Shown here: piece by piece, positions 1-64,000 of the stretch
Layout of the letters: each line of letters begins with the position of its first letter
Numbering within the stretch: the stretch's first letter is position 1
DNA from: an uncultured Chloroflexia bacterium
GTDB lineage: Bacteria; Chloroflexota; Anaerolineae; JAAYZQ01
Length of the DNA stretch: 64,000 nt
NCBI GenBank assembly: GCA_963700285.1
Contig: CAVOXA010000014.1
Span: 352,001-416,000 of the forward strand
Reading direction: 5' to 3'
The notes under the pieces: generated by a model
The model's input: only the letters and a program-made list of their open reading frames with translations
Databases searched by the model: none
Told to the model about the DNA's origin: nothing
Program-made: the position numbers and the translations under genes

Positions 1-14
1 CAACAAGTACCCTC

Positions 15-1325
15 TCAGATGAGGGATTCCGAAAGGGCTTGGACAGCACTGGCCGCCTCGGGCACCGGGGGCCTTGCCAGGAACGCGCACAGTGCGCCTG
101 TCACAGCAACGCCCACCATTAGCACAAAGGCCGGCACGTAGCTGCCGCTAGCATCCTTGATGCCGCCCACCAGCAGGGGACTCAGGATCCCCAGGACGGT
201 GCCAACAGGCATGGAAATACCCATGATGGACGCGTAGCTCCTGGTGCCAAAATAGTTGAGGAATGCCGCCGACGTCACGACGATGATGCCACCGTAGCCG
301 ATGCCAAAGAGAAGGACATAGACGTACAGGGCGACCAGGCCCCGGCCAACCATCAGGATCAGGAGACTGACGCCCATGGCCAGGAGCAGGCCGGCGATAA
401 CGTGCCTGGGCTCTACGCGATCGCCCAGCCAGCCAGCAACCAGCCGGCCGATGACGCTGGATCCGGCGACCAGCCCCAGGGCCGAGGCCGCGATCGCCAG
501 GTCCAACCCGGCTTCGCCGGCCAGATAGGCCACCTGGTGGGCCGTGATGGCTTGCAGCAGGAAGAACATGATGCCCGTGGCCAGCGAGATCAACCAGAAG
601 GAGCGCGTCTTGATGGCGTTCCTGGTCTCCCACTGGAGCTTGGTCCGGTAAACGCGGCTGGCTGGCTGGGCGGCAGCAATGGCGGCCTCAGGATCTGGTT
701 CCTGGCTGACGCCATCCGCCTTTTGCCCCAACTCCTCAGGCCTGTTCCTCAGAAACAGGACGGCGACCAGCACCGGCAGCACCATCAGGGCCGCCAGGGC
801 CAGCCAGGCGGAACACCATGAGCCGCTGGTGGTGGCGACTCTGGCGGCCAGGGTCGTGATGGCCAGCCCGCCCACGCCCGCGCCGCTGAGCACCAGTCCC
901 AGGAACGACGAGCGGCGGCGGACGAACCAATTGCCCACGATCTGTTGGACCGGCAGGCTCCCACCCAAGGAGATGCCCGCACCCAGTACAACGATAAATC
1001 CATACAATTGCCAGGCCGTGGTCGTGGAGGACAGCAGGACAAGCCCGGCGGCCACCAGTACAGAGCCGCCCAGGATGGCCAGCCGGGGGCCAAAGCGCAC
1101 CACAAAGGCGCCGACCAGGGGGGCGCCGATACCTGTCGTCAGGGCAAAGACGCTGAAGGCGGCCCCGAAGGCGGCCGCGCTCCAGCCCAGATCTGCGGCC
1201 ATGACGGGGGCGAGAACCGACAGGCTATAGTAGGCGCCTCCAAGGATAAAGTAGACCAGAAAGGCGGAAACGACGATGGCATAGCCATAGAACCCCTTGC
1301 GCCAGGCGAACATGCACGTTCCCAT
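15..1325 (-). CDS. MFS transporter (OFA/MCT-like), paralogue 1
   Basis: About 12 hydrophobic segments; MFS loop motifs (GAFVVRFGPR, GWLGDRVEPR). The start may be the ATG at 1313. Confidence 0.9.
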   Translation of the reverse strand: MGTCMFAWRKGFYGYAIVVSAFLVYFILGGAYYSLSVLAPVMAADLGWSAAAFGAAFSVFALTTGIGAPLVGAFVVRFGPRLAILGGSVLVAAGLVLLSSTTTAWQLYGFIVVLGAGISLGGSLPVQQIVGNWFVRRRSSFLGLVLSGAGVGGLAITTLAARVATTSGSWCSAWLALAALMVLPVLVAVLFLRNRPEELGQKADGVSQEPDPEAAIAAAQPASRVYRTKLQWETRNAIKTRSFWLISLATGIMFFLLQAITAHQVAYLAGEAGLDLAIAASALGLVAGSSVIGRLVAGWLGDRVEPRHVIAGLLLAMGVSLLILMVGRGLVALYVYVLLFGIGYGGIIVVTSAAFLNYFGTRSYASIMGISMPVGTVLGILSPLLVGGIKDASGSYVPAFVLMVGVAVTGALCAFLARPPVPEAASAVQALSESLI

Positions 1326-1386
1326 TCTTCGCGGTGGAGACTCGGACCCTCATGGCGGCAGCCCGGTCCGGACTTGACGGCTATAC

Positions 1387-1458
1387 CATCGCCCGCGATG
1401 CATCATACGGCTGAAAAAGAGCCCCTTCGCCAGAGCGGCGACGACGGGACCCATTATA
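1387..1458 (-). promoter_or_regulatory. Promoter (-10 TATAAT) and palindrome CATCGC-CC-GCGATG upstream of MFS 1
   Basis: attata at 1453-1458 on the plus strand; palindrome at 1387-1400, also present upstream of MFS 2. Confidence 0.5.
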
Positions 1459-1553
1459 CCTCATCAGCTCTGTCTGGCCAAACCGGCGACCCCGTAGCCT
1501 TCTGAGCGATCCCTGTCACAGGGTGCCAATCTATATGTCAGAAACTCGCTTCT

Positions 1554-1598
1554 CGGGAGCCCGTCATCCTTCACTTCGTTCAGGATGACGGGCTCCCG
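1554..1598. repeat. Perfect 17-bp inverted repeat (REP/MITE-like; possible terminator of the DJ-1 gene)
   Basis: cgggagcccgtcatcct-N11-aggatgacgggctcccg; shares the GTCATCCT..AGGATGAC ends with elements at 29603 and 34239. Confidence 0.75.
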
Positions 1599-1619
1599 CT
1601 CAGGTTGCGAGTATCGGCG

Positions 1620-2771
1620 TCACCAGAGTTCCATCCAGCTTCGCCCCCACAGGGGCAGGTCCTCCGTACCCTGACAGGTGAGCAGATTCCCATCGCGGAC
1701 CAGGGCTTCATCCCGGTAGTCAATGCCCGCAGCAACCAGATCATCGCGCATCTCTGGGCTGCAGGTCAGGGTACGGCCCGGCAGTATGCCCGCCGAGAGC
1801 AGGACTTTGGGGCCGCGCTCGATGGCGGCCAGCGGTTTGTTGGCGGCTGCCATCTCCTGGATCAACTTCTTCAGGCCCGGATGCCCCCTGATCATCCACG
1901 TCCCCAATCCACCGGGCACAATGAGACCGTCCAGTTGTGAGGCCCGTACAGCCCGCAGTTTCTCCTCGTAGGGGAAATCGTGCGAGTCCACAGCACCCGT
2001 GTCCGCCAGAGCCCTGTCCACCGTGGCCGTATGCCCGCCGTAGTCGGCCCATTCCCAGGCAGGATTGCCCAGCCGGACCGTCATGCCTTCCCGGCGGCCC
2101 AGCAACAGGGCCGTACCCCCTTCCTCCTGAATGCGATACTGGGGGTAAAAGACCTGCATGTCGTTGGTAGCATCTTCAGCCACGATGCCAAAGGTCTTGC
2201 CCCGCAGGCGCTGGCCGGCCCCATCCGGCACAGGGCGATCCTCGACATCGGCAAATGCCTCAAGGACCAGAGGGCAGAACTGGGGCAGGTCAAAGGGAAA
2301 ACGGGCCGTAACCAGCGTGCCATCACGGACAGCGCGGGCCTCGGGGTCATGCACTGCGCCGGTGTGAATCAAGTCGTCCACCATGCTCCAGGCCGCCACA
2401 GCTTTCCGGCCCCTGAGCAGTCCGGCTGAGATGAGGACCTGCTGGCCGTGGCAGATAGCAGCACAGACCTTGCCCCGGTTGAATAGCTGGCGAACAAAGG
2501 CAATCACCCTGGGATTCTGGCGCAGCTTCTCCGGGGCCAGGCCGCCGGGGATCAGGACGCCGTCAAACTCGGCAGCGTCCGCCTGGTCAATCGTTATGTC
2601 GGCCTGTGTCCAGCCGTGGTTCTCCCCGACATACTCGAGCGCGTTGTTGCCGACGACCACCACCTGGGCCCCGGCTTCGCGCATCCGCAGCCGGCTGTAG
2701 TGAAACTCGACCTCGTTGACGCCGCGCTCCAGCAGCACGGCAACGCGCAATCCATCCAGTTGCGTGGACAT
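1620..2771 (-). CDS. Tandem two-domain DJ-1/PfpI family protein
   Basis: Domain 1: NEVE, IPGG, AAICHG, RDGTLVTAR. Domain 2: VPGG, AAIERG, RDGNLLTC. Confidence 0.9.
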   Translation of the reverse strand: MSTQLDGLRVAVLLERGVNEVEFHYSRLRMREAGAQVVVVGNNALEYVGENHGWTQADITIDQADAAEFDGVLIPGGLAPEKLRQNPRVIAFVRQLFNRGKVCAAICHGQQVLISAGLLRGRKAVAAWSMVDDLIHTGAVHDPEARAVRDGTLVTARFPFDLPQFCPLVLEAFADVEDRPVPDGAGQRLRGKTFGIVAEDATNDMQVFYPQYRIQEEGGTALLLGRREGMTVRLGNPAWEWADYGGHTATVDRALADTGAVDSHDFPYEEKLRAVRASQLDGLIVPGGLGTWMIRGHPGLKKLIQEMAAANKPLAAIERGPKVLLSAGILPGRTLTCSPEMRDDLVAAGIDYRDEALVRDGNLLTCQGTEDLPLWGRSWMELW

Positions 2772-2913
2772 CGTTTCTCCTATTCGGGTGAACCCCTCTC
2801 ACCATTGATATGAGCCGCGGGCACTGTTCAAGAGGCCAATCTACCTTCTCGCTGACCATACCGGGACCTTGCATTATGTTCACTGAGTGGCCAGCGGCAG
2901 GCTTGCTCACCCA

Positions 2914-4218
2914 TCAGGCAAGAGGCTCCAAGGCCACCAGGGCGGCATCGGCGGCATGGGACACGGGAGGCTTGGCCAACAAGGCGCACAGAGAACCTGC
3001 GACAGCAATACCTACCATCAGCACAAAAGCCGGCAGGTAGCTGCCGCTGGCATCCTTGATCCCGCCAACCAGCACGGGGCTCAGTACGGCCAGGACGTTC
3101 CCAGCGGGCATAGAGATGCCCATGATGGCCGCGTAGCGCTTTGAGCCAAAGTAGTTGAGAAATATCGCCGCCGGCAGGACAACCATACCACCGTAGCCGA
3201 TGCCAAAGAGCACCACGTAGATGTACAGGGCGACCAATCCCTGCCCCGCCATCAGGATCAGGAGGCTGAGGCCCATTGTGAGAAGCAAGCCGGCCATCAC
3301 GTACCTGGGCTCCACGCGATCCCCTAACCAGCCAGCGGCGAGCCGGCCTATCACGCTAGAGCCCGCGATCAAACCCAGTGCCGATGCCGCGACTGCGAGG
3401 TCCATACCGGCCTCACCGGCCAGATAAGCCACCTGGTGCGCGGTCATCGCCTGCAGAAGGAAGAACATGACCCCACCAGCCAGCGAGATCAGCCAGAAGG
3501 CTGGGGTTCTGAGGGCAGTCCCGGTTTCCCACTGCCCTTCAGTCTGGTAGACGCAGTTGGCCGGCCGCTGGGCCGCGACGCCAGTCTTGAAGTCCGGTTC
3601 TTGGTTGGCACCGTCCGGCCTCTGCCCTAGCTCCTCCGGTCCGTTCCTCAGCAACAACAGGGACAACAGCACCGGCAGCACCATCAGAAGCGCCAAGGCC
3701 AGCCAGCTTGTGCGCCACGAGCCGGTAGCGCTGACCAGGCCGGCGGCCAGCGTCGTGATGACCAGCCCGCCCAGACCCGCCCCGCTGAGCACCAGGCCCA
3801 GGAACAGCGAGCGGCGGAGCACGAACCAATTGCCCACGAGCTGTTGGGCCGGCAGGCGTGCGCCCAGGGTGACACCCGTTCCCAGCAGAAAGATGAACGT
3901 ATAAAACTGCCAGGTCCTGGTCGTGGTGGACAGAAGGACAAAGGAGCTGGCCACCAGGACAGAGCCGCCCAGAATCGCCAGGCGAGGGCCAAAACGAACT
4001 ACAAAGGCCCCCGCCAGGGGAGCGGTTATCCCGCTAACCAGGGCAAAAACGCTGAAGGCGGCCCCAAAGGCGCTAGCGCTCCAACCCAGGTCTTCAGCCA
4101 TAACCGGCGCAAACACCGCCAGGCCATAGTAGACGCCCCCCAAAACAGCAAAGATCAGAAAGGCCGATACGGCGATCGCATAGCCATAGAATCCCCGGCG
4201 CCAGGCCAGCATAAACAC
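2914..4218 (-). CDS. MFS transporter, paralogue 2
   Basis: Collinear with and highly similar to 15..1325 over its whole length. Confidence 0.9.
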   Translation of the reverse strand: MFMLAWRRGFYGYAIAVSAFLIFAVLGGVYYGLAVFAPVMAEDLGWSASAFGAAFSVFALVSGITAPLAGAFVVRFGPRLAILGGSVLVASSFVLLSTTTRTWQFYTFIFLLGTGVTLGARLPAQQLVGNWFVLRRSLFLGLVLSGAGLGGLVITTLAAGLVSATGSWRTSWLALALLMVLPVLLSLLLLRNGPEELGQRPDGANQEPDFKTGVAAQRPANCVYQTEGQWETGTALRTPAFWLISLAGGVMFFLLQAMTAHQVAYLAGEAGMDLAVAASALGLIAGSSVIGRLAAGWLGDRVEPRYVMAGLLLTMGLSLLILMAGQGLVALYIYVVLFGIGYGGMVVLPAAIFLNYFGSKRYAAIMGISMPAGNVLAVLSPVLVGGIKDASGSYLPAFVLMVGIAVAGSLCALLAKPPVSHAADAALVALEPLA

Positions 4219-4261
4219 TCTCCCTGCACGGCGATGCTCCGGACCGGAGCTTCCGGCTTTG

Positions 4262-4335
4262 CCATCGCCCGCGATGGAACCTGATGATGATTGAGAGCCC
4301 GTCGGCCTTGTTGGCGGCGGCTGGATCCCATTGTA
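4262..4335 (-). promoter_or_regulatory. Promoter (-10 TACAAT) and palindrome CCATCGC-CC-GCGATGG upstream of MFS 2
   Basis: attgta at 4330-4335 on the plus strand; palindrome at 4262-4277. Confidence 0.5.
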
Positions 4336-4516
4336 TCATGGTAGCCAGCGTGGCGTCAAAGCGCAGGGGGATTCAAACGATCTCAGTCAGGACAGAGGCA
4401 CAGAAGGGTCCTCGCCTGGCCGCGTGCTAGGTGACCCGGAGCACACACGTCTTTGCGCACAAGGATTTCTCGTCTGGTTCGGCTGAGACCTTCGCCGATG
4501 AGTATTTTCGGCCAGG

Positions 4517-5230
4517 TCAGGTGCGGGGTTGGCCCAGGTGCTTCGCCAGGGAAGCGGCGATGTATTCGGCGTCTTGCTCAATTCCGTAAGCGATGCCAGA
4601 CTTGCGGCTACGGAGCCAAGGGAATCCGATGTAGTACAAGCCAGGCACCGGCGCAACTCCTTGCTCATGGAGCGGGTTTCCTGCTGAGTCAAAGGCCGGC
4701 AGGTGCATCCAACTGAAATCCCCACCAAACCCTGTCGCCCAGATGACCGTACTGACCTCTGCGGCGCCAAGATTCAGCCGGTGCAACGGCGAGACGCAGG
4801 CAGCCTCAGGGTCAGGCGCGTCCGCCGGATCATCCTCGAGGGGCGGCCGAGGGATACCCGCCCGTGCCAAGTAGGCATCGATGCCGTCCTTTCCCCGCTG
4901 CGAAAATTCATCGGCAGACCGCACGTTGGCGGCCGCATCATCGCCCCAGGACAAATGTTCCTGCATTTATGTCCAGCAAGCGACCCAGAATCACAGCCCC
5001 CTGGCGCCCAAGCCCCGACGTTTGTGGCACGGCGGCGCGGGCGATCGACTTGCCCTCCAGGCTGGCGTAGGACACATCGAGAAACTTCATTTCAGCCCAC
5101 CATTCCAGAATATCCCGTCCGCGATAGCGGCGAGGTACACGCCCAAATCTACTGGTGCTCAGATGCACGGCCCTGTCAGACAACAGCAGCTCCTCGGCAA
5201 TCTGGCAACCCGATTGTGCGCTTCCGACGC
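4517..5230 (-). pseudogene. Flavin-dependent monooxygenase/oxidoreductase remnant (C-terminal half, frameshifted)
   Basis: VGSAQSGCQIAEEL...RVPRRYRGRDI in one frame, VIWATGF...PGLYYIG in another; the N-terminal FAD-binding part is missing. Confidence 0.75.
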
Positions 5231-5379
5231 GGGCATGGATGTAGCTTTGGGAACGAGTATTTCTGGCATGCTGGAACGCTGGAAGGGTGGGGTTATCGAT
5301 GGAAGAGGGCAATCCCTCGAACTGGGCTGCATCCGCCGCCGTCATTGCCATCTGGCTGGTAGCTGCAGTCGCGATCATA

Positions 5380-5545
5380 TTCATCGTTGCCTATGACAAC
5401 GTGGGGATCTGGCCCGGTCTGATCGCGGCTGCCGCCCTACTGATCGACTATGTGCTCACCGTGGCTGTGAGCATCACGACGGGAGTCGCTGCCTTCACGT
5501 CGACCTTTCCGGCACTGCTCCCCTTCCGGGTGAAGCTCTGTCGGG
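5380..5545 (+). pseudogene. APC family (KimA/YdaO-like) permease internal fragment
   Basis: GLIAAAALLIDYVLTVAVSITTGVAAFTSTFP matches the APC signature; only about 55 codons remain. Confidence 0.7.
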
Positions 5546-6173
5546 ATACCTTGGCGAATCGGATGCTGAACACACGGCCCGGGTATGAGACAGCCTGATC
5601 ATGTCATACGTCGGCCCCATGTATCGCCGAGTCCTGACGGCGGAGATGGCACATCTCCCCTTGCGGTTGCAGGGGATGTGCTGGGTAATCTGCACGGGGG
5701 TATACAGGGGCAGTCAGATCCTCACCGCCCTCAGTTCGTGCCACTGCTCTGGGGCGAGATAATTGGTGCAGGGCATCAGCGGCCATGGTGCCCTCATGGC
5801 CGACGCCGGATTTCCCTACAGGGCCGAAGCCCAGAACAGCTAGCCACACTGGGCAGCGTGCCTCGATGCTTGTGAAGACCTCGAGGGCAGCAGCGAGACA
5901 GCAGATCATTGAGGCGGGCTCTTCTCCCAGTCAGCCGGCCCGGTAGGTTCCTGCGTGCCGGAAAGGGTCATGGGCAAGGTACGCTCCATCCATACTTCTG
6001 ACCGAGGGACCGTTCATTTGGCTGAGCCTCTGTTCATTCTCCGCGTAGGTGTCGCCCACCACGCTGGTCATGAGCGAAGTGAAGGCATCTGGTTCCTCGA
6101 ACAACAGAACCCAGTCGGCATTTCTGTGACCTCCGATCATGGCTTCCTCTATTGGCCGATTGCCAACATTATG

Positions 6174-6809
6174 TCATGTAGGCCTCCTGGCAGCGCCAGT
6201 TCGCAGCCCCTGCCTCCGCACAGGGACAGATGGCAAGGCCTTGACTCCCTTCCTGTCCAAGACGAGATGCACGGCTCTCTCCTCGACGCGCTCGATCTCT
6301 GTAATGGGAATCGCCACCTCTTCTTGGTCCCACAGATGTCCGCCCAAGAGTACCAGGTGGGTAATGTTTCCGCTGGCTGGATCGATCACAAATTCCTCGA
6401 CATGGCCTACGGTCCCGTCGGTAGCAATCACCTGGGTTCCGCGGCGTACGGCGAGTTCGCGGGGCGGGATGGACTTGTGTTTCACCCTCACCCACTTTGG
6501 AACCACGTAGGGATGCATCAGGCACTCGTAGGACTTGTCATCCACATCTGGCATGTCGGCCCGCACAAACTCGGTCAGCGAAAGAGGCCGCATCTCGGAG
6601 AGCTGGCGCCAGCTACAACACAGATGGATCAGGTCATCGGCAGTATCAGTGACATACCTGATGGGGACCAGGCGCTCGATGTGCGGTGACTGCCGCTCCT
6701 TCACAACCACATGCGTTATCTTGTTGTTCGTCGGGTCAATGATCACCAGCGTCGAGTGACCAGCAGGACCATCGGCACATTGTACTTTGGCTTTCATCGG
6801 AATATCCAT
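6174..6809 (-). CDS. PRC-barrel domain protein (two barrels)
   Basis: Two repeats of the type V.ATDG.VG.V....DP....ITHLV. Confidence 0.8.
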   Translation of the reverse strand: MDIPMKAKVQCADGPAGHSTLVIIDPTNNKITHVVVKERQSPHIERLVPIRYVTDTADDLIHLCCSWRQLSEMRPLSLTEFVRADMPDVDDKSYECLMHPYVVPKWVRVKHKSIPPRELAVRRGTQVIATDGTVGHVEEFVIDPASGNITHLVLLGGHLWDQEEVAIPITEIERVEERAVHLVLDRKGVKALPSVPVRRQGLRTGAARRPT

Positions 6810-7383
6810 CTGCTATTCTCTCCCCTCACTGGAGACTGGCTCATCTCAGGGCCCCATCACTACGACGGAGATCCCATTGGCCCTAATCTCCTGCTCCAGA
6901 CATCTTTGGGCGAATACTCTGCTCCCTCATCGACATCGTACGCCCAACCCAGCGCAAAAGCGTGAATGCTGCTCACTCCTCGCGCCCATTGGCAGGTCCT
7001 TCTCTGTCACCGCCTGCCAAAGCCGAATTGGACTGTTGGCGATTCTCTCCCGTATTGTTCGTGTAACCGACGCCACTACAACGCGCATCGGCAGGAGGAC
7101 CGATTCCTCATAGGACATTTGACCTACCCGGGCAGGGGTAGAATGAGTACGGGTGGCGCCTCTGGCCCAAGGGTGGCAGGCCGGGCCAAGCAAAGGAGGG
7201 CTCCGTACAGGACTCCCCGAATACTCGGACCATCGCCTGCGCAGGTGTGGTATGCATCTGCTGTCTCCTGGTAGACGTTTGCGTCTGGGTGCGCGCCAAC
7301 CACACCCAGCGGCTGACTGGGGGCAGTTGGCGCGACGGCAGTACCGAACTTGATACAGCTAGTTTTGGATTGGCAGGAACTGA

Positions 7384-8601
7384 CTAGCGCCTGCGTCGCC
7401 GAGCTCGAACCTGCAAGGCAGCGTAACTTGCCAGGGCCAGCCCCGAGCTTGCCAGCAATCCCAAGGTCGAGGCCTCAGGTACTACCGGTGGCGGTGGCGC
7501 CGGCACTGGTGTTGACGTCGGGGTGGCCGTACTGGTAGGCGTCGAGGTTGCGGTGGCCGTGGGTGTTGGCGTGGGCGTATACGTCGGCGTCGGCGGTGGT
7601 TCCTCGATCCTCATCCTTCGTCCTGTGGCCAGCAGAATGCCGCTGGCCGGGCGCCAGCTCGGATCCCGAGGATCGACGGCAGATTCTACCTGGAGGCAGA
7701 CCCAGGTGTGGCCGGCCGGTATGGTCACCTGGTTGGTATAGTCATCCCATTGGGGGTCGTCGAAGGAGCCAAAGGGGTAGTCGGGCGGGCCCTGGATCCG
7801 GATGCCAATGACCGGGCCATCTGTTGGGGCATTGACCAGGTCGGTCGGAATCGGATCGGCGTCGGTCCCTGACAGGTACCACAGGGCATTGGGCCGTGGT
7901 TCCTCCTCACCCAGCCGGACGATTTCGGCCGCGAACATGGAGAACTCCATCTGGCGCTCGAAGGGTTGCTCCGTCATGACAACGCAGTTTGCCGCCGTCT
8001 CACCCTGTGGCCCTTCTCCCCAGCCGCGGTAGAAACGGTCCAGGCCATCTCTGATCACCACCTCGCGCACCGGAAGGCTGGGATCTTGATAGACTACCAT
8101 TAGCCCTGCTCCGTCACGCCGTACCATGGACCCGCCAAAATCGGACACCAAGTAAGTATCCTGTCCCGGTCTGATCAGCGACGTAACCTCGGCGACGTAG
8201 ACATAGTAATAGTAATCATCAGCCCAGGGCTTGGGCCCATGGGTGCCGGTATCCGGATCTGCGACCAAGGTCAAGGAGGCGCCGTCGCTACTCCGGACGA
8301 GGGTGACCGTATCATCTCCACCACCAAGTGGAGCGTAGCCAGACCAGTAGAGATAGGCAACCTGGACGGCGGTACCAGGAACGTAGATCTCGATCTCCCC
8401 CGGGCCGGGCCTGAAGCCGCGGTGCATGCCCCGGCCCGCAGCGACGATGCCCCAGCTTCCCTGTCCAGAGAACCGTTCCTGGAGGACCTCCTCGATGTCA
8501 TCCGCCAAAGACAACTGGGGAAGCACCAGCATGCCCAGCATAAGCGCGGTAAGGGCCCACAAGCCCCACCTGCCGCGTACGTGTCCATGCACTCCTCGCA
8601 T
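7384..8601 (-). CDS. Secreted protein with Pro/Thr linker and PEP-CTERM-like sorting signal (VPEAST-TM-RRRRR)
   Basis: Signal peptide, AYLYWSG motif, PT-rich linker, C-terminus VVPEASTLGLLASSGLALASYAALQVRARRRRR. Confidence 0.8.
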   Translation of the reverse strand: MRGVHGHVRGRWGLWALTALMLGMLVLPQLSLADDIEEVLQERFSGQGSWGIVAAGRGMHRGFRPGPGEIEIYVPGTAVQVAYLYWSGYAPLGGGDDTVTLVRSSDGASLTLVADPDTGTHGPKPWADDYYYYVYVAEVTSLIRPGQDTYLVSDFGGSMVRRDGAGLMVVYQDPSLPVREVVIRDGLDRFYRGWGEGPQGETAANCVVMTEQPFERQMEFSMFAAEIVRLGEEEPRPNALWYLSGTDADPIPTDLVNAPTDGPVIGIRIQGPPDYPFGSFDDPQWDDYTNQVTIPAGHTWVCLQVESAVDPRDPSWRPASGILLATGRRMRIEEPPPTPTYTPTPTPTATATSTPTSTATPTSTPVPAPPPPVVPEASTLGLLASSGLALASYAALQVRARRRRR

Positions 8602-8942
8602 GCCACACTCCTTTCATGATCCAGAGAATTCCCGTCCACGTGACCCTCGGAACGGCTGCCTTTCGATCATGTCCTCAAGGCCCACTGACCAGAGAGCTGC
8701 TCTAATGCTGATCATTATACACGAGATCTCGCAACAGTGCAATCTCCTCGCTCCATTATGGTACAGCCGCCAGTTAGGGAAGCTTGTACTTACGATGCCC
8801 CCAACGTTCGGGCCGTCCTCAACGGCCAGGACACCAGCAGCCAGCTCGTCTGTACCCATGGATCTTTCACAGAACAGGTATAGGCTTTTCCCTGCTCAAG
8901 CCCAGTCCATTAACAAAAAGTTTCTGTCTGTTTCAAACCAAT

Positions 8943-8965
8943 GGAACCGGTCACGGACCGGTTCC
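8943..8965. promoter_or_regulatory. Palindrome GGAACCGGTC-ACG-GACCGGTTCC in a divergent intergenic region
   Basis: Perfect 10-bp arms; the core GGTCACGGACC recurs at 22547 and 58877. Confidence 0.5.
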
Positions 8966-9205
8966 GAGCCAAGGGGAAGACTGGGGGAAAGGCAAAGACC
9001 AGCAGTTCGACCTCGGAGGTCTCGAGCAGGCCTCCGAGGTCTGATGGCGAGAACCATGCAACGAATGCGAGCCTCAGGTATCCCAACCCAAACCGCCCGC
9101 ACCAACGAACGGCCGGCCCCCTGCCGAACCTGACAGCGAACGCGCCCATCCCGCCTGACGTCGCCCGCATTGCCAAGTGTCTTGCGCAACCCGCCCAATC
9201 CCCCT

Positions 9206-9234
9206 TTGCCCCCTACAGTCTGCAATGGTATAAT
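9206..9234 (+). promoter_or_regulatory. Sigma70-type promoter of the kinase gene
   Basis: TTGCCC-17 bp-TATAAT with extended -10 TG; supports the start at 9307. Confidence 0.65.
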
Positions 9235-9306
9235 CAGTACACCGGCACAGACTGGTCCGATCTCATTCCAGACGGGTCCAACTTGAGGGATCAGGATTCG
9301 GAGCAT

Positions 9307-12063
9307 ATGATGCAATGCCCTCGCTGCGGGCACGACAACCGAATCGGCGCGGACTTTTGCGCCCAATGCGGCGCCTCGCTGGCCTACCTGCAGGGCCAAG
9401 TGCGGCTGCAGCCAGGCCAGTCGCTGAAAGGCGGCGCCTACGAGGTCGCACAGGCCCTGACCCAGGGCGGCATGGGCGCTCTGTACCTGGTCAAGGACAG
9501 GGAAGCCTTTGAAAGGCCGCGCGTCCTGAAAGAGATGCTGGATTATGTCGATCCAGCCGACTATCCCGACCGGTCCACCTACGAGCAGGCCGTCCAGCGG
9601 GCCAACGAGCGTTTTGAGGAAGAGGCTCGCATCCTGGCCAGCCTCCACCACGCCGGGATCCCGGCCATCATCACCTACTTTACCGAGTCGGGGCGCAACT
9701 ATATCGTCATGGAGTATGTGGAAGGCGATGATCTAAACGAGGGCCTGACCCACATCGATGGCCAGGGCCAACTCGTTCCAGGCGAGCCCTATGCTATCAA
9801 GGATGTGGTACGCTGGGGCATCCAGGCCTGCCAGATCCTGGAGTACCTGGAAAGTCGACAGCCTACCCCCGTCATCCACCATGACATCAAACCGGCCAAC
9901 CTTGTCCTGGACCAACACACAGGCGACATCCGTCTGGTGGACTTTGGTACAGCTCAGACGCGCTTTGTGAGCGATCTGGACCCACAAGTCGCCCTGAAAA
10001 AGGCCAGCGTTTTTGGCACCATGGGCTACGCTCCGCCGGAGCAGTACCAGGGCAAGTCGGTGCCCAAGTCGGACGTCTATGCGCTGGCGGCGACGATGTA
10101 TCATCTGCTGACAGACGACGACCCCCAGAACCATCCCATGTCCTTTCCCTGGCCGTCCTCGCTGGGCAGTTCGCTGGCGCGGGTCCTGGCCAAAGCTGTG
10201 GAACCCGATCCTCAGAAGCGCAGCACGGCGGCTCAGTTCCGTCAGGGCCTGGAACTGGGTCTGAAGGAACCTGGAACCAGGACACCCAAAGACAAGGCTG
10301 GCGACTATCGCGTGGTCCTGGCCTACGTTCCCGACCAGATGATCGAACAGACGGTTGAAACTCTGCAGATCGAGCTGTCCATGACTGAAGAAGAAGCCAC
10401 GATGAAAACCCTCTCTGCGCCCACGACAGTGCTGAACAGTACCTCGTACAATGCTTCGCAGACGGTCGTCTCCCAGCTCCAGGCGGCGGGTCTGGGAGCC
10501 AAGTTGGTGGAGGTGGACGAAGGTTACTCGCGTTCGCTGGGACCGGGCACTCTGCGCCAGTACCTGACAAACCGCGGAGAGGTTAAAAAACTGGTATCCA
10601 CCAGGTTGAGCAAAGACCGGCACTGCCACTGCTACGTATGTGGCCACGACTGGACCGCACCCAGGACGCGGGGCCGCCGCCCTCCCTCCGAGTGTCCCCA
10701 GTGTCACTCCAATCAGTGGAATCTGCGCCGGGTTCTCAAGTGCCGCGTCTGCGGCCACGAGTTCGCCCACGCCGACCACGAGCTGCCGGCCAAGCAGCTC
10801 TTTCCCGCCTGCCCTGCCTGCGGCACCCTGGACTGGTTGTCCCGCGACGAGCCAGTACTCCAGATCAAAAACAGCACGCAAAATCTCGGCACGGTACGCT
10901 TGGGCCAACCCAGGTCGGTGGCCGTCACGATCAAGAACCGGGGCAAGGGCGTCCTACGCGGGATCATCCGCGGCCGGGAACCCTGGCTGCAGGCCAGCAG
11001 GAGCTTTAGTGGCGAGACAAAGCTCACCATCCCCATTGATACGTCGCTCTTGAAAGGCGAGCAGCGCTACCAGGGCATGCTGGACGTCCTGAGCAACGGC
11101 GGCGCCCAGCGGATCCAGGTGGAATTCCTGGCACAGACACCAGAGAGGGTCCGAGTCTCACCCGCCGCCCTGGACTTTGGACAAGTAGACGCCCAACCGG
11201 GGTTCTACACATTGCAGGTGACAAACAGTGGTGGAGGCAGGCTTCAGGGCACAGTCACAGCCAGCCAGCCCTGGCTCAAACTCTCCAGCAATGCAATCTC
11301 GGGCAATGCCGTCAAGCTGGCCGTCGTGGCCCGGCCGCTCGAGATGCCGGCCGGGCAGACCGCGAGCGCTGCCATTCGGGTGGCCACCAATGGCGGGGAG
11401 GTGACCATCCCCGTACAGGCTCGGGCCCTGCCAGCCAAGCTTGGGCTATCGCCGCAATCCCTGGAGTTTAGGGAAGTGCAGCCCGGAGAGAAGCGAAGCC
11501 TGGTAGTCAAACTGGAAAACCGAGGGGCGGGTCTACTCGAAGGCCGGCTCACGTCCTGGCCAGAATGGCTCCGCCCGAGCAAAGACCGCTGGTCAAGCAA
11601 CGCCTTTGACCTGGCCGTGGAGCTTGACAGCCGGCCTCTGGCCGATGGCGTGGATCGGAAGGGAGTCATCCGCTTCACCTCCAACGGGGGCGACGTCGAC
11701 CTGCCTGTGCGGGCCACCGCCCTGGGACCCACGCTGACGGTACAGCCCTCAGCCGTCTACCTGGGCACGGTGGCAGCCGGATCACGGCGGAGAGTCAAGC
11801 TACGCCTGACCAACACCGGCAGCGGCGCGCTGACCGGTACCGCCCAAAGTACTTCAGCCTGGCTGCACCTGGAGTCGAACCGGTTCTCCGGCAAGCGTGC
11901 CACCCTCAGCGCCCGGCTCCAGACCAAAGGTCTCGCACCAGGAAGCTACAGCGGAAGCATCGAGATAGAAAGCAACGGGGGACAGACCTCGGTGGTGGTC
12001 CAGATGCAGGTCGCCGACCCAACCGGTCCGCACGCCAGGATCACAAGCTTACTGGGCCGTTAG
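9307..12063 (+). CDS. Hanks-type Ser/Thr protein kinase with zinc ribbons and four Ig-like (BACON/choice-of-anchor D-like) repeats
   Basis: QGGMG, RVLKEM, HHDIKPAN, DFG, GYAPPEQ; N-terminal CPRC/CAQC; central CxxC pairs; repeats ending in (S/T)NGG. GGAG precedes the ATG at 9307. Confidence 0.9.
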   Translation: MMQCPRCGHDNRIGADFCAQCGASLAYLQGQVRLQPGQSLKGGAYEVAQALTQGGMGALYLVKDREAFERPRVLKEMLDYVDPADYPDRSTYEQAVQRANERFEEEARILASLHHAGIPAIITYFTESGRNYIVMEYVEGDDLNEGLTHIDGQGQLVPGEPYAIKDVVRWGIQACQILEYLESRQPTPVIHHDIKPANLVLDQHTGDIRLVDFGTAQTRFVSDLDPQVALKKASVFGTMGYAPPEQYQGKSVPKSDVYALAATMYHLLTDDDPQNHPMSFPWPSSLGSSLARVLAKAVEPDPQKRSTAAQFRQGLELGLKEPGTRTPKDKAGDYRVVLAYVPDQMIEQTVETLQIELSMTEEEATMKTLSAPTTVLNSTSYNASQTVVSQLQAAGLGAKLVEVDEGYSRSLGPGTLRQYLTNRGEVKKLVSTRLSKDRHCHCYVCGHDWTAPRTRGRRPPSECPQCHSNQWNLRRVLKCRVCGHEFAHADHELPAKQLFPACPACGTLDWLSRDEPVLQIKNSTQNLGTVRLGQPRSVAVTIKNRGKGVLRGIIRGREPWLQASRSFSGETKLTIPIDTSLLKGEQRYQGMLDVLSNGGAQRIQVEFLAQTPERVRVSPAALDFGQVDAQPGFYTLQVTNSGGGRLQGTVTASQPWLKLSSNAISGNAVKLAVVARPLEMPAGQTASAAIRVATNGGEVTIPVQARALPAKLGLSPQSLEFREVQPGEKRSLVVKLENRGAGLLEGRLTSWPEWLRPSKDRWSSNAFDLAVELDSRPLADGVDRKGVIRFTSNGGDVDLPVRATALGPTLTVQPSAVYLGTVAAGSRRRVKLRLTNTGSGALTGTAQSTSAWLHLESNRFSGKRATLSARLQTKGLAPGSYSGSIEIESNGGQTSVVVQMQVADPTGPHARITSLLGR

Positions 12064-12304
12064 GCCCAGAGGCGTGGCGGTCAGATCTCGGGCAGCAGCT
12101 CGGAGATCTGGCCAGGACAGACAAGTTGCCATTTACTCAAAGATCCAAATGGCGTTACAATGGTAGCGTTCCGGCTCAGTTGAGACTTGGATTCTGTGCT
12201 GTCTTTTCTAGAGATCCTCACGCTTGAGTCCCGTGGAAACCCCCATTGCCTGGTTGTGAGATAATCGGAGGAGAACAATAAAGATCGACTATTCCCGCGA
12301 GAAC

Positions 12305-13120
12305 GTGATGACCCTGGACCCGACGACGCTGCGGGCCATGATCGTTGAGCGCACCCACCACACGGTCGAGATCCAGCTCTGCGATGCGCTGGCCAAGGGT
12401 GAAGCCATGTCTCCGAAGCGGGGCGACAACGTGCGTGAACTGCTGTCCATGTGGCAGGAACGCGGCCTGCCGGTGGATCCGGACGCCCCTGACTGGGCCT
12501 GGGTACATGCCCTGCTGGACATGGCGGAGCGGTTGGGCCAGGGTGAAGCGGTGACGCTGTCCGATTTTGCCTGGCAGCCCTTCGACGAGAGCAGACGGGA
12601 GGTTTGCGCCCAGCTCATCCACCAGCGGCGTTCGGTGCGGCACTGGACCCATGAGCGGGTGCCGGATGGGATGATCGACGAGATCATGCAGGCTGGATTG
12701 TGGGCACCCCACGGCTGCAACCTCTGCTCGTTGCGCTTCCTAGTAATCCGCGAAGAGAATGCGCCCGGGCTCTTTCGGGGAAGCGACATTCCGGGCGGTC
12801 CGGTGCATATCGTCGCCTGCCAGGATCGCCGTGCCTACTATGCCCAGCCAGGCTACGTGGCCCATCCGGATATGCTGGAGCGTAACCGTCTGCTAGACTG
12901 CGGCGCCGCCATGCAGAATATGGTGCTCATGGCCCATGCCCTGGGGCTTGGCGCCTGCTGGCTCACCTTCCGTCTCGACATGGTACAGCGACTCTGCGAG
13001 CATTTTGAGCTGGATGATGAGATAGAGATAGTGACCTACCTGGACATCGGCTTTCCCGCCGAGACGCCGATGCCCCCAGGCCGGATGGCCTTGGCGGAGA
13101 CCGTTATCGCCCGGGTATAG
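12305..13120 (+). CDS. Nitroreductase family protein with N-terminal extension
   Basis: RRSVRHW, WAPHGCN, DCGAAMQNMVLMAHALGLGACW. A possible upstream ATA start lies at 12278. Confidence 0.85.
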   Translation: MMTLDPTTLRAMIVERTHHTVEIQLCDALAKGEAMSPKRGDNVRELLSMWQERGLPVDPDAPDWAWVHALLDMAERLGQGEAVTLSDFAWQPFDESRREVCAQLIHQRRSVRHWTHERVPDGMIDEIMQAGLWAPHGCNLCSLRFLVIREENAPGLFRGSDIPGGPVHIVACQDRRAYYAQPGYVAHPDMLERNRLLDCGAAMQNMVLMAHALGLGACWLTFRLDMVQRLCEHFELDDEIEIVTYLDIGFPAETPMPPGRMALAETVIARV

Positions 13121-13134
13121 ATGGGGGGCATGCC

Positions 13135-14238
13135 ATGGGTAGATGGTCGAGAACTAGCAGGCACATTCCGGCCAGACCTGGTTGGGCTGTGTTCCTGTTG
13201 CTCGTCGCACCGCTACTCTCCTGCACACCGCTAGTCGCCAGCCAGAGGATCAGGGATCGTGTCCCGCAGGTGGACACTCATCTGGACCGGCTGGCCCAGC
13301 AGGGACAGTTCAGCGGCTCCGTCCTCGTGGCCCAGGGCGGAGAGATCCTCCTCAGCAAGGGCTATGGCTGGGCCGACAAGGAGAACAGCGTGGCCAACAG
13401 CCCACAGACCAAGTTCCGCATCCACTGGCTCACGATGCCCTTCACAGCCACGGCCATCCTCATGCTGCAGGCGCGGGGGCAACTGGACGTCCTGGACCCC
13501 ATCTGCGACTATGTCCCGGACTGCCCCGAGTACTGGCGAGGGATCACTATCCACCATCTTCTGACCCACACCTCGGGCCTGTCCGACTGGATCCAGCCCT
13601 GGCACGGCGAGTCTGACAGGCCGACCAACTCGCTCCAGCTCATCTCACGCTTCAAGGACAAGCCACCCTACTTTGGCCCGGGAGAGGACCTGCGGTACAG
13701 CGCCAATGGCTACCTCGTTCTGGGCCACATCATCGAGAGCGTCTCGGGAATATCGTATGAAACCTTCTTGCGTCAAGAGGTTTTCGAGCCGTTGGGTCTG
13801 GCGAATACGGGCTACGAAACCAGCAACCAGCTAGCTGTTGGTTACAAGCGCTTGGGAATCAGGGCGCCAATCCCCGACCTCCTCTTTCAGTATTCGGCCG
13901 GCGGGCTCTACTCGTCTGTGGGAGACCTCTACCGCTTTGAACGAGCGCTGCACAATGAACAACTTGTCCCCCGGGAGTATCTGAACATGATGTTCACCGG
14001 ATACGCCAGAACACCCAGCGTGGACATCGAAAAGGCCGACTATGGCTATGGCTGGTTCATCGGCCGCATGCTCGACCGTCGGGTCCTGGCCCATGGCGGT
14101 CAGATCGGAGGCTATACCTCTTTCTGGATTCATTTTACGAAGGAGCAGGTGACGATAATAGGCCTGCGCAACTATGGGCTGGATATCTACGATCGCCTGG
14201 AGATAGAGGTGGCCCAGATGCTCTTTGGCGAGGATTGA
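13135..14238 (+). CDS. Beta-lactamase/serine-hydrolase-fold lipoprotein lacking catalytic residues
   Basis: FSGSVLVA, ITIHHLLTHTSGL, FEPLGL, AGGLYSSVGDL, HGG; the SxxK position reads WLTM; lipobox-like LLSC. Confidence 0.85.
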   Translation: MGRWSRTSRHIPARPGWAVFLLLVAPLLSCTPLVASQRIRDRVPQVDTHLDRLAQQGQFSGSVLVAQGGEILLSKGYGWADKENSVANSPQTKFRIHWLTMPFTATAILMLQARGQLDVLDPICDYVPDCPEYWRGITIHHLLTHTSGLSDWIQPWHGESDRPTNSLQLISRFKDKPPYFGPGEDLRYSANGYLVLGHIIESVSGISYETFLRQEVFEPLGLANTGYETSNQLAVGYKRLGIRAPIPDLLFQYSAGGLYSSVGDLYRFERALHNEQLVPREYLNMMFTGYARTPSVDIEKADYGYGWFIGRMLDRRVLAHGGQIGGYTSFWIHFTKEQVTIIGLRNYGLDIYDRLEIEVAQMLFGED

Positions 14239-14439
14239 TGCAAACGATAGTTGGTGCTCCAGACCCGATAGACTGTCCGAAGCTCTTCAGGGTTGAATCT
14301 CCTGACCACGACGGTATACTGGGGCTTCTTCGCCGGCCTATGGCCGGAAAACACTGGTTCGTGCCCAGCGGAGGCTGCAAGACAATGCGGGCTGCGGCTA
14401 ATGGCGCCGGCACAAACCAGATAGAGGAGAACGCGTTCA

Positions 14440-15123
14440 ATGTTAAGGATCATGTTGATTGTTCTGGCCGTGATACTCGCCCTGGTCCTGCTGTTCTGGT
14501 TCATCGTCCTGCCCTGGAGCCACCGCCGCGGCGCTACCGATGAAGAGGTCAAAAATCCCCTGCCTGGGGATGAGTTGGTGCCGGATCCCAGGACGGGCTA
14601 CACGCAGGCCATCACCATCAACGCTCCGGCGGCCAAAGTCTGGCCCTGGCTGGCGCAGCATGGCTACATGCGGGCGGGCTTTTACAGTCACGAGTGGGTC
14701 TACCAGCTCATGGGCAGCAATGACTATTACGAAGGCACGCGGTCGGCGGATCGGATCATCCCCGAACTGCAAGACCTAAAGGTGGGGGACTCGATCAAGA
14801 TCAATGCATACTCGCCCTTCGAGGTCGTGGACCTGGAGCCGGCGCGGCTTCTGGCACTACTGGCCCGCTCCGACCTGGAAACTGGCGAGACCTTCGAGCT
14901 TTCTGGACCGGCGCCAGCCAGGTACATGAATCAGAGCTGGGTGTACCATCTGCAAGAGATCGACGAGGATAGTACTCGGCTCATCGTCCGCTGGCGCGGT
15001 GACTATAGCCCCAGCTTTGCCAACTCCTTGTTCTTTCGGATGTCGGTTGAAGCCGGGGCCGTGCTGATGCAGTACAAGATGCTCCAAGGCATCAAGGAGC
15101 GGGCGAAGGGGGAAGCACGCTGA
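14440..15123 (+). CDS. SRPBCC-like membrane-anchored protein
   Basis: N-terminal TM, GATDEEV..PLPGDELV, AITINAP..VWPWL.Q.G..RAGFYS, ML.GIKERA. Confidence 0.75.
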   Translation: MLRIMLIVLAVILALVLLFWFIVLPWSHRRGATDEEVKNPLPGDELVPDPRTGYTQAITINAPAAKVWPWLAQHGYMRAGFYSHEWVYQLMGSNDYYEGTRSADRIIPELQDLKVGDSIKINAYSPFEVVDLEPARLLALLARSDLETGETFELSGPAPARYMNQSWVYHLQEIDEDSTRLIVRWRGDYSPSFANSLFFRMSVEAGAVLMQYKMLQGIKERAKGEAR

Positions 15124-15155
15124 ATTCCTCTGATTCTCAGTTCGCTGTAGCTCCA

Positions 15156-16808
15156 TCATTCCGTCGGATCCAGCACGCGCCCGGCAAAGAGGATGGAGCC
15201 CGACTGAATGTCGCGAATGAAGAAAATAAAGGGCCGGTCTACCCGGACCTCCACCGGTTCTGAGGGCATGGCCGACAGGGCCATACCCACCGCCGTTGCC
15301 GCGGCCGCCTCGGTGCCCTGCTCGTCCACCGCCACGAAGGCCTTGTGGATCACGGCGCTGATGAAGAGATCGCGCTGGCCCGTCATCCCTGAAAAGTCGG
15401 CCGCGTCGGAAAAGGCCAGCGGCATGCCCATGTCCGCCAGCGTGTCCCCCAGACTGAATTCGTCGTCGAACTCGAAGCGGGGCATGGTCAGGTCAATCTG
15501 CTGGTAGCCCGAGCCGTCCAGCGCGGATTCGACGACTGAGGTGTCCAGCGCCGCCTCAAAAGTCTCGAATCCCCCCTCGTCGGGTAGCAGCATGACCATC
15601 GACAGCTCGCTCCCGCTGTAGGGTAGCTCCACAAGCTGGTAGCCATCACCCCGGGCATAACCAAAGGTATCGCTCTGGCGCATCAGCGGCACCGTCACCG
15701 GCTCACCGTCGACGGGGTAAAACGGGCCATCCGCTGTGGCCGTCTCCTGGAATGGCTTGGCCCAGGCCGCATTAAAATAGATGGCATTGGTCAGCACCAG
15801 CCGGGTGGTGGCATCCAACACACCAGGTGGGATCAGGTTCTCGATCCGGCCCTCTGTCTGCTCGCTGACCCAGTCGTTGATGGTCGACCGGGCCGCCCCA
15901 GCGCCGGCAAAGTCTACGAGCCGCATGCCGGCGCCATAGTTGCGGGCCAGCAGGTCCAGGAACTCGGGCAGGAAGGGGTAGCCCGTCTGGCCCCAGAGGG
16001 CGTTGGCGATGTTGAGGCGGAAGCCTTCCCCATCCAAACCAGCCGCCCCTTCGCCTCGCTTGGCCAGCTCTTGATCCAGGCCGTTGAAGGCCGGGTGCAG
16101 CCACTCCTGGGGCAGGCTGAAGCGCAGCGTATCGGCCATCTGGGACTCGGTCTCCCCGCGAGCACCAGCGTAGGTCATGGCCAGCGCCACAGAGATGCTG
16201 TAGGGCGAGAAGAAGAGATTGCCCTCTTCTCCACGCAGTTTCTGGTATAGGTCAAAGGCGAAGGCACTGTTGCCTGTCGCCAGCATTTGCAGGTCGCTCT
16301 CCGGCACCTGGGGCGCAGCCTCACGCTCGCCCTGGGGCGGGACAGACTCGGTCACGTTTCCCATTGCATCCACTTTTCCCTCCCACTGGAATCCCGTTGC
16401 CGGGTCGCTGACCAGGACGGTATAGACAACATATTGTGGAGCCACGACGGGCATCGATACCTGGACCGTGCCATCCCAGGTAGCGGACGTGTACTCGACT
16501 GCATGGGAACCGACCAGCTTCTCGGGGGTGACCACCTGCTCGTCCCAGTTGGGATCCCGTAGCACATCCAGTCCGTACTGCTTGTACAGGTAGGCAAGGG
16601 CGGCGTCCCGACCGCGGGCGGGATCGGGCGCATCCACCAACCCGGGAGTTGGACCGGCCGGTTCGGAGCTTGGGCCGGAACGCACCGGCGTGGCCAGTGG
16701 CAGGGTAGGCTTGGGAGTCACTACAGCCTCTCGCGCCGGGATGCATGCACTGGCAACCAGCGGGCCCACCACCAAGATCAACATCAGCCTAAGCAGTTTC
16801 CTGTTCAT
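15156..16808 (-). CDS. Serpin family lipoprotein
   Basis: NLFFSPYSI, LTNAIYFNAAW, VDEQGTEAAAAT hinge, VDRPFIFFIRD; lipobox VASAC. Confidence 0.95.
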   Translation of the reverse strand: MNRKLLRLMLILVVGPLVASACIPAREAVVTPKPTLPLATPVRSGPSSEPAGPTPGLVDAPDPARGRDAALAYLYKQYGLDVLRDPNWDEQVVTPEKLVGSHAVEYTSATWDGTVQVSMPVVAPQYVVYTVLVSDPATGFQWEGKVDAMGNVTESVPPQGEREAAPQVPESDLQMLATGNSAFAFDLYQKLRGEEGNLFFSPYSISVALAMTYAGARGETESQMADTLRFSLPQEWLHPAFNGLDQELAKRGEGAAGLDGEGFRLNIANALWGQTGYPFLPEFLDLLARNYGAGMRLVDFAGAGAARSTINDWVSEQTEGRIENLIPPGVLDATTRLVLTNAIYFNAAWAKPFQETATADGPFYPVDGEPVTVPLMRQSDTFGYARGDGYQLVELPYSGSELSMVMLLPDEGGFETFEAALDTSVVESALDGSGYQQIDLTMPRFEFDDEFSLGDTLADMGMPLAFSDAADFSGMTGQRDLFISAVIHKAFVAVDEQGTEAAAATAVGMALSAMPSEPVEVRVDRPFIFFIRDIQSGSILFAGRVLDPTE

Positions 16809-17077
16809 CTTCTATCTCCTCGAGTTCTCGCACCTTCGATGCCATGCATTTGGCGTCCTGCATACTAGACGCATCGGTGCCCACGTTGGTTCCCCGCGGC
16901 ACACGGCTCCCAGTGCCGCGCCTTGGGTGCTTTTCGCGCCCTTTCGTGACCTTCGCGATCCAGATGTTGCACCGCGCCCCCAGCGCGCACCTCCACGCGG
17001 TTTTGGTCTCGATGAGGTCGCCTCCAAATGTCGGGCGTACCTTGGTAAACGACCGGCCAGGCTCGATACCAAGACAC

Positions 17078-17106
17078 TTGTACCTTTCCCGGCTTTGTGG
17101 TATCAT
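17078..17106 (+). promoter_or_regulatory. Sigma70-type promoter
   Basis: TTGTAC-17 bp-TATCAT with extended -10, upstream of the ATG at 17227. Confidence 0.55.
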
Positions 17107-17226
17107 TTACCCACATCATGCTCAACAGTCGCCTCCATGACGCCTCTGAAAAGAGGCACAAGAGAAAGGAGAATAGTCGCACAGCCGGCCGCATCCAGCA
17201 GTCACACACAAGGAAGGAGACAGATC

Positions 17227-19203
17227 ATGATCGCTCAGTCTCTCACCGTTCTCAAGAGCTTTGGTCTTGTGACGGCCCTCGTTGGCCTGGTTTTCAGCTC
17301 CCAGATCAGCGCTGCAGCCAGCGGTGGCGTGTTCAATCCCATCCAGTCCGCGCCTTCGCCCGAAGAGCCTCCCGCGGCCCAGTTGGCTGAGCCAACTGGG
17401 CCCAACACCCCGCTCATCGGCTGTGGCGAATCAGCAGGCGACTCCTGGACCAACTCAACAGACACTTTCAGCACCGTCCGAGAGTGCAGCCTCACAGTGC
17501 CCGACGATGGCCTCGTCTTCATCTCCACGGATGCCAGTGTGGCAAACAGCGGCGACGGCAGCCGCGGCGAGTTCGACGTCTCTATCGACAGCACGACCAG
17601 CGGAGTTGGCGCTCCACGTTGGGTCGACGTCCGTGACGACGGGAACGGAGGCCAGCGAATGGTCCTGGCCCGTACTGCTACTGTGCCCCTTGCTACTGGC
17701 AGCCACACCATTCGCCTGCTGGGCCGGAGCCTCTTCCCACCAGACACGGTACACCTGGAAGACTCCTCGCTGTCCGCCATCTTTGTTCCGGACTCCAGCG
17801 ATCTGTTGGTTTGTTATGACAATGCTAGTGAATGGTCAACCTCGTCCTCTACCTACGGCGGCATCCTAAAGTGCTCGCTCAAGGTTCCCGAGAATGGCTG
17901 GGCCTTTATCACCGCCGATGCCACGGTCCGGTGGCAACAACTCGACCAGGATCTGGAACTGGCCTTCGACTTTGACGATGCGACTAGCCCTGAGGGGGCT
18001 ACCCGTTTTATCGGCGCGCACACCGGCACCTGGTCCTTCTCCCCGGCTGCGCTCTCTCTCCTCAAACCCGTGAAGAAAGGTGATCGTATCTTCTATCTCG
18101 TTGGCCGGCGCGACCAGGGCGCTGGGCAGATCGACGTCTACCACCCAGCCCTCAACGTCATCTACATCCCATCGGCCAGTGCTTATGCCCTCACCTGTGG
18201 CGCATCCGATACTGATCTCTGGTCGCATACATCCAGTACCTGGAAGGAAATCGCCAAGTGCAGCCTGCCCGTTCCCACCGACGCCTGGGCTTTCGTTTCG
18301 GCCAGCAGCTCGGTGAACTATTCGGACGGCCCCTATCAGGGGGAGTTCAAGGTCAATATCGGCACCCTTGAGAGTACCTCCCGCGTGGTCAACATCTACG
18401 ACAACGATGACTTTGGCAAAGACAACACGGTGGCAGCATCGCTGCTCAAGCCCATCGAGGCCGGTACGCATAGCTTCACGTTCGAAGCGCGGCGAGCGTC
18501 AGGAACGGCAACCATGCAGCTCTACCGCCCGACACTGACAGCCATCGTGCCGCTCTCCACACTGTACGCGCCGGTCCTGAGCACGCCGGCGGATGGCGCC
18601 ACCCTCTGCTCCGGCCAGCCCACCTTCACTTGGAACGGCGTGGATGGGGCAACGTCGCACCAGATCCAGATCGACAACGATCCCACCTTCGGGTCGCCTG
18701 AGATCGACGAGACGGTTATGGGCGCGAGCTACACCGTCACTCCGGCCCAAGAGATCCTGGACGGCCGGCACCACTGGCGCGTACGGGGCCTGTCTCCGAG
18801 CCAGACAGGGCCCTGGTCGGCGGCATGGAACTTCTCGGTTGGCCCGCCGGTGGCGCCCACGCCCCAGTCGCCGGCCGATGGCGCGACGATAGAAGATACC
18901 ACGCCGGAATTCCGCTGGTCCAGCGTTCAGGGAGGCACCGAATACCGCCTTCGAGTGGGCCGCGATGCCTCATTCAGTTCTGTCGCGCTGGACGTCAACG
19001 TGGCCGGTACGTCACACACGCCGGCAGCGGTACTGGCCAATGGCACATACTGGTGGATGGTCCAGGCCCACAACACCTGCGCCTGGGGTGATTGGTCCGC
19101 AACCTGGAAGGTAACCGTCGACGAAAAGCAACACTACATTTACCTTCCGCTGCTGTCGCGAGAGTCCGCCAGGCAGTATCACTCCCGGGTTTTGTTGCGA
19201 TAG
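17227..19203 (+). CDS. Secreted repeat protein: three ~130-aa Cys-paired repeats, two FN3-like repeats, C-terminal YLPL motif
   Basis: RBS AAGGAAGGAG, signal peptide, three C..W....C(S)L.VP..G..F repeats, two PADGA..P.F.W..V.G repeats, YIYLPLLSR. Confidence 0.8.
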   Translation: MIAQSLTVLKSFGLVTALVGLVFSSQISAAASGGVFNPIQSAPSPEEPPAAQLAEPTGPNTPLIGCGESAGDSWTNSTDTFSTVRECSLTVPDDGLVFISTDASVANSGDGSRGEFDVSIDSTTSGVGAPRWVDVRDDGNGGQRMVLARTATVPLATGSHTIRLLGRSLFPPDTVHLEDSSLSAIFVPDSSDLLVCYDNASEWSTSSSTYGGILKCSLKVPENGWAFITADATVRWQQLDQDLELAFDFDDATSPEGATRFIGAHTGTWSFSPAALSLLKPVKKGDRIFYLVGRRDQGAGQIDVYHPALNVIYIPSASAYALTCGASDTDLWSHTSSTWKEIAKCSLPVPTDAWAFVSASSSVNYSDGPYQGEFKVNIGTLESTSRVVNIYDNDDFGKDNTVAASLLKPIEAGTHSFTFEARRASGTATMQLYRPTLTAIVPLSTLYAPVLSTPADGATLCSGQPTFTWNGVDGATSHQIQIDNDPTFGSPEIDETVMGASYTVTPAQEILDGRHHWRVRGLSPSQTGPWSAAWNFSVGPPVAPTPQSPADGATIEDTTPEFRWSSVQGGTEYRLRVGRDASFSSVALDVNVAGTSHTPAAVLANGTYWWMVQAHNTCAWGDWSATWKVTVDEKQHYIYLPLLSRESARQYHSRVLLR

Positions 19204-19310
19204 CGCCACCCTTGATGCTACGGGGAATGGAGAGAGCCATAGAGCAAGCAGCACAGATCGAGAGCAATTGCCAGACCTGCGGCATGCGCGCCCGGACTTA
19301 CGGAGGCACA

Positions 19311-19700
19311 ATGGAAATCGAACATGTTGCTATCTGGACCAGGGACCTCAAAGGGCTCAAAACGTTCTACGAAGCCTACTTCCAGGCCAAGGCAGGCGTA
19401 AAGTACTCCAACCCGGCCACCGGGTTGGAGTCCTACTTCCTTACCTTCCCCGCCGGCGCGCGAATTGAACTCATGTGTCTGCCGTCGCTGGTCCACCAAG
19501 CAGATGCACAGGAAGCTCCCTGGACCGGGTATGCGCACCTGGCCTTTTCCGTCGGCTCCAGAGAGGCGGTCGATACCTTGACTGCCCGGCTACGGGCAGA
19601 CGGCCATCGCGTCCTGGATAACCCGCGGTACACCGGCGATGGGTACTATGAGGCCAGCGCACTGGATCCGGACGGCAACCGACTCGAACTCACAACTTGA
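19311..19700 (+). CDS. VOC/glyoxalase family protein
   Basis: IEHVAIWT, GYAHLAFSVGS, GDGYYE..LDPDGNRLE. Confidence 0.9.
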   Translation: MEIEHVAIWTRDLKGLKTFYEAYFQAKAGVKYSNPATGLESYFLTFPAGARIELMCLPSLVHQADAQEAPWTGYAHLAFSVGSREAVDTLTARLRADGHRVLDNPRYTGDGYYEASALDPDGNRLELTT

Positions 19701-19941
19701 GTACCCCTCCGGTGGGCCGTGTGAGGCGCAGATTGGACGGGTCCTGTCTGTCGGCTCTGGCCCCCGAAACTCAAGGCGGATGGGTTCGTAGCGGTGGAAG
19801 ATTGCCCTGGAACCGATAGCACATCAAAGGATGGTCCAAGACGTCACACTCGCACCCTTTGCCCCCTTTCGGTGTTGAATGTACTGCGACCTGGATACTC
19901 AGGCAGCGAGTACCGAGCGTCAATCACCATGGGAGGGTACC

Positions 19942-21186
19942 ATGCGCAAGCGAGTCGTGATTACCGGCCTGGGGGCCGTCACCCCGCTGGGCAATGATGT
20001 AGCGACCTACTGGGCTGGACTGATCGAGGGACAGTCTGGGGTTGGTCCGGTCACTGCTTATGATGCCTCTGACCAAAAGAGCCAGATCGCCGCGGAGGTG
20101 AAGGACTTGGACCCTGACGGGCGCCTCGGCCGCAAGCAGGCGCGTCGCACTGACCGCTTCACCCACATGGCCCTGATCGCCTCGGATGAGGCCATGGCCG
20201 ATGCAGGCTTGGACCTCGACGGCGTCGGCAACGGCCATCACGTTGGCGTGATGCTCGGCTCCGCCATTGGCGGCCTGGGAACGCTGCTGGGCAGCCACGA
20301 GGTACTGCTCAGCCGGGGCCCAGGGCGGGTCAGCCCCCTGATGGTGCCAATGATGATGTCCAACGCGGCAGCCGGCGAGATTGCCATCCGCTATGGCCTC
20401 CACGGCCAGTCGCTCTCTGTTGCCTCGGCCTGCGCTACGGGAGCCAACGCCCTGGGCGAGGGAGCAGAGCTGATCCGCCGCGGCGTCGCGCAGGTGATGA
20501 TCTGCGGCGGTAGCGAAGCGACGATGCACCCCCTGGCTCAGGCGGCTTTCGCCAATATGCAGGCTCTTTCAACGCGCAACGACGAGCCTCAGCGTGCCAG
20601 CCGCCCCTTTGACGCGGGTCGGGATGGTTTTGTCATGGGGGAGGGTGCCGGTGTTCTGATCCTGGAGAGCCTGGAACACGCGCAGCAACGCGGTGCGCGC
20701 ATCTACGCCGAGCTGACCGGCTATGGCACCAGTTCGGATGCCTTTCACATCACGGCTCCCGACGAAGATGGACAGGGAGCCACCCTCTCGATGCGGCGTG
20801 CCCTCGACGGCGCCGGTCTCGCCCCAGAGGAAGTGGACTATATCAATGCCCACGGCACCAGCACGCCCCTCAATGATGCCATAGAGACGAAGGCCATCCG
20901 CACGGTTTTTGGCCAGCATGCCTACCGGGTACCGGTGAGTTCGACGAAATCGATGATCGGACACCTGCTAGGCGCGGCCGGAGCGGTGGAAGCCATCGCC
21001 TGCGTCAGGACGCTGGAGACGGGTGTGATCCACCCCACGGTGAACTATGAGACGCCCGACCCGGACTGCGACTTGGACTATGTGCCGAATCTGGCACGGG
21101 AAACGCACCCTCGCATGGCAATGTCCAACTCCTTCGGATTCGGCGGCCACAACGCCACGATCATCTTCTCGGCCTGGGAAGTGTAG
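19942..21186 (+). CDS. fabF: 3-oxoacyl-ACP synthase II
   Basis: RVVITGLG, SACATG, NAHGTST, GHLLGAAG, SNSFGFGGHN (Cys-His-His triad). Confidence 0.95.
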   Translation: MRKRVVITGLGAVTPLGNDVATYWAGLIEGQSGVGPVTAYDASDQKSQIAAEVKDLDPDGRLGRKQARRTDRFTHMALIASDEAMADAGLDLDGVGNGHHVGVMLGSAIGGLGTLLGSHEVLLSRGPGRVSPLMVPMMMSNAAAGEIAIRYGLHGQSLSVASACATGANALGEGAELIRRGVAQVMICGGSEATMHPLAQAAFANMQALSTRNDEPQRASRPFDAGRDGFVMGEGAGVLILESLEHAQQRGARIYAELTGYGTSSDAFHITAPDEDGQGATLSMRRALDGAGLAPEEVDYINAHGTSTPLNDAIETKAIRTVFGQHAYRVPVSSTKSMIGHLLGAAGAVEAIACVRTLETGVIHPTVNYETPDPDCDLDYVPNLARETHPRMAMSNSFGFGGHNATIIFSAWEV

Positions 21187-21295
21187 GACCTTTCCAGGGA
21201 CGCCACGCCGGAAACGGCTTGAGTTGGACGGAGCGGCTAGCCGGATTGCGCGCCCCCGTCGAACCGCTGGCAGTTTCACCTCCCACTGCTCACCG

Positions 21296-22402
21296 TCAGG
21301 GCAGATGCTCCAGAACAAAGTGCCTCTGGTGCAGGGCGGCGCGGTGGAAATGCACCCACAGCGAATCCCAGAACCCGGGTTTTGCCGCGCGCGCGGGCAT
21401 CTGCGCCCAGTCCTGCAGGCTATAGCCATCCCACTCGACCGGCCCCTCGAGGGCGGATTGCCGCCAGGCCAGCTCGTCGTAGGCATATGCCTCCGGGTGC
21501 GGTTCAAACAGGTAGCCGAAGGCCTGCTGCCAGCGCTGGCAGCGCTGGTTTACGTCTCTTGCCTGGAAGGCCCGATATGCGGGCAGCGTGAGATGGTCGC
21601 CCCAGCGGGGCTGCCGGCCCTCCTCGGCCAGAAGCCCTTCGATCTGGGAAGAAATCTCGCTCCAGGGGATCGGGTCCTCGCCGCCAGCCTTGTCCATGGC
21701 CAGCAGGCGGTCGTAGATAGTCTCGCCCGCCTCCAGAAACAGCTCGACGTTGTCACGCTCGATGGGGCGCGGCGGCTGACCGAGATCGCACTTCCAACGT
21801 TGAAAAGCCAGGTCCGGAAAGTAGCCCGCCTCGCCGTGGCCGATGAAGGGCAGCGCGTCAAAGAGTACGTTTTCCACTTTCAGGTGATCCCACGCTCCCG
21901 CCTCCCGGTCATACAAGTGGATTGCCTCCACGTTGTTCTCTTCCCGGCACTCCCATCCGGAAAAGTCTTGGTGAGACCAGGTGTCGGCATAGGTGTGCAG
22001 CGCCACACCGATCCGGCACAGGCGCCGCTCGCGGTGTTCCAGGGGCTCGGTGGCGGCCTCCGCCAGCAGCAGACGGGAAAAATCGGAATCCGATCCCGTG
22101 ACAAAGGTAAAGCCCTCCCCATAGTCCGGGTCAAAGGGCGACAGGGGCAAAAAGTGGAAGGGGATCCAGACCCGTTTCTGCGCGTCCCAGGTCAGGGAAT
22201 GGACCGTCTCCAGGCCGAAATAGGAGGTACGTACCGGATCAAAGTGGGGACCTGCCACATCGTCCCTGAGCTTGAACACCCCCGTCTCTGTCGCATCGTC
22301 CACGTACTGCGACGCGTAGGCCAGGACCAGGGCATCGGCAGCGGCAAAGCCCGCGGCCCGGGCCAGTATGCCGATGCAGTAATAGTGAAAATCTCTTTGC
22401 AT
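21296..22402 (-). CDS. DUF6765-like putative Zn-dependent hydrolase
   Basis: MQRDFHYY, YASQYVDD, PFHFLP, GVALHTYADTWSHQDF, GHGEA..PD; strong RBS before the ATG at 22402. Family name recalled, not searched. Confidence 0.65.
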   Translation of the reverse strand: MQRDFHYYCIGILARAAGFAAADALVLAYASQYVDDATETGVFKLRDDVAGPHFDPVRTSYFGLETVHSLTWDAQKRVWIPFHFLPLSPFDPDYGEGFTFVTGSDSDFSRLLLAEAATEPLEHRERRLCRIGVALHTYADTWSHQDFSGWECREENNVEAIHLYDREAGAWDHLKVENVLFDALPFIGHGEAGYFPDLAFQRWKCDLGQPPRPIERDNVELFLEAGETIYDRLLAMDKAGGEDPIPWSEISSQIEGLLAEEGRQPRWGDHLTLPAYRAFQARDVNQRCQRWQQAFGYLFEPHPEAYAYDELAWRQSALEGPVEWDGYSLQDWAQMPARAAKPGFWDSLWVHFHRAALHQRHFVLEHLP

Positions 22403-22658
22403 GGCCCCCTCCTCATTCAGTCTCGGTGCTGCGCTGCCGAGGGTCAGATCCATCTGCTCTCACCAACCATTTTATCGGTACACCGCAATGGATCCTTACA
22501 GGCTCGGGCGAATCCGTGATTCCCCGGCCTGCGACCAGAAGATGGTGGTCACGGACCAGCGCGGAGCTAGGTCTTGCGGTCTACTGATCATACTTCCGTG
22601 GAAAACGCAACGCAGATAAGTGCAATGCAGCCAGACGGAAAGGCTCTTGAGCCTGGCG

Positions 22659-25600
22659 TCAGTCCTTCCCTGCTACGGACACCGGGCACGCTTCTACGTG
22701 CAGGAACTTGCGGCACTCCTCGTCCGTCAGCGAGCGGGTGACTCGCGATTCGGCCAGGGCCACCAGGTCTTTGAGGTTCAAGGCATACACGCTCACCTTC
22801 TGCCCCCCGCCAGTCGAACCCGTGGCCAGCCGCGCCCCATCGGGGCTGAAGGCTACCCAGGCCAGGGAGTCCTGACCGGAAAGCGTCAGCCGCTCCTGGC
22901 CAGTGTCCATGTCCCAGACCTTGGCCGTCCCGTCGAAACTGGCCGTCGCCAGACGGGTACCATCTGGGCTGAAGGTCAGACCAGGGGAAAATGCCGCATG
23001 GCCCGACAGAGTAAACAGCACCTGGCTTTCTGCGTCTGAGGGGTGATCTGTATCGGCGATATCCCAGACCAGCGCCGTACCATCGGCGCCGATCGCTGCC
23101 AGGCGCCTGCCGTCCGGGCTGAAGGCAATGTTCGCCAGACTGCGCCCAGCATCCAGCGCCTCCAATTCCTGGCCCGTAGCCGCGTCCCAGATCCTTGCCG
23201 TCCAGTCGTCCGAGGCCGTTGCGATATGGGTCCCATCGGGGCTATATGCCGCGCCCTGAACCCAGCTCCCGTGGCCATGCAGGGTGAACAACTCCTGGCC
23301 TGTGCGCGTATCCCACACCTTGGCCGTTCCATCCGCGCTGGAGGTGACCAGGCGGGCCCCGTCCGGGCTGAAAGATGCTTGAAATACAAAACCCGTGTGA
23401 CTGGGTAGAGTGAACAATTCATGACCGGTCGAAGCGTCCCACAGTTTCGCGGTCGTGTCCCAACTAGCCGTGGCCATCTGCTTGCCGTCGGGGCTAAACT
23501 CGGTCCATCCCGCAGCGATTTCGGGGTGGCCGTCCAGGGTCAGTAAAACCTGGCCGGTCGTGCTGTCCCGGATGGCGACTGTGCCGTCGGACTGGGACGT
23601 GGCCAGGCGCAAGCCGTCGGGGCTGTATGCGGGTGCGGTACCATCGACCAGCGTAAGCAGCTCTCTTCCCGGAGCCAGGTCCCAGATCCGGACTGTCACG
23701 TCCTCACCCGCGGTGACCAGGCGCTTGCCGTCCGGCGTAAAGGCCACATCATCCACCAGTCCGGAATGGCCCGCCAGGGTAAGCAGTCTGCGCCCGGTAG
23801 CGGCATCCCAGACCCTGGCCGAGCCATCCTGGCTGGCGGCCACGATCCGCGCGCCCTCCGGGCCAAAGGCCGCAGCCCGCGCCGGCTGTCCGTGGTCGAT
23901 GCTAACCAACGGCTCCGTCGCCCTAGATCCTGGCTCAACGTCCCACACTTTCACCCAGCCATCATAGCCAGCCGTCAACAGGCGCTGTCCGTCAGGGCTC
24001 AGGGCGATATAGATCTCGCCCGTATGGTCGGAAATAACCCGCAGCAGTTCACCCGTCCCAGCATCCCACAACCTGGCCGTGCCATCGGTGCCGGCCGTCA
24101 CCAGTCGTTCACCATCTGGCGTAAAGAGGACACCGATGACGCCGCCAGGATGTACGCTGCCGGCCCGTATCTCGTCGGCATGGCCCGTCAGAACGAGCAG
24201 TTGTTGGCCGGTGGCGCTATCCCACACCCTGGCCGCCGGATCAGCCCCGGCGGTGGCCAGACGCTTCCCGTCCGGGCTGAAGGCGAGGCCGCTCAGAGGA
24301 GCGCCATGATCGATGACGAGCAACTGCTGGCCGGTGGCGGCATCCCAGACTTTCGCGGTCTGATCGTCACTGGCTGTCGCGATACGGGCACCATCGGGGC
24401 TGAAGGCCAGGCCAAAGATAGAGATACCTCTGTGCTCCGTGGCAAAACTCAACAGTTCCAGGCCTGTCGCCGCGTCCCATACCTTCACGGTCCCATCGTC
24501 GCTGGCCGAGGCCAGACGGGTCCCATCGGAGCTAACGGCGACGCTTTCGGGCATTTTCACGTGGCCGGTTAGCGTCATCAACAGGTGCAGTTCCGGGATC
24601 GACTCGTGCAGGGCATTCTCCGCCTCCAGCGTGTAGGCTTCCGACAGTCCCTGCAGGGCCAGCAACACGCTGCGCTCCGGGTCGGCGTCCAGATTGTTGA
24701 TGGCCGCCGCCGCCAATTCGCGTGAGGTGGCGACACGGGCTTGCTCCTGTGCCTGCTGCTGCTGCCAAATCGCAACCACTGCCGCCGCTGCTGCCAGCAA
24801 AACCACCACCGCCAACACTCCCGCCAACCGGCGGAATCGCCCGGTGGCCATGGTCTGCTCTTCGGCCCGCCTCCTCTCCGTTTCAGCTACCTTTTGCGCT
24901 GCTTCAAGCTCTCGCTGCCGCTGGGCTTCCCGCTCCTCTTGTTCGCGCCGGGCTATCTCCTGTGAAACCTGCAGAAACTCGCTCTCCAGAGGGTTCAGGT
25001 CCCCGGCGTGCCCCTCAGCCCACTCGCCGGCCGCCACCAGCCGAGTACCCCGGTACAGCTCGCCCGGCTCGCGGTCCAGCGCTTCCCAGTCCAGCGCCGC
25101 GCTGGTCAGATGGCGGTGGATGCGCAGGCCCTCCCGGTCCTCATCCAGCCAGCCGCGCAACGCCGGCCACTCCCGGATCAGCGCTTCGTGGGCTACCTCG
25201 ACGGTGTCTTCGCCTACCGTGATGAGCCGGGCATCGGCCAGGGTCATGAGCACCGACTCTACGACCGGCTCCTCCTCGGCCGTCCGCACCAGCTCTTCTG
25301 GCGCTACGCGGCGCCGCGTGTCCTGAGTCCCCTCCTCTCCCAGCTCTGTCAGCCGCAGAAAGATATTGTGAGCGATAGCTTGTTCGTCAGGAGAAAAGTA
25401 CCCAAAGACCCTGTCAGCCGTCTGGGCAATGGCTCCCGCCACCCCACCCGAGGCCGCGTACCCCGACAGGGTAAGCATCCGCCCCCGCCGCTGCCCCCAC
25501 GTCTCCAGCAGGGCGTGGGACAACAGTGGCAGAGCCCCCGGCTCGCCGGCCACATCGTCCACGATGGTGTCGGCCAGGCCCGGCTCCAGGCACAAGCCCA

Positions 25601-27443
25601 CGCGCTCCGCCGGCCACTCGACGGCCTGGCGCAGCCCCACCTCATCCAGCGGCCCAACCAGCACGCTATCCGCCAACCGCGCCGCCAGCTCGGGATAGTC
25701 GGCGCAACGCCCGTAAAAGTCGGCCCGGATGGTCGGCACCACCACGGTCCGGCCCTGCTCCGCCTCTACAGCGTGCAGCAGCGCCTTGATGAATGCGCGG
25801 CGTTCCGTCGCACTCCGGCACAGGGCAAAGATCTCCTCGAATTGGTCGACCACCAGGAGCAAGCGTACGCCCCGCGGCTCATCCGCCAGCGCCTGCTTCA
25901 CCGCCAGGTGCATGGCCTGGGGCCGTGCCTGCAACGCCTCATGCAGGGCGCTGGCTTCGACACCCCGCAGCAGCGAGACCCGGACCGCCAATTCCTCCAG
26001 CGGATGGGCGCCAGGGGTCAGGACCAGCGTCCGCCACGCCTCGCTGCCCGGCAGCGCATTCCCCCAGATAGCTGGCAGCAACCCGGCTCGCACTACCGAC
26101 GACTTGCCGCTGCCCGACGGCCCCACCACCGCCAGGAAGCGGGTCCCCGCCAGCCGGGCCGTCAGCTCGGCCACCAGCACCTCCCGACCGTAAAAGTACT
26201 CCGCATCTTCGGCTTCGAAAGCCGCCAGTCCCTTGTATGGGCAGGGCACCTCGGCCGGAGGCAGCAACAACTCCTCTTCAACGACCATTCCGGTCAGCGG
26301 CACAGAGACCGATACCTGTTGGCGCTGGAGGATGAGGTTGGTCTTGACCAACTGCTGCCGCTGCAGATCGAGCTGTTCCCTCTGCATGGCCAACTGCAGC
26401 CCCTGCCGGGCCCGTACCTCCGCCAGCGCCTCCTGCAGATCGCCCAGCATCCAGCGGAACTCACCCAACTGGCTGCCCAGGTCGCCCAATCCCCGAGCCA
26501 GAACTGCCTTCACGTCCTCGGAAGCGGCCATCATGGCCGCTTCCACACCGTGCACCGCTTGGAGCAAGCGGCTGGCACCCGCTTGCAAGGCCAAGGCCAC
26601 AGGCCCATCGCCTTCCCACTCCTGTTGCAGTTCGGCCTCCAGTAGCTGCCGGAGCTTCTCAGGTTCGGCCTCCTGCCGACGCAGCACAAAACCAGCCAGA
26701 AATTCGGCGAGGGCCGCCGCCCCTAGATCGTGAAGCACCCCCACATTCCCTGCCAGCGCCGGAGATTCTGGCGACAAGTCACCAAGGACCGCGGGGAGCA
26801 GAGTGGTGCTCACCAACCCCACCACCAACCTCTCCGGTTCCAGGGCCGCTAGCCGATGACCCTGCCGGCCTACCATCTCGCTGATGGCGCGCCCTGACAG
26901 CGAACGAGGCGGAGGAAACTCGACCTGCGGCAACTCGGGATGGAGCAACTGGTAGATCTGCTGCGGGGCGCTCACATCCTTTAGCAGATGCTCACCTAGA
27001 TCCAACAAGCTTGCCTTCTGGGGGAGGGGTGCAATCTTGGTGACAGCAGGGGTTAGGAGGATCTGTCCGCCCCAGGCCGCGGCCATGATCCGCGCCGTAC
27101 AGTTCACTGGTGGACCATAGTAATCCCCGCCAGTACTGCCCGGTGCAGGGTGCAACTCTGCCTCGCCGGCGTGGAGCCCCACCCGGATACGCAGCCCGCC
27201 GATGGCGCCCCATGCTTCCTCAGCGAACCGCTTCTGCGTTTTCAGGGCACAGGCCACCGGCTCGCCCGCTTCAAAGGCCGCCGTCACGCCGTCGCCGGTG
27301 TGCTTGGTGATCCGGCCGCCGCTGGCCCGGATCTGCTCCTGGAGGATGGCATCGTGCCGGGCAAGGACTGCTCCCATCTCCGCAGTGTGGCTCTCCCAAA
27401 GCCGGGTCGAGCCTTCGATATCGGTGAAAAAGAAGATGGGCAT
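22659..27443 (-). CDS. Class III nucleotidyl cyclase - STAND (nSTAND1-like) NTPase - WD40 repeat protein
   Basis: FFTDIEGST, TGDG, RVGLHAG, G..VN..AR; CPYKGL..F, GPSGSGKSS, VVDQFEE, LPLLSHAL, AHEALIR.W; about 14 WD40 repeats. Confidence 0.9.
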   Translation of the reverse strand: MPIFFFTDIEGSTRLWESHTAEMGAVLARHDAILQEQIRASGGRITKHTGDGVTAAFEAGEPVACALKTQKRFAEEAWGAIGGLRIRVGLHAGEAELHPAPGSTGGDYYGPPVNCTARIMAAAWGGQILLTPAVTKIAPLPQKASLLDLGEHLLKDVSAPQQIYQLLHPELPQVEFPPPRSLSGRAISEMVGRQGHRLAALEPERLVVGLVSTTLLPAVLGDLSPESPALAGNVGVLHDLGAAALAEFLAGFVLRRQEAEPEKLRQLLEAELQQEWEGDGPVALALQAGASRLLQAVHGVEAAMMAASEDVKAVLARGLGDLGSQLGEFRWMLGDLQEALAEVRARQGLQLAMQREQLDLQRQQLVKTNLILQRQQVSVSVPLTGMVVEEELLLPPAEVPCPYKGLAAFEAEDAEYFYGREVLVAELTARLAGTRFLAVVGPSGSGKSSVVRAGLLPAIWGNALPGSEAWRTLVLTPGAHPLEELAVRVSLLRGVEASALHEALQARPQAMHLAVKQALADEPRGVRLLLVVDQFEEIFALCRSATERRAFIKALLHAVEAEQGRTVVVPTIRADFYGRCADYPELAARLADSVLVGPLDEVGLRQAVEWPAERVGLCLEPGLADTIVDDVAGEPGALPLLSHALLETWGQRRGRMLTLSGYAASGGVAGAIAQTADRVFGYFSPDEQAIAHNIFLRLTELGEEGTQDTRRRVAPEELVRTAEEEPVVESVLMTLADARLITVGEDTVEVAHEALIREWPALRGWLDEDREGLRIHRHLTSAALDWEALDREPGELYRGTRLVAAGEWAEGHAGDLNPLESEFLQVSQEIARREQEEREAQRQRELEAAQKVAETERRRAEEQTMATGRFRRLAGVLAVVVLLAAAAAVVAIWQQQQAQEQARVATSRELAAAAINNLDADPERSVLLALQGLSEAYTLEAENALHESIPELHLLMTLTGHVKMPESVAVSSDGTRLASASDDGTVKVWDAATGLELLSFATEHRGISIFGLAFSPDGARIATASDDQTAKVWDAATGQQLLVIDHGAPLSGLAFSPDGKRLATAGADPAARVWDSATGQQLLVLTGHADEIRAGSVHPGGVIGVLFTPDGERLVTAGTDGTARLWDAGTGELLRVISDHTGEIYIALSPDGQRLLTAGYDGWVKVWDVEPGSRATEPLVSIDHGQPARAAAFGPEGARIVAASQDGSARVWDAATGRRLLTLAGHSGLVDDVAFTPDGKRLVTAGEDVTVRIWDLAPGRELLTLVDGTAPAYSPDGLRLATSQSDGTVAIRDSTTGQVLLTLDGHPEIAAGWTEFSPDGKQMATASWDTTAKLWDASTGHELFTLPSHTGFVFQASFSPDGARLVTSSADGTAKVWDTRTGQELFTLHGHGSWVQGAAYSPDGTHIATASDDWTARIWDAATGQELEALDAGRSLANIAFSPDGRRLAAIGADGTALVWDIADTDHPSDAESQVLFTLSGHAAFSPGLTFSPDGTRLATASFDGTAKVWDMDTGQERLTLSGQDSLAWVAFSPDGARLATGSTGGGQKVSVYALNLKDLVALAESRVTRSLTDEECRKFLHVEACPVSVAGKD

Positions 27444-27819
27444 GTCCCACACCCCTTTCCTGTCTGCGGCGCCGAGAACCATGCGGGACTGCGAGAGTGC
27501 TATCGAGCCGTGGCCCGCCGATCACTGTTCACGTGGGACCAATTGTAGCACATATTCCGCCTTACGTCAACGCATCCATACAGATGACGAGCAACGGATG
27601 AGAGTGGACCAGGACATCCAAGATTTCCCTACGCCGTGAGTTCCTTCATATCGCGATACGCTACCCGCAAAGGGGATGCCGATTCGTGCGCGCAGGTGCT
27701 GGGCTGTGGTCCAGCACGAGCGTTTTCGCACAGTCTCGAGCAAATGGTAAAGTTTATGGAAACAGGAAGGCATTCCGCCAATTTAGGTGCAATTGCCCTC
27801 GCGCAGCCACCGGCCGATC

Positions 27820-27847
27820 TTGACACGGAACCGACTCGTGGTACAAT
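27820..27847 (+). promoter_or_regulatory. Sigma70 promoter of the 2-oxoacid oxidoreductase operon
   Basis: TTGACA-16 bp-TACAAT with extended -10. Confidence 0.75.
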
Positions 27848-27903
27848 TAGCCGCAAATCCTGGGTAGCAATGGGTACCCGCCGGCAACCGGGAGGTTGTA
27901 GAT

Positions 27904-28260
27904 ATGACTAGTGAAGAAACGGCGGAGGGATCCGTCGTTCAGGTTTCTGGGACAGGCCAAGCTGGTGCAACCAGCCAGCGTCCCTCACGCCCCCGAGGCC
28001 ACGTCACCATCTTTGAAACCTGGTGCAAGGGCTGCGGCATCTGCATCGAGTTTTGCCCCAAAGGCGTATTTGAGGCCAATGGCCAGGGCCGACCCGTGGT
28101 GGTGCACGGAGAAGCGTGTACGGCCTGCCACTGGTGCGACACCCATTGCCCGGACATGGCCATCAGGGTGCGGCGGCTCACGCCAGAAGAAGTGGAAGAG
28201 CTGGAGGAGCTGGCCGAGCTGGCCGGGCTGGGCGCGCTGCCGGCCGGAGGTGAGCTGTGA
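27904..28260 (+). CDS. korD: 2-oxoacid:ferredoxin oxidoreductase delta (ferredoxin) subunit
   Basis: CKGCGICIEFCP and CTACHWCDTHCPD; overlaps the alpha-subunit start (GTGA). Confidence 0.85.
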   Translation: MTSEETAEGSVVQVSGTGQAGATSQRPSRPRGHVTIFETWCKGCGICIEFCPKGVFEANGQGRPVVVHGEACTACHWCDTHCPDMAIRVRRLTPEEVEELEELAELAGLGALPAGGEL

Positions 28261-29417
28261 CCGCGCAGTTGATGCAGGGCAACCGCGCTTCGGCGCTGGG
28301 CGCGCTGGCGGTCGGATGTCGCTTTTTCGCCGGATACCCCATCACCCCCTCTTCCGAGATCGCAGAGTTCATGTCCCGCCAACTACCCAGACTGGGCGGC
28401 AAGTTCATCCTGATGGAGGACGAGATCTCGAGCCTCGCGGCGGTGATTGGCGCCTCGGTGGGCGGGCTAAAGGCGATGACGGCCACCAGCGGGCCGGGCT
28501 TTTCGCTGATGCAGGAGAATATTGGCTACGCGGCCGTGACCGAGATCCCATGCGTCATTGTCAACGTGATGCGAGCCGGTCCCAGCACGGGACTGCCCAC
28601 CAGCCCTTCGCAGGGCGACGTGATGCAGGCGCGGTGGGGCACCCACGGCGACCATCCCATCATCGCGCTGGCGCCGGCATCGGTGCTGGAAGCGTTTGAT
28701 CTGACGGTGACGGCCTTTAATTTTGCGGAAAAGTACCGCAGCCCAGTCATTGTGCTGATGGACGAGGTAGTGGGCCACATGCGCGAGAAGGTAGATCTGC
28801 CCGATCCCGAGCAGGTGGTGAACGCATCCCGGGAGAACCAGGCCAAAGCCCTGGTACCCATCGTCAACCGCGAGATGCCCGCCGTGCCGCCGGAATGGTA
28901 CGAGCCCTTTGGCAGCACCCCCTCGGACGTGCCGCCCCTGGCACCCTTTGGCGAGGGGTACCGCTTCCACGTCACCGGGCTACTGCACGATGCGCGGGGC
29001 TTTCCCACCGGGCGCCTGGACGAGATCCAACCCTGGATCGACCGCGTGTTTCGCAAGATCGACCGCAACCTGGACGAAATCGCCATGTGGGAAGCGGATG
29101 GCATCGAGGATGCCCGGGCCGTGGTCGTGACCTACGGCTCGACGGCGCGCTCGGCACGACAGGCGATCAAGATGGCCCGCGCCCGGTACGGGCGCAAGGT
29201 GGGATTGCTGCGGCTGAAGACACTGTGGCCCTTCCCGGAGAAGGCGGTGGAGCGGGCTGGCGAGCAGGCGCACCGGGTCATCGTGGCCGAGATGAACCTG
29301 GGGCAGATTGCTCTGGAGGTGGAGCGGATCGTTGGCCGGAAAAAGGTCCTGCGAGTGGGCCGGGCGGACGGTCAGATGGTCACGCCGCAGCAGATCTTGG
29401 ACGCGATGCGGTTGTGA
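28257..29417 (+). CDS. korA: 2-oxoacid (probably 2-oxoglutarate):ferredoxin oxidoreductase alpha subunit
   Basis: FFAGYPITPSSE, MEDEI, TATSGPGFSLMQE, RAGPSTGLPT. Confidence 0.9.
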   Translation: MTAQLMQGNRASALGALAVGCRFFAGYPITPSSEIAEFMSRQLPRLGGKFILMEDEISSLAAVIGASVGGLKAMTATSGPGFSLMQENIGYAAVTEIPCVIVNVMRAGPSTGLPTSPSQGDVMQARWGTHGDHPIIALAPASVLEAFDLTVTAFNFAEKYRSPVIVLMDEVVGHMREKVDLPDPEQVVNASRENQAKALVPIVNREMPAVPPEWYEPFGSTPSDVPPLAPFGEGYRFHVTGLLHDARGFPTGRLDEIQPWIDRVFRKIDRNLDEIAMWEADGIEDARAVVVTYGSTARSARQAIKMARARYGRKVGLLRLKTLWPFPEKAVERAGEQAHRVIVAEMNLGQIALEVERIVGRKKVLRVGRADGQMVTPQQILDAMRL

Positions 29418-29602
29418 GACTCAGGTCTGGGACAGACTGCCAGATCCGTATTCGGTCTAACGCAATGATGGTTGGTAGTGGGTTCCCTTTGACAGGTCCT
29501 TCAAGGACTCGGGACATGCTTCAGCGCCCTGACAGGACAAGAATGCCGGGAAGAAAGACACTGATAGACTCTGACGGATTCATCGGGTAGCATTACACAA
29601 AC

Positions 29603-29704
29603 GTCATTCTGAGCGCAGCGAAGAATCTCTTCTGCGCTTTTCGGGTGATTCCATTTGACAAGGTGGAGATTCTTCGCCTCCGCTGCGCTCCAGCTCAGAA
29701 TGAC
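29603..29704. repeat. MITE/REP-like palindromic element within the kor operon
   Basis: gtcattctgagcgcagcgaagaatct ... agattcttcgc...gctcagaatgac terminal inverted repeats. Confidence 0.8.
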
Positions 29705-29734
29705 ATGATTGGGCTACTGAAAGAAGGTTGGAAG

Positions 29735-30601
29735 GTGAAGCGACACGATCAGGGGACGTACGAGTATCTCCGCCACCACAAGAAATTCCCGCACGTCTGG
29801 TGCGCCGGGTGCGGCATTGGCATCGTGATGGGCAGCATCCTGCGATCCGTGGAGAACCTGGAACTGAACCAGGACGACGTGGCCGTGGTCTCGGGCATCG
29901 GCTGCACGGGACGCATGCCAGTGTACATGGACTTTAACACGATGCACACGACGCATGGCCGGGCGCTGTCCTTTGCCACGGGCCTCAAGCTGGCCAGGCC
30001 GGAGATGGAGATCATTGTCATCATGGGCGACGGGGATGCGCTGGCCATTGGCGGCAACCATTTCATCCACACAGCCCGGCGCAACATCGATCTGACGGCC
30101 ATCGTGGTCAACAACAGCATCTATGGCATGACCGGCGGCCAGTCGTCGCCGACGACGCCGCTGGACAGCTTTTCGGCCACCGCGCCCTATGGGCACATCG
30201 AACAGCCTTTTCCGATCTGCGACCTGGCCATCGCTGCCGGCGCGGCCTATGTGGCTCGCAGCACCGTATACCACGCCAACCAGTTGGACAAGCTCATCGA
30301 GCAGGCGATGCGCAAGCGGGGTTTCGCGCTGGTGGAGGCGGTCAGCTACTGCCACACGACCTTTGGACGCGCGAACGACATAAAGTCGCCCATCCAGATG
30401 ATGCACCTCATGAAAGACAGCAGCATCACCATCCAGGCAGCCGAAAAGATGGGCGACGAGCTGCCCGAAGGAAAGATCGTGCGGGGCATCCTTCACGACG
30501 AGGACAAGCCAGAATTCACCGATCTCTATGACGACGTTATCGCACGGGCGCAGGGATCGCCGCTGCCGCGCAAGCGCAAAGTGCGCCGGGGTTGGACCTA
30601 G
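29735..30601 (+). CDS. korB: 2-oxoacid:ferredoxin oxidoreductase beta subunit
   Basis: WCAGCGIG, SGIGC, HTTHGRA, GDGD..IGGNH, NN.IYGMTGGQ. GTG start chosen because the longer ORF runs through the repeat. Confidence 0.9.
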   Translation: MKRHDQGTYEYLRHHKKFPHVWCAGCGIGIVMGSILRSVENLELNQDDVAVVSGIGCTGRMPVYMDFNTMHTTHGRALSFATGLKLARPEMEIIVIMGDGDALAIGGNHFIHTARRNIDLTAIVVNNSIYGMTGGQSSPTTPLDSFSATAPYGHIEQPFPICDLAIAAGAAYVARSTVYHANQLDKLIEQAMRKRGFALVEAVSYCHTTFGRANDIKSPIQMMHLMKDSSITIQAAEKMGDELPEGKIVRGILHDEDKPEFTDLYDDVIARAQGSPLPRKRKVRRGWT

Positions 30602-30609
30602 GGGCCAGG

Positions 30610-31221
30610 ATGATGGAAAAGGATCGACAAGAAGCGCGAAGAGCACTGGATGACCGCTACGAGGTTCGCCTAGCCGGCGAAGGCGGGCAAGGCATGATCC
30701 TGGCCGGCGTGATCCTGGCCGAGGCGGCAGCGGTGCACGATGGATTGAACGCCATCCAGACCCAGAGCTACGGACCTGAAGCCCGCGGCGGGGCAAGCCG
30801 GTCGGAAGTGATCATTGCCAAAGGTGAGGTGGACTATCCAAAGGTGATGGCCGCTGACCTGCTGCTGTGCATGAGCCAGGAAGCGTGCGACCGGTTCTAC
30901 GAGCAGGTCAAAGAGGACGGCATGATCGTCGTAGACTCGACCAGCGTCAGCCGCTTGCCCAGCCACAGAGCGGTGGCGGTACCCATCTCGCAACTGGCCC
31001 AGGAGGAGACGGGGCGCAAAATCACGGCCAGCATCGTAGCACTGGGGCTGGTCGCCGGACTGACCGGGATCGTCAGCCGCCAGGCGCTATCGGCGGCCGT
31101 CAACGACCGGGTGCCGCGGGGGACAGAAGAGATCAATATGAAGGCGCTGGAGGCCGGTTATGCCGCAGCGCAAAGATTGAAGCAAAAAGTGCCAGATCTG
31201 CCAATCGCCTGGTCGCAATAG
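30610..31221 (+). CDS. korC: 2-oxoacid:ferredoxin oxidoreductase gamma subunit
   Basis: AGEGGQG, QSYGPEARGGASRSEV. Confidence 0.9.
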   Translation: MMEKDRQEARRALDDRYEVRLAGEGGQGMILAGVILAEAAAVHDGLNAIQTQSYGPEARGGASRSEVIIAKGEVDYPKVMAADLLLCMSQEACDRFYEQVKEDGMIVVDSTSVSRLPSHRAVAVPISQLAQEETGRKITASIVALGLVAGLTGIVSRQALSAAVNDRVPRGTEEINMKALEAGYAAAQRLKQKVPDLPIAWSQ

Positions 31222-32168
31222 ACGGAAGGGCTTGCAGGCTCTCGGACCGGCGGCGATTGTGAAGCCGCCAGCACCAACGCTGTTTCACCCCCCAATCGCA
31301 CCAGCCGGATGCCCAAGCGGGCGAGGATGAAGAGCTGCTGGACCAGCAGCACCAGAAGCCACCCATCGAGGCGCAGGTAGGGCATCGACCCCAGACGAAA
31401 GAGCGCGTGCAGGGCCGCCGCCAACAGGAGCGACAGCAGATACAGGCCGGCCACCGGCAGGGGGTGGCGGAAGACGAAGCGCAAGCCGCTGCCGAGGGCG
31501 CGGACGGCGCTCTGGGTGTCGCCAACGACGGCGGCGACACGGGCGTATTCCAGCAGAACCAGCCAGAAGGCCAGCCAGAGCCCTAGTCCGGCGACGAGCA
31601 GCCAGACGAGCCATTGGCCGACCGAGAGGGCGGCCACAATGAGGAGCACCCCCGGGATGAGACCGATGAGCCAGCCAAAGGCTTGTACCAGACCCAGGAG
31701 CAGAAAGGCGCCAAACCAATGCCAGCAGCCCCAGAGGAAGCGACGCCAGCGGAAGGGCTGGGGGGCCCCACCGCCGGTCAGTTGCGGGTCCCCGGCGTAG
31801 GTCAGGAGCAAGCCGCCAGTCAGGAAGGAGGCCGGCAGCCAGGCCAGCCAGGGCAGGGCTACGAGCGTGATGAGAGCCAACAAGAGCGCCTGCTGCAGGT
31901 CCGGTGCCAGGGAGGGTTCCGGGCCACCCTGGCCCAGGGCCGCCCTGGCATTGGGCGACATCAACGTCTCAAGCACCAACCAGGCATCCAGGCCATCGGC
32001 AGCCTGCCGAATCGCCGGACGGTGGCCGAGCTCGGAGACCAGGGACAGCGCCGGGAGGAAGGCCAAAAGCAGAGCGCCCAGCAGGTTGGCCGCGTACAAG
32101 ATCAGCCACACCTGCCAGTAGCGCGTTGTGCGAGCCAGGCCCGCCCGGAAGGCCGACCAGGCACTCAT
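31158..32168 (-). CDS. Multi-pass membrane protein coupled to the M1 peptidase
   Basis: About six hydrophobic segments; starts 2 nt after the peptidase stop. Confidence 0.7.
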   Translation of the reverse strand: MSAWSAFRAGLARTTRYWQVWLILYAANLLGALLLAFLPALSLVSELGHRPAIRQAADGLDAWLVLETLMSPNARAALGQGGPEPSLAPDLQQALLLALITLVALPWLAWLPASFLTGGLLLTYAGDPQLTGGGAPQPFRWRRFLWGCWHWFGAFLLLGLVQAFGWLIGLIPGVLLIVAALSVGQWLVWLLVAGLGLWLAFWLVLLEYARVAAVVGDTQSAVRALGSGLRFVFRHPLPVAGLYLLSLLLAAALHALFRLGSMPYLRLDGWLLVLLVQQLFILARLGIRLVRLGGETALVLAASQSPPVREPASPSVYCDQAIGRSGTFCFNLCAAA

Positions 32169-32170
32169 GG

Positions 32171-34123
32171 CTACAGGCCTCCCAGGGCCAGCAGGACATT
32201 TTGAAGATTGTAAAACAAGCGCGTCACGAGTGCCAGCCAGGCCGATACCTCCAGCCGGCGGCTGAGGCCATTGTCTCCCCACTGTAGGTCGACCACTATT
32301 TTGCCTTCGGGGTCTATTTCGGCGCTGCGGAGTGGCGTGCGATCCAGGTAGCCAAAGATCCGCTCCCGCTCCTGCCCGTCCCACGGTTCGACAACCGTGC
32401 TGCCATCAACAAAGGTCACCCGTATCTCTGTAGGCACGATCAACTCACCCTGGCGGGCCACGGTGACGCTGTGCTCATCTACCCCTGTGACGGTGTAGTT
32501 CAACACACCCTCACCGTAGACCAGACCGTCAAAGAACCAGGCCAGGTCCTGGCCCGAGACCTGCTCGGCCACGGCTCGAAAGTCCTCGGTGGTGGGGTGG
32601 GCGAATTGATAGCGCTGGAAGAAGGTGCGCATCACCTCCAGCATCACCTCCTCGCCCAGGGTACGCTCCAAGGTACGCAGGGCCAGCGCCGGCTTGGCAT
32701 AGGCGCCGACACTATACTCCATGCCGCCAAAGTCCCAGGCCGGCCGGTACATGGGTACCTGGGGGCTGCTCAGGTACTCGGCCCGCCGTAGATCCAGGCC
32801 GCCGATGCGGAGGTAACGACTATCGATGAAAGAGGTGTCCTCGCCATAGACGGCGTCCATGGCCCGAGCCGCCGAGTACTCGGTAAAGCCCTCGTCCAAC
32901 CAGGGCTCTTCGGCCTCGTTGAAGGCGACCATGGACTGCCACCACTGGTGGCCGATCTCGTGGACGATGACCAGCTCTAACATGCGGATGGAGGGCAGGC
33001 TCATCGGCCCGGCGCACTCGCCAAAGGGATTCAGCGTCCCGGCTGTGACCAGGGTGGGATACTCCATCCCTCCGGCCCCCTGGTCATCGTCGGGCACATC
33101 GACCACCGTGAGGCGCTGGTAGGGGTACTGGCCGTACCAATTGCCAAAGTGGCGCACTGCCGCCTCGGCCGCATCGAGGGCTCGCTGTACCGACCATTCA
33201 TGTTCCGGAAGGTAGAGATAGAGCACCTCGACACCGTCTACCTGGCGCGTTGCGGTCTGGAAATGGGGCGAGGCGGTCCAGGCGAAATCGATGACATTCT
33301 CAGCCTGGTAGCGCACGGTCTGGGTGCCGTCGCCATTGTCTGCGGTGGAAAGGGGCAGGCCCGTGCCGCCGGTGACATAGTTGCCGGGCAAGGTGATGGC
33401 CACGTCATAAGCGCCAAAGTCGGCATAGAACTCGGCGTTGGCGTGGAAGGGGTAGGCGTTCCAGGACCCATCCTGCCACACGCCCAGCTTGGGGAACCAC
33501 TGGCCCATCATGAAAAAGTCGGCGGCGTAGCCGGTGCGGGCAAAGATGCGGGGCAGTTGAGCCTGGTACTCGAGTTCCACCTGCACGCGGTCACTAGGGG
33601 CAATGGGGTTGGGGAGGTCGGCACGGGCTAGCGTACCGTCCGCGATCTCTTCCAGGCTGAGGGGCGTACCGTCAGCCAAGCGGATGTCCGTCACCTCGAT
33701 CCAGCCAGCATGTTCCGGGTACCAGCCGTAGCCACGATGGCCCATTCCACTCTCTTGCAGAAAGACGCTGTTCTCATCACGGAAGGCATTGAGGTAGAGA
33801 TGGAAGACCAGGTCCGGTATGGGCTCTTTCGTGGTGTTGACGTAGGTGAGCACCTGGCGGGCGGTGAGGGCCTTGGCATCCACATCGAGGGCGACATCAA
33901 TGGCATAAGAGGCGACGGGCAGCGATGGAGACGGGGCCGACACGGGGGCGTGGGGACTTGATATTCCGGCATAGGCGGGTAGGTCTGAAAAGAACAGGCC
34001 GGCCAGCACGGAAAGCAGCAGCAGGCAGGCCAAGAGAGCCACAATGCGAGATGCAGCCGGCCGGCGCGGGCCCTGGAAAGCGCCTATTCGGGCATCTCGA
34101 CTATCTCTGACTCTGAACACCAT
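32171..34123 (-). CDS. M1 family Zn aminopeptidase, exported
   Basis: GGMEYP, HEIGH-x18-E (WLDEG), N-terminal hydrophobic segment. Confidence 0.9.
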   Translation of the reverse strand: MVFRVRDSRDARIGAFQGPRRPAASRIVALLACLLLLSVLAGLFFSDLPAYAGISSPHAPVSAPSPSLPVASYAIDVALDVDAKALTARQVLTYVNTTKEPIPDLVFHLYLNAFRDENSVFLQESGMGHRGYGWYPEHAGWIEVTDIRLADGTPLSLEEIADGTLARADLPNPIAPSDRVQVELEYQAQLPRIFARTGYAADFFMMGQWFPKLGVWQDGSWNAYPFHANAEFYADFGAYDVAITLPGNYVTGGTGLPLSTADNGDGTQTVRYQAENVIDFAWTASPHFQTATRQVDGVEVLYLYLPEHEWSVQRALDAAEAAVRHFGNWYGQYPYQRLTVVDVPDDDQGAGGMEYPTLVTAGTLNPFGECAGPMSLPSIRMLELVIVHEIGHQWWQSMVAFNEAEEPWLDEGFTEYSAARAMDAVYGEDTSFIDSRYLRIGGLDLRRAEYLSSPQVPMYRPAWDFGGMEYSVGAYAKPALALRTLERTLGEEVMLEVMRTFFQRYQFAHPTTEDFRAVAEQVSGQDLAWFFDGLVYGEGVLNYTVTGVDEHSVTVARQGELIVPTEIRVTFVDGSTVVEPWDGQERERIFGYLDRTPLRSAEIDPEGKIVVDLQWGDNGLSRRLEVSAWLALVTRLFYNLQNVLLALGGL

Positions 34124-34238
34124 GCACTGGATCCCTAACCGGTATTTCTATGCGGTGAGCATGACATAGTTGTCCTTGCGAGTTTATCTATGGCGCCAAG
34201 GCCCGCTCTAGGTGGAAGAAACTTGCCCTTGGGTAGTC

Positions 34239-34338
34239 GTCATCCTGAGCGGCAGCGAAGATGTTCCAAGTCCTCGAAGGGGTACTCGGACGGGCGCAAG
34301 TGAGATTCTTCACTCCGCTGCGCTGCGTTCAGAATGAC
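34239..34338. repeat. MITE/REP-like palindromic element (same family as 29603)
   Basis: gtcatcctgagcggcagcgaag ... agattcttcac...gttcagaatgac. Confidence 0.8.
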
Positions 34339-34449
34339 ATGAATTCAGTTTTTGGTAGTGATCCACTTGTTCAGCACGACAGGGTCCTTTTTCTGCTCAT
34401 TTTTGCGTTTGGTATCTGGTCTCGGACCCGATGCGAGCGACTAGGATGC

Positions 34450-35484
34450 TCAAAGCCAGGGCGTGATGACCGTGCGGACCTCGCCACCAAAGAGGTGCAG
34501 TTGGTCCATCGCCGCATTGATGGCTCCGGCTTGCAGAGGAACCGTCCGCGTCACCACGTTCGACAGGTCGAGGGTCCCTTGTGCCACAAACTCGACCAGC
34601 AAGGGCAGCTCCCAGAGCAGATGGTCAGAGCAGCCAATGACCTCGGCCTCTTTGGCCAAGAGTTCACGATAGGAGTCTATCTTGAAGGGTTCAGCGGCGA
34701 TGCCAACGATCACCGCCCTGCCCAGGACGCCCAGGGAGCGCAGGGCCTGCTCCATCGTCTCGGGCAGTCCGATGAGTTCCAGGGCTACGTCCACGCCCCT
34801 GCCGCCAGTGAGGCGTATGATCTCGGCCACGGGATCTGCTAACGCGGCGTTGACCGGGATGGCCCCGCAGTCCCGGGCCAGGTTGAGTTTTTCTTGGTTT
34901 ATGTCAACGGCATAGACATGCAGCGCGCCAAAGGCCCGGGCCAGTTGGACGGCCGAAATGCCCAGCCCACCGGCGCCAAACAGGGCGACCGTTTCACCAG
35001 CTTGCAGCCGTGCTTTGCGCAGGGCGTGGAACGAGGTGGAGGATGAGCACATCAACACAGCACCTGCCTCAAACGATACCTCGTCGGGAAGCCGAACCGC
35101 GTTGCGGGCCGGTACGATGATGTATTCGGCATAGCCACCGTCACGATCCTTGCCCAGCATCTCGCCCTGGGAGCAGAATTGCTCGTTGCCTGTTCGACAA
35201 AAACCACACTCGCCGCAGGTCACCAGGTAGTGCAGGCATACCCTATCACCCACCGATACGGCGCTCACCTGAGCCCCCACCTCCTGGACGGTACCGGCGA
35301 TCTCGTGACCCAGTGTCTGGGGCAGAGCGCCTACCGGCGAGGTACCAGCCCGGTAATGGACGTCCGAGTGGCAGATGCCGGCTGCCTTGACCCGTACGAG
35401 GATGTCTCTTGCGCCTACCTGCGGGATGGGCACAGCCCGCATCTCTAGCGGTTTTCCAATCTCAACCAGTTGAACAGCCTGCAT
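34450..35484 (-). CDS. Zn-dependent alcohol dehydrogenase (MDR family)
   Basis: GICHSD, GHE, CGECGFC..C structural Zn, GAGGLG; RBS AGGAGG. Confidence 0.92.
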   Translation of the reverse strand: MQAVQLVEIGKPLEMRAVPIPQVGARDILVRVKAAGICHSDVHYRAGTSPVGALPQTLGHEIAGTVQEVGAQVSAVSVGDRVCLHYLVTCGECGFCRTGNEQFCSQGEMLGKDRDGGYAEYIIVPARNAVRLPDEVSFEAGAVLMCSSSTSFHALRKARLQAGETVALFGAGGLGISAVQLARAFGALHVYAVDINQEKLNLARDCGAIPVNAALADPVAEIIRLTGGRGVDVALELIGLPETMEQALRSLGVLGRAVIVGIAAEPFKIDSYRELLAKEAEVIGCSDHLLWELPLLVEFVAQGTLDLSNVVTRTVPLQAGAINAAMDQLHLFGGEVRTVITPWL

Positions 35485-35537
35485 CTGGTCCTCCTGTGTC
35501 ATACGCTCGTGATGGGCAAAGGTCCCCAATCGGCGGT

Positions 35538-35557
35538 GGTCGGAGACCTGGCCGAAC
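35538..35557. repeat. Short REP-like motif GGTCGGAGACCTGGCCGAAC (second copy near 36966-36983)
   Basis: Near-identical motif in the gaps on both sides of the PrpD gene. Confidence 0.55.
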
Positions 35558-35571
35558 TGATGGGGTCCGGA

Positions 35572-36915
35572 TCAGGCCAGTAGTTGTGCAAACTGGCGCA
35601 CGTCACCTACCTGATCAAAGGCCCAAACCATCTCAACCAGCTCGTCGATCTGGCCCTCAGCCAGGACGTGGCCAGCGAGCCAGCGGAATTTACCTGCCAG
35701 CCGTTCCTCATCCCAGCCCTGCTGGGGGTAGTTGATGTTGCCCTCGACCATACCCGACTCGTGGATGGTGCCATCCTCCAGAGTGATGGTCACGCGAGCC
35801 GCGTATTTGCCCTTGGGATCTCCCTTCTGAAGCAGGCGGCTGAGTTCATTCAGGTCGCCGGCTTCCACGAGTTCGACCTTTTCGGCCAGGCTGCGTATCT
35901 TTGAGTCACCGAAACGATGGTCCAGAACCTGGGCGGGACCCACCTCTCCGTCAACCAAGAGGGCCGCCAACGGCCAGGCCAGGCTGAACTGCGCTTCTTC
36001 GGTTGTGGTCGGGAGTTCTGTTCCCAACCGGACCGTTTGGTGCGGCGCTTCGACGTATAGGTGGGCGATCTCTGCTACGTCGATGCCGTGGGTAGCAACC
36101 AGTTGCTGCGCCCCCTTCATCGCCGCGTGGTTCCAGGCACAGCAAGCATAACCTTTCCAGGCAACGCCGCCGGCCATGATATAGGTCTGTCCGATGTCGC
36201 CGACCCAATCGCTGTACTCTTGCAGGCCCAGGACACTGGGAACACCGGTGAAGCCCCTTGCTGCCAATTGGGCAGCCGTGATGCCGGTCATCGCCCCCCA
36301 GCCAATGCCGTGCTTGACCATGGCCGGATCGTCAATGTCGCGCATCATGGGCAGGTTGGGCGCATGGTAGGCAGCGATGCCAAGGGCGTGCCGTGTCTGT
36401 TCTGGGCTGAGTCCCAGAAGGTGGGCAGCCACAGCCGCGCAGGCCACTGAGCCCCAAGAGCCACATGCCTGGTAGACCTCCTGGGTGGCGTGCCAGATGC
36501 GAGCAGTTCGATGGGCGACCTCGTAGCCGACGACCATTGCCGTAAGCATTTTCGACCCGCTTGCGGCCAGCGCCTCGCCCAGGGCCAGCGCGGTGGGGAA
36601 GATCTGCGCGCCAGGATGGCCCTTGGTGTACAGGGCACAGTCATCAATGTCCACGCCGTTGGCGGTGTAGCCGTTGGCAAAAGCCGCACCGATGGCTGAG
36701 GCGCGCCGCCCATGGAGGAGGATCGTCGCCTCTTGCCCGGACCATGTTTCCGCGGCGTACTGGGCGGTGATGCGGCTGACGGGTGTCAGCGTGCCAGCCA
36801 GTGTCGCCCCCAACGTGTCCAGCAGGGTCATGTGGGCTGCGCGCTGCACTGAAGGTGACAGCTTTTCCCAGGTTATGTCACTTACGAAGCGAGCCACAAT
36901 TTCGTTGCCGTTCAT
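35572..36915 (-). CDS. MmgE/PrpD family protein
   Basis: LLDTLG, DIDD...GHPG, VGYEV, K.YACC...H, AQFSL. Confidence 0.9.
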   Translation of the reverse strand: MNGNEIVARFVSDITWEKLSPSVQRAAHMTLLDTLGATLAGTLTPVSRITAQYAAETWSGQEATILLHGRRASAIGAAFANGYTANGVDIDDCALYTKGHPGAQIFPTALALGEALAASGSKMLTAMVVGYEVAHRTARIWHATQEVYQACGSWGSVACAAVAAHLLGLSPEQTRHALGIAAYHAPNLPMMRDIDDPAMVKHGIGWGAMTGITAAQLAARGFTGVPSVLGLQEYSDWVGDIGQTYIMAGGVAWKGYACCAWNHAAMKGAQQLVATHGIDVAEIAHLYVEAPHQTVRLGTELPTTTEEAQFSLAWPLAALLVDGEVGPAQVLDHRFGDSKIRSLAEKVELVEAGDLNELSRLLQKGDPKGKYAARVTITLEDGTIHESGMVEGNINYPQQGWDEERLAGKFRWLAGHVLAEGQIDELVEMVWAFDQVGDVRQFAQLLA

Positions 36916-36991
36916 GATGATTGCCTCAGTGTTGGATAGTCTGTGACTAGGCCCGGCCGGCAGCGGCCGGAGACCTGGCCGAACAGGTCTT

Positions 36992-38419
36992 CTAGCTCCC
37001 GAGAATATGGGCAATCTCCTGGCGTTGGCCGGCGGGCAATGGGGCCGGCCTGTGCTCCTCAATGATGGCCACTGTCTTTTCTCGCAATCGCTGGCCGAGC
37101 CTCTCACTGCCAGCGGCCACCCAATCGTCGGCCCGCCGCCTGTCAAAAAGACCGGGCCGCCACAGTTCGCGAAAATGCTTCAACGTGTGCCCTGCTGTCA
37201 AAAAGTCGCCGCCCGGCCCAACCTGGTGGATCACGTCCAACGCCAGGGACTCGGCGTCCAGCGACAGGCCCTGCATAAAGCGGCGCATCATTGAGATGAC
37301 CTCGGCCGTAAAGACGACCATCTCCGGGGAAGTCGTCAGGCCGGCCTCCAGGTAGCCGACGTCGTGCACCAGGTTTCCTCCCGCCAGTAGCGCCACCTGC
37401 ACCGAGAATGCAGCGTCGGCCGCCGCCTGCTCGTCCATGGCACAACTATCGGAGTGGCCGGCATAGCCCCAGGTTGGAAGGCCGTAGTACCGCCCCATCT
37501 CGGCCACAGCCACCCGGGCCAGTTGAAACTCGGGGGCACCGTAAACGCTGATGGTGCTTTTCATGTCCATGTGATGCAGTCCGCTGCCATAGACAAAGGG
37601 AGCGCCGGGGCGCACGAGCTGGTGCAGGACCAGGCTTGACAGGACCTCGGCGTTGCCCAGAGCCAGCCCACCGGCCAGGGTCACAGGCGCCGTGCCGCCC
37701 ATCATTGGCGCCGGGGAATGGACGATGGGCAGGGCCTGCTCGGCCATGTACAGCAGCTTGCCGGTAGCGGTTTCAGAATGCGAAAGGGGGGTCGTTGGCT
37801 CCGAGTAGAGAAGCAGCGTGGGATTCAGACGCAAGGACTCCATCCCGCCCGCGGGTACCGAGGCCATCGCGGCGATGGCTTCGCAGTCAGCCCGGTCGTC
37901 ACAGACAAAGACGATGGGCTTGCTGGTATGCTCCAGCATCAGCGAGAATTGGAGGCGGTAGGCGTTGGCGGTCGTCCAGTCAGAGGGGATGCCCATGGAC
38001 ATGCAGAAACCCAGTTCAGGCAGGGCGTCCACGACGTGGATGGCGTCGACCACGTCGGCAACCGTGAACGAGCGATGCTGCCCGGTGCGGGGATCGAGAT
38101 AGTTGGGGCAGTCTGAGCCCGGGCCAAAGCTGACCTGCCTGCCTTCCAGGGAAACAGAGACTTGATCGCTGCCCCGGCGGCATAGCGCGATCCGGGAGGG
38201 AGCCTGCTTCACAGCCCACTCTACCAGGCCGGCCGGAAAGCGGACCAGATTTGTGTCGGTGATGAGGGCGTCGGTCTGGCTCAGGAGGGCCAACGCTCCG
38301 TCGTGATGGATGCGCACGCCGGTGCGCCTCAGAATCTCCAGTGATGCGCGGTGCACGACCTCACACTGCTCTCGGCTGAGCATCGCCAGACGGGGAACTG
38401 CCAGGGTTTCATCTGTCAT
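36992..38419 (-). CDS. MttB-superfamily methyltransferase 1 (non-pyrrolysine)
   Basis: H.ASLEIL..TGV, GGTAPVTLAG, YGAPE, AGHSDS, GNLVHDVGYLE, VGPGG.FL. Confidence 0.92.
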   Translation of the reverse strand: MTDETLAVPRLAMLSREQCEVVHRASLEILRRTGVRIHHDGALALLSQTDALITDTNLVRFPAGLVEWAVKQAPSRIALCRRGSDQVSVSLEGRQVSFGPGSDCPNYLDPRTGQHRSFTVADVVDAIHVVDALPELGFCMSMGIPSDWTTANAYRLQFSLMLEHTSKPIVFVCDDRADCEAIAAMASVPAGGMESLRLNPTLLLYSEPTTPLSHSETATGKLLYMAEQALPIVHSPAPMMGGTAPVTLAGGLALGNAEVLSSLVLHQLVRPGAPFVYGSGLHHMDMKSTISVYGAPEFQLARVAVAEMGRYYGLPTWGYAGHSDSCAMDEQAAADAAFSVQVALLAGGNLVHDVGYLEAGLTTSPEMVVFTAEVISMMRRFMQGLSLDAESLALDVIHQVGPGGDFLTAGHTLKHFRELWRPGLFDRRRADDWVAAGSERLGQRLREKTVAIIEEHRPAPLPAGQRQEIAHILGS

Positions 38420-38451
38420 CGTATCACTCTCCTTCCGCTATGAGCCGAGGC

Positions 38452-38480
38452 ATTATACTTCAAAGGCTTGGGCAGAGCAA
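38452..38480 (-). promoter_or_regulatory. Sigma70 promoter for MttB1-PrpD-ADH
   Basis: TTGCTC-17 bp-TATAAT on the minus strand. Confidence 0.65.
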
Positions 38481-38576
38481 GGGACAAGTGTTGGGGAGGC
38501 AAGGCAGAGTCATGTGGCGGGAGGGAGTGTTTGATTGCGAGTCCTCGTCCTGGGGGCGTTGGCGGCTTGAGCAGAG

Positions 38577-38603
38577 TGGATTCCCGCCTGCGCGGGAATG
38601 ACA
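38577..38603. repeat. ATTCCC-N8-GGGAAT palindrome (REP-like)
   Basis: ggattcccgcctgcgcgggaatgac downstream of the aminotransferase. Confidence 0.7.
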
Positions 38604-38629
38604 TAGTCGATGGTTGGCTATGAAGGCGG

Positions 38630-39952
38630 CTAGTGGCCGGTAACTTCGGCAATGGAGTCGCGCAATCGTGTTACGATCTCGTCTACCTGGGATTCCGTGA
38701 TGACGAAGGGGGGGCCGACCAGGATGGCGTCCCCATCCCTACCATCCGCGAGACCGGTACCAATGTAGACGATAAGGCCGCGCGCCATGCAGGCGGCCTG
38801 AACCCGTTCGGCGATCCTATCGGCCCGGGGATAGGGTTGGCGGCTTTGCCGGTCTGCGACCAGCTCGACGCCCGCCATCAGGCCCAAACCGCGGACATCG
38901 CCTACAGCAGAAAGCTCGCGCAGGGATTCGAATTGAGCCAGCAGGTGGTCCCCCATGGCTGCGCTGCGAGCGACCAGATCATGAGCGCGCAGGTGGCGGA
39001 GCACGGCCAGGGCAACGGCCGCTCCCAGTACGCCATTGGCATAGGTGAAACCGTGGGCGAAATTTCCAGAACCGTGGCGGATTGCCGCCACCATCTCCCC
39101 GCTGCACAGAACCAGGCCCAGCGGGTAATAGCCACTGCTGGCTCCCTTGGCGGTTACCAGGATGTCGGGAGTGACATCCCAGTGCTCTACTCCAAACCAG
39201 CGCCCGGTCCGGCCGAAACCGGTCATCACTTCGTCGGCAATGAGCAACACACCATAGCGGTCACAGATCTCGCGCACGCGGGGCCAATATTCCGGAGGGG
39301 GCACCGCGGCGGCCAGGGTCGCACCGACGACCGGTTCCCCGACAAAGGCCATCACTGTTTCCGGTCCTTGGCGAAGGATCTCTGCCTCCAGGGCAGCGGC
39401 GCAGGCAGTGTCGCAATCCGGGTAGGACTGCCCAAATGGACAGCGGTAGCAATAGGCTGGAGGGATGTGGGCCACGTCCAGCAATAACGGCGCATAGGCC
39501 GTGCGCAGGGGCGTACGACCGGAGACCGACAGCGCGCCCAGGGTCGATCCGTGATAGCTTCCCCAACGCGCGACGATCTTGGAGCGACCCGGTTCCCCAC
39601 GGGAGACGCACACCTGCCGGGCCAGCTTGAGTGCTGTCTCCATGGCCTCGGAGCCGCCAGACACCAGATAGATCCAGGGCTCGGGAATCGGAGAGACCTG
39701 GCCCAATTTCCCGGCATAATTCTCCAGCACGTCGCTGGTGAATTGGGTGCCATGGGCAAAGGCTACCTGCCGCGCCTGGACTGCCAGCGCTTCGACGATC
39801 TGGGCCACTCCGTGGCCCAGGTTGACCACCAGAGCGCCACCAGCAGCATCCAGGTACTGCCGGCCGGCGGTATCATAGAGGTAGACGCCCTCGCCACGCT
39901 GGACAACTGGATAGTCATGCGCCAGCCTGCGGTGGAAAACGTGCCCGCTCAT
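38630..39952 (-). CDS. Class III PLP aminotransferase
   Basis: YLDAAGG, SGGSEA, SYHG.T, DEVMTGFGRTG, AKG, RGLGLM. Confidence 0.92.
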   Translation of the reverse strand: MSGHVFHRRLAHDYPVVQRGEGVYLYDTAGRQYLDAAGGALVVNLGHGVAQIVEALAVQARQVAFAHGTQFTSDVLENYAGKLGQVSPIPEPWIYLVSGGSEAMETALKLARQVCVSRGEPGRSKIVARWGSYHGSTLGALSVSGRTPLRTAYAPLLLDVAHIPPAYCYRCPFGQSYPDCDTACAAALEAEILRQGPETVMAFVGEPVVGATLAAAVPPPEYWPRVREICDRYGVLLIADEVMTGFGRTGRWFGVEHWDVTPDILVTAKGASSGYYPLGLVLCSGEMVAAIRHGSGNFAHGFTYANGVLGAAVALAVLRHLRAHDLVARSAAMGDHLLAQFESLRELSAVGDVRGLGLMAGVELVADRQSRQPYPRADRIAERVQAACMARGLIVYIGTGLADGRDGDAILVGPPFVITESQVDEIVTRLRDSIAEVTGH

Positions 39953-40773
39953 GGTTGCACCTGCGCCAGACCCAGGATCTTCCGCGTCTCGCCGGGCGTG
40001 GCCACCGGCCGGCCGAGTTCGGCCGCCAGGCGTGCGACACGGGCAACTAGCTGCTCATTGGTAGCCAGTTCTCCCTTGCGATAGTACAGGTTATCCTCCA
40101 GGCCCACGCGGACGTGACCACCCATGACTATTGCCAGGGCGGCCATCGGCAGTTGCCAGCGACCAGCCCCCGCCACCGTCCAGGTCGAGCCCGGTGGGAT
40201 CGACTCGCTCAGGAACAGCAGGTTTTTGGGTGTGGCCGGCAGCGATCCTGGGATGCCGAGCACAAAATCAAAGTGAAAAGGCGCTACGGCCAAGCCCTTC
40301 TTTGCCAGAAGCAGCGCGTTGGCGATCATGCCAGGTTCAAAGACCTCCATCTCGGGTTTGGTACTCGTTTCCACCATGGCCGCGGCCAGGTAGTCGATGA
40401 CCTCGAAAGGATTGGCATAGACGCGATCGGGAAAGTTCATGGAACCCGTGGTCAGCGAAGCCATCTCGGGCCGGATCAAGCGTACGGCTGCGGCCCGCTG
40501 CTCTGGGTCCATTCCCGCCCGCCCGCCGGTAGAGATCTGGACGATGAGATCGGTGCGCGCGGTGATCTGCTCATGAATGCGAGCAAAGACCTCTGGATCG
40601 AGGGTCGGCCGGCCCTGCCCATCGCGGGCGTGGATATGGATCAGGCTCGCGCCGGCCTCGCGGCAGCAGACGGCGACATCCGAGATCTCTTCCGGTGTTA
40701 CCGGAAGCGCTGGGTTTTGGTCTTTGGTCGGCACATTGCCTGTCGGAGCCACGGTGATGATGAGATTGCTCAT
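39949..40773 (-). CDS. Beta-keto acid cleavage enzyme (BKACE/Kce, DUF849)
   Basis: ITVAPTG, HIHAR, ISTGG, GSMNF, GHVRVGLED. Confidence 0.92.
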   Translation of the reverse strand: MSNLIITVAPTGNVPTKDQNPALPVTPEEISDVAVCCREAGASLIHIHARDGQGRPTLDPEVFARIHEQITARTDLIVQISTGGRAGMDPEQRAAAVRLIRPEMASLTTGSMNFPDRVYANPFEVIDYLAAAMVETSTKPEMEVFEPGMIANALLLAKKGLAVAPFHFDFVLGIPGSLPATPKNLLFLSESIPPGSTWTVAGAGRWQLPMAALAIVMGGHVRVGLEDNLYYRKGELATNEQLVARVARLAAELGRPVATPGETRKILGLAQVQP

Positions 40774-40910
40774 GAGTACGAACCCTCGCCGGTGTTTAGC
40801 TATCACACCGGCCTGAAAGAGCCGGTGTTAGAAAAAGGGCCGGTGCTAGCAATTGAAACCGATAGAAATGTTCCCAGTGGTGCCGGTTTGCAGCGGTGCA
40901 GGGATCGCAC

Positions 40911-42362
40911 TCACCCAGCGAGAATGCCACTTGGAATGCTTTCTCCAATTGCGAGAGGCTGCGCGCCCCGGATCTGAGCCAGCGTGCGTGCCATCTCGTT
41001 GTGTACCAGACTGATCGCCTCGTCCACTCCCATGCCCGGCTTGGCCATGATGATCTCTGGCCGCGTTGCCAGGGCGACGTGGGCAGACACCCGGGCCGAG
41101 AGATCCGTTTCGATGTAGCTTCCGCCCAGGAAGGCACCTATACCACCTCTTTTGCAGGCCAACACTGCCTCCACGACATTGTGAATACCACCCAGGTCCG
41201 GCATCTTGATCTGGATCATGTCCGCCGCTCGCGCTTCTACAAAGGCGCAAATGTCCTCCAGGGTGTTGGCCCATTCGTCGGCCACCAGTTGAACCCGCAT
41301 CTTTCGCAGTGCAACATAGTTGCGCAGTGTCTTCATGGTCTCGATCTGGGCGGCGCGGCTGTCCAGGACCATGGGGCTCTCGATGCGGAGCTGGTAGGGT
41401 TGGGCCGCGGTCTCCCAGGCGTAAAGGAGCCCCAACATGCGACCCAGGCTGTGCTCGCAGATCTGCGCCAGGGCGCCGTGCACATCAAGGTGAATCGCCG
41501 GATGATAATCCTCCCCGCCCAGCTCGCCAATCCTGCCAGACAGCCAGCGGATATAGCGCGTTAGCTCTGTACCGTCCATCCCGAGCTGTCCAGGAATGTC
41601 ATCCACCAGAGCATGGGGCAGGGAAGCAACCCGGCGAGCGATCATCTTTTCCGCGTTGTAGTAGCGCTCGCTGCCCGATTGTGCGTGAATGGGGATGGCC
41701 GCATCAGGCAATGAAAGCTCCCACTCAGCGGATACTACTTCGGCCATCGTTGTCCCACGAGCAAGAGCCACAGCCTGGAGCAGAGCCTGGCCGAGGCCAT
41801 AGCGCACCGCCGCATGCAGCGGGCGTTGGACGACGACGGTGTCTGTGGCCGCCCCTTCTTCCTGGGCCGCGCGCAACAACTTGGCGGGCGCCGTGATGAG
41901 GGCCCGTCGGGAGAAACCCTGGCTACGATCGGCGGGAGGCTGAGGTGGTGTGGGACTGCTGATTTCGACGCGCTCGGTGAGGGAGTCAATCTGTGCCGAG
42001 AGGGCGCGAAAGCTGGTTAGCTCGCGGCCCTGGAGCGCCGGAGCCACGACGCGCTGGATGGTGTCCAGGCCGTTCTCAGCACGAAAGACAGGATCGCGCC
42101 CAGATTTGGCGGCGTAGGCTACGGCCACGCAGTCACCCCAGGCGACACGTTTGCTTTGCCCTGAGGCGGTTGCGGGTTCATCCAGTACCAGACCCACCGA
42201 CACGACCTCGGCGACCTCGCGGACCGCACGGAATCCGGGCGTGACAGGCGCGGCCGTGAACCTCAATGGCAAAGGCACGTGTTCAGCCTGAAGGGCGGCC
42301 AGGTCGTCATAGTAACCCGCGCCAACGGCCGGTACGGCCAGTACCTGCTTGATGGAGGTCAA
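40911..42362 (-). CDS. mal: Methylaspartate ammonia-lyase homologue with altered active site
   Basis: YYDD, GDC, GRDP, LH.AVRYG, AQSG, LPHAL, HLDV, RIE.PM, VADEW, QIK.PDLGG, AKPGMGVDE. The TTG start overlaps the upstream stop (TTGA). Confidence 0.88.
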   Translation of the reverse strand: MTSIKQVLAVPAVGAGYYDDLAALQAEHVPLPLRFTAAPVTPGFRAVREVAEVVSVGLVLDEPATASGQSKRVAWGDCVAVAYAAKSGRDPVFRAENGLDTIQRVVAPALQGRELTSFRALSAQIDSLTERVEISSPTPPQPPADRSQGFSRRALITAPAKLLRAAQEEGAATDTVVVQRPLHAAVRYGLGQALLQAVALARGTTMAEVVSAEWELSLPDAAIPIHAQSGSERYYNAEKMIARRVASLPHALVDDIPGQLGMDGTELTRYIRWLSGRIGELGGEDYHPAIHLDVHGALAQICEHSLGRMLGLLYAWETAAQPYQLRIESPMVLDSRAAQIETMKTLRNYVALRKMRVQLVADEWANTLEDICAFVEARAADMIQIKMPDLGGIHNVVEAVLACKRGGIGAFLGGSYIETDLSARVSAHVALATRPEIIMAKPGMGVDEAISLVHNEMARTLAQIRGAQPLAIGESIPSGILAG

Positions 42363-43351
42363 GACCAAGGTTCCATGGAAATGGCCGAGGAGGGGCAGGC
42401 ATTGGCGCAAAGACCACAACCCCAGCACCTCTCCGGATCATAGCGTACCTGGTCCTTGGTTTTGCCCTCGACCTCTATGATTGCCCCGTCGTGGTAGAAG
42501 GCGTCAAAGTGACAGCGCTTCACACATGCGCCACAGAGGTTGCAGAGATCGGCATCATAGACGGCGATGTAGCGACTCCTGGGCCAGATGCCCTTGCTGC
42601 CTAGCTCCTGGGCGGCCCGAAAGGGATAGCAGTCACAGGCACAGCAATTGCAGATGGCGTGCAGGCCCCTCGTCCGCCATTCACTGTCGCCGGTGTGCAT
42701 CAGGCCTTTTTTGTCCGCCCAGCGGACGAGTTCTATGGCCTCATCGACGGTTACCCGCCGCCCATGACCCCTGGCCAACGCCCCCAAGGCACCTTCGTCC
42801 ATCCAGGTACAGACTTCCACTGGCCGGTCGCAGTGCTGTCCCAACCGCCGGCAATCACAGGGCTGGATGACAATGTGCTGGGCGGCTCTGAGCATCTCCT
42901 CTACCTCGCCCAGAAGCAGCACGGTATCGTTGGGCAGAGCATTCTCGGCTTCCAGGCCCTGCATCTTGCGCTGGATGTTGGTCCGGTGCCGGGAGATGAA
43001 CTCGTCCAGGAACCGGCGGTCGATTCGCTGGCGATCCTCCGCGGGTATGTCATCCCAGTTTTCGTGGATGGCAAAGTGGTTCAAGAAAGTGTAAAAGCTG
43101 GTGGGAGAGTAGGCCGTACCATCAGCCTGTTCCTCCTTGTCCACGATGGAGCGTTCATAGCAGCGATGCAGCAAGGCGGCGGCCTGGTCGTGCTGGAGGC
43201 CCAGCAGCTCGGATACTTGCGACTGAGTCACCAACCTATCATGAGTTGAGACCACCAGTTGCATTTCCAGATCATCGAACATGATCGGAAGGTAGGGCTC
43301 AACCTCTTCCCACACGCCAAATACACTCACAAAGGCATCTACCAATGCCAT
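42359..43351 (-). CDS. Multi-Cys 4Fe-4S binding protein
   Basis: CDCR...C, ICNCCACDC, CNLCGACVKRC, CWGCGLCANACP. Confidence 0.85.
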   Translation of the reverse strand: MALVDAFVSVFGVWEEVEPYLPIMFDDLEMQLVVSTHDRLVTQSQVSELLGLQHDQAAALLHRCYERSIVDKEEQADGTAYSPTSFYTFLNHFAIHENWDDIPAEDRQRIDRRFLDEFISRHRTNIQRKMQGLEAENALPNDTVLLLGEVEEMLRAAQHIVIQPCDCRRLGQHCDRPVEVCTWMDEGALGALARGHGRRVTVDEAIELVRWADKKGLMHTGDSEWRTRGLHAICNCCACDCYPFRAAQELGSKGIWPRSRYIAVYDADLCNLCGACVKRCHFDAFYHDGAIIEVEGKTKDQVRYDPERCWGCGLCANACPSSAISMEPWS

Positions 43352-43382
43352 CTGACTATCTCCAGTCTGCAGGAATCTGCTG

Positions 43383-44834
43383 CTAGCTCTGTCCATTGAT
43401 CCAGGCCTGCTCACGCTGAACAATCTGCTTGATCGCCCGCTGAACCTCTGGCGGCAGGGGCTCGGGCTGGTGGCTCTCCAAGATCTTGTTCACCTGTTGG
43501 GCTGCCCTTTCCTCCATGGGCGTAGCACCCCGTTCCACCCATTGAGCGTGCGTGCCCTTGTCAGCAAGCTTGGAGTAGTAAGGCTCGCGAAAGTGCCTCA
43601 GGGTGTGCTGATGGCCAAGATAGTCGCCTTCCGGACCCAGCTCGTCGATGACATCCAGGGCCAGGGTCTCGTCGTCCACCGGCACACCGGCCGTGGCGGC
43701 TCGAAGCCAGCCAATCGTGTCGTTGGCCATGACCTGCAACTGGAGGGAGCCCTGCAGTCCGGAATCCATGAAGCCAACGTCATGGACGAGATTAGCCCCG
43801 TGAAGAAGGGCCGTCATCAGGCTGATGGTCGCTTCCATGCCACATTGATGATCCAAGACTTTGGAATCGGTCGAGCCTCCCAGACCAAAAACGGGCAGAT
43901 CATAATACCGGCCCATCTCGGTGGGGACTCCCTGTTCGTCCGCCAGGACATAGTTGCCGACCATCGTCTTGAGATTGTAAGGACCGCCGTTCCAACCTGG
44001 GACCGCCACAGGCGTTCCCGCACGGACCAATTGGGCCAGAACGATGCCCAGCAGCGTACCGGCATTCATGGAAGCCATGCAGCCAGCCGTCGTGGCCGGT
44101 GAGTTGACGCCTCCGGCATTGAGGGGAATGTAGAGCATGGGCAGGCCTTTGGCGGCCAGGTACATGCACTTGCGCAGCGCCTCCTCGTTGGCGACGAGGC
44201 CAGAGGTAACATTGATGTAGCAGGTGGCAAAGGGACGTTTCTGGAAGGCCTCGTCACCGCCGGCTACGGCTTCGCACATCTCGATGGCGGCCACGCAGCC
44301 CTCAAAGTCAGGGGTGACAAAGACGATGGGCTTGGTTGTACCGTTGAGCATGACCTCCATTTGATAGCGGTCATAGATGCGCTGATCGACGTCCTCGGGC
44401 AGGAAGAGCGACATGACAAACTCGATCTCGGGTAGGGCATCCATGACGGCCACAGCCTCGACTACGTCCCGGAGCACGGGCCGTCGCCGCTGTCCGGTGC
44501 GATGGTCAAGGACATTGAGACAGTCGGAGCCGCCGCCGCAATAAGTCCTGTAGCCCCAGGCCCGAATGGCAACCTGCCCGTGGCGGTCATGGAGGGTCAT
44601 GCCTTTGGGGGCAAGGGAGAGCGCCTTTTCCACCATATAGGCCGGAATACGGACGCGGACGCCCTCCACCTGCGCTCCGGCCCTGGCCAGCAGATCTCGC
44701 GCTGCTGCGTGATGCGCATCGACGCCAACACGCTCCAAGATCTCCAGGCTGGCCATGTGGATCTTTTCGCATTCGGCCCGGCTCATACGGGCATAGTGGG
44801 CACTCGTCCGGCTCGAACCATGGGTTTCGATCAT
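43383..44834 (-). CDS. MttB-superfamily methyltransferase 2 (non-pyrrolysine)
   Basis: IHMASLEILE, GGSDC, GGSTDSK, GANLVHDVG. Confidence 0.92.
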   Translation of the reverse strand: MIETHGSSRTSAHYARMSRAECEKIHMASLEILERVGVDAHHAAARDLLARAGAQVEGVRVRIPAYMVEKALSLAPKGMTLHDRHGQVAIRAWGYRTYCGGGSDCLNVLDHRTGQRRRPVLRDVVEAVAVMDALPEIEFVMSLFLPEDVDQRIYDRYQMEVMLNGTTKPIVFVTPDFEGCVAAIEMCEAVAGGDEAFQKRPFATCYINVTSGLVANEEALRKCMYLAAKGLPMLYIPLNAGGVNSPATTAGCMASMNAGTLLGIVLAQLVRAGTPVAVPGWNGGPYNLKTMVGNYVLADEQGVPTEMGRYYDLPVFGLGGSTDSKVLDHQCGMEATISLMTALLHGANLVHDVGFMDSGLQGSLQLQVMANDTIGWLRAATAGVPVDDETLALDVIDELGPEGDYLGHQHTLRHFREPYYSKLADKGTHAQWVERGATPMEERAAQQVNKILESHQPEPLPPEVQRAIKQIVQREQAWINGQS

Positions 44835-44877
44835 GCTACTCGCCTCATTCTCAAGATAGAGCGACCTACGGGAGGCA

Positions 44878-45663
44878 CTAGACGTGCCCGTAGTAGTCGC
44901 GATGCACCGCCACGGAGTAGGCATAGTCCAGGAGCGTACCCCAGGTGAATATGGGGATGTCGATCTCACGCTGAATGGCACGAGCGAAAGGCTGCATGCC
45001 GGTGCATTCCAGCATCATGGCCCCCATGTTGGGGTGAGAACCGTAGAAATCAACGGCGACCTGGACGAATTCCTGTTCGGCTTTGTCATAGTAGGCACCC
45101 GGCGGATCGGTCCGCTCGGGCTCGTACCACAGGTGCTCGAACTCGGGGCAGCGACCATCGTCCTCGGCTCCAGCGACCACATAGTTGCTGCCCGGCTGGA
45201 TGCCGACCGATTCCAGGTGGACCGGCAGCAACTGGGCCTCACGCGCCACGAGAATGCCAACAACCCTTTGCGGCCCGATGAGCTGTTGGGCAAAGGGCAC
45301 TTGCAGCAAGCTGGACAAGAATACAGGCACATCGACAAAGCCAGCGATGGCCTTTTGAAAGTAGGCAAAATAGCCGCATTCGGCGGCGACGGCCCGGCAG
45401 CCCATGCCCTCCAGTTTTTTGGCGGCGCGCTGGATGGGCTCCAGACAAGGCGATTTGTCCTCCTCGTGGACCAGGGCCCAGATGTCCACTCCCTCGGCAA
45501 TCTCGTACTGGATCGGGAAGGGGAAGGCGCTGGCGTTGCGCACGTCGCCAGGGAAACCAGGGTAGACGTCGTCCAGGATGATGATGCCCAAGCCCATGCC
45601 ATAGCAGCGATGGTCTTTGCGGGCCTTGATATAGTTGATGCCCATGTCTCGATTTTGATACAT
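44878..45663 (-). CDS. Asp/Glu/hydantoin racemase family protein A
   Basis: GIIILD..P..PGDVRNA, AECGYF, SSLLQVP, LECTGM (two Cys). Confidence 0.8.
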   Translation of the reverse strand: MYQNRDMGINYIKARKDHRCYGMGLGIIILDDVYPGFPGDVRNASAFPFPIQYEIAEGVDIWALVHEEDKSPCLEPIQRAAKKLEGMGCRAVAAECGYFAYFQKAIAGFVDVPVFLSSLLQVPFAQQLIGPQRVVGILVAREAQLLPVHLESVGIQPGSNYVVAGAEDDGRCPEFEHLWYEPERTDPPGAYYDKAEQEFVQVAVDFYGSHPNMGAMMLECTGMQPFARAIQREIDIPIFTWGTLLDYAYSVAVHRDYYGHV

Positions 45664-45705
45664 CAGAGCTACCTACCTTTCTTCTTGGGGTGCTAGCGGT
45701 TTGCT

Positions 45706-47076
45706 TCAGGCGGGCTTGTCCCGCGGGCCGGGCGGGATCCAGGCTGGGCGCGCTTTGGAGGCAGGAAGGTGCCCATAGAAGGCCTCGTCCATGCGCACCG
45801 CCGCCCGGCGGGCCATGCCCGAGTGCCTGGCCGCCCAGCGCACGGCGTTGTGCATCACGTTGTCGGGGTGCGCATAGGGACAGACCGACATGCAGCGGGC
45901 ACAGTCTGTGCCGACCGCATTCCAGTAGCGATAGCAGATCGCGTCCTTGATGCGCCAGCGCAGCGCGCCATCGATCTCCACCCGATCGCCCTGAGGGATG
46001 GCGTGCGGCGGACAGCAATCGGCACATTTCGAGCAAATGCTGCAAAAGTCCAGGACAGACCTGTCCTCACCCCGCCCATCTGGGACCAGGGGAAGGTCGG
46101 TGGTCACCACGCCGAGGCGCACGCGGGGACCCAGACCAGGTGTCATCAGCAACCCCATACGGCCAATTTCACCCAGACCAGCGTCCCGAGCAACCAGCGG
46201 TGCAACGACGCGATAGTTCCCGTCAATGTGGGCGCGGGCCGGATAGCCCAGATTTCGGATAAAGTTGGCCAGTTGAACAGCCACCTTGGCCGATTCCACG
46301 TACTGCTTGGCTGACTCCATGACGGTCGGGGCGTAGGGCGCCGTGCTCACCAGGTCAAGATCCATTTCCACAGTGAAGGCAATGCCGTAGCGATGATCGA
46401 GGCTAATGGGAGCCCCATACTGGCCACTGCCGCGACCGATGTGGGAGTAGAGGTGGTAGGGCTGCATCAAGGCAATGCCGACAGACAGAGCGCCATAGTA
46501 GGACGTCAGATCTTTGACAAAGTCTGTCATGGATGGGGCATCCACTTCAAGGGACTCTGTGGCCAGGGAGCCATCCACCGCGTCGTGGAGCGCTTCTGTC
46601 AACCCAAAACTGGCGTCGGTGGAGGCAAAAACGAGAGGATGGTAGGCGCTGGACCTTGGAGATAGCAGGCCAGGCAGGGACCGGGTCTTGTCGTCACCGT
46701 CCTTGTTCGCTGGCCGCATGGCATAGTAGGCGCCATAGTCCGGGCTGCCCGGCTGGAGCCGGCCGCGGGCGAACATGATGTCCCGCTCGTCGATGCGTAC
46801 CTGCGGCACATCATTGCCTCGCTGCCTGCGGCCAACTGGCAGAAGAAAGAGTAGGAGCCCAGTAGTCAACGCCAGAGCAGCGATTGACAGGACAAGCCCT
46901 TGGACCCACACCGGCAAAAAGATGGACAGAAAGAAGGGAATCGAGCCTATGGCTGCGGCCGCAAAGGCTATACCCGCCGCGCGCTTTTCGCCCTCGAGCA
47001 GGGATGTGACGCCAAAGGCGACAAAACCTGCCAGGATGATAGCGCCTAGAAGCGCCAAAGCCAGAACAAGGACCAT
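45706..47076 (-). CDS. Membrane-anchored reductive dehalogenase/epoxyqueuosine reductase-like cobalamin 2x[4Fe-4S] protein
   Basis: AGLGEIGRMG...GPRVRL..VTTDLPL, FCSICSKCADCCP, CARCMSVCP; three N-terminal TM segments; no Tat motif. Confidence 0.85.
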   Translation of the reverse strand: MVLVLALALLGAIILAGFVAFGVTSLLEGEKRAAGIAFAAAAIGSIPFFLSIFLPVWVQGLVLSIAALALTTGLLLFLLPVGRRQRGNDVPQVRIDERDIMFARGRLQPGSPDYGAYYAMRPANKDGDDKTRSLPGLLSPRSSAYHPLVFASTDASFGLTEALHDAVDGSLATESLEVDAPSMTDFVKDLTSYYGALSVGIALMQPYHLYSHIGRGSGQYGAPISLDHRYGIAFTVEMDLDLVSTAPYAPTVMESAKQYVESAKVAVQLANFIRNLGYPARAHIDGNYRVVAPLVARDAGLGEIGRMGLLMTPGLGPRVRLGVVTTDLPLVPDGRGEDRSVLDFCSICSKCADCCPPHAIPQGDRVEIDGALRWRIKDAICYRYWNAVGTDCARCMSVCPYAHPDNVMHNAVRWAARHSGMARRAAVRMDEAFYGHLPASKARPAWIPPGPRDKPA

Positions 47077-47103
47077 CAGGAATCCCTTTCGCAGCCGTAG
47101 GTT

Positions 47104-48558
47104 CTATCTGTTGGCAATGTCTTGCAGTTTCTGCACCACAGCAGAAGGCAACGGAGCACCAGTCCGGTGGTTCGCGAGGATCTCCCGCACCTCATGGTTT
47201 GCCCGCTGCTGCACCGTGGTCCCTCCTTTAGACTGCCAACGCAAGTAGTTGTTGCGATCCATGAGTCTCGGCACCCAATCATCACGGACGTGCTGAAGCG
47301 TGTGCCTGGATTCCACAAAGTTGCCATCGGGCCCGATCTGGTGGATGAGATCCAGAGCCAGCGTGTCCTCGCTGATCTCCAGCTTGCTCAGATAGCGTCT
47401 GAGCCAGCCGACGAGCTCGTCGCAATACAGGAGGAACTCGAGCGAACCGGTCGTCGCGCAGTCCAGATAGCCTAGATCATGGACCAGGTTGACGCCATTT
47501 ATCGCGTTGTCAAAGAGCGTCAACGCAGCCTCGGAGGCCGCCTGGGCATCAAAAACCTTGCTATCGCTGCAACCTCCAATCCCGAAGGTTGGTATCCCGT
47601 AGTAATGGGCCAGGTCCCAGCAAAAGGGACCCGAATCCGGCGCAGCATAGAGGCTGACCATCGAGCGCATGTCCATGCCACCTCCGCCTGGGTCGGCACG
47701 GAGGAAGGGCGAACCCTCGCGCTTGAGTTGGGACAGAACCAGACCCGCCAACTGTCCCGCATTGCCCACTGCCAGCGCCGCGGCGACCGTCATGGGTGCC
47801 ATGGTGCCCCGCGACTTGCTGGGCGAATAGATGGTCGGCAGGTTGCGCTCGGCAGCGTACAACAGCCTGCTCACACTTTCATCGTTGTGCTGAAACGCCG
47901 ACACAACGTTCACATAGTTGACGATGAAGGGATAGCGCTCCAGTTGCTCCAGCCCACCGGCAACGGCACTGGCCATATCTATGGCGTAGACGGTGCTGGA
48001 TGCCTCGAGGCCTACAAACACGATGGGTTTGGTACTTTCTTGCAGCATGACGGCCATCTGGTGCCGCTCGTACGCCTCGTCGGGCACGTCTGAGGGCATG
48101 AACATGGACATGATAAAATCGTAGCACGGCAAGGAATCAACCAGGCGGACCGCCTGGACCACGTCGTCCAGAACAGCCAGGCGGCGCTCAGCCGTATCCA
48201 GGTCCCAGATGTAGCTGCAGTCAGACCCTGGACCAAAGTAGGTGCGATAGCCACCAAGGGCCATGGCCCGCCTGCCAGTCTGGTCGAAGATGGTGATGTT
48301 CTTGGGCACTGTGTGGAGCGCCCAGTCCACGAGATTGGGCTGGATGCGCACCAGGGTACCATCGCTAACAGTGGCCCCGGCCTTTTTGAATAGGTCGAGG
48401 GCCTCCTGATTATGGAAGCGCATGCCGGTACGGGCCATGATCTCCAGGCTCGCCTCGTGCAGCAGGCAGATCTGGTCCTCGGTCAGGCTACGGAACTGCA
48501 CTGGACGGTACTGGCTGCAGCGGTCATAGGGCGCAGGGCCTCGCGGTCTTTTAGCCAT
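47104..48558 (-). CDS. MttB-superfamily methyltransferase 3 (non-pyrrolysine)
   Basis: LHEASLEIM, FGPGSDC, GGCSDSK, NLVHDLGYLD. Confidence 0.92.
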   Translation of the reverse strand: MAKRPRGPAPYDRCSQYRPVQFRSLTEDQICLLHEASLEIMARTGMRFHNQEALDLFKKAGATVSDGTLVRIQPNLVDWALHTVPKNITIFDQTGRRAMALGGYRTYFGPGSDCSYIWDLDTAERRLAVLDDVVQAVRLVDSLPCYDFIMSMFMPSDVPDEAYERHQMAVMLQESTKPIVFVGLEASSTVYAIDMASAVAGGLEQLERYPFIVNYVNVVSAFQHNDESVSRLLYAAERNLPTIYSPSKSRGTMAPMTVAAALAVGNAGQLAGLVLSQLKREGSPFLRADPGGGGMDMRSMVSLYAAPDSGPFCWDLAHYYGIPTFGIGGCSDSKVFDAQAASEAALTLFDNAINGVNLVHDLGYLDCATTGSLEFLLYCDELVGWLRRYLSKLEISEDTLALDLIHQIGPDGNFVESRHTLQHVRDDWVPRLMDRNNYLRWQSKGGTTVQQRANHEVREILANHRTGAPLPSAVVQKLQDIANR

Positions 48559-50002
48559 ATTGCGCCTCCGCCCGTTCGATGATATCACGCAGCGCCCTGG
48601 CGGCTCCTTCCGGCAGAGGTTCCACCTTGTGCTGAGAGAGGATCTCTTCCACCCGCTCAGACGCCCGCTCCTGGAGGCTCTTTCCACCGCTGGCCTGCCA
48701 GCCAGCATAGTTGTCCCGATTCATCAGCGTCGGATACCAGCGCTCGCGAAAATGTTTTAGCGTGTGTTTGCTGTCGAGGTACTGGCCATCGGGGCCGACC
48801 TCGTCGATCAGATCCACGGCCAGGGCTTCGTCGCTGACGTCCACGCCCCGGAGACAGTGGTCAATCCAACCCAAGATCTCGTCGCAGATGGCCAGTTGTG
48901 CCAGAGAATAGCAGAGCCCCGACTCCAGGTAGCCCAGATCGTGGACGATGTGACCGCCGGTCATGGCCGTCACCATGAGGGTCAAGGCCGCCTCGATCCC
49001 GGCCTGCAGGTCCAGACACTTGGAGTCGCTGCAGCCGCCGAGGGCAAACATGGGCAGGCCATAGAAATGGGCCATCGCCTGGGCGATGCCCCGCCGGTCG
49101 GGCTCCGCGTAGGGCTGGACCGTGGTCTTCATGTCCAGCGCGCCGGCACCCCAGCCAGCCATGACGTAAGGCGCTCCCTCGCGCTTGAGCTGAGAGAGTA
49201 CCAGACCCACCAGGGCGCCAACATTCCAGACCACTTGGCACCCGGCTAGGGTGATGGGCGCCGTCGTACCACCCTGTCCTACAGGAATATAGAGTGCCGG
49301 CAGGCCCTTACCCGCCAGGTACAGCAGTTTCTGCAGGGCTTCCTCGTTGTGCCGTAGACCCGTCGTTACGTTGATGTAGCAGGCCACAAAAGGGTTCAGG
49401 CGCAGCGCGTCCGCACCGCCCGCCACCGCCTCCGCCATCTGTACCGCGTCCACGCAACCCGAAAACTCGGTCGTCACAAAGACAATGGGTTTGGTCGTAT
49501 GGTTCAGCATAGCCTCCATCTGGTAGCGATCGGCCACCATCTGGGGCACGTCCACGGGCAGCACCATGGACATCACAAAATCGATGTTCGGCAGCGCATC
49601 GGCCACGGTCATGCCTTCGACGATGTCGTTCAGCACCGGAGCCCGCCGCTCTCCCGTGCGATGGTCGATGATGTTCAGGCAGTCGGAGCCGGGACCAAAG
49701 AAGCTCCGGTAGCCTTCCACCGGCATCACGCGCTCGCCATACCGGTTGCAGAGGACGACACGCCTGGGCACTGTGGTGAAGGCCTTTTCTACCATGCCCG
49801 AAGGGATACGCACCCGATTCCCATCTGATATATGGGCCCCGGCCTGGGATACCAGATCGATGGCCTCCTGCTCGTAGAGGCGGACCCCGGTACGCTCCAG
49901 AACCTCCAGGCTAGCCAAGTGGATCTTTTCACACTGCTCATCCGACATACGCTGAAACTGCGCGCTGAGAAACGTGCGGTCGTTGGTGCGAATGCTCACC
50001 AT
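48551..50002 (-). CDS. MttB-superfamily methyltransferase 4 (non-pyrrolysine)
   Basis: IHLASLEVLE, FGPGSDC, GGCSDSK, HDLGYLESG. Confidence 0.92.
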   Translation of the reverse strand: MVSIRTNDRTFLSAQFQRMSDEQCEKIHLASLEVLERTGVRLYEQEAIDLVSQAGAHISDGNRVRIPSGMVEKAFTTVPRRVVLCNRYGERVMPVEGYRSFFGPGSDCLNIIDHRTGERRAPVLNDIVEGMTVADALPNIDFVMSMVLPVDVPQMVADRYQMEAMLNHTTKPIVFVTTEFSGCVDAVQMAEAVAGGADALRLNPFVACYINVTTGLRHNEEALQKLLYLAGKGLPALYIPVGQGGTTAPITLAGCQVVWNVGALVGLVLSQLKREGAPYVMAGWGAGALDMKTTVQPYAEPDRRGIAQAMAHFYGLPMFALGGCSDSKCLDLQAGIEAALTLMVTAMTGGHIVHDLGYLESGLCYSLAQLAICDEILGWIDHCLRGVDVSDEALAVDLIDEVGPDGQYLDSKHTLKHFRERWYPTLMNRDNYAGWQASGGKSLQERASERVEEILSQHKVEPLPEGAARALRDIIERAEAQYG

Positions 50003-50040
50003 GATTGCCTCCTATGCGTTTGCAGGGCGCCCTTGCCCGG

Positions 50041-51508
50041 CTATGATACGAACCTGATGCTTGCCAGCTCCTTTTCGGCAGCCTTTGCGATCTCGTTGAT
50101 CTTTCGGTGCACGTCCTCCGGCAATGGCGTAGGTTCGTGCGTGGCCAAGATGTCCCGGGCTTTCTGGGTGACGACTTGCTCGTAGGTCGTGCCGCCCCGG
50201 CTCGCCCAGGATTCCGGGCTGTCTCGGTTCACATACTTGGGCTGCCACAGATCTTCCTGGAAATGGGTCTTGGTATGCATGCACCGTCAAAAAGTGCCCA
50301 CCAGGGCCGACCTGACGGATGATATCGACGGCCAGTTTCTCGCGGCTGATATCAAAGCCTCGCACAATACGCTTGACGTAGCTAATGATCTCGGAGCACA
50401 TGACGATGGACGCTGGATTGCTGAGCAGGCCCTGGCCCAGATAACCGACGTCGTGGATCAGGTTGGCCCCATCCAGTGCCGACATGAGCGTGGCAAAGGC
50501 ATGCTCCATGGCCGCCTGGGCGTCCAGCGTATGCGCATCGCTGCCAACCGTCGACCACATGGGCAAGCCATAGTAGTGAAAGATGTCGGCAAAGGCCGAG
50601 TTGGTCAGTCGCACATCGGGGGCGCCATAGCAGATGGTACCCTTTTGCATGTCCAGGGGAGCAGCTACGACACCGGAAACGATGGGCGCGCCCTTGACCC
50701 TGAGCTGGTGCAGGACGATGCCGCTTAGCGCCTCGGCAATGGCCACCACCAGCCCGCCCGCCAGCGTAACGGGGATGCTGGCACCCAGAATGTCACCGGG
50801 TGTGTAGTTGATGGGGACACCCTTCTCAGCACAGAGGAAGAGCTTGCGGACCGCACCCTGAGAGTGCATTAGCGGCGCCGTCGGCTCGGAGTAGTGAATG
50901 AGGAAGGGCTTTTCACGCAAGGCATCCTCGCCGCCAGCCACGGTTGCGGCCATGTCAATAATGACGGCCAGGTCCTCTTTGCCCGCGGCTGTGAAGAACA
51001 TCGGCTTGGTCGAGTTCTCCATCATGGCCTTGGCGCACTCGACATACATGCTGTTGCGAGCCACGTCACTGGGCAGGGCGAAGGAGGCGATAAAGTCAAT
51101 CTCCTGGCAATAGTCAGCAACCCTGGAGGCATTGATCACATCCTGAAGCTTGGATGGCCGGGTCCGTCCGGTCTCCAGGTCTTGGGTGCTGATCAGATCG
51201 GTCCCGAGCCCAAAGTGGATGTTCCTCCCCTCCAGGCGCATGGCTTCCTGCCCTTGCTGGTCATAGATGGTAATGCGTGAGGGGGCGCTGGCGATGCTAT
51301 CCTCTACCAGCCAATTGGGAATCAGGACGTTGTTGCCGCCCCTCACCCGACAGCCGGCGTCTTTTAGCATCTCGATGGCTTCCTGATCAAGCAACCGAAC
51401 GCCCACAGTCTCCAGGACCTCCAGGCTGGCTCGATGTATCTCCTGGATCTGCTCCTCCGTCAGAAGCCTATACTGAGGCACACATTGCGTTCTAACACCA
51501 CTATTCAT
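50041..51508 (-). CDS. MttB-superfamily methyltransferase 5 (one frameshift near 50280)
   Basis: MttB motifs up to GPGGHFL; the family C-terminus (HTKTHF...H.P.PLP) continues in ORF 50041..50280. Confidence 0.85.
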
Positions 51509-51619
51509 GATACTCAATCCTCCCTGATTCGTTGGCTAAAGATTGGCGGAAAGGGGGCCGGCTGGCTGCCTACGGCAGTGCGCCAACCCCTGATGCTCCG
51601 ATAGACAACTTTTCCGCAC

Positions 51620-52900
51620 TCAGCGGGGCATGTCCTCCAATATGCCGAGCAGAGTCTCCACTTCCTCTGCGGTACTATAGTGCACTAGGCCGATGCGAAG
51701 CAGGCCACCCTGCCCTTCCAGGCCCAGGTGTTCGGTCACGGCCAGCGCGTAGAAATTGCCCTCCCAGGCAAAGATGTTAGCCCCTGCCAAACGCTGCGAG
51801 ATCTCGGCCGGTGTCAACCCTTGCATGGTGAAGGAGACCGTGGGCACCCGCTGGTGCAGATGGTCAGGATCTGTGATGCCATAGATGCGCAGACCGTCGA
51901 TGGCTTGCATGCCGGCGAGCAATCGCCGGCAGAGACCGGCCTCATATTCCCGGATCGGCGGCCAGCCCAGCCTTCAGGTCACGCCTCCGCCCCTGAAAGC
52001 CGGGAAACTGCGAGGCGAACTCGGCTCCGAAGCGCTGGCCCACCGACGCCAAATAGTCGACGGCGGCCGTGGTACCGGCCATGGCCTCAAAATTCCGCGG
52101 TGCCGGTCTCAAACTTGTGCGGCGGTACGTTGGCGGCGGGGCGGACTTTGTAGGCGGGCAGGCGGTCCAGCAGCTCGTAGCGCCCGTACAGCATGCCCTG
52201 GTGGGGGCCAAAGAACTTGTAGGCCGAACAGACGAGAAAGTCACAGTCCAGCGCCTGGACGTCGATGGGGCCATGGGGCGCATAGTGTACCGCATCGACG
52301 TAGACCCAGGCACCCGACAGCGTGAGCCAGGTCGGCACGCAAGACGCACATCGTTGATGGTGCCCACGGCGTTCGAGGCATAGCCCAGCGCCACCACTTT
52401 GGTGCGCGGATTGATGGCCGCTTCCAGAGCATCCAGGTCCAGCGTGCAGTCAATGGGATCAAAGTCGACCTAGCGGATGATCGCGCCACGCTCCTGCAGG
52501 GCCAACCAGGGCGCGATGTTGGCATCGTGGTCCAGGCGGGTGACGACGATCTCGTCGCCTGGGGAGAGAGTGCGGCCGATGGCCCGGCTGATGTTGAAGG
52601 TCAGGGTCGTCATATTCGGGCCAAAGACGATCTCGTTCGGGATCTTGGGCGTTCAACAAAATCAGCTACAGCTTGCCGGGCGGCATGGACCGTCTCATCG
52701 GTGCGGTCGCTGTAGAGAAAGCCGCCATGGACGTTACTGTTGGCCTCGGTCAGGTACCGGGACATGGCATCGATGACCGAGCCATGAACCTGCGTGCCAC
52801 CCGGACCATCGAGGAAGACGAGGGGGCGGCCGGCCGCAGTTTGCTGCAGTGCGGGAAACTCGGTCCGAAGCTCCGCTATTGCCTGTTGGGTCAGTGCCAT
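51620..52900 (-). pseudogene. Cysteine desulfurase-like class V PLP enzyme, disrupted
   Basis: LDGPGGTQV, DAVHYAPH, CSAYKFFGPH, FETGT and RVPTVSF are spread over several frames; in-frame TAG at 52470-52472. Confidence 0.8.
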
Positions 52901-52976
52901 TGATGATCCTTTCACTAGTTATGTACAGTATGCGAATCGCGGTCTTTTTTTGGGGCTTTCGCCCTGGAGCTGCGTA

Positions 52977-53138
52977 ACGGCGCTGAAGCGCCTACTACGA
53001 ACGGGTGCTGCTCCGGACTGGGCCACGGCGCTGAAGCGCCTACTACGAACGGGTGCTGCTCCGGACTGGGCCACGGCGCTGAAGCGCCTACTACGAACGG
53101 GTGCTGCTCTTGGCTAGGCCACGGCGCTGAAGCGCCTA
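52977..53138. repeat. 48-bp tandem repeat (3 full units plus a partial one) of a GTAG-type REP-like hairpin
   Basis: Unit acggcgctgaagcgcctactacgaacgggtgctgctccggactgggcc starts at 52977, 53025, 53073 and 53121. Confidence 0.9.
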
Positions 53139-54395
53139 TTGGCTCGCCTTGAGTGCTTGGTCCAGATCCTCTTTCAGGTCATCCACGTTCTCGATACCGA
53201 CCGACATGCGGAAGGTGCCGGGGCCAATGCCGATCTCTGCCAACTCCTCGTCGCTGAGCCAGTGGTGCGTTGTCCGGGCCGGGTTGACGATGATGGAGTA
53301 GACGTCGCCCAGGGTCGTAGCAGGCAGGATGAGCCCCAGCGCATCGAGAAAACGAAATGCCTTGTCCTTGTCGCAGCCAGCGATATCAAAGTTCAGCATG
53401 GCCCCGTACCGGTCTTCAGGAAAGAGGCGCCTGGCCGTTTCGGACTGAGGATGGCTGGCCAAACCCGGATAGCGTACCTGGTCGATGAGCGGGTGGCTTT
53501 CCAGGAACCGGGCCACCTCCAGGGCATTGGCGCAGTGCCTCTCCATCCTCAGGGCGAAAGTCTTGAGGCCGCGGAGGGCCAGCCAGGCTTCGTTCGGTCC
53601 CAGCGTGCTGCCCACCTGGATCAGCATGTCGTGGAGCTTGTCAAAGTCCTTGCGATAGCAGCTCACCGATCCGGCCAGCACATCCCCGTGACCGGAGAGG
53701 AACTTGCTTACGCTGTGGCTCACGTAATCAGCGCCGTGTTCAAAGGGCCTGAACAGGTATGGTGTGGTGAAGGTATTATCGACAACCACGGAAGCGCCGT
53801 AGCGATGGGCCATCTCTATTACCGCGGGCGCGTCAATCACCTTGGTCATTGGGTTGGTGACAACTTCGAAGTAGACCACCCTGGGCGGATCGTGCCTCAT
53901 GGTATCCTCCAGCCTATCCAGGTCTGTGAAGTCCATGAGGATGCTGCGTCCACCCAGATGGGGAAAGATGTTCTCGACCATGGTATAGACGCTACCGTAG
54001 ACGTCGCTGGAGCAAAGGATGAGTTCATCCTGCCCGGCGCCCGCAGCCAGCAGAGCCAGGTGACTGGCAGCCATGCCTGAGGAGCAGACGTGGGTGACCT
54101 CGGCGCCCTCCAACGTGGACAGCGCCCGTTCCAACGTCGCATTGGTGGGCGAGCCACCGCGACTGTAGACGTAGCCCGGCTTCCGGTAGTAGACACGATC
54201 GTCGAGGTCTTGCGCGCTGTCGTAGAAAAAAGTTGTCGAATTGTGGATCGGCGTGCTGGAAGTCCAGAAATATTGCTTCTCCCAGCGCTCGCCGGCGTGC
54301 AGGGCCTGGGTCGCCAGGTCCTTGTCCGCATAGCGCTTGTCAGCTCGCCGGTGCTCCGAATGCATCGGTTTGTCAGTATACTCCCACTTGGCCAT
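53136..54395 (-). CDS. Cys/Met metabolism PLP enzyme (methionine gamma-lyase/cystathionine lyase family)
   Basis: YSR..SPT, SSGMAA, DNTF, SVSKFLSGHGDVLAG, TLGDV, RMSVGIE. Confidence 0.9.
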   Translation of the reverse strand: MAKWEYTDKPMHSEHRRADKRYADKDLATQALHAGERWEKQYFWTSSTPIHNSTTFFYDSAQDLDDRVYYRKPGYVYSRGGSPTNATLERALSTLEGAEVTHVCSSGMAASHLALLAAGAGQDELILCSSDVYGSVYTMVENIFPHLGGRSILMDFTDLDRLEDTMRHDPPRVVYFEVVTNPMTKVIDAPAVIEMAHRYGASVVVDNTFTTPYLFRPFEHGADYVSHSVSKFLSGHGDVLAGSVSCYRKDFDKLHDMLIQVGSTLGPNEAWLALRGLKTFALRMERHCANALEVARFLESHPLIDQVRYPGLASHPQSETARRLFPEDRYGAMLNFDIAGCDKDKAFRFLDALGLILPATTLGDVYSIIVNPARTTHHWLSDEELAEIGIGPGTFRMSVGIENVDDLKEDLDQALKASQ

Positions 54396-54445
54396 GAGAA
54401 AAACCTCTCTTCAAGTCTCGATGATTTTAGGCAAAAGCTCTGCGC

Positions 54446-55456
54446 TCACATGTCACGCGGATCTCGATAGTAGACGAGCGGTGTGCCAACACCCTTCTCG
54501 AGCGCTTTTTGGTAGGCGAGATGGCCCAGGACGATATCGCTGATGGCGAAACCCTTATGCCAGAAGAGAATGCGCTCGTCGTCGGAGGTGCGGCCAGGCT
54601 TGAGCCCAGCCACAATCTCGCCGATCTCACCATAGATGTGTTCGGTGCGCAGCTCGCCCGCCTGAACCATTTCGGCAAACTGGCCGTACTGTGACTGCTG
54701 GCATTGGTTCCAGTCGTCCACCACCATCTTGTCCACGGAAAAGGGCAAGGTAGGCGCGACGGACAAGACTGCGCCATAGGGCTGCACCAGGGCTCCGGGT
54801 TTCACCCATTCATCTCTCACGAGTACCTGGTGCTCCAGGAGGCGTGAGGCATCGATGATGATGTCGGCGTCGCGAACCGTCGCCTCGCACGTATCCATGG
54901 CCAGCACCGGCTTGCCCAGCAGGGCAGACATTTCGGCGGCGAACCGCTCTCGGGACTCGGGCCGCTTGCTGGTGATCCGGATCTCCTCAAAGTCGAACAG
55001 CATGTCCAGCATGGGTACATTGTATCTGGCGGTACCGCGAGCGCCGATGTGGCCCAGGACACGCGGCTTTTCGCTGGCCAAGAACTTGGCGCCAACGGCC
55101 GTCACGGCCCCGGTGCGCATCCAAGTGATGAGCGTGGCATCCATGATGGCCATGGGAGCGCCTGTCTCGGCGCGCATGAGGGTGAGGAGGGCAAGCTCTG
55201 AGGGCAGCCCGTACTCGTAGTTCTTCTGAAAGTCGCTGATAACCTTGACCCCGCACACGTTGACCGGCTCAACGTAGCCCTTGAGGATGTTGAACAGCTT
55301 CTCGGGATAGTCGAGCACCAGGTGATCCTTGGAGGGCATGATCACCCGCTGCTGGCCATGGGCTCTCAGCCCGGCTTCGATGACATCCACAATCTCTTCC
55401 AATCCCAGATCCAGGGACTCGACGTCCTCTTTGGATAGAAAAAGTAGTTCTATCAA
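54446..55456 (-). CDS. Ornithine cyclodeaminase/mu-crystallin (imine reductase) family
   Basis: GVKVI, ITWMRTGA, IGARGTA, GEIGEIVAG..PGR, G.AI.D. Confidence 0.9.
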   Translation of the reverse strand: MIELLFLSKEDVESLDLGLEEIVDVIEAGLRAHGQQRVIMPSKDHLVLDYPEKLFNILKGYVEPVNVCGVKVISDFQKNYEYGLPSELALLTLMRAETGAPMAIMDATLITWMRTGAVTAVGAKFLASEKPRVLGHIGARGTARYNVPMLDMLFDFEEIRITSKRPESRERFAAEMSALLGKPVLAMDTCEATVRDADIIIDASRLLEHQVLVRDEWVKPGALVQPYGAVLSVAPTLPFSVDKMVVDDWNQCQQSQYGQFAEMVQAGELRTEHIYGEIGEIVAGLKPGRTSDDERILFWHKGFAISDIVLGHLAYQKALEKGVGTPLVYYRDPRDM

Positions 55457-55468
55457 CTGGTCACTCTC

Positions 55469-56380
55469 CTATGCCCCAGCTCGCGCCAGGATAAAGTCCA
55501 CAAAACTGACGATGGGGTCAAAGCCGATCACGCTGGGCGCATCGGCCACAAAGTTGGACAATGGGTTGATGTCATAGTAGTAGGCCCGTCCGTCCCGCTC
55601 GCTGACCAGGTATTCCACACTGCCAAGGTCTGCCCTGGAGGCGGCAAGGATCTGCTTGACTTCCTCCACGATCTCTGACGGGGGTGAAAATGCTTCGACG
55701 GACAGATCTGGATTTTCGACATTGCAGCCATCGGCCGGGCAGTAGTTAAAGCTGTCGGCGGCCATCGGCAGACGGATCGCGTACAGCAACTGGTCGCCCA
55801 AGATCTCGACGCGGATGATCTGCCTGCCCGTGGCGGGCAGGCATTCTTGAACCAGGCCCGTATGGTCGATGCCTAGATCGAGCGTTCCGGCCTCGACGGC
55901 CAGCGCGAGTTCGTCGAGGTCCTCGAATCTACCGATGCCGACACCACTGCCGCCGATGTTGGGCTTGACCAGGATGGGGAAAGTGAGGCCGCTGGCGGCC
56001 TGCAATGCTTGCCGGGAATGGTGAAACACACGCGCCCTGGGGTAGTGCAGGCCGAGACGCTCAAAGATAGCAAGCTGCATGGCCTTGGATGCACCGATCA
56101 GATAGGAATGGTAGCCGTTGACGACCTCCGCCCCAATGCTCTCCAGGTAGGCCAGGTACTGCTGGATGTACAGGACGACCTGCGGATGGGCACCCCCCGA
56201 AGGATAGGCGCTGACACGATTGACGACGAGAGCGTAGGGACACTCGCGCAAAGAAGGATCATAGAAGTGATCGGGCACAAACTCCCTCACATAGGGTACA
56301 TTGCGCCGATCCAGCTCGGAAAAGAGCGGCTCAAACCACTGGGGATGCTCGTAGAGTACGGCTATGGGCTTCTCAGACAT
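55469..56380 (-). CDS. ATP-grasp (RimK/GshB-like) protein
   Basis: FPILVKPNIGGSG, LVQE, VEY, YYDIN..SNF. Confidence 0.8.
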   Translation of the reverse strand: MSEKPIAVLYEHPQWFEPLFSELDRRNVPYVREFVPDHFYDPSLRECPYALVVNRVSAYPSGGAHPQVVLYIQQYLAYLESIGAEVVNGYHSYLIGASKAMQLAIFERLGLHYPRARVFHHSRQALQAASGLTFPILVKPNIGGSGVGIGRFEDLDELALAVEAGTLDLGIDHTGLVQECLPATGRQIIRVEILGDQLLYAIRLPMAADSFNYCPADGCNVENPDLSVEAFSPPSEIVEEVKQILAASRADLGSVEYLVSERDGRAYYYDINPLSNFVADAPSVIGFDPIVSFVDFILARAGA

Positions 56381-57161
56381 GTCCATAGTAGTCGCGGTGC
56401 ACCGCCGCCGAGTAGGCATAGTCCAGGAGCGTCCCCCAGCTAAAAACCGGGATCTCTATCTCTCGCTGCAGCGCCCGGGCAAAGGGCTGCATGCCAGTGC
56501 ACTCTAGAACCATGGCCCCCATGTTGGGATAGTCATGGAAGAAGGCAGTCGCCACGGCCAAGAACTCTTGCTCTGCTCTATCATAGTAGGCTTCCGGTGG
56601 GTCTGGGCGCGTGGATTCAAGCCAGAGATTGTCAAACTGTGGGCAACGCCCATACTCCTCGATGCCGCCCAGCACATAGTTAGTGTCAGGTTGAATGCCC
56701 ACTGCCGCAAGATGGCCGGCGGTCATGTCTTTTTTCGACGATGCGAATAACCCAACCAGCCTATTCGAACCAATGAGCTGTTGGGCCCAAGACACCTGGA
56801 GAAGGCTGGACATGAAGACTGGTACATCGACGTGCCTGGCTATCTCTTTTTGGAAATAGGCGAAATAGCCGCACTCGGCAGCGATGGCCCGACAACCGAT
56901 CTCTTCCAGTTTTTTGGCCGCCCGCTGGATGGGCGCGAGGCAGGGCGACTTGTCCTCCTCGTCGACCAGGGCCACGATGTCGACGCCTTCCGCGACCTCG
57001 TACTGGATGGGGAAAGGATAGGCACTGGCGTTCCGGACGTCGCCGGGAAAGCCCGGGTAGGACTCGTCCAGGATGATGATACCCAGGCCCATGCCGTAAC
57101 AGCGGTGATCCCGCCGGGCTCTGATATGGTTGAGGCCCATATCACGATTCTGGTACATCAT
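56373..57161 (-). CDS. Asp/Glu/hydantoin racemase family protein B
   Basis: Close paralogue of 44878..45663; AECGYF and LECTGM. Confidence 0.8.
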   Translation of the reverse strand: MMYQNRDMGLNHIRARRDHRCYGMGLGIIILDESYPGFPGDVRNASAYPFPIQYEVAEGVDIVALVDEEDKSPCLAPIQRAAKKLEEIGCRAIAAECGYFAYFQKEIARHVDVPVFMSSLLQVSWAQQLIGSNRLVGLFASSKKDMTAGHLAAVGIQPDTNYVLGGIEEYGRCPQFDNLWLESTRPDPPEAYYDRAEQEFLAVATAFFHDYPNMGAMVLECTGMQPFARALQREIEIPVFSWGTLLDYAYSAAVHRDYYGHV

Positions 57162-57297
57162 CTACCCTCACGTCCAGGCAATCGCTGCCCGGGGTTGGCG
57201 AACAGATAGAGCAGCCCTGCCGAGCGTGTTCCAGTGCTCTATGTGCCCGGCAGGCTGCACAGTATACACCTACTGGAGAACGTTGGCAAGGTTGGCG

Positions 57298-58749
57298 TCA
57301 GGCAAATGATTCTTCTGCACGCTGAACCACGGCATGAATCGCCTGCACCACATCCTGGGGCAGCAGCTCTGGCTCGTGCTTCTCGAGGATCTTGACGACG
57401 CGATCCACAGCCCTCTCAGCCAGGCTCTGGCCTCCGGCGGCCTGCCACTGGGCATAATTGCCGCGTTCAAACACGCCAGGATACCACCGCTCTTTGAAAT
57501 GGGCCATGGTATGCCTCTCGCCAAGGAAGGAGCCATCAGGACCCAACTCGTCGATGAGGTCCAGCGCCAGGGTTTCGTCACTGATCTCGATGGGCCCCAG
57601 CAGGTGAGCGATCCAGTCTACGATCTGGTCGCATATGACCAATTGGGCCAACGAGCCACAGAGCCCCGACTCCAGATACCCCAGATCGTGGATCAAGTGC
57701 GCCCCGCCCAGCGTCTCGGCCATCAGTGTCAAGGCTGCCTCAGCAGCAGCTTGCCCGTCCACCAGCTTTGACTCGCTGCAGCCGCCGATGCCGAACATGG
57801 GCAGCCGGTAGTGCTGAGCAAGGGCATGGGCCATGCCCTTGGGGTCCGGCGCGCAATAGGGGCTGACCATGGTACGCATGTCGAGTCCTTCACCGCCCCA
57901 GCCAGGTACAATGTAGGGCGCTCCCTCGCGCTTGAGTTGAGAGAGGACCAAGCCGATGAGTACTCCGGCATTGACCAGGGCCATCCCAGCCGCGGGAGTG
58001 ACGGGTCCGTTGATGCCACAGTCGACAACAGGGATGTACAGAAAAGGAAGCCCCTTGCCGGCCAGGAAGAGCAGCTTCTGCAACGCCTCTTCGTTGTGGC
58101 GCAGGCCACTGGTGACATTGATGTAGCAGGCAGCCGAAGGCTTCAGCATGAGGGCCTCAGCCCCACCTGCGGCGATTTCGGACATCTCGACGGCGTCCAC
58201 ACAACCGGAGAACTCGTTGGTGACAAAGATGATGGGCTTGGTCGTATAGTTGAGCATGGCTTCCATCTGGTAGCGATCGCTGACCATGTCATTCACGTCA
58301 GAGGGCAAGAACATGGACATGACGAAATCGACGTGAGGCAGCGCATCACAGACGACCATGCCGTCAACGATATCCTGCAAGACTGGCTTACGGCGCTCTC
58401 CAGTGCGATGATCGATTATGTTCAGGCAGTCGGATCCGGTCCCGTAGTAGCAGTTGCCCTCCTCCAGGAACAGCGAGGCATGACCACTGCGGTCGTAGAG
58501 CGTCACCCGCTTGGGCACCGTGCTAAAGGCCTTCTCAACAAGACCCGCCGGGACGCGCACGAGGTTGCCGTCGGACACCGAAGCTCCGGCACCCTGAAGC
58601 AGATCAATTGCCTCCTGATCGTAGAGCCGCGCCCCGGTGCGGGCGAGGATTTCGAGGCTGGCGTTGTGCAGTCTGCGGCACTGCTCTTCTGAGACACGAC
58701 TGTACTGTGCCCCACCATGAATCCGGTCGTTAAGTCGAATGCTTGCCAC
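57298..58749 (-). CDS. MttB-superfamily methyltransferase 6 (non-pyrrolysine)
   Basis: 483 aa, closest to MttB4; GGCSESK, HDLGYLESG. Confidence 0.92.
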   Translation of the reverse strand: MASIRLNDRIHGGAQYSRVSEEQCRRLHNASLEILARTGARLYDQEAIDLLQGAGASVSDGNLVRVPAGLVEKAFSTVPKRVTLYDRSGHASLFLEEGNCYYGTGSDCLNIIDHRTGERRKPVLQDIVDGMVVCDALPHVDFVMSMFLPSDVNDMVSDRYQMEAMLNYTTKPIIFVTNEFSGCVDAVEMSEIAAGGAEALMLKPSAACYINVTSGLRHNEEALQKLLFLAGKGLPFLYIPVVDCGINGPVTPAAGMALVNAGVLIGLVLSQLKREGAPYIVPGWGGEGLDMRTMVSPYCAPDPKGMAHALAQHYRLPMFGIGGCSESKLVDGQAAAEAALTLMAETLGGAHLIHDLGYLESGLCGSLAQLVICDQIVDWIAHLLGPIEISDETLALDLIDELGPDGSFLGERHTMAHFKERWYPGVFERGNYAQWQAAGGQSLAERAVDRVVKILEKHEPELLPQDVVQAIHAVVQRAEESFA

Positions 58750-58828
58750 TTAGAATCTCCTTTGTCGCATTGCCGAGTTTTCCTTGCAGCGTGACCATTC
58801 ACAGAATGTGCCACGGCTTCTTGCTCAG

Positions 58829-58893
58829 ACCTGGTCCATGACCAGGTAGTTTATGGCTTCTTCAGCAGATGCAACTGGTCACGGACCAGTTGC
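58829..58893. promoter_or_regulatory. Two tandem palindromes (A)CTGGTC-N3-GACCAG(T) upstream of MttB6
   Basis: acctggtc-cat-gaccaggt (58829-58847) and gcaactggtc-acg-gaccagttgc (58871-58893). Confidence 0.6.
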
Positions 58894-58955
58894 GAGCAAA
58901 TGATAGGCTCGGACCAGTCGTGTGAAACCAGAGCACCAATTCGTTGCAGAACGGG

Positions 58956-60428
58956 CTATTGCACCTCCTGCAGCCAGTGCTGTTCCATGTCATCCAATTC
59001 AGCCACGACCTCCGGCGGCAGAGGCACGGGCTGGTGGTTGTTCAAGATCTGCAGGACGCGGCGGTTCGCTACAGCGTCCAGTGGCAGGCCACCATTGGCC
59101 GCCCACTGGTCATGGTTGCCCCGGTTCAAAAGCGTGGGCCGCCAATTTTCCCGAAAGTGGCGAACCGTGTGCTTTTCCCCGAAGTAGCTCCCCCCGGGAC
59201 CCACCTGCTCCATTACATCCAGAGCCAGGGTATCCGGCGAAATAGGTACGCCAGCCATGATGATACGGATCATGCCGATGAACTCGTCGGCAGCGGTGAT
59301 CAGTTCCAGACAAGCCGAGTTGGCCGCCTCCGTAAACCCGACGTCATGCACCAAGTTGGCACCGCTGAGCGCGGCCATCAGGCAAGACATGGCCGCCTCG
59401 GCTGCCGCCTGCTGGTCAAAGGCCACGGCATCGGTACAGCCGGCGGTGCTGAATACCGGTAGTTTGAGATAGTGGGCCATTTCGGTCAGGGCGGCCGACC
59501 AGAGGTGCATCTCTGGCGCGCCATAGGACACCAGCGTGGTAGACATGTCAATGATTGTTGGCACACCGCCAAAGATGACCGGCGCCCCGCGCCGCTTGAG
59601 CTGGGCCATCACCAGCCCGCTGAGCGACTCGGCCATGCAGGCCACCAGGTTCCCAGCCCCTGTGACGGGTGCCGTGCTTCCCGCGAGCGTCATGGGAGTA
59701 TAGATGACCGGGATGCCGCGCTCAACGCAGTAGAGGAGCTTTTCGACCCCCTCGCCTGTGTGGATCAGAGGCGAGAAGGGCTCAGCATAGTGCACATAGT
59801 AGGGCCTCAAGGCCAGTTCTTGCCACCCACCAGCCACCACAGCCGCCATCTCTGCCACTGCCCGCAGACTAGCAAAGTCCCCCGTACCGTGCATCAGGGG
59901 TTTGGTGCAATTCATCACCGTGTCCTTGTGGCCCGCCCGGATGGCAACCTGGCCAGGCACGTCACTGTACAGTGACGAGAAGGACACCATGTCGATGTTA
60001 GGCAGGGCGTCGCACAGAATGGCACCCAGCCGGGCGTCATCTCGAACGCAGAGCCGGCGGTTATGGTCCAGGAGTGTGTGTGGCGCATAGTAGTAGGGAT
60101 CAAAGAAATAGGTCGAGTCCACCTGACTGCAAAACGAGACCTGGCTGTCCTCCAGGTACACAGATGGCTTGCCGAGGCGGTCATAGACGGTGATCCGGCG
60201 TGGCGCGCTTGCCAGGGCATCCTCCAGCAGGTAGGAGGGGAGGCGTACCTGGCGCTTGGGTCCAACCTTGGCCCCGGCCCCATCAAGCAACGCCAGGCCC
60301 TCGTCATTGTCCACCCTTACGCCTGTGCATTCGAGCAGTTCCATGACGCGCAGAAGAAGGGTCTCTTTCTGATCCTCGGAGAGGACCGTCAGCCGCGGAG
60401 TGACCCGCGTGGTAGAACCAGCCTTCAC
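58956..60428 (-). CDS. MttB-superfamily methyltransferase 7 (non-pyrrolysine)
   Basis: EPFSPL, GSTAPVT.AG, YGAPE, AGCTDA, GANLVHDVG; probable GTG start at 60428. Confidence 0.9.
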   Translation of the reverse strand: MKAGSTTRVTPRLTVLSEDQKETLLLRVMELLECTGVRVDNDEGLALLDGAGAKVGPKRQVRLPSYLLEDALASAPRRITVYDRLGKPSVYLEDSQVSFCSQVDSTYFFDPYYYAPHTLLDHNRRLCVRDDARLGAILCDALPNIDMVSFSSLYSDVPGQVAIRAGHKDTVMNCTKPLMHGTGDFASLRAVAEMAAVVAGGWQELALRPYYVHYAEPFSPLIHTGEGVEKLLYCVERGIPVIYTPMTLAGSTAPVTGAGNLVACMAESLSGLVMAQLKRRGAPVIFGGVPTIIDMSTTLVSYGAPEMHLWSAALTEMAHYLKLPVFSTAGCTDAVAFDQQAAAEAAMSCLMAALSGANLVHDVGFTEAANSACLELITAADEFIGMIRIIMAGVPISPDTLALDVMEQVGPGGSYFGEKHTVRHFRENWRPTLLNRGNHDQWAANGGLPLDAVANRRVLQILNNHQPVPLPPEVVAELDDMEQHWLQEVQ

Positions 60429-60429
60429 G

Positions 60430-61508
60430 TTATCGATGCTCCTTGGAATCTTGGCCGGTGAGAGAAAACCCACCGGGGAATGGGTCGTCGGGGTCGAGGA
60501 CGAATTGGTGGAAACCGGTCAGATGCGCCCGGCCCGTGACCGCGGGGACAATGGCATGAAAGTCACCGACGCGTGTTTCATCGACGATCTGGCCGGTGAA
60601 GCGAGTACCAATGATGCTCTCGCTGACAAAGGACTGGCCCACGGCGAGATCGCCCCTGGCATGGAGTAGGGCCATCCTGGCGCAGGTACCGGTACCACAG
60701 GGGGAGCGGTCTATGGTACACTCCCCAAAAGTGGCTACGTTGCGCGCGTACAGGCTGCCATCGGGCTGTGGTTGGGCCGGCTCGTGGAACTCTACCGCAT
60801 CCACGGCAGTGGTAAAGGGTTGCTCGGGATGCTGAACCTGAAGCTGGGCGTTGGCAGCCCAGCGCAGCCCCATGCCGAGCCGGGCCAGGGCCTCAGCGTT
60901 CCCGGGCACAAGGCTGAGATCAAAAAGCTGTGCATCAACAAGGGCAAAAAAGCCGCCGCTGTACACAATGTCCGCTTGGAGAGGACCCAGTTCTGGAAGA
61001 GACAGGCGGGCGCCGGGTTTGTAGACAAAGACCGGCGCGTTCTGGAAAGTGACATCCAGCACCTGGCCGTCCTGAATGCGACTCCTGGTTCGAACCAGGC
61101 CCACAGGCGTATCAAAGACGACATTTGCTCGCCGCTGCCGGATAGTTGCCTGCCCATTGGCGGAGCTAGCCCCCCACCCGACACCATGCCGGTCTCGATG
61201 AGTGCCGTCGCTGCCCCAATGACGGCATGTCCACACATGGTGGTATACTGCAGCGTATTCATAAAGACCAGCCAAAGTCCGCGGCAGGATCACAGGGCGC
61301 GGTCAGATAGGGCGCCATACATGTCTTGACGGCCTCGCGGTTCGAGCATGAGCAGACCACGAAGGCCGTCCAGTTCCTGACGCGCATGGACCAGCTTTTC
61401 CTCCATGGTGTTGCCCGGAATGGGTGCCAGCCCACCTACCACCAGGCGGGTCGGCTCGCCAGCCGTATGTGAATCTATGGTCGAGACGATGCGCGAAAAC
61501 CGGGCCAT
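60430..61508 (-). pseudogene. Proline racemase family (Cys/Cys), frameshifted
   Basis: IDSHTAGEPTR, EPRG..DMYGA, MCGH and DRSPCGTGT occur across three frames. Confidence 0.8.
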
Positions 61509-61770
61509 GTGCCTCTCTCCAATGTAGGAGATGCTGCCGGCCCGGGCCAGTCCATCGATCGCGGGCATGCTGTCAGGAAAGATCCCGCGATCGGGCTGTC
61601 AGCCCGGGACGGTGCACCGCCCCAAAGTGTATGCGTATCCCACCCCAGCCCCCTCATTCGCTGGATGATTTCCTGTCCCCGTGGGCAGGCGATTGGTAAC
61701 GATGCAGGACAGGAAACCATCTGGCCCATGGGCTAGATGTACAACAACCTTACCGCTAGCAAGGAAGCGC

Positions 61771-62427
61771 TCAGTCAGTCTCCCGCACCTCCAGGATCTC
61801 GACATCCGGGACCCGCTCCAGCACAGCTACGATCTCGTCTTTGGAAACACCGCGGACTTTGAAGACATAGTCCCAGTGATCGGGCTGCTTGGGCGTCCGG
61901 ACGTAGCCGCTGGCATAGATCCCCCAACCCTGCCCGGCAATGGCATTCGTGACATCGGCCAGCACGCCGTAACGATCTGTCGACCGGAAGGCGACGCGGA
62001 CCCCGGATACGTGCTCCCCCAGCAATTCGGTCAGGTGAGCCAAGAGATCGGTGTCGGTGATAATGCCCACCACAATGCCTTCATCGAGGACTGGCAGCCC
62101 GCCGATCTTTTTTTCGACCATAGTCTTGGCTGCATCTTCCAGCGTAGCGTCTGAACAGGTGGACACTACATCTTTGGCCTTGATCATCACGTCCTGGACA
62201 GTTAGTTCCGTCAGAGTGCGGGCGATCTCCCACAGGTCCAGGCTGCCCAGCCTACCCGGATCCACGAGCAGCGTCTGTCGAGTAACCAAGCCAAGCAAGC
62301 GCTTGCCATCACCGACAATGGGCAGGTGGCGGATGTCGTTCTCGCCCATGAATCGCTGGGCGTCGACGATGCACATCGTCGGCTGAACCATGAGCGGATG
62401 TCGTGTCATATAGTCTTTAACCAGCAT
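61771..62427 (-). CDS. CBS-pair plus ACT domain protein (AcuB-like)
   Basis: MLVKDYMT, IRHLPIV, IGGLPV, GIITDTD, C-terminal ACT-like D..GVLA.V. Confidence 0.85.
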   Translation of the reverse strand: MLVKDYMTRHPLMVQPTMCIVDAQRFMGENDIRHLPIVGDGKRLLGLVTRQTLLVDPGRLGSLDLWEIARTLTELTVQDVMIKAKDVVSTCSDATLEDAAKTMVEKKIGGLPVLDEGIVVGIITDTDLLAHLTELLGEHVSGVRVAFRSTDRYGVLADVTNAIAGQGWGIYASGYVRTPKQPDHWDYVFKVRGVSKDEIVAVLERVPDVEILEVRETD

Positions 62428-62506
62428 TCGGTGCCTCCTACGGCATACCAGGATCAGGATGGCCTCATGCCAGACCCGTGGCCATCCATCCTATACCAAA
62501 CTTTGG

Positions 62507-64000
62507 CTAATCGGCAGTCGTCAGGACAGGATCCATCTCACGCAATCGCTCCAGCGGGATATGGCAGAAAATGCGGTGCCCGTCGCCGTCATCCTGCCAC
62601 GGCGGCACCTCTTCTTCACAGATCTTGCCGCCATCGGGCAGCAGCTCCGCCCGGCGCGGGCAGCGGGTGTGGAATCGACAGCCGCTGGGTGGATTGAGGG
62701 CGCTGGGCACGTTGCCGCTGAGGCGGATGTGCTTCTGGCTCCACACTGGGGTCAGGGATCGGCACGGCCGAGAGCAAAGCTTCGGTGTAGGGATGGTAGG
62801 GCGGAGCATAGATGGCCTCCGCAGGCCCGATCTCGGAAATCTGGCCCAGGTACATCACGGCGATGTGATCGCAGAAGAAGCGCACTACACTCAGGTCGTG
62901 GGCGATAAAGATCATCGTCGTGCCCATCTCCTGCTGGATCTCCATCAGCAGATTGAGCACCGCCGCCTGTACCGATACGTCCAGAGCCGAGACCGGCTCA
63001 TCGCACAGAACCAGCTCCGGGCGACCGGCAATGGCCCGGGCAATGCCCACCCGCTGCTTCTCACCACCGCTGAGCTGGCGCGGCAACCGGTCGTAGTAGC
63101 GTTCGCCCAGCTTCATCATGCCGCAGCAGGCGGATCACCTCGTCCCGGACCTGGTTCTTGGGCACGGTCTTGAAGCGCTGCAGCGGGCGCGACGATCTGC
63201 TGGCCGACGGTGAAGGAGGGATTCAGCGTGGAGTCAGGGTTCTGGAACACCATCTGCAGTTCCTGGATGATGGACAGATCCCGCTGTGATCACCTTGTCG
63301 GAGATATCGACGCCCATGAACTCCAACTCGCCGCCGGTGGGCGCTTCCATGCCGATGATGGTCTTGACCAGCGTGCTCTTGCCACAGCCCGACTCGCCGA
63401 CGATGCCCAGGGTCTCTCCCTTTTTCACCGTCAAGCTGACGTCGTCCACCGCTTTGACGTAGTGCTTTTCCCCGCCGATGAGCTTCTTGGAGGGAACCTT
63501 GATAAAAGGTCTTGGCGTTGTCAAGCTGCAGGATCGTCTCGGGCGCTGCTTCCGTAGCCGGCTGCGCTGCCAGTCCGGCCACAACGTCTTCCGGCGGCGT
63601 CCAACCCTGCGGCGGCAATCTCCTCGGCAAAGTGACAGCGGGCCCAGTGCCTCACGTCGATCTGGCGCAGTTCTGGCCTGTCGCAGGCGGCATTCTTCGC
63701 GGGCATAGTCACAGCGCGGCTCAAAGATGCAGCCCGGCGGCAGGTTGGCTGGCGAGGGCACCCGTCCGCGGATGGGATACGAGGTAGCTGCTGCGCTTGT
63801 CCATGCCCAGGCGGGGCACACAGCGCATCAGGCCCTGGGTGTAGGGGTGGTAGGGGCTCAGATAGACGTCCGCTACCGAGGCCCGCTCGACGATCTCGCC
63901 AGCGTACATCACGCCCACCTTGGTCGACACCCGGGCGACGACGCCCAGGTTGTGGCTGATGTACATGATGGCGGTGTCAAAGTCGCGCTGCAGGTCGGCG
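62507..64000 (-). pseudogene. Fused dipeptide/oligopeptide ABC ATPase (DppD/F-like), partial at the window edge, multiple frameshifts
   Basis: [42 protein letters not shown], split over several frames. Confidence 0.8.

Follow-up and report, generated by a model that had tools for sequence, protein, structure and literature searches.

Which compounds are consumed by an uncultured Anaerolineae-type bacterium that carries pyrrolysine-free MttB methyltransferase genes side by side with racemase-, lyase- and aminotransferase-type genes is the question raised by a gene block in the 64,000-nucleotide stretch of DNA analysed here (the window). The initial annotation had described a locus of about 30 kb; the gene cluster is real, but it runs approximately 15 kb beyond the window, to G000:C14:430,912, and as a block of about 42 kb comprises eleven pyrrolysine-free MttB genes (seven inside the window, four outside), two corrinoid proteins and one Opp-type importer. 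Together with a lyase of altered active site, the importer, the MttBs and the MttC corrinoid proteins would, at about even chances, constitute an anaerobic module for the import, demethylation and C-N cleavage of N-methylated amino-acid-type compounds.

Between 34,450 and 62,427, 26,456 of the 27,978 bases are genic, all on the minus strand, and gene junctions show gaps of -44 to 235 bases, 5 of 21 being overlapping. Scans of 32,000-51,999 for promoters (5 vs 5.2 by chance) and terminators (13 vs 11.9 by chance) remained at chance level, a search of the whole window for tRNAs retrieved none and an Rfam search for riboswitches came back empty, both for the window and for the next 40 kb. Four genes are frameshifted in this assembly, namely MttB5, a cysteine-desulfurase-like (SufS-like) gene, a proline-racemase-family gene and an ABC ATPase. 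As a same-genus genome possesses the proline racemase and the ATPase as whole genes while other genes are broken instead, most frameshifts are likely assembly indels and real gene decay has mostly been rejected as an explanation; neither genome has the SufS-like gene intact.

All seven non-pyrrolysine MttB homologues claimed for the window are present (MttB1, 36992-38419; MttB2, 43383-44834; MttB3, 47104-48558; MttB4, 48551-50002; MttB5, 50041-51517 with its frameshift near 50,270; MttB6, 57298-58749; MttB7, 58956-60473), with PF06253 matches covering most of their length (E 1e-80 to 1e-92). Pairwise identity is 31-62% (62% between MttB6 and MttB4), ten of the eleven locus MttBs fall into one clade, and MttB1 has orthologues in 11 of the 24 related genomes introduced below. 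In none of the seven is the pyrrolysine position encoded by an in-frame TAG, and all eight locus MttBs scanned score below the cut-off of the pyrrolysine family TIGR02369 (318-443 vs 525 bits). One upstream paralogue scores as a PYLIS element beginning at the codon equivalent to pyrrolysine; read-through was rejected, as no PylRS was found above cut-off in the genome, which is 89% complete, and the PYLIS match starts at an ATG. By number alone seven, or eleven, MttBs in one locus are unremarkable, as the genome holds about 42, spread over several clusters; 82 are given for strain DCMF (PMC9768040), and of 301 genomes sampled across the class, 169 carry MttB.

Active-site residues were positioned via PDB alignments of MtgB and the pyrrolysine enzyme Pyl-MttB with MttB4 as the reference for mapping the MtgB residues. 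Arg312 of MtgB is missing from 10 of 10 alignable locus MttBs, from the C-terminal fragment of the eleventh and from 82 of 82 MttBs at related loci, being replaced by Trp in MttB1 and MttB5 and by Phe in MttB2, MttB3, MttB4 and MttB7. The cation-pi pair Tyr97/Phe356 is equally missing, with Ser/Pro/Thr/Val/Gly and Gly/Ala/Met at those sites. All 82 related-locus MttBs keep the His348 of MtgB, in 79 of them followed by Asp, and Cys occupies the pyrrolysine site in 22, as it does in MttB3, MttB4 and MttB7; MttB1 has His there. The connection with known betaine demethylases that had been drawn for these proteins is thus not supported, given the loss of Arg312, Tyr97 and Phe356, and it is improbable that the substrates are glycine betaine, proline betaine, carnitine or butyrobetaine bound as in MtgB.

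This bears directly on ordinary demethylation of glycine, proline or hydroxyproline betaine, carnitine or butyrobetaine by MtgB/MtpB/MtcB-like enzymes, with accessory enzymes processing the products. The proline-racemase-family gene (60430-61508; both Cys motifs; 354 aa when whole in the same-genus genome) occurs in the locus along with an OCD/mu-crystallin protein (54446-55456) whose best solved relative is Delta1-pyrroline-2-carboxylate reductase, and a Zn-dependent alcohol dehydrogenase (34450-35529; PF08240/PF00107) with a beta-keto acid cleavage enzyme (BKACE, 39949-40806). Proline racemase with pyrroline-2-carboxylate reductase, and alcohol dehydrogenase with BKACE, correspond to proline betaine and carnitine chemistry. 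His348 is kept as well, and alphaproteobacterial relatives of the MmgE/PrpD-family protein (35572-36915) adjoin GlxA regulators, a betaine transporter or MttB; on alphaproteobacterial plasmids, relatives of this protein and of the importer's binding protein are found in such betaine-type contexts, near GlxA, a betaine transporter, MttB and a corrinoid protein. Nevertheless, few copies of the module include OCD, BKACE or proline racemase, and Arg312, absent throughout the locus, is reported as essential in MtgB (PMC13080624), which leaves ordinary betaine demethylation a rather unlikely explanation.

Beside the MttBs lies an enolase-superfamily lyase (40911-42368) resembling 3-methylaspartate ammonia-lyase (MAL), which scores 414.5 against a TIGR01502 cut-off of 286.15, adopts the MAL fold by Foldseek (E 1e-41) and has as its top sequence match 3ZVH, the structure of MAL Q73A. 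The catalytic K331, H194 and Q329, together with Q172 and the Mg ligands D238/E273/D307, are kept, while Q73A, F170H, Y240H, Y356F, T360S, C361Y and L384M are substituted, by which the amine/methyl pocket Q73, F170, Y356, L384 becomes A, H, F, M. In 119 homologues (the best 120 of 2,439, self removed) K331, D238, E273 and D307 are invariant, F170H is found in 119 and position 73 is never Gln, instead being Ala in 50, Ser in 48 and Glu in 21. An insertion of about 45 residues (41823-41978) with a twin-arginine-like motif, conserved in 118 of the same 119, forms, in a low-confidence model, an extended beta-hairpin that ends in a helix, an arm which may resemble the N-terminus of NapF. F170H and Y240H hint at a polar group at C3, and the lyase may instead dehydrate a hydroxy acid. 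Since T360S has been described as neutral in MAL (PMC7241714), the lyase probably still binds the second carboxylate; engineered MAL-Q73A is reported to take alkylamines (PMC7586795).

A MAL gene was found in 24 of 300 other genomes of the class, and in 23 of these MttB lies in the fetched stretch, the 24th having one 11.7 kb off; for comparison, 6.7% of the present genome is within 10 kb of any MttB. Among loci of at least 10 kb, the variant lyase is accompanied by MttB in 7 of 7 and by glutamate mutase in 0 of 7, whereas ordinary MAL is accompanied by glutamate mutase in 31 of 37 and by MttB in 1 of 37. Glutamate mutase E was not found in this genome, and strong mutase matches in 3 of the 24 MAL-bearing relatives are all on contigs other than that of the lyase, so the classical glutamate-mutase/MAL pathway has been rejected.

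The linkage may nonetheless date from one event, as the variant lyases form a single clade (tree of 47 rows, SH-like 100) and the 24 genomes, of 17 genera, are hence not independent. Greatly varying gene content (the same-genus genome has one MttB fewer) and the abundance of MttB clusters genome-wide would also suit a loose methylotrophy island, in which MttBs accumulated alongside catabolic genes of no related function; the lyase would then be carried along as a hitch-hiker or have a structural role, perhaps as a scaffold through its arm. Three of the 24 lyase copies (L061, L062 and L064) have lost catalytic or metal-binding residues and are still retained in the cluster, an observation hard to reconcile with catalysis as the sole function. 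Against such an island, catalytic residues and pocket changes are fixed in the close homologues surveyed and in at least nine families the lyase adjoins MttB despite many rearrangements and although the type of MttB differs. Mere accretion of genes is regarded as quite improbable.

The preferred reading of a common import, demethylation and C-N cleavage module further draws on genes past the window (G000:C14:416,001-430,912). The fused OppD/F-type ABC ATPase (62507-64000) runs on past the window edge, followed by the remaining Opp/Dpp importer genes with permeases and a Tat-type family-5 binding protein, whose solved relatives are too distant for naming a ligand, by the four further MttBs, a class I aminotransferase and two cognate corrinoid proteins (B12-binding/B12-binding_2) just upstream, at 7.6 and 14.3 kb from the window edge. 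The 'B12 protein' listed within the window turned out not to be an MttC; it is a membrane-anchored RdhA/QueG-like B12/Fe-S protein (45706-47076) which scores below the RdhA cut-off (TIGR02486, 146 vs 160.35 bits). With the MttCs in place, genes for RACo, ACS and pterin-binding domains at other sites of the genome and the lyase tied to MttB class-wide, the proposal of a corrinoid-dependent demethylation coupled to C-N cleavage is supported. The plasmid surroundings of the PrpD and binding-protein relatives described above also speak for the module.

The genes present, their altered residues and their linkage were directly observed; from these we infer the following steps. N-methylated amino-acid-type compounds would enter via the family-5 ABC system and each MttB would methylate Co(I)-MttC, the paralogues differing in substrate or taking successive methyls; RACo would reactivate the corrinoid and the methyl group would proceed to folate and ACS, all through proteins encoded outside the locus. 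In the lyase, Lys331 would abstract a proton beside the Mg-bound carboxylate and an alkylamine fitting the pocket opened by Q73A would be expelled, converting an aspartate-like backbone to a fumarate-type acid. As MttBs without Arg312 seem to fit a dicarboxylic substrate badly, the lyase and the MttBs may work on different molecules. It also speaks against the scheme that this genome lacks an orthologue of the MttB most frequently adjoining the lyase (15 of 24), the best match reaching 39%.

The order of events could also be reversed, with the natural Q73A lyase first freeing mono-, di- or trimethylamine from an imported N-methylated aspartate-type compound (or reversibly adding methylamines to fumarate) and the Arg-less MttBs with their His-Asp/Cys pocket demethylating these amines, which have no carboxylate, in a pyrrolysine-independent manner. 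In the locus MttBs the sites of Arg312 and Phe356, mostly aromatic and Gly, are indeed Pyl-MttB-like rather than MtgB-like, His348, the neighbouring Asp and the Cys at the pyrrolysine site would produce an acidic pocket, and Glu73, present in 21 of the 119 lyases among the best 120 of 2,439, suits a cationic leaving group. That the scanned MttBs stay under the Pyl-MttB cut-off, that three amines would need fewer than eleven paralogues and that pyrrolysine is held necessary for activating free methylamines (PMC12155760) renders this sequence of events unlikely. If true, it would represent pyrrolysine-independent anaerobic methylamine use in Anaerolineae, with the twin-arginine-like arm of the lyase possibly holding the methylamine route together.

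The accessory genes listed by the initial annotation are all present, while the single pathway of demethylation, epimerization and cleavage built upon them is not supported. Co-occurrence in other genomes was seen for the lyase with MttB; the racemase is present in 5 and PrpD in 6 of the 24 MAL-bearing genomes, and BKACE, the class III aminotransferase (38630-39952; PRK07483, score over cut-off), OCD, a RimK/LysX-like ATP-grasp protein (55469-56419), the RdhA-like protein and the SufS-like gene (51620-52900; TIGR01976 type, in pieces) in just one of the 24, that of the same genus. As BKACE, aminotransferase, OCD, ATP-grasp and RdhA-like proteins are rare add-ons, one linear pathway is not supported; rather, the pairs of proline racemase and OCD and of aminotransferase and BKACE, like the PLP lyases, might be lineage-specific additions that process other demethylated skeletons. 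More widespread are the Cys-rich 2x[4Fe-4S] protein (42359-43351), which overlaps the lyase start (15 of 24), a tandem-CBS protein (61771-62427; 14 of 24) and the Zn-dependent alcohol dehydrogenase (in the lyase neighbourhood in 7 of 24). BKACE remains under the cut-off of NF052387, the lysine-fermentation Kce (357.9 vs 382 bits). Two PRK07475 Asp/Glu-racemase-like proteins (44878-45663, with two visible Cys motifs, and 56373-57161), 74% identical to each other, have no solved structural relative among those searched, and for racemase and Fe-S protein the protein atlas offers generic names only.

A Cys/Met PLP gamma-lyase-like protein (53136-54395) and the desulfurase-like gene might direct attention to S-methyl or sulfonium substrates such as S-methylmethionine or DMSP-like compounds, from which the enolase-fold enzyme would eliminate a sulfide, and MttB, racemase and gamma-lyase are found together once more in another mini-cluster of the genome. 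As the gamma-lyase is near MAL in just 4 of 24 genomes, the SufS-like gene in one, and the literature searched contained no MttB-family S-demethylase, sulfur chemistry is deemed very unlikely.

The Arg312-less MttB clade and a natural Q73A MAL homologue with F170H and arm are new here. In the titles and abstract openings searched, mostly outside subscription journals, no description of the module was found, nor a paper combining MAL, trimethylamine methyltransferase and Chloroflex-. Most non-pyrrolysine MttBs are without known substrate and every characterized one uses Arg312; a locus that defines an Arg-less clade together with a conserved partner enzyme narrows the substrate search. The lyase is the natural counterpart of a biocatalyst engineered for N-substituted aspartates, with more than 100 sequence clusters available. 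As MttB genes are present in over half of the class genomes sampled, the substrate, once identified, would add a route of methylated-nitrogen turnover in anoxic soils and sediments, in competition with methanogens.

Compared with known systems, the locus shares with MtgB/MtgC/MtgA of Desulfitobacterium hafniense and MtpB/MtcB/MtyB/MthB of Eubacterium limosum the PF06253 fold, the lack of pyrrolysine, in-cluster corrinoid proteins, RACo and pterin-binding proteins in the genome and His348. Unlike these, it dispenses with Arg312, which is reported as conserved in MtcB, MtpB, MthB and MtyB (PMC13080624), and with Tyr97 and Phe356, has two MttC for eleven paralogues and no MtgA-type gene in the cluster, and is linked to an Opp-type importer and a C-N lyase; MthK/MthB provides a precedent for an accessory enzyme that prepares an MttB substrate (PMC12155760). 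With Pyl-MttB of Methanosarcina barkeri (PDB 7XCL; TIGR02369) most paralogues have in common an aromatic residue at the Arg312 site and Gly/Ala at the Phe356 site, but TAG and PylRS are missing, the scores are below cut-off and His-Asp replaces the Tyr-Gly of Pyl-MttB. The PrpD protein has iminodisuccinate epimerase (PDB 2HP0, MmgE/PrpD family) as its nearest, though distant, solved relative (E 6e-28) and is confined to few module-bearing genomes; of the presumed catalytic pair His and Tyr, the His motif is aligned and the Tyr region is gapped. The lyase, finally, agrees with 3-methylaspartate ammonia-lyase (EC 4.3.1.2) of Clostridium tetanomorphum and Citrobacter amalonaticus and with MAL-Q73A (PDB 3ZVH) in fold, catalytic residues and Mg ligands, and departs from MAL in natural Q73A/S/E, F170H, Y240H, Y356F/L, L384M and its arm of about 45 residues, and in adjoining MttB instead of glutamate mutase.

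The single-copy gene at window 40911-42368 (minus strand) encodes a methylaspartate lyase (MAL) homologue that scores above the TIGR01502 cut-off and is predicted to adopt the MAL fold (pLDDT 86; Foldseek E 1e-41). Its closest relatives are from Chloroflexota, nearly all titled Anaerolineae, and its top sequence match is the engineered MAL Q73A mutant, because the protein naturally has alanine at site 73 (MAL numbering). Among the 119 best-listed homologues (the best 120 of 2,439, self removed), K331, D238, E273 and D307 are present in 119/119 and H194 in 118/119, Q73 occurs in none (A 50, S 48, E 21), and F170H (119), Y240H (111), T360S (118) and L384M (115) are near-fixed. Q73 has been described as bordering the amine site of MAL, with F170, Y356 and L384 forming the methyl pocket and T360S being neutral (PMC7241714), and MAL is reported to accept alkylamines once Q73 is replaced by alanine (PMC7586795). 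The simplest inference from these residues is that the lyase, its C3 pocket altered and more polar, would eliminate a substituted amine from an acid resembling aspartate. An insertion of approximately 45 residues (the arm), modelled as an extended hairpin bearing two short helices (pLDDT 54-63), contains a twin-arginine-like motif in 118 of the same 119 best-listed homologues; the N-terminal twin-arginine stretch of the locus binding protein (L001:6228-6812, on the same contig past the window) is similar.

This variant lyase, arm-bearing and without Q73, is linked to MttB. When the class was sampled evenly, 25 of 301 genomes, the present one included, carried a MAL gene, and in the other 24 it is always of the arm-bearing type (24/24), with an MttB gene within the fetched stretch around it in 23 and 11.7 kb off in the 24th, against a background of 6.7% of this MttB-rich genome lying within 10 kb of an MttB. 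In a control set of metagenome loci plus locus L073, all at least 10 kb long (37 shorter loci excluded), variant-lyase loci contain MttB in 7/7 and glutamate mutase in 0/7 cases, whereas ordinary-MAL loci contain glutamate mutase in 31/37 and MttB in 1/37. A search for glutamate mutase E found none in this genome; three of the 24 relatives have strong matches, on other contigs, and five more weak ones. A phylum-wide sample of 300 genomes added one MAL, of the ordinary type and without MttB. As the variant lyases form a single clade, the association represents one linkage kept through many rearrangements rather than 24 independent events. Actinomycete MAL homologues (L034-L040) with Q73 kept, F170L and no arm, neighboured by CoA-transferase, amidase, MaoC and Opp genes and no MttB, possibly belong to another non-classical MAL pathway.

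The initial annotation, made on a window (C14:352,001-416,000) of this 7.05 Mb genome (completeness 89%), was accurate on gene content: window 34,450-64,000, where every annotated gene is closely spaced on the minus strand, holds seven full PF06253 matches and all the accessory families listed, and a genome-wide search detected no PylRS above cut-off, in line with MttBs without pyrrolysine. Pairwise identities of 31-62% indicate that most of the seven are old paralogues. The locus extends to C14:430,912: after the remaining Opp/Dpp importer genes come a broken MttB and a first corrinoid protein, then three MttBs interspersed with a class I aminotransferase, and finally another corrinoid protein, giving eleven MttB and two MttC (cognate corrinoid protein) genes within about 42-44 kb. 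In a genome of the same genus (G249) the locus is collinear at 85-91% nucleotide identity with one MttB fewer; the frameshifted genes differ between the two genomes, so most frameshifts are likely assembly errors. A 48-bp tandem repeat (window 52977-53138; 3.4 copies, 96% matches) separates the gamma-lyase and SufS-like genes. After the locus, its strand carries an M1 peptidase gene (window 32171-34123) that G249 retains, and 2-oxoacid:ferredoxin oxidoreductase genes (window 28257-30601, plus strand) lie farther out.

The distribution of these enzymes does not support the proposal that they form one pathway. Around the lyase in the 24 genomes (mostly up to 10 kb per side, a span that contig ends often shortened; for G249, 60 kb), any MttB (23), an Opp ATPase (15), an Fe-S protein (15) and a CBS protein (14) recur, followed by MttB1 (window 36992-38419, minus strand; 11), ADH (7), PrpD (6), racemase (5), MttC (5), gamma-lyase (4) and proline racemase (2); G249 was the sole genome in which BKACE, class III aminotransferase, OCD, ATP-grasp, RdhA-like and SufS-like genes were seen (1/24 each). 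These counts could miss OCD, ATP-grasp and proline racemase, whose distance to the lyase in the present genome is 12-18 kb, but where the CBS-to-lyase interval is complete (14 genomes) the first two are absent in 13 and the third in 12. The enzyme list thus represents a local assortment attached to a conserved core. A lyase-adjacent MttB type present in 15/24 genomes is missing here, and 12/24 relatives have in the module a xanthine-dehydrogenase-like Mo enzyme, a 70% identical orthologue of which lies outside the locus in the present genome (C10:1,960,242-1,963,921). One relative carries histidine ammonia-lyase and urocanate hydratase genes (L048:7727-11337) that interrupt the CBS-to-lyase interval.

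Paralogue number alone is not the finding, as approximately 42 MttB genes, split pieces joined by hand, were recovered from this genome by six-frame search (eight on C6), 169/301 class genomes carry MttB, and 82 MttB genes are reported for strain DCMF (PMC9768040). The C6 genes (C6:169,100-191,000) belong to a different clade; other clusters contain a racemase, gamma-lyase, GATase and aminotransferase (C10:1,318,600-1,329,400) or two MttC, RACo and OCD (C1:297,500-312,100).

The suggested kinship with characterised betaine demethylases is not supported by the substrate site. According to PMC13080624, MtgB contacts glycine betaine via Y97, R312, H348 and F356, R312L is inactive and R312 is retained in MtcB, MtpB, MthB and MtyB. 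Aligned to 2QNE/9YCE and 7XCL, with the sites in well-aligned motifs, MttB4 (window 48551-50002, minus strand) has Ser/Phe/His/Gly at these positions, with Cys occupying the pyrrolysine site; in Pyl-MttB the Arg312 site holds Tyr. Position 312 is Phe, Trp or Tyr in 10/10 alignable locus MttBs and in the C-terminal fragment of the eleventh. Among 82 MttBs from 44 lyase-bearing loci (at least 330 profile positions required, shorter ones dropped), Arg312 occurs in 0/82, His348 in 82/82 and an Asp adjoining it in 79/82. By sequence, these MttBs are non-Pyl superfamily members that lack the arginine defining the characterised betaine demethylases. In a tree built from 33 MttB rows of this genome and one of a relative, ten of the eleven locus MttBs group in one 16-row clade (95/92). 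An MttB outside this clade, with the top Pyl-MttB score among those scanned (442.7; cut-off 525), has an Rfam PYLIS_3 match (L001:13541-13640, past the window; 53 bits) beginning exactly at its pyrrolysine-equivalent codon, which is ATG.

In the simple picture the substrate would be imported, MttBs would move methyl groups onto MttC, RACo would reactivate the corrinoid, the methyl would pass to folate and ACS (RACo, folate-transfer and ACS genes are at C22 and C1), and the lyase would cleave the C-N bond. Against it, three lyase copies without D307 and other active-site residues (L061, L062 and L064, the last also without K331) persist with the arm amid MttB genes, a hint of a function other than catalysis, and Arg-less MttBs appear poorly suited to a dicarboxylic substrate. 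The latter raises the alternative, which we consider improbable, that the lyase releases methylamines that are then demethylated by these MttBs without pyrrolysine.

Proteins related to the binding protein (34-41%) and to PrpD (31-37%) are encoded on alphaproteobacterial plasmids, where their neighbours include GlxA regulators, MttB, a corrinoid protein, a betaine transporter, sarcosine oxidase and a Rieske oxygenase, contexts that support N-methylated substrates in general, naming none. No account of the module was found in a search of largely open-access literature. The lyase is a new, testable subfamily, and the module is real and conserved, an apparently undescribed variant of corrinoid demethylation systems, among which MthK/MthB is a precedent for an MttB substrate prepared by an accessory enzyme (PMC12155760). 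An Aminobacter plasmid operon (L160:12224-20414) of MttB, related binding protein, corrinoid protein, enolase-family enzyme and OYE oxidoreductase resembles the locus in layout, but with a different enolase-superfamily member.

What the first reader, a model, noticed from the sequence alone, without database searches (positions are those of the whole stretch)
40911..42362. Methylaspartate ammonia-lyase homologue naturally carrying the Q73A-equivalent change
Seen: GDCVAVAY (Ala codon 42117-42119) versus GDCAAVQY in Clostridium tetanomorphum MAL as I recall it; also IPIHAQSG (F170H), GAFLGGSYIET (Y356F, T360S, C361Y) and IMAKPG (L384M). Catalytic Lys, His and the Mg ligands are kept. Known: engineered Q73A MAL accepts substituted amines. 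No glutamate mutase is in the window. Inference: a natural C-N lyase for N-alkyl/N-methyl aspartate-like substrates releasing an amine, fitting the MttB context.
Basis: partly seen in the sequence, partly recalled or inferred. Interest (0 to 1): 0.8.

Follow-up and report, generated by a model that had tools for sequence, protein, structure and literature searches.

The report
Methylaspartase relative with widened amine pocket
This gene encodes a methylaspartate ammonia-lyase relative that keeps the catalytic residues but carries alanine where chemists engineered alanine to admit bulky amines, and it likely strips a methylated amine rather than ammonia from an aspartate-like compound in an unstudied breakdown pathway of sediment bacteria.

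Summary
Observation confirmed. Gene 40911-42362(-), 483 aa, is MAL-family with Ala at Gln73 (codon 42117-42119), as in the engineered Q73A crystal form. H170, F356, S360, Y361 and M384 are as reported; catalytic residues and Mg ligands are intact. Ala is not a family constant: 119 close homologues have Ala 50, Ser 48, Glu 21, never Gln. They form an Anaerolineae clade with a ~50-residue insert. In 48 loci the gene sits with MttB methyltransferases (39) and an ABC importer, never beside glutamate mutase. A sister clade sits with a betaine-type transporter, an Fe/2OG oxygenase and an aldehyde dehydrogenase. Best reading (0.45, inferred, no assay): amine-lyase on an N-methylated aspartate giving fumarate; aspartate betaine from homoserine betaine is the boldest candidate (0.17). 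Against: three genomes have a glutamate mutase with this as their only MAL; catalytically dead copies persist in the same operon slot; no pyrrolysyl-tRNA synthetase was found. The scan noted this clade and the sister operon before on other DNA. New variant of a known kind; interest 0.6.

The parts
40911..42362 (-). MAL-like lyase gene, 483 aa, TTG start
   Evidence: TIGR01502 414.7 bits vs cut-off 286.15; PF05034 + PF07476; AF2 pLDDT 87 and Foldseek top four hits all MAL
42117..42119 (-). Ala82 codon GCC, equivalent to CtMAL Gln73 (Ala in engineered 3ZVH)
   Evidence: unchanged in contigs of runs X1 and X2
42105..42107 (-). Lys86 (CtMAL Ala77) in the gating loop; Lys in 74 and Arg in 14 of 119 homologues, and common in the BCCT sister clade
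41823..41975 (-). About 50-residue insertion absent from canonical MALs, with invariant Arg152-Arg153 (41904-41909) starting a predicted helix; low pLDDT
41679..41687 (-). His226 (CtMAL Phe170; His in 119 of 119) and Gln228 (Gln172, kept)
41613..41615 (-). His250 = catalytic His194
41277..41486 (-). Mg ligands Asp293 (41484-41486), Glu328 (41379-41381), Asp362 (41277-41279) = D238/E273/D307
   Evidence: (119 of 119 each)
41205..41213 (-). Gln384 and Lys386 = Gln329 and the base Lys331
41046..41132 (-). Phe411 (Y356), Ser415 (T360), Tyr416 (C361), Met439 (L384): C1-carboxylate site and former 3-methyl pocket
42359..43423 (-). Upstream 4Fe-4S protein whose stop overlaps the MAL-like start; neighbour in 14 of 48 loci
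43383..44981 (-). Non-pyrrolysine MttB-family methyltransferase (longest ORF; true start probably later)
44878..45663 (-). PRK07475 Asp/Glu-racemase-superfamily protein with both catalytic Cys motifs (second copy 56373-57161); neighbour in 17 of 48 loci
39949..40806 (-). Beta-keto acid cleavage enzyme (kce-like); recurs only with the Tyr361 subtype (6 of 15 vs 0 of 43 loci)
38630..39952 (-). Class III aminotransferase (PRK07483); not a constant neighbour
36992..38419 (-). Non-pyrrolysine MttB paralogue; Trp at the MtgB Arg312 position, His at the pyrrolysine position
35572..37146 (-). MmgE/PrpD-family protein (longest ORF; true start near 36915); neighbour in 7 of 48 loci
34450..35529 (-). Zn-dependent alcohol dehydrogenase; neighbour in 12 of 48 loci
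47104..51517 (-). Three further MttB paralogues (47104-48708, 48551-50002, 50012-51517); two more at 57298-58749 and 58956-60473
61771..62427 (-). CBS-domain protein followed upstream by a Dpp/Opp-type ABC importer that runs past the window end; CBS neighbour in 28 of 48 loci

Best explanation
The protein is an enolase-fold, MAL-type enzyme with all catalytic residues and Mg2+ ligands intact, and it likely eliminates a methylated amine rather than ammonia from an N-methylated aspartate to give fumarate. Shown: fold, residues, clade and gene context. Inferred by analogy with MAL: the C4 carboxylate binds Mg2+/His250/Gln384, Lys386 removes the C3 proton, and the C2-nitrogen leaves as a methylamine. 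Ser415, the backbone of residue 416 and Gln228 would still hold the C1 carboxylate. Loss of Gln73 would make room for N-methyl groups, and His226/Phe411/Met439 would replace the 3-methyl pocket because the substrate would have no 3-methyl. Inferred pathway: the ABC importer brings in a methylated C4 amino compound, the Zn alcohol dehydrogenase and Mo oxidoreductase raise it to the dicarboxylate, and the MttB paralogues take methyl groups to corrinoid before or after the lyase step.
For: Gln73 is absent in 119 of 119 close homologues (A50/S48/E21). K331, D238, E273, D307 and H170 are 119 of 119, H194 118, Q172 116, Q329 115 and S360 118. Q73A is the engineered CtMAL variant that accepts alkylamines (PMC7586795 passages). 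Q73/Q172 bind the amino group, T360/C361 the C1 carboxylate, F170/Y356/L384 the methyl group, and T360S is neutral (PMC7241714 passages). No mutase lies in 48 clade loci, and all 13 mutase-adjacent MALs keep Q73. No mutase was found in the own genome or in 27 of 30 other Anaerolineae genomes with the clade. MttB occurs in 39, ABC ATPase in 28, Mo enzyme in 15 and ADH in 12 of 48 loci. The sister clade (Ser/Ala73, Ser172) lies with this clade on one side of a branch with SH-aLRT 100 and has ALDH in 24, BCCT in 19 and a HalD-like oxygenase in 19 of 26 loci. Precedent for an ammonia-lyase relative that releases trimethylamine from an amino-acid betaine: HBTL and ergothionase (bioRxiv 10.1101/2025.08.13.670108 passages).
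Against: No activity was measured, and substrate was not docked because no coordinates were available. Position 73 varies (A/S/E, and T, C, V once each in 48 loci), which also fits relaxed constraint. In genus g225 the Ala73 protein is the only MAL in 5 of 5 genomes, 3 of which have a glutamate mutase, and hutH/hutU lie beside it in 2 of 2 regions examined. Catalytically dead copies hold the same operon slot in G574 and G761, and 47 of 108 full-length representatives are such dead forms. No PylS over cut-off was found in the genome, so free trimethylamine has no known methyltransferase there. None of 83 neighbouring MttBs has the carboxylate-binding Arg312 of characterised betaine methyltransferases, so they do not look like ordinary demethylases of a carboxylated betaine. 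The window's own subtype recurs with kce and other genes that this pathway does not explain.
Confidence: 0.45

Rival explanations
1. It is a dehydratase/hydratase or epimerase acting on a hydroxy acid of the same pathway, with no C-N cleavage. Examples are D-malate left after removal of the onium group from carnitine-like compounds, or carnitine/crotonobetaine itself.
For: Both amine-binding residues change in the sister clade (Ser73, Ser172). Oxygenase + ALDH + BCCT would equally yield a malate-type acid after oxidative release of the amine (inference). His170 is invariant in the Anaerolineae clade and could serve as general acid. A two-Cys racemase/isomerase-type protein is a neighbour in 17 of 48 loci. 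kce, SDRs and CoA-transferases accompany the Tyr361 subtype, as in carnitine breakdown through a 3-oxo acid (recalled).
Against: Position 170 is Gln in many sister-clade members, so no conserved general acid is evident. Gln172 and the C1-carboxylate loop are kept in the Anaerolineae clade. kce is absent from 43 of 43 Cys361 loci.
Confidence: 0.2
2. It is still an ammonia-lyase for 3-methylaspartate or aspartate, and the loss of Gln73 is compensated by neighbouring changes such as Lys77, Glu48 and Asp198.
For: It passes the TIGR01502 equivalog cut-off, and all catalytic residues are kept. In 3 of 30 genomes a glutamate mutase is present and this is the only MAL, with histidine-degradation genes beside it in G517.
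Against: No mutase was found in 27 of 30 genomes or in the own genome. In the three exceptions the mutase genes lie on another contig, and in G517 they sit next to ORFs I read by eye as aspartokinase and aspartate-semialdehyde dehydrogenase (no family scan). All three methyl-pocket positions are changed, and Y356 and L384 mutants raise Km for the natural substrate. The genome has an aspartase/fumarase-superfamily gene (536.8 bits, under the aspA cut-off 681.2).
Confidence: 0.17
3. Its main role is non-catalytic (ligand sensing, scaffolding or regulation of the importer/methyltransferase island through the Arg-Arg insert and a clade-specific surface), and the amine pocket is drifting.
For: 47 representatives have lost Lys331 (0 of 47 keep it) yet 40 of 47 keep the twin-Arg-type insert motif. 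Dead copies stay in the same operon slot. Partly degenerate forms exist (L021, L027, L048, L137).
Against: Among the 119 nearest homologues the catalytic set is almost invariant, including in this protein. The sister clade lacks the insert but shares the pocket changes.
Confidence: 0.1
4. It cleaves a monocarboxylate onium compound (DMSP, beta-alanine betaine or similar) to acrylate plus dimethylsulfide or trimethylamine.
For: The PRK07475 neighbour is the bacterial subfamily closest to the algal DMSP lyase Alma1 (PMC10349084 passages). One sister locus has a DddP-like M24 protein (234 bits vs cut-off 600).
Against: The C1-carboxylate site is conserved (Ser360 118 of 119), which a monocarboxylate would not need. 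PRK07475 proteins are stated to lack DMSP lyase activity. The M24 protein was seen in 1 of the sister loci annotated.
Confidence: 0.08

Closest known systems
3-Methylaspartate ammonia-lyase, EC 4.3.1.2 (C. tetanomorphum 1KCZ, Citrobacter amalonaticus 1KKO)
   Same: Fold (Foldseek TM 0.90-0.95 on the target, 36-38% identity), Mg ligands, Lys331/His194/Gln329, Gln172 and the C1-carboxylate loop.
   Different: Gln73->Ala, Phe170->His, Tyr356->Phe, Cys361->Tyr, Leu384->Met, Ala77->Lys; ~50-residue insert; no linked glutamate mutase; MttB/ABC context; separate clade.
Engineered CtMAL-Q73A (PDB 3ZVH)
   Same: Ala at position 73; best sequence match in the PDB. The variant accepts linear and cyclic alkylamines.
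   Different: Natural protein with at least six further pocket changes; the clade also uses Ser or Glu at 73. No activity data.
Histidine betaine trimethylammonia-lyase and ergothionase
   Same: Works-like precedent: beta-elimination of trimethylamine from an amino-acid betaine in anaerobes.
   Different: Different fold (ergothionase-like, not enolase) and an imidazole substrate. Not a member.
EDDS lyase / iminodisuccinate C-N lyase
   Same: Natural amine-lyases giving fumarate from N-substituted aspartates (EDDS lyase).
   Different: Aspartase/fumarase superfamily (recalled), not enolase fold; no sequence match.
MtgB/MtcB/MtpB/MtyB betaine demethylation systems
   Same: Non-pyrrolysine MttB genes, corrinoid proteins and an importer in the island.
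   Different: 0 of 83 neighbouring MttBs have Arg312 (Phe 30, Trp 30, Met 18, Tyr 5); the trimethylamine MttB 7XCL has Tyr there.

Membership tests
MAL family (enolase superfamily) | MAAL_N + MAAL_C domains, TIGR01502 above cut-off, MAL fold | tested here: met
MAL family (enolase superfamily) | Mg ligands Asp238, Glu273, Asp307 | tested here: met
   D293, E328, D362
MAL family (enolase superfamily) | Catalytic Lys331, His194, Gln329 | tested here: met
   K386, H250, Q384
3-methylaspartate ammonia-lyase EC 4.3.1.2 (function) | C1-carboxylate site Thr360/Cys361 backbone and Gln172 | tested here: met
   S415, Y416, Q228; T360S neutral in CaMAL
3-methylaspartate ammonia-lyase EC 4.3.1.2 (function) | Gln73 in the amine pocket | tested here: not met
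   Ala82; 0 of 119 homologues have Gln
3-methylaspartate ammonia-lyase EC 4.3.1.2 (function) | Hydrophobic 3-methyl pocket Phe170/Tyr356/Leu384 | tested here: not met
   His226/Phe411/Met439
3-methylaspartate ammonia-lyase EC 4.3.1.2 (function) | Glutamate mutase to supply the substrate | tested here: not met
   none in own genome (89% complete), 0 of 48 loci, 3 of 30 other genomes
3-methylaspartate ammonia-lyase EC 4.3.1.2 (function) | Deamination of 3-methylaspartate to mesaconate | not testable with these tools
   needs enzyme assay
Amine-lyase on N-substituted aspartate (proposed) | Release of an alkylamine and fumarate | not testable with these tools
   needs enzyme assay; only residues and context support it
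HBTL/ergothionase or EDDS-lyase families | Ergothionase-like or aspartase-type helical fold | tested here: not met
   all hits are enolase-superfamily
MtgB-type acidic betaine methyltransferases (neighbours) | Arg312 for the substrate carboxylate | tested here: not met
   0 of 83; His348 83 of 83
Pyrrolysine trimethylamine methyltransferase (neighbours) | Pyrrolysine at the active site and PylS in the genome | tested here: not met
   sense residues at that site; no PylS over cut-off

The most novel reading that the evidence does not exclude
The clade and its BCCT-linked sister are aspartate-betaine trimethylamine-lyases: the last step of an undescribed route that breaks down N,N,N-trimethylhomoserine (head group of the betaine lipid DGTS; also a cyanobacterial osmolyte, recalled). 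C4 would be oxidised to the aldehyde (Fe/2OG oxygenase in aerobes, Zn alcohol dehydrogenase in Anaerolineae) and then to the acid (ALDH or Mo oxidoreductase), and trimethylamine would be eliminated to give fumarate. This would be an enolase-fold trimethylamine-releasing enzyme and a natural source of amine-accepting MAL biocatalysts.
Probability: 0.17. Interest if true: 0.85.

Novelty: new variant of a known kind. Interest (0 to 1): 0.6.

Why it matters
The papers read here describe MAL as a 3-methylaspartate enzyme, and its amine-accepting form as a laboratory mutant. A natural clade that has dropped Gln73, in about 30 of 401 Anaerolineae-class genomes searched, offers ready-made candidates for making N-substituted aspartates. 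It also marks an unassigned catabolic island with many non-pyrrolysine MttB enzymes of an unusual pocket type. If the substrate is a betaine, it is a new source of methylamines in sediments and fresh water. A simple UV/NMR assay on a small substrate panel would decide it.

Tried and rejected
Complex prediction of the MAL-like protein with the CBS neighbour gave no answer (score 0.00) and is not used as evidence. No RNA holder was listed for the gene. The promoter/terminator scan was at chance level. PDB sequence searches for the PRK07475 protein and the HalD-like protein gave nothing useful, and the Atlas gave only family names. A malate/lactate dehydrogenase search of the genome and a pterin-binding search (two hits on another contig) did not bear on the substrate. 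The Raj & Poelarends 2013 mutagenesis paper is not held and the Raj 2012 Q73A paper was not read, so Q73A kinetics on the natural substrate are not cited. Paper searches found no description of this clade or of the BCCT/HalD operon (0 papers). No title or abstract start on homoserine-betaine catabolism appeared among the 20 of 167 and 20 of 43 listed (listings only). Rejected: sequencing error at the codon (relative L118 also has Ala). Rejected as general explanations: lysine fermentation or kce-linked pathways, because kce is confined to the Tyr361 subtype; and ergothioneine breakdown, because the neighbouring hutH/hutU score as ordinary hutH/hutU and occur in 3 of 48 loci.

Full report
Observation. 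The gene lies at 40911-42362 on the minus strand and encodes 483 aa from a TTG start that overlaps the upstream stop codon. A PDB sequence search returns four MAL chains first; the best is 3ZVH, titled the Q73A mutant. In the alignments, residue 82 (codon GCC, 42117-42119) is Ala in the column of Gln73 of 1KCZ and 1KKO. The protein passes TIGR01502 (414.7 vs 286.15). An AlphaFold2 model (pLDDT 87.4) matches MAL structures best. Contigs from 2 of the 4 runs laid cover the codon unchanged.

The clade. The homologue search found 1883 proteins at E<=1e-20 among 7998 candidates scored and listed the best 120. In the 119 left after removing the window's own record (65-90% identity), position 73 is Ala 50, Ser 48, Glu 21 and never Gln. 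His170, Lys331 and the Mg ligands are 119 of 119, His194 118, Ser360 118, Gln172 116, Gln329 115 and Met384 115; position 361 is Tyr 62 or Cys 54. So the finding is a clade-wide loss of Gln73 with an intact catalytic core, not a single natural Q73A. The gene is single-copy in the genome. The clade profile matched 31 of 401 genomes of the class, own genome included. Non-Gln residues at 73 also occur elsewhere in the family: of 108 full-length 50%-identity representatives (kept from the 150 listed), 20 have Gln, and 47 are degenerate forms.

What the residues do. From passages of PMC7241714 and bioRxiv 10.1101/583088: Gln73 (through water) and Gln172 bind the amino group; Thr360 and the Cys361 backbone bind the C1 carboxylate; Phe170/Tyr356/Leu384 hold the 3-methyl group; residues 70-85 form a gating loop. 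T360S has near-native kinetics. From passages of PMC7586795: Q73A accepts linear and cyclic alkylamines. Passages of PMC10992142 added nothing that bears on the substrate. The pattern here, both carboxylate sites kept, amine pocket changed and methyl pocket made polar, fits an aspartate skeleton with a substituted nitrogen and no 3-methyl. This is inference.

Context. Of 563 confirmed stretches in the genome collection, 80 loci were returned; 48 belong to this clade and carry Chloroflexota/Anaerolineae titles. Co-directional neighbours in those 48, many cut by contig ends, are: MttB 39, ABC ATPase 28, CBS protein 28, permeases 25 and 20, solute-binding protein 18, PRK07475 racemase-like 17, Mo oxidoreductase 15, 4Fe-4S protein 14, Zn alcohol dehydrogenase 12, PrpD-like 7, hutH/hutU 3. 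Glutamate mutase E is in 0 of 48, but in 13 of the 37 more distant loci, all with Gln73. The own genome has no mutase E or S hit, about 40 MttB loci by my count of 51 hits with 11 in this island, two corrinoid proteins just upstream of the window, and the Mo enzyme orthologue on another contig. None of 83 full-length neighbouring MttBs (of 95 clustered) has the Arg312 that PMC13080624 (passages) reports as conserved in characterised betaine methyltransferases. They have Phe, Trp, Met or Tyr, like the Tyr of trimethylamine MttB, but no pyrrolysine, and no PylS passes cut-off. The window's subtype (Tyr361) recurs with kce in 6 of 15 loci against 0 of 43 Cys361 loci; these loci are kin and partly chosen by pattern, so this is descriptive only.

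Sister clade. A quick IQ-TREE tree of 79 proteins (degenerate forms and part of the representatives left out; SH-aLRT only, midpoint-drawn) gives the Anaerolineae group support 98 and a second group support 89. Both are separated from canonical and other MALs by a branch with support 100. The second group lacks the insert, has mostly Ser73, Ser172 and His329, and sits in a compact unit: ALDH in 24, BCCT transporter in 19 and HalD-like Fe/2OG oxygenase in 19 of 26 loci (9 and 17 picked from the 39). One locus adds a DddP-like protein below cut-off. Two different contexts, a betaine-type importer and N-demethylase-type genes, therefore point to a methylated onium or amine substrate. Both also supply an alcohol-to-acid oxidation upstream of the lyase.

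Mechanism and rivals. I commit to an amine-lyase on an N-methylated aspartate giving fumarate (0.45). The most specific version, aspartate betaine made from trimethylhomoserine, explains the four-gene sister unit step by step and the ADH plus Mo enzyme of the anaerobic island, but has no direct support (0.17, within the 0.45). Release of trimethylamine from an amino-acid betaine by a lyase has precedent in HBTL (passages). Against the main reading: in genus g225 the Ala73 protein is the only MAL in 5 of 5 genomes, and 3 of them have a glutamate mutase, although the mutase genes lie elsewhere. Copies lacking Lys331 and two Mg ligands occupy the same operon slot in G574 and G761. The MttB pockets do not match carboxylated betaines, and kce, the class III aminotransferase and the racemase-like genes are unexplained. 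Rivals: hydroxy-acid dehydratase or epimerase (0.20), ordinary ammonia-lyase (0.17), non-catalytic role (0.10), monocarboxylate onium lyase (0.08).

Known versus new. It is a member of the MAL sequence and fold family but fails two substrate-pocket features and the mutase link of EC 4.3.1.2. The paper searches (listings, open-licence library only) showed no description of this clade; subscription papers and supplements were not seen. Earlier notes of this scan describe the same clade and the sister operon in other genomes; I checked their main claims independently, and the DddP-like check was prompted by one of them. Verdict: new variant of a known kind, interest 0.6.

Noticed in passing
window 41823-41975 (-); proteins P0135, P0140, P0144 and others; L139, L140, L145, L146: A large set of catalytically dead MAL paralogues (47 of 108 representatives; 0 keep Lys331) retain the twin-arginine-like internal insert and, where checked (G574, G761), the same operon slot. 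This suggests a non-enzymatic role for the insert and for a clade-specific surface.
   Followed up: partly
window 44878-45663 and 56373-57161 (-): Two PRK07475 proteins, the bacterial subfamily closest to algal DMSP lyase Alma1, with both catalytic Cys motifs; function unknown, highly conserved across 17 loci.
   Followed up: partly
window 36992-60473 (-) and G000:C14 421148-430146: Eleven non-pyrrolysine MttB paralogues in one island; none of 83 in related loci has Arg312, and the pyrrolysine site holds mostly His, Cys, Ala, Ser or Met by subgroup.
   Followed up: partly
L050, L052, L055, L058, L059, L065, L072, L080, L161-L169, L186-L190: Compact BCCT + HalD-like oxygenase + aldehyde dehydrogenase + MAL-like operon in Bdellovibrionota and other bacteria; L166 adds a DddP-like M24 protein.
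   Followed up: partly
L158 (G517:C51) 4236-11142: Glutamate mutase L/S/E genes without a MAL, followed by ORFs that look by eye like aspartokinase, aspartate-semialdehyde dehydrogenase and an aminotransferase; possibly a separate methylaspartate pathway.
   Followed up: no
window 50012-52915 and 60430-63821 (-); L111: Several genes appear split by frameshifts (MttB C-terminus, class V aminotransferase, proline-racemase family, ABC genes). These may be assembly indels or pseudogenes; not checked against reads.
   Followed up: no
window 45706-47076 (-): Membrane-anchored reductive-dehalogenase-like Fe-S protein (TIGR02486 146 vs cut-off 160) that recurs with the Tyr361 subtype (6 of 15 loci).
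   Followed up: no
L145 4944-9203 (-): A 1420-aa ORF that starts like an MttB and matches the Mo oxidoreductase, a possible MttB-XDH fusion.
   Followed up: no
window 15156-16808 (-), 22659-27482 (-), 8941-12063 (+): A serpin, a STAND NTPase with WD40 repeats and a Ser/Thr kinase with BACON-like domain, unrelated to the finding.
   Followed up: no
L049, L053, L069, L082-L084, L086, L057, L060: Other mutase-free MAL subfamilies: Gln73-retaining ones beside ORFs that look by eye like CoA-transferase and acyl-CoA dehydrogenase genes, and an Ala73-type pair (L057, L060) in a different context.
   Followed up: no
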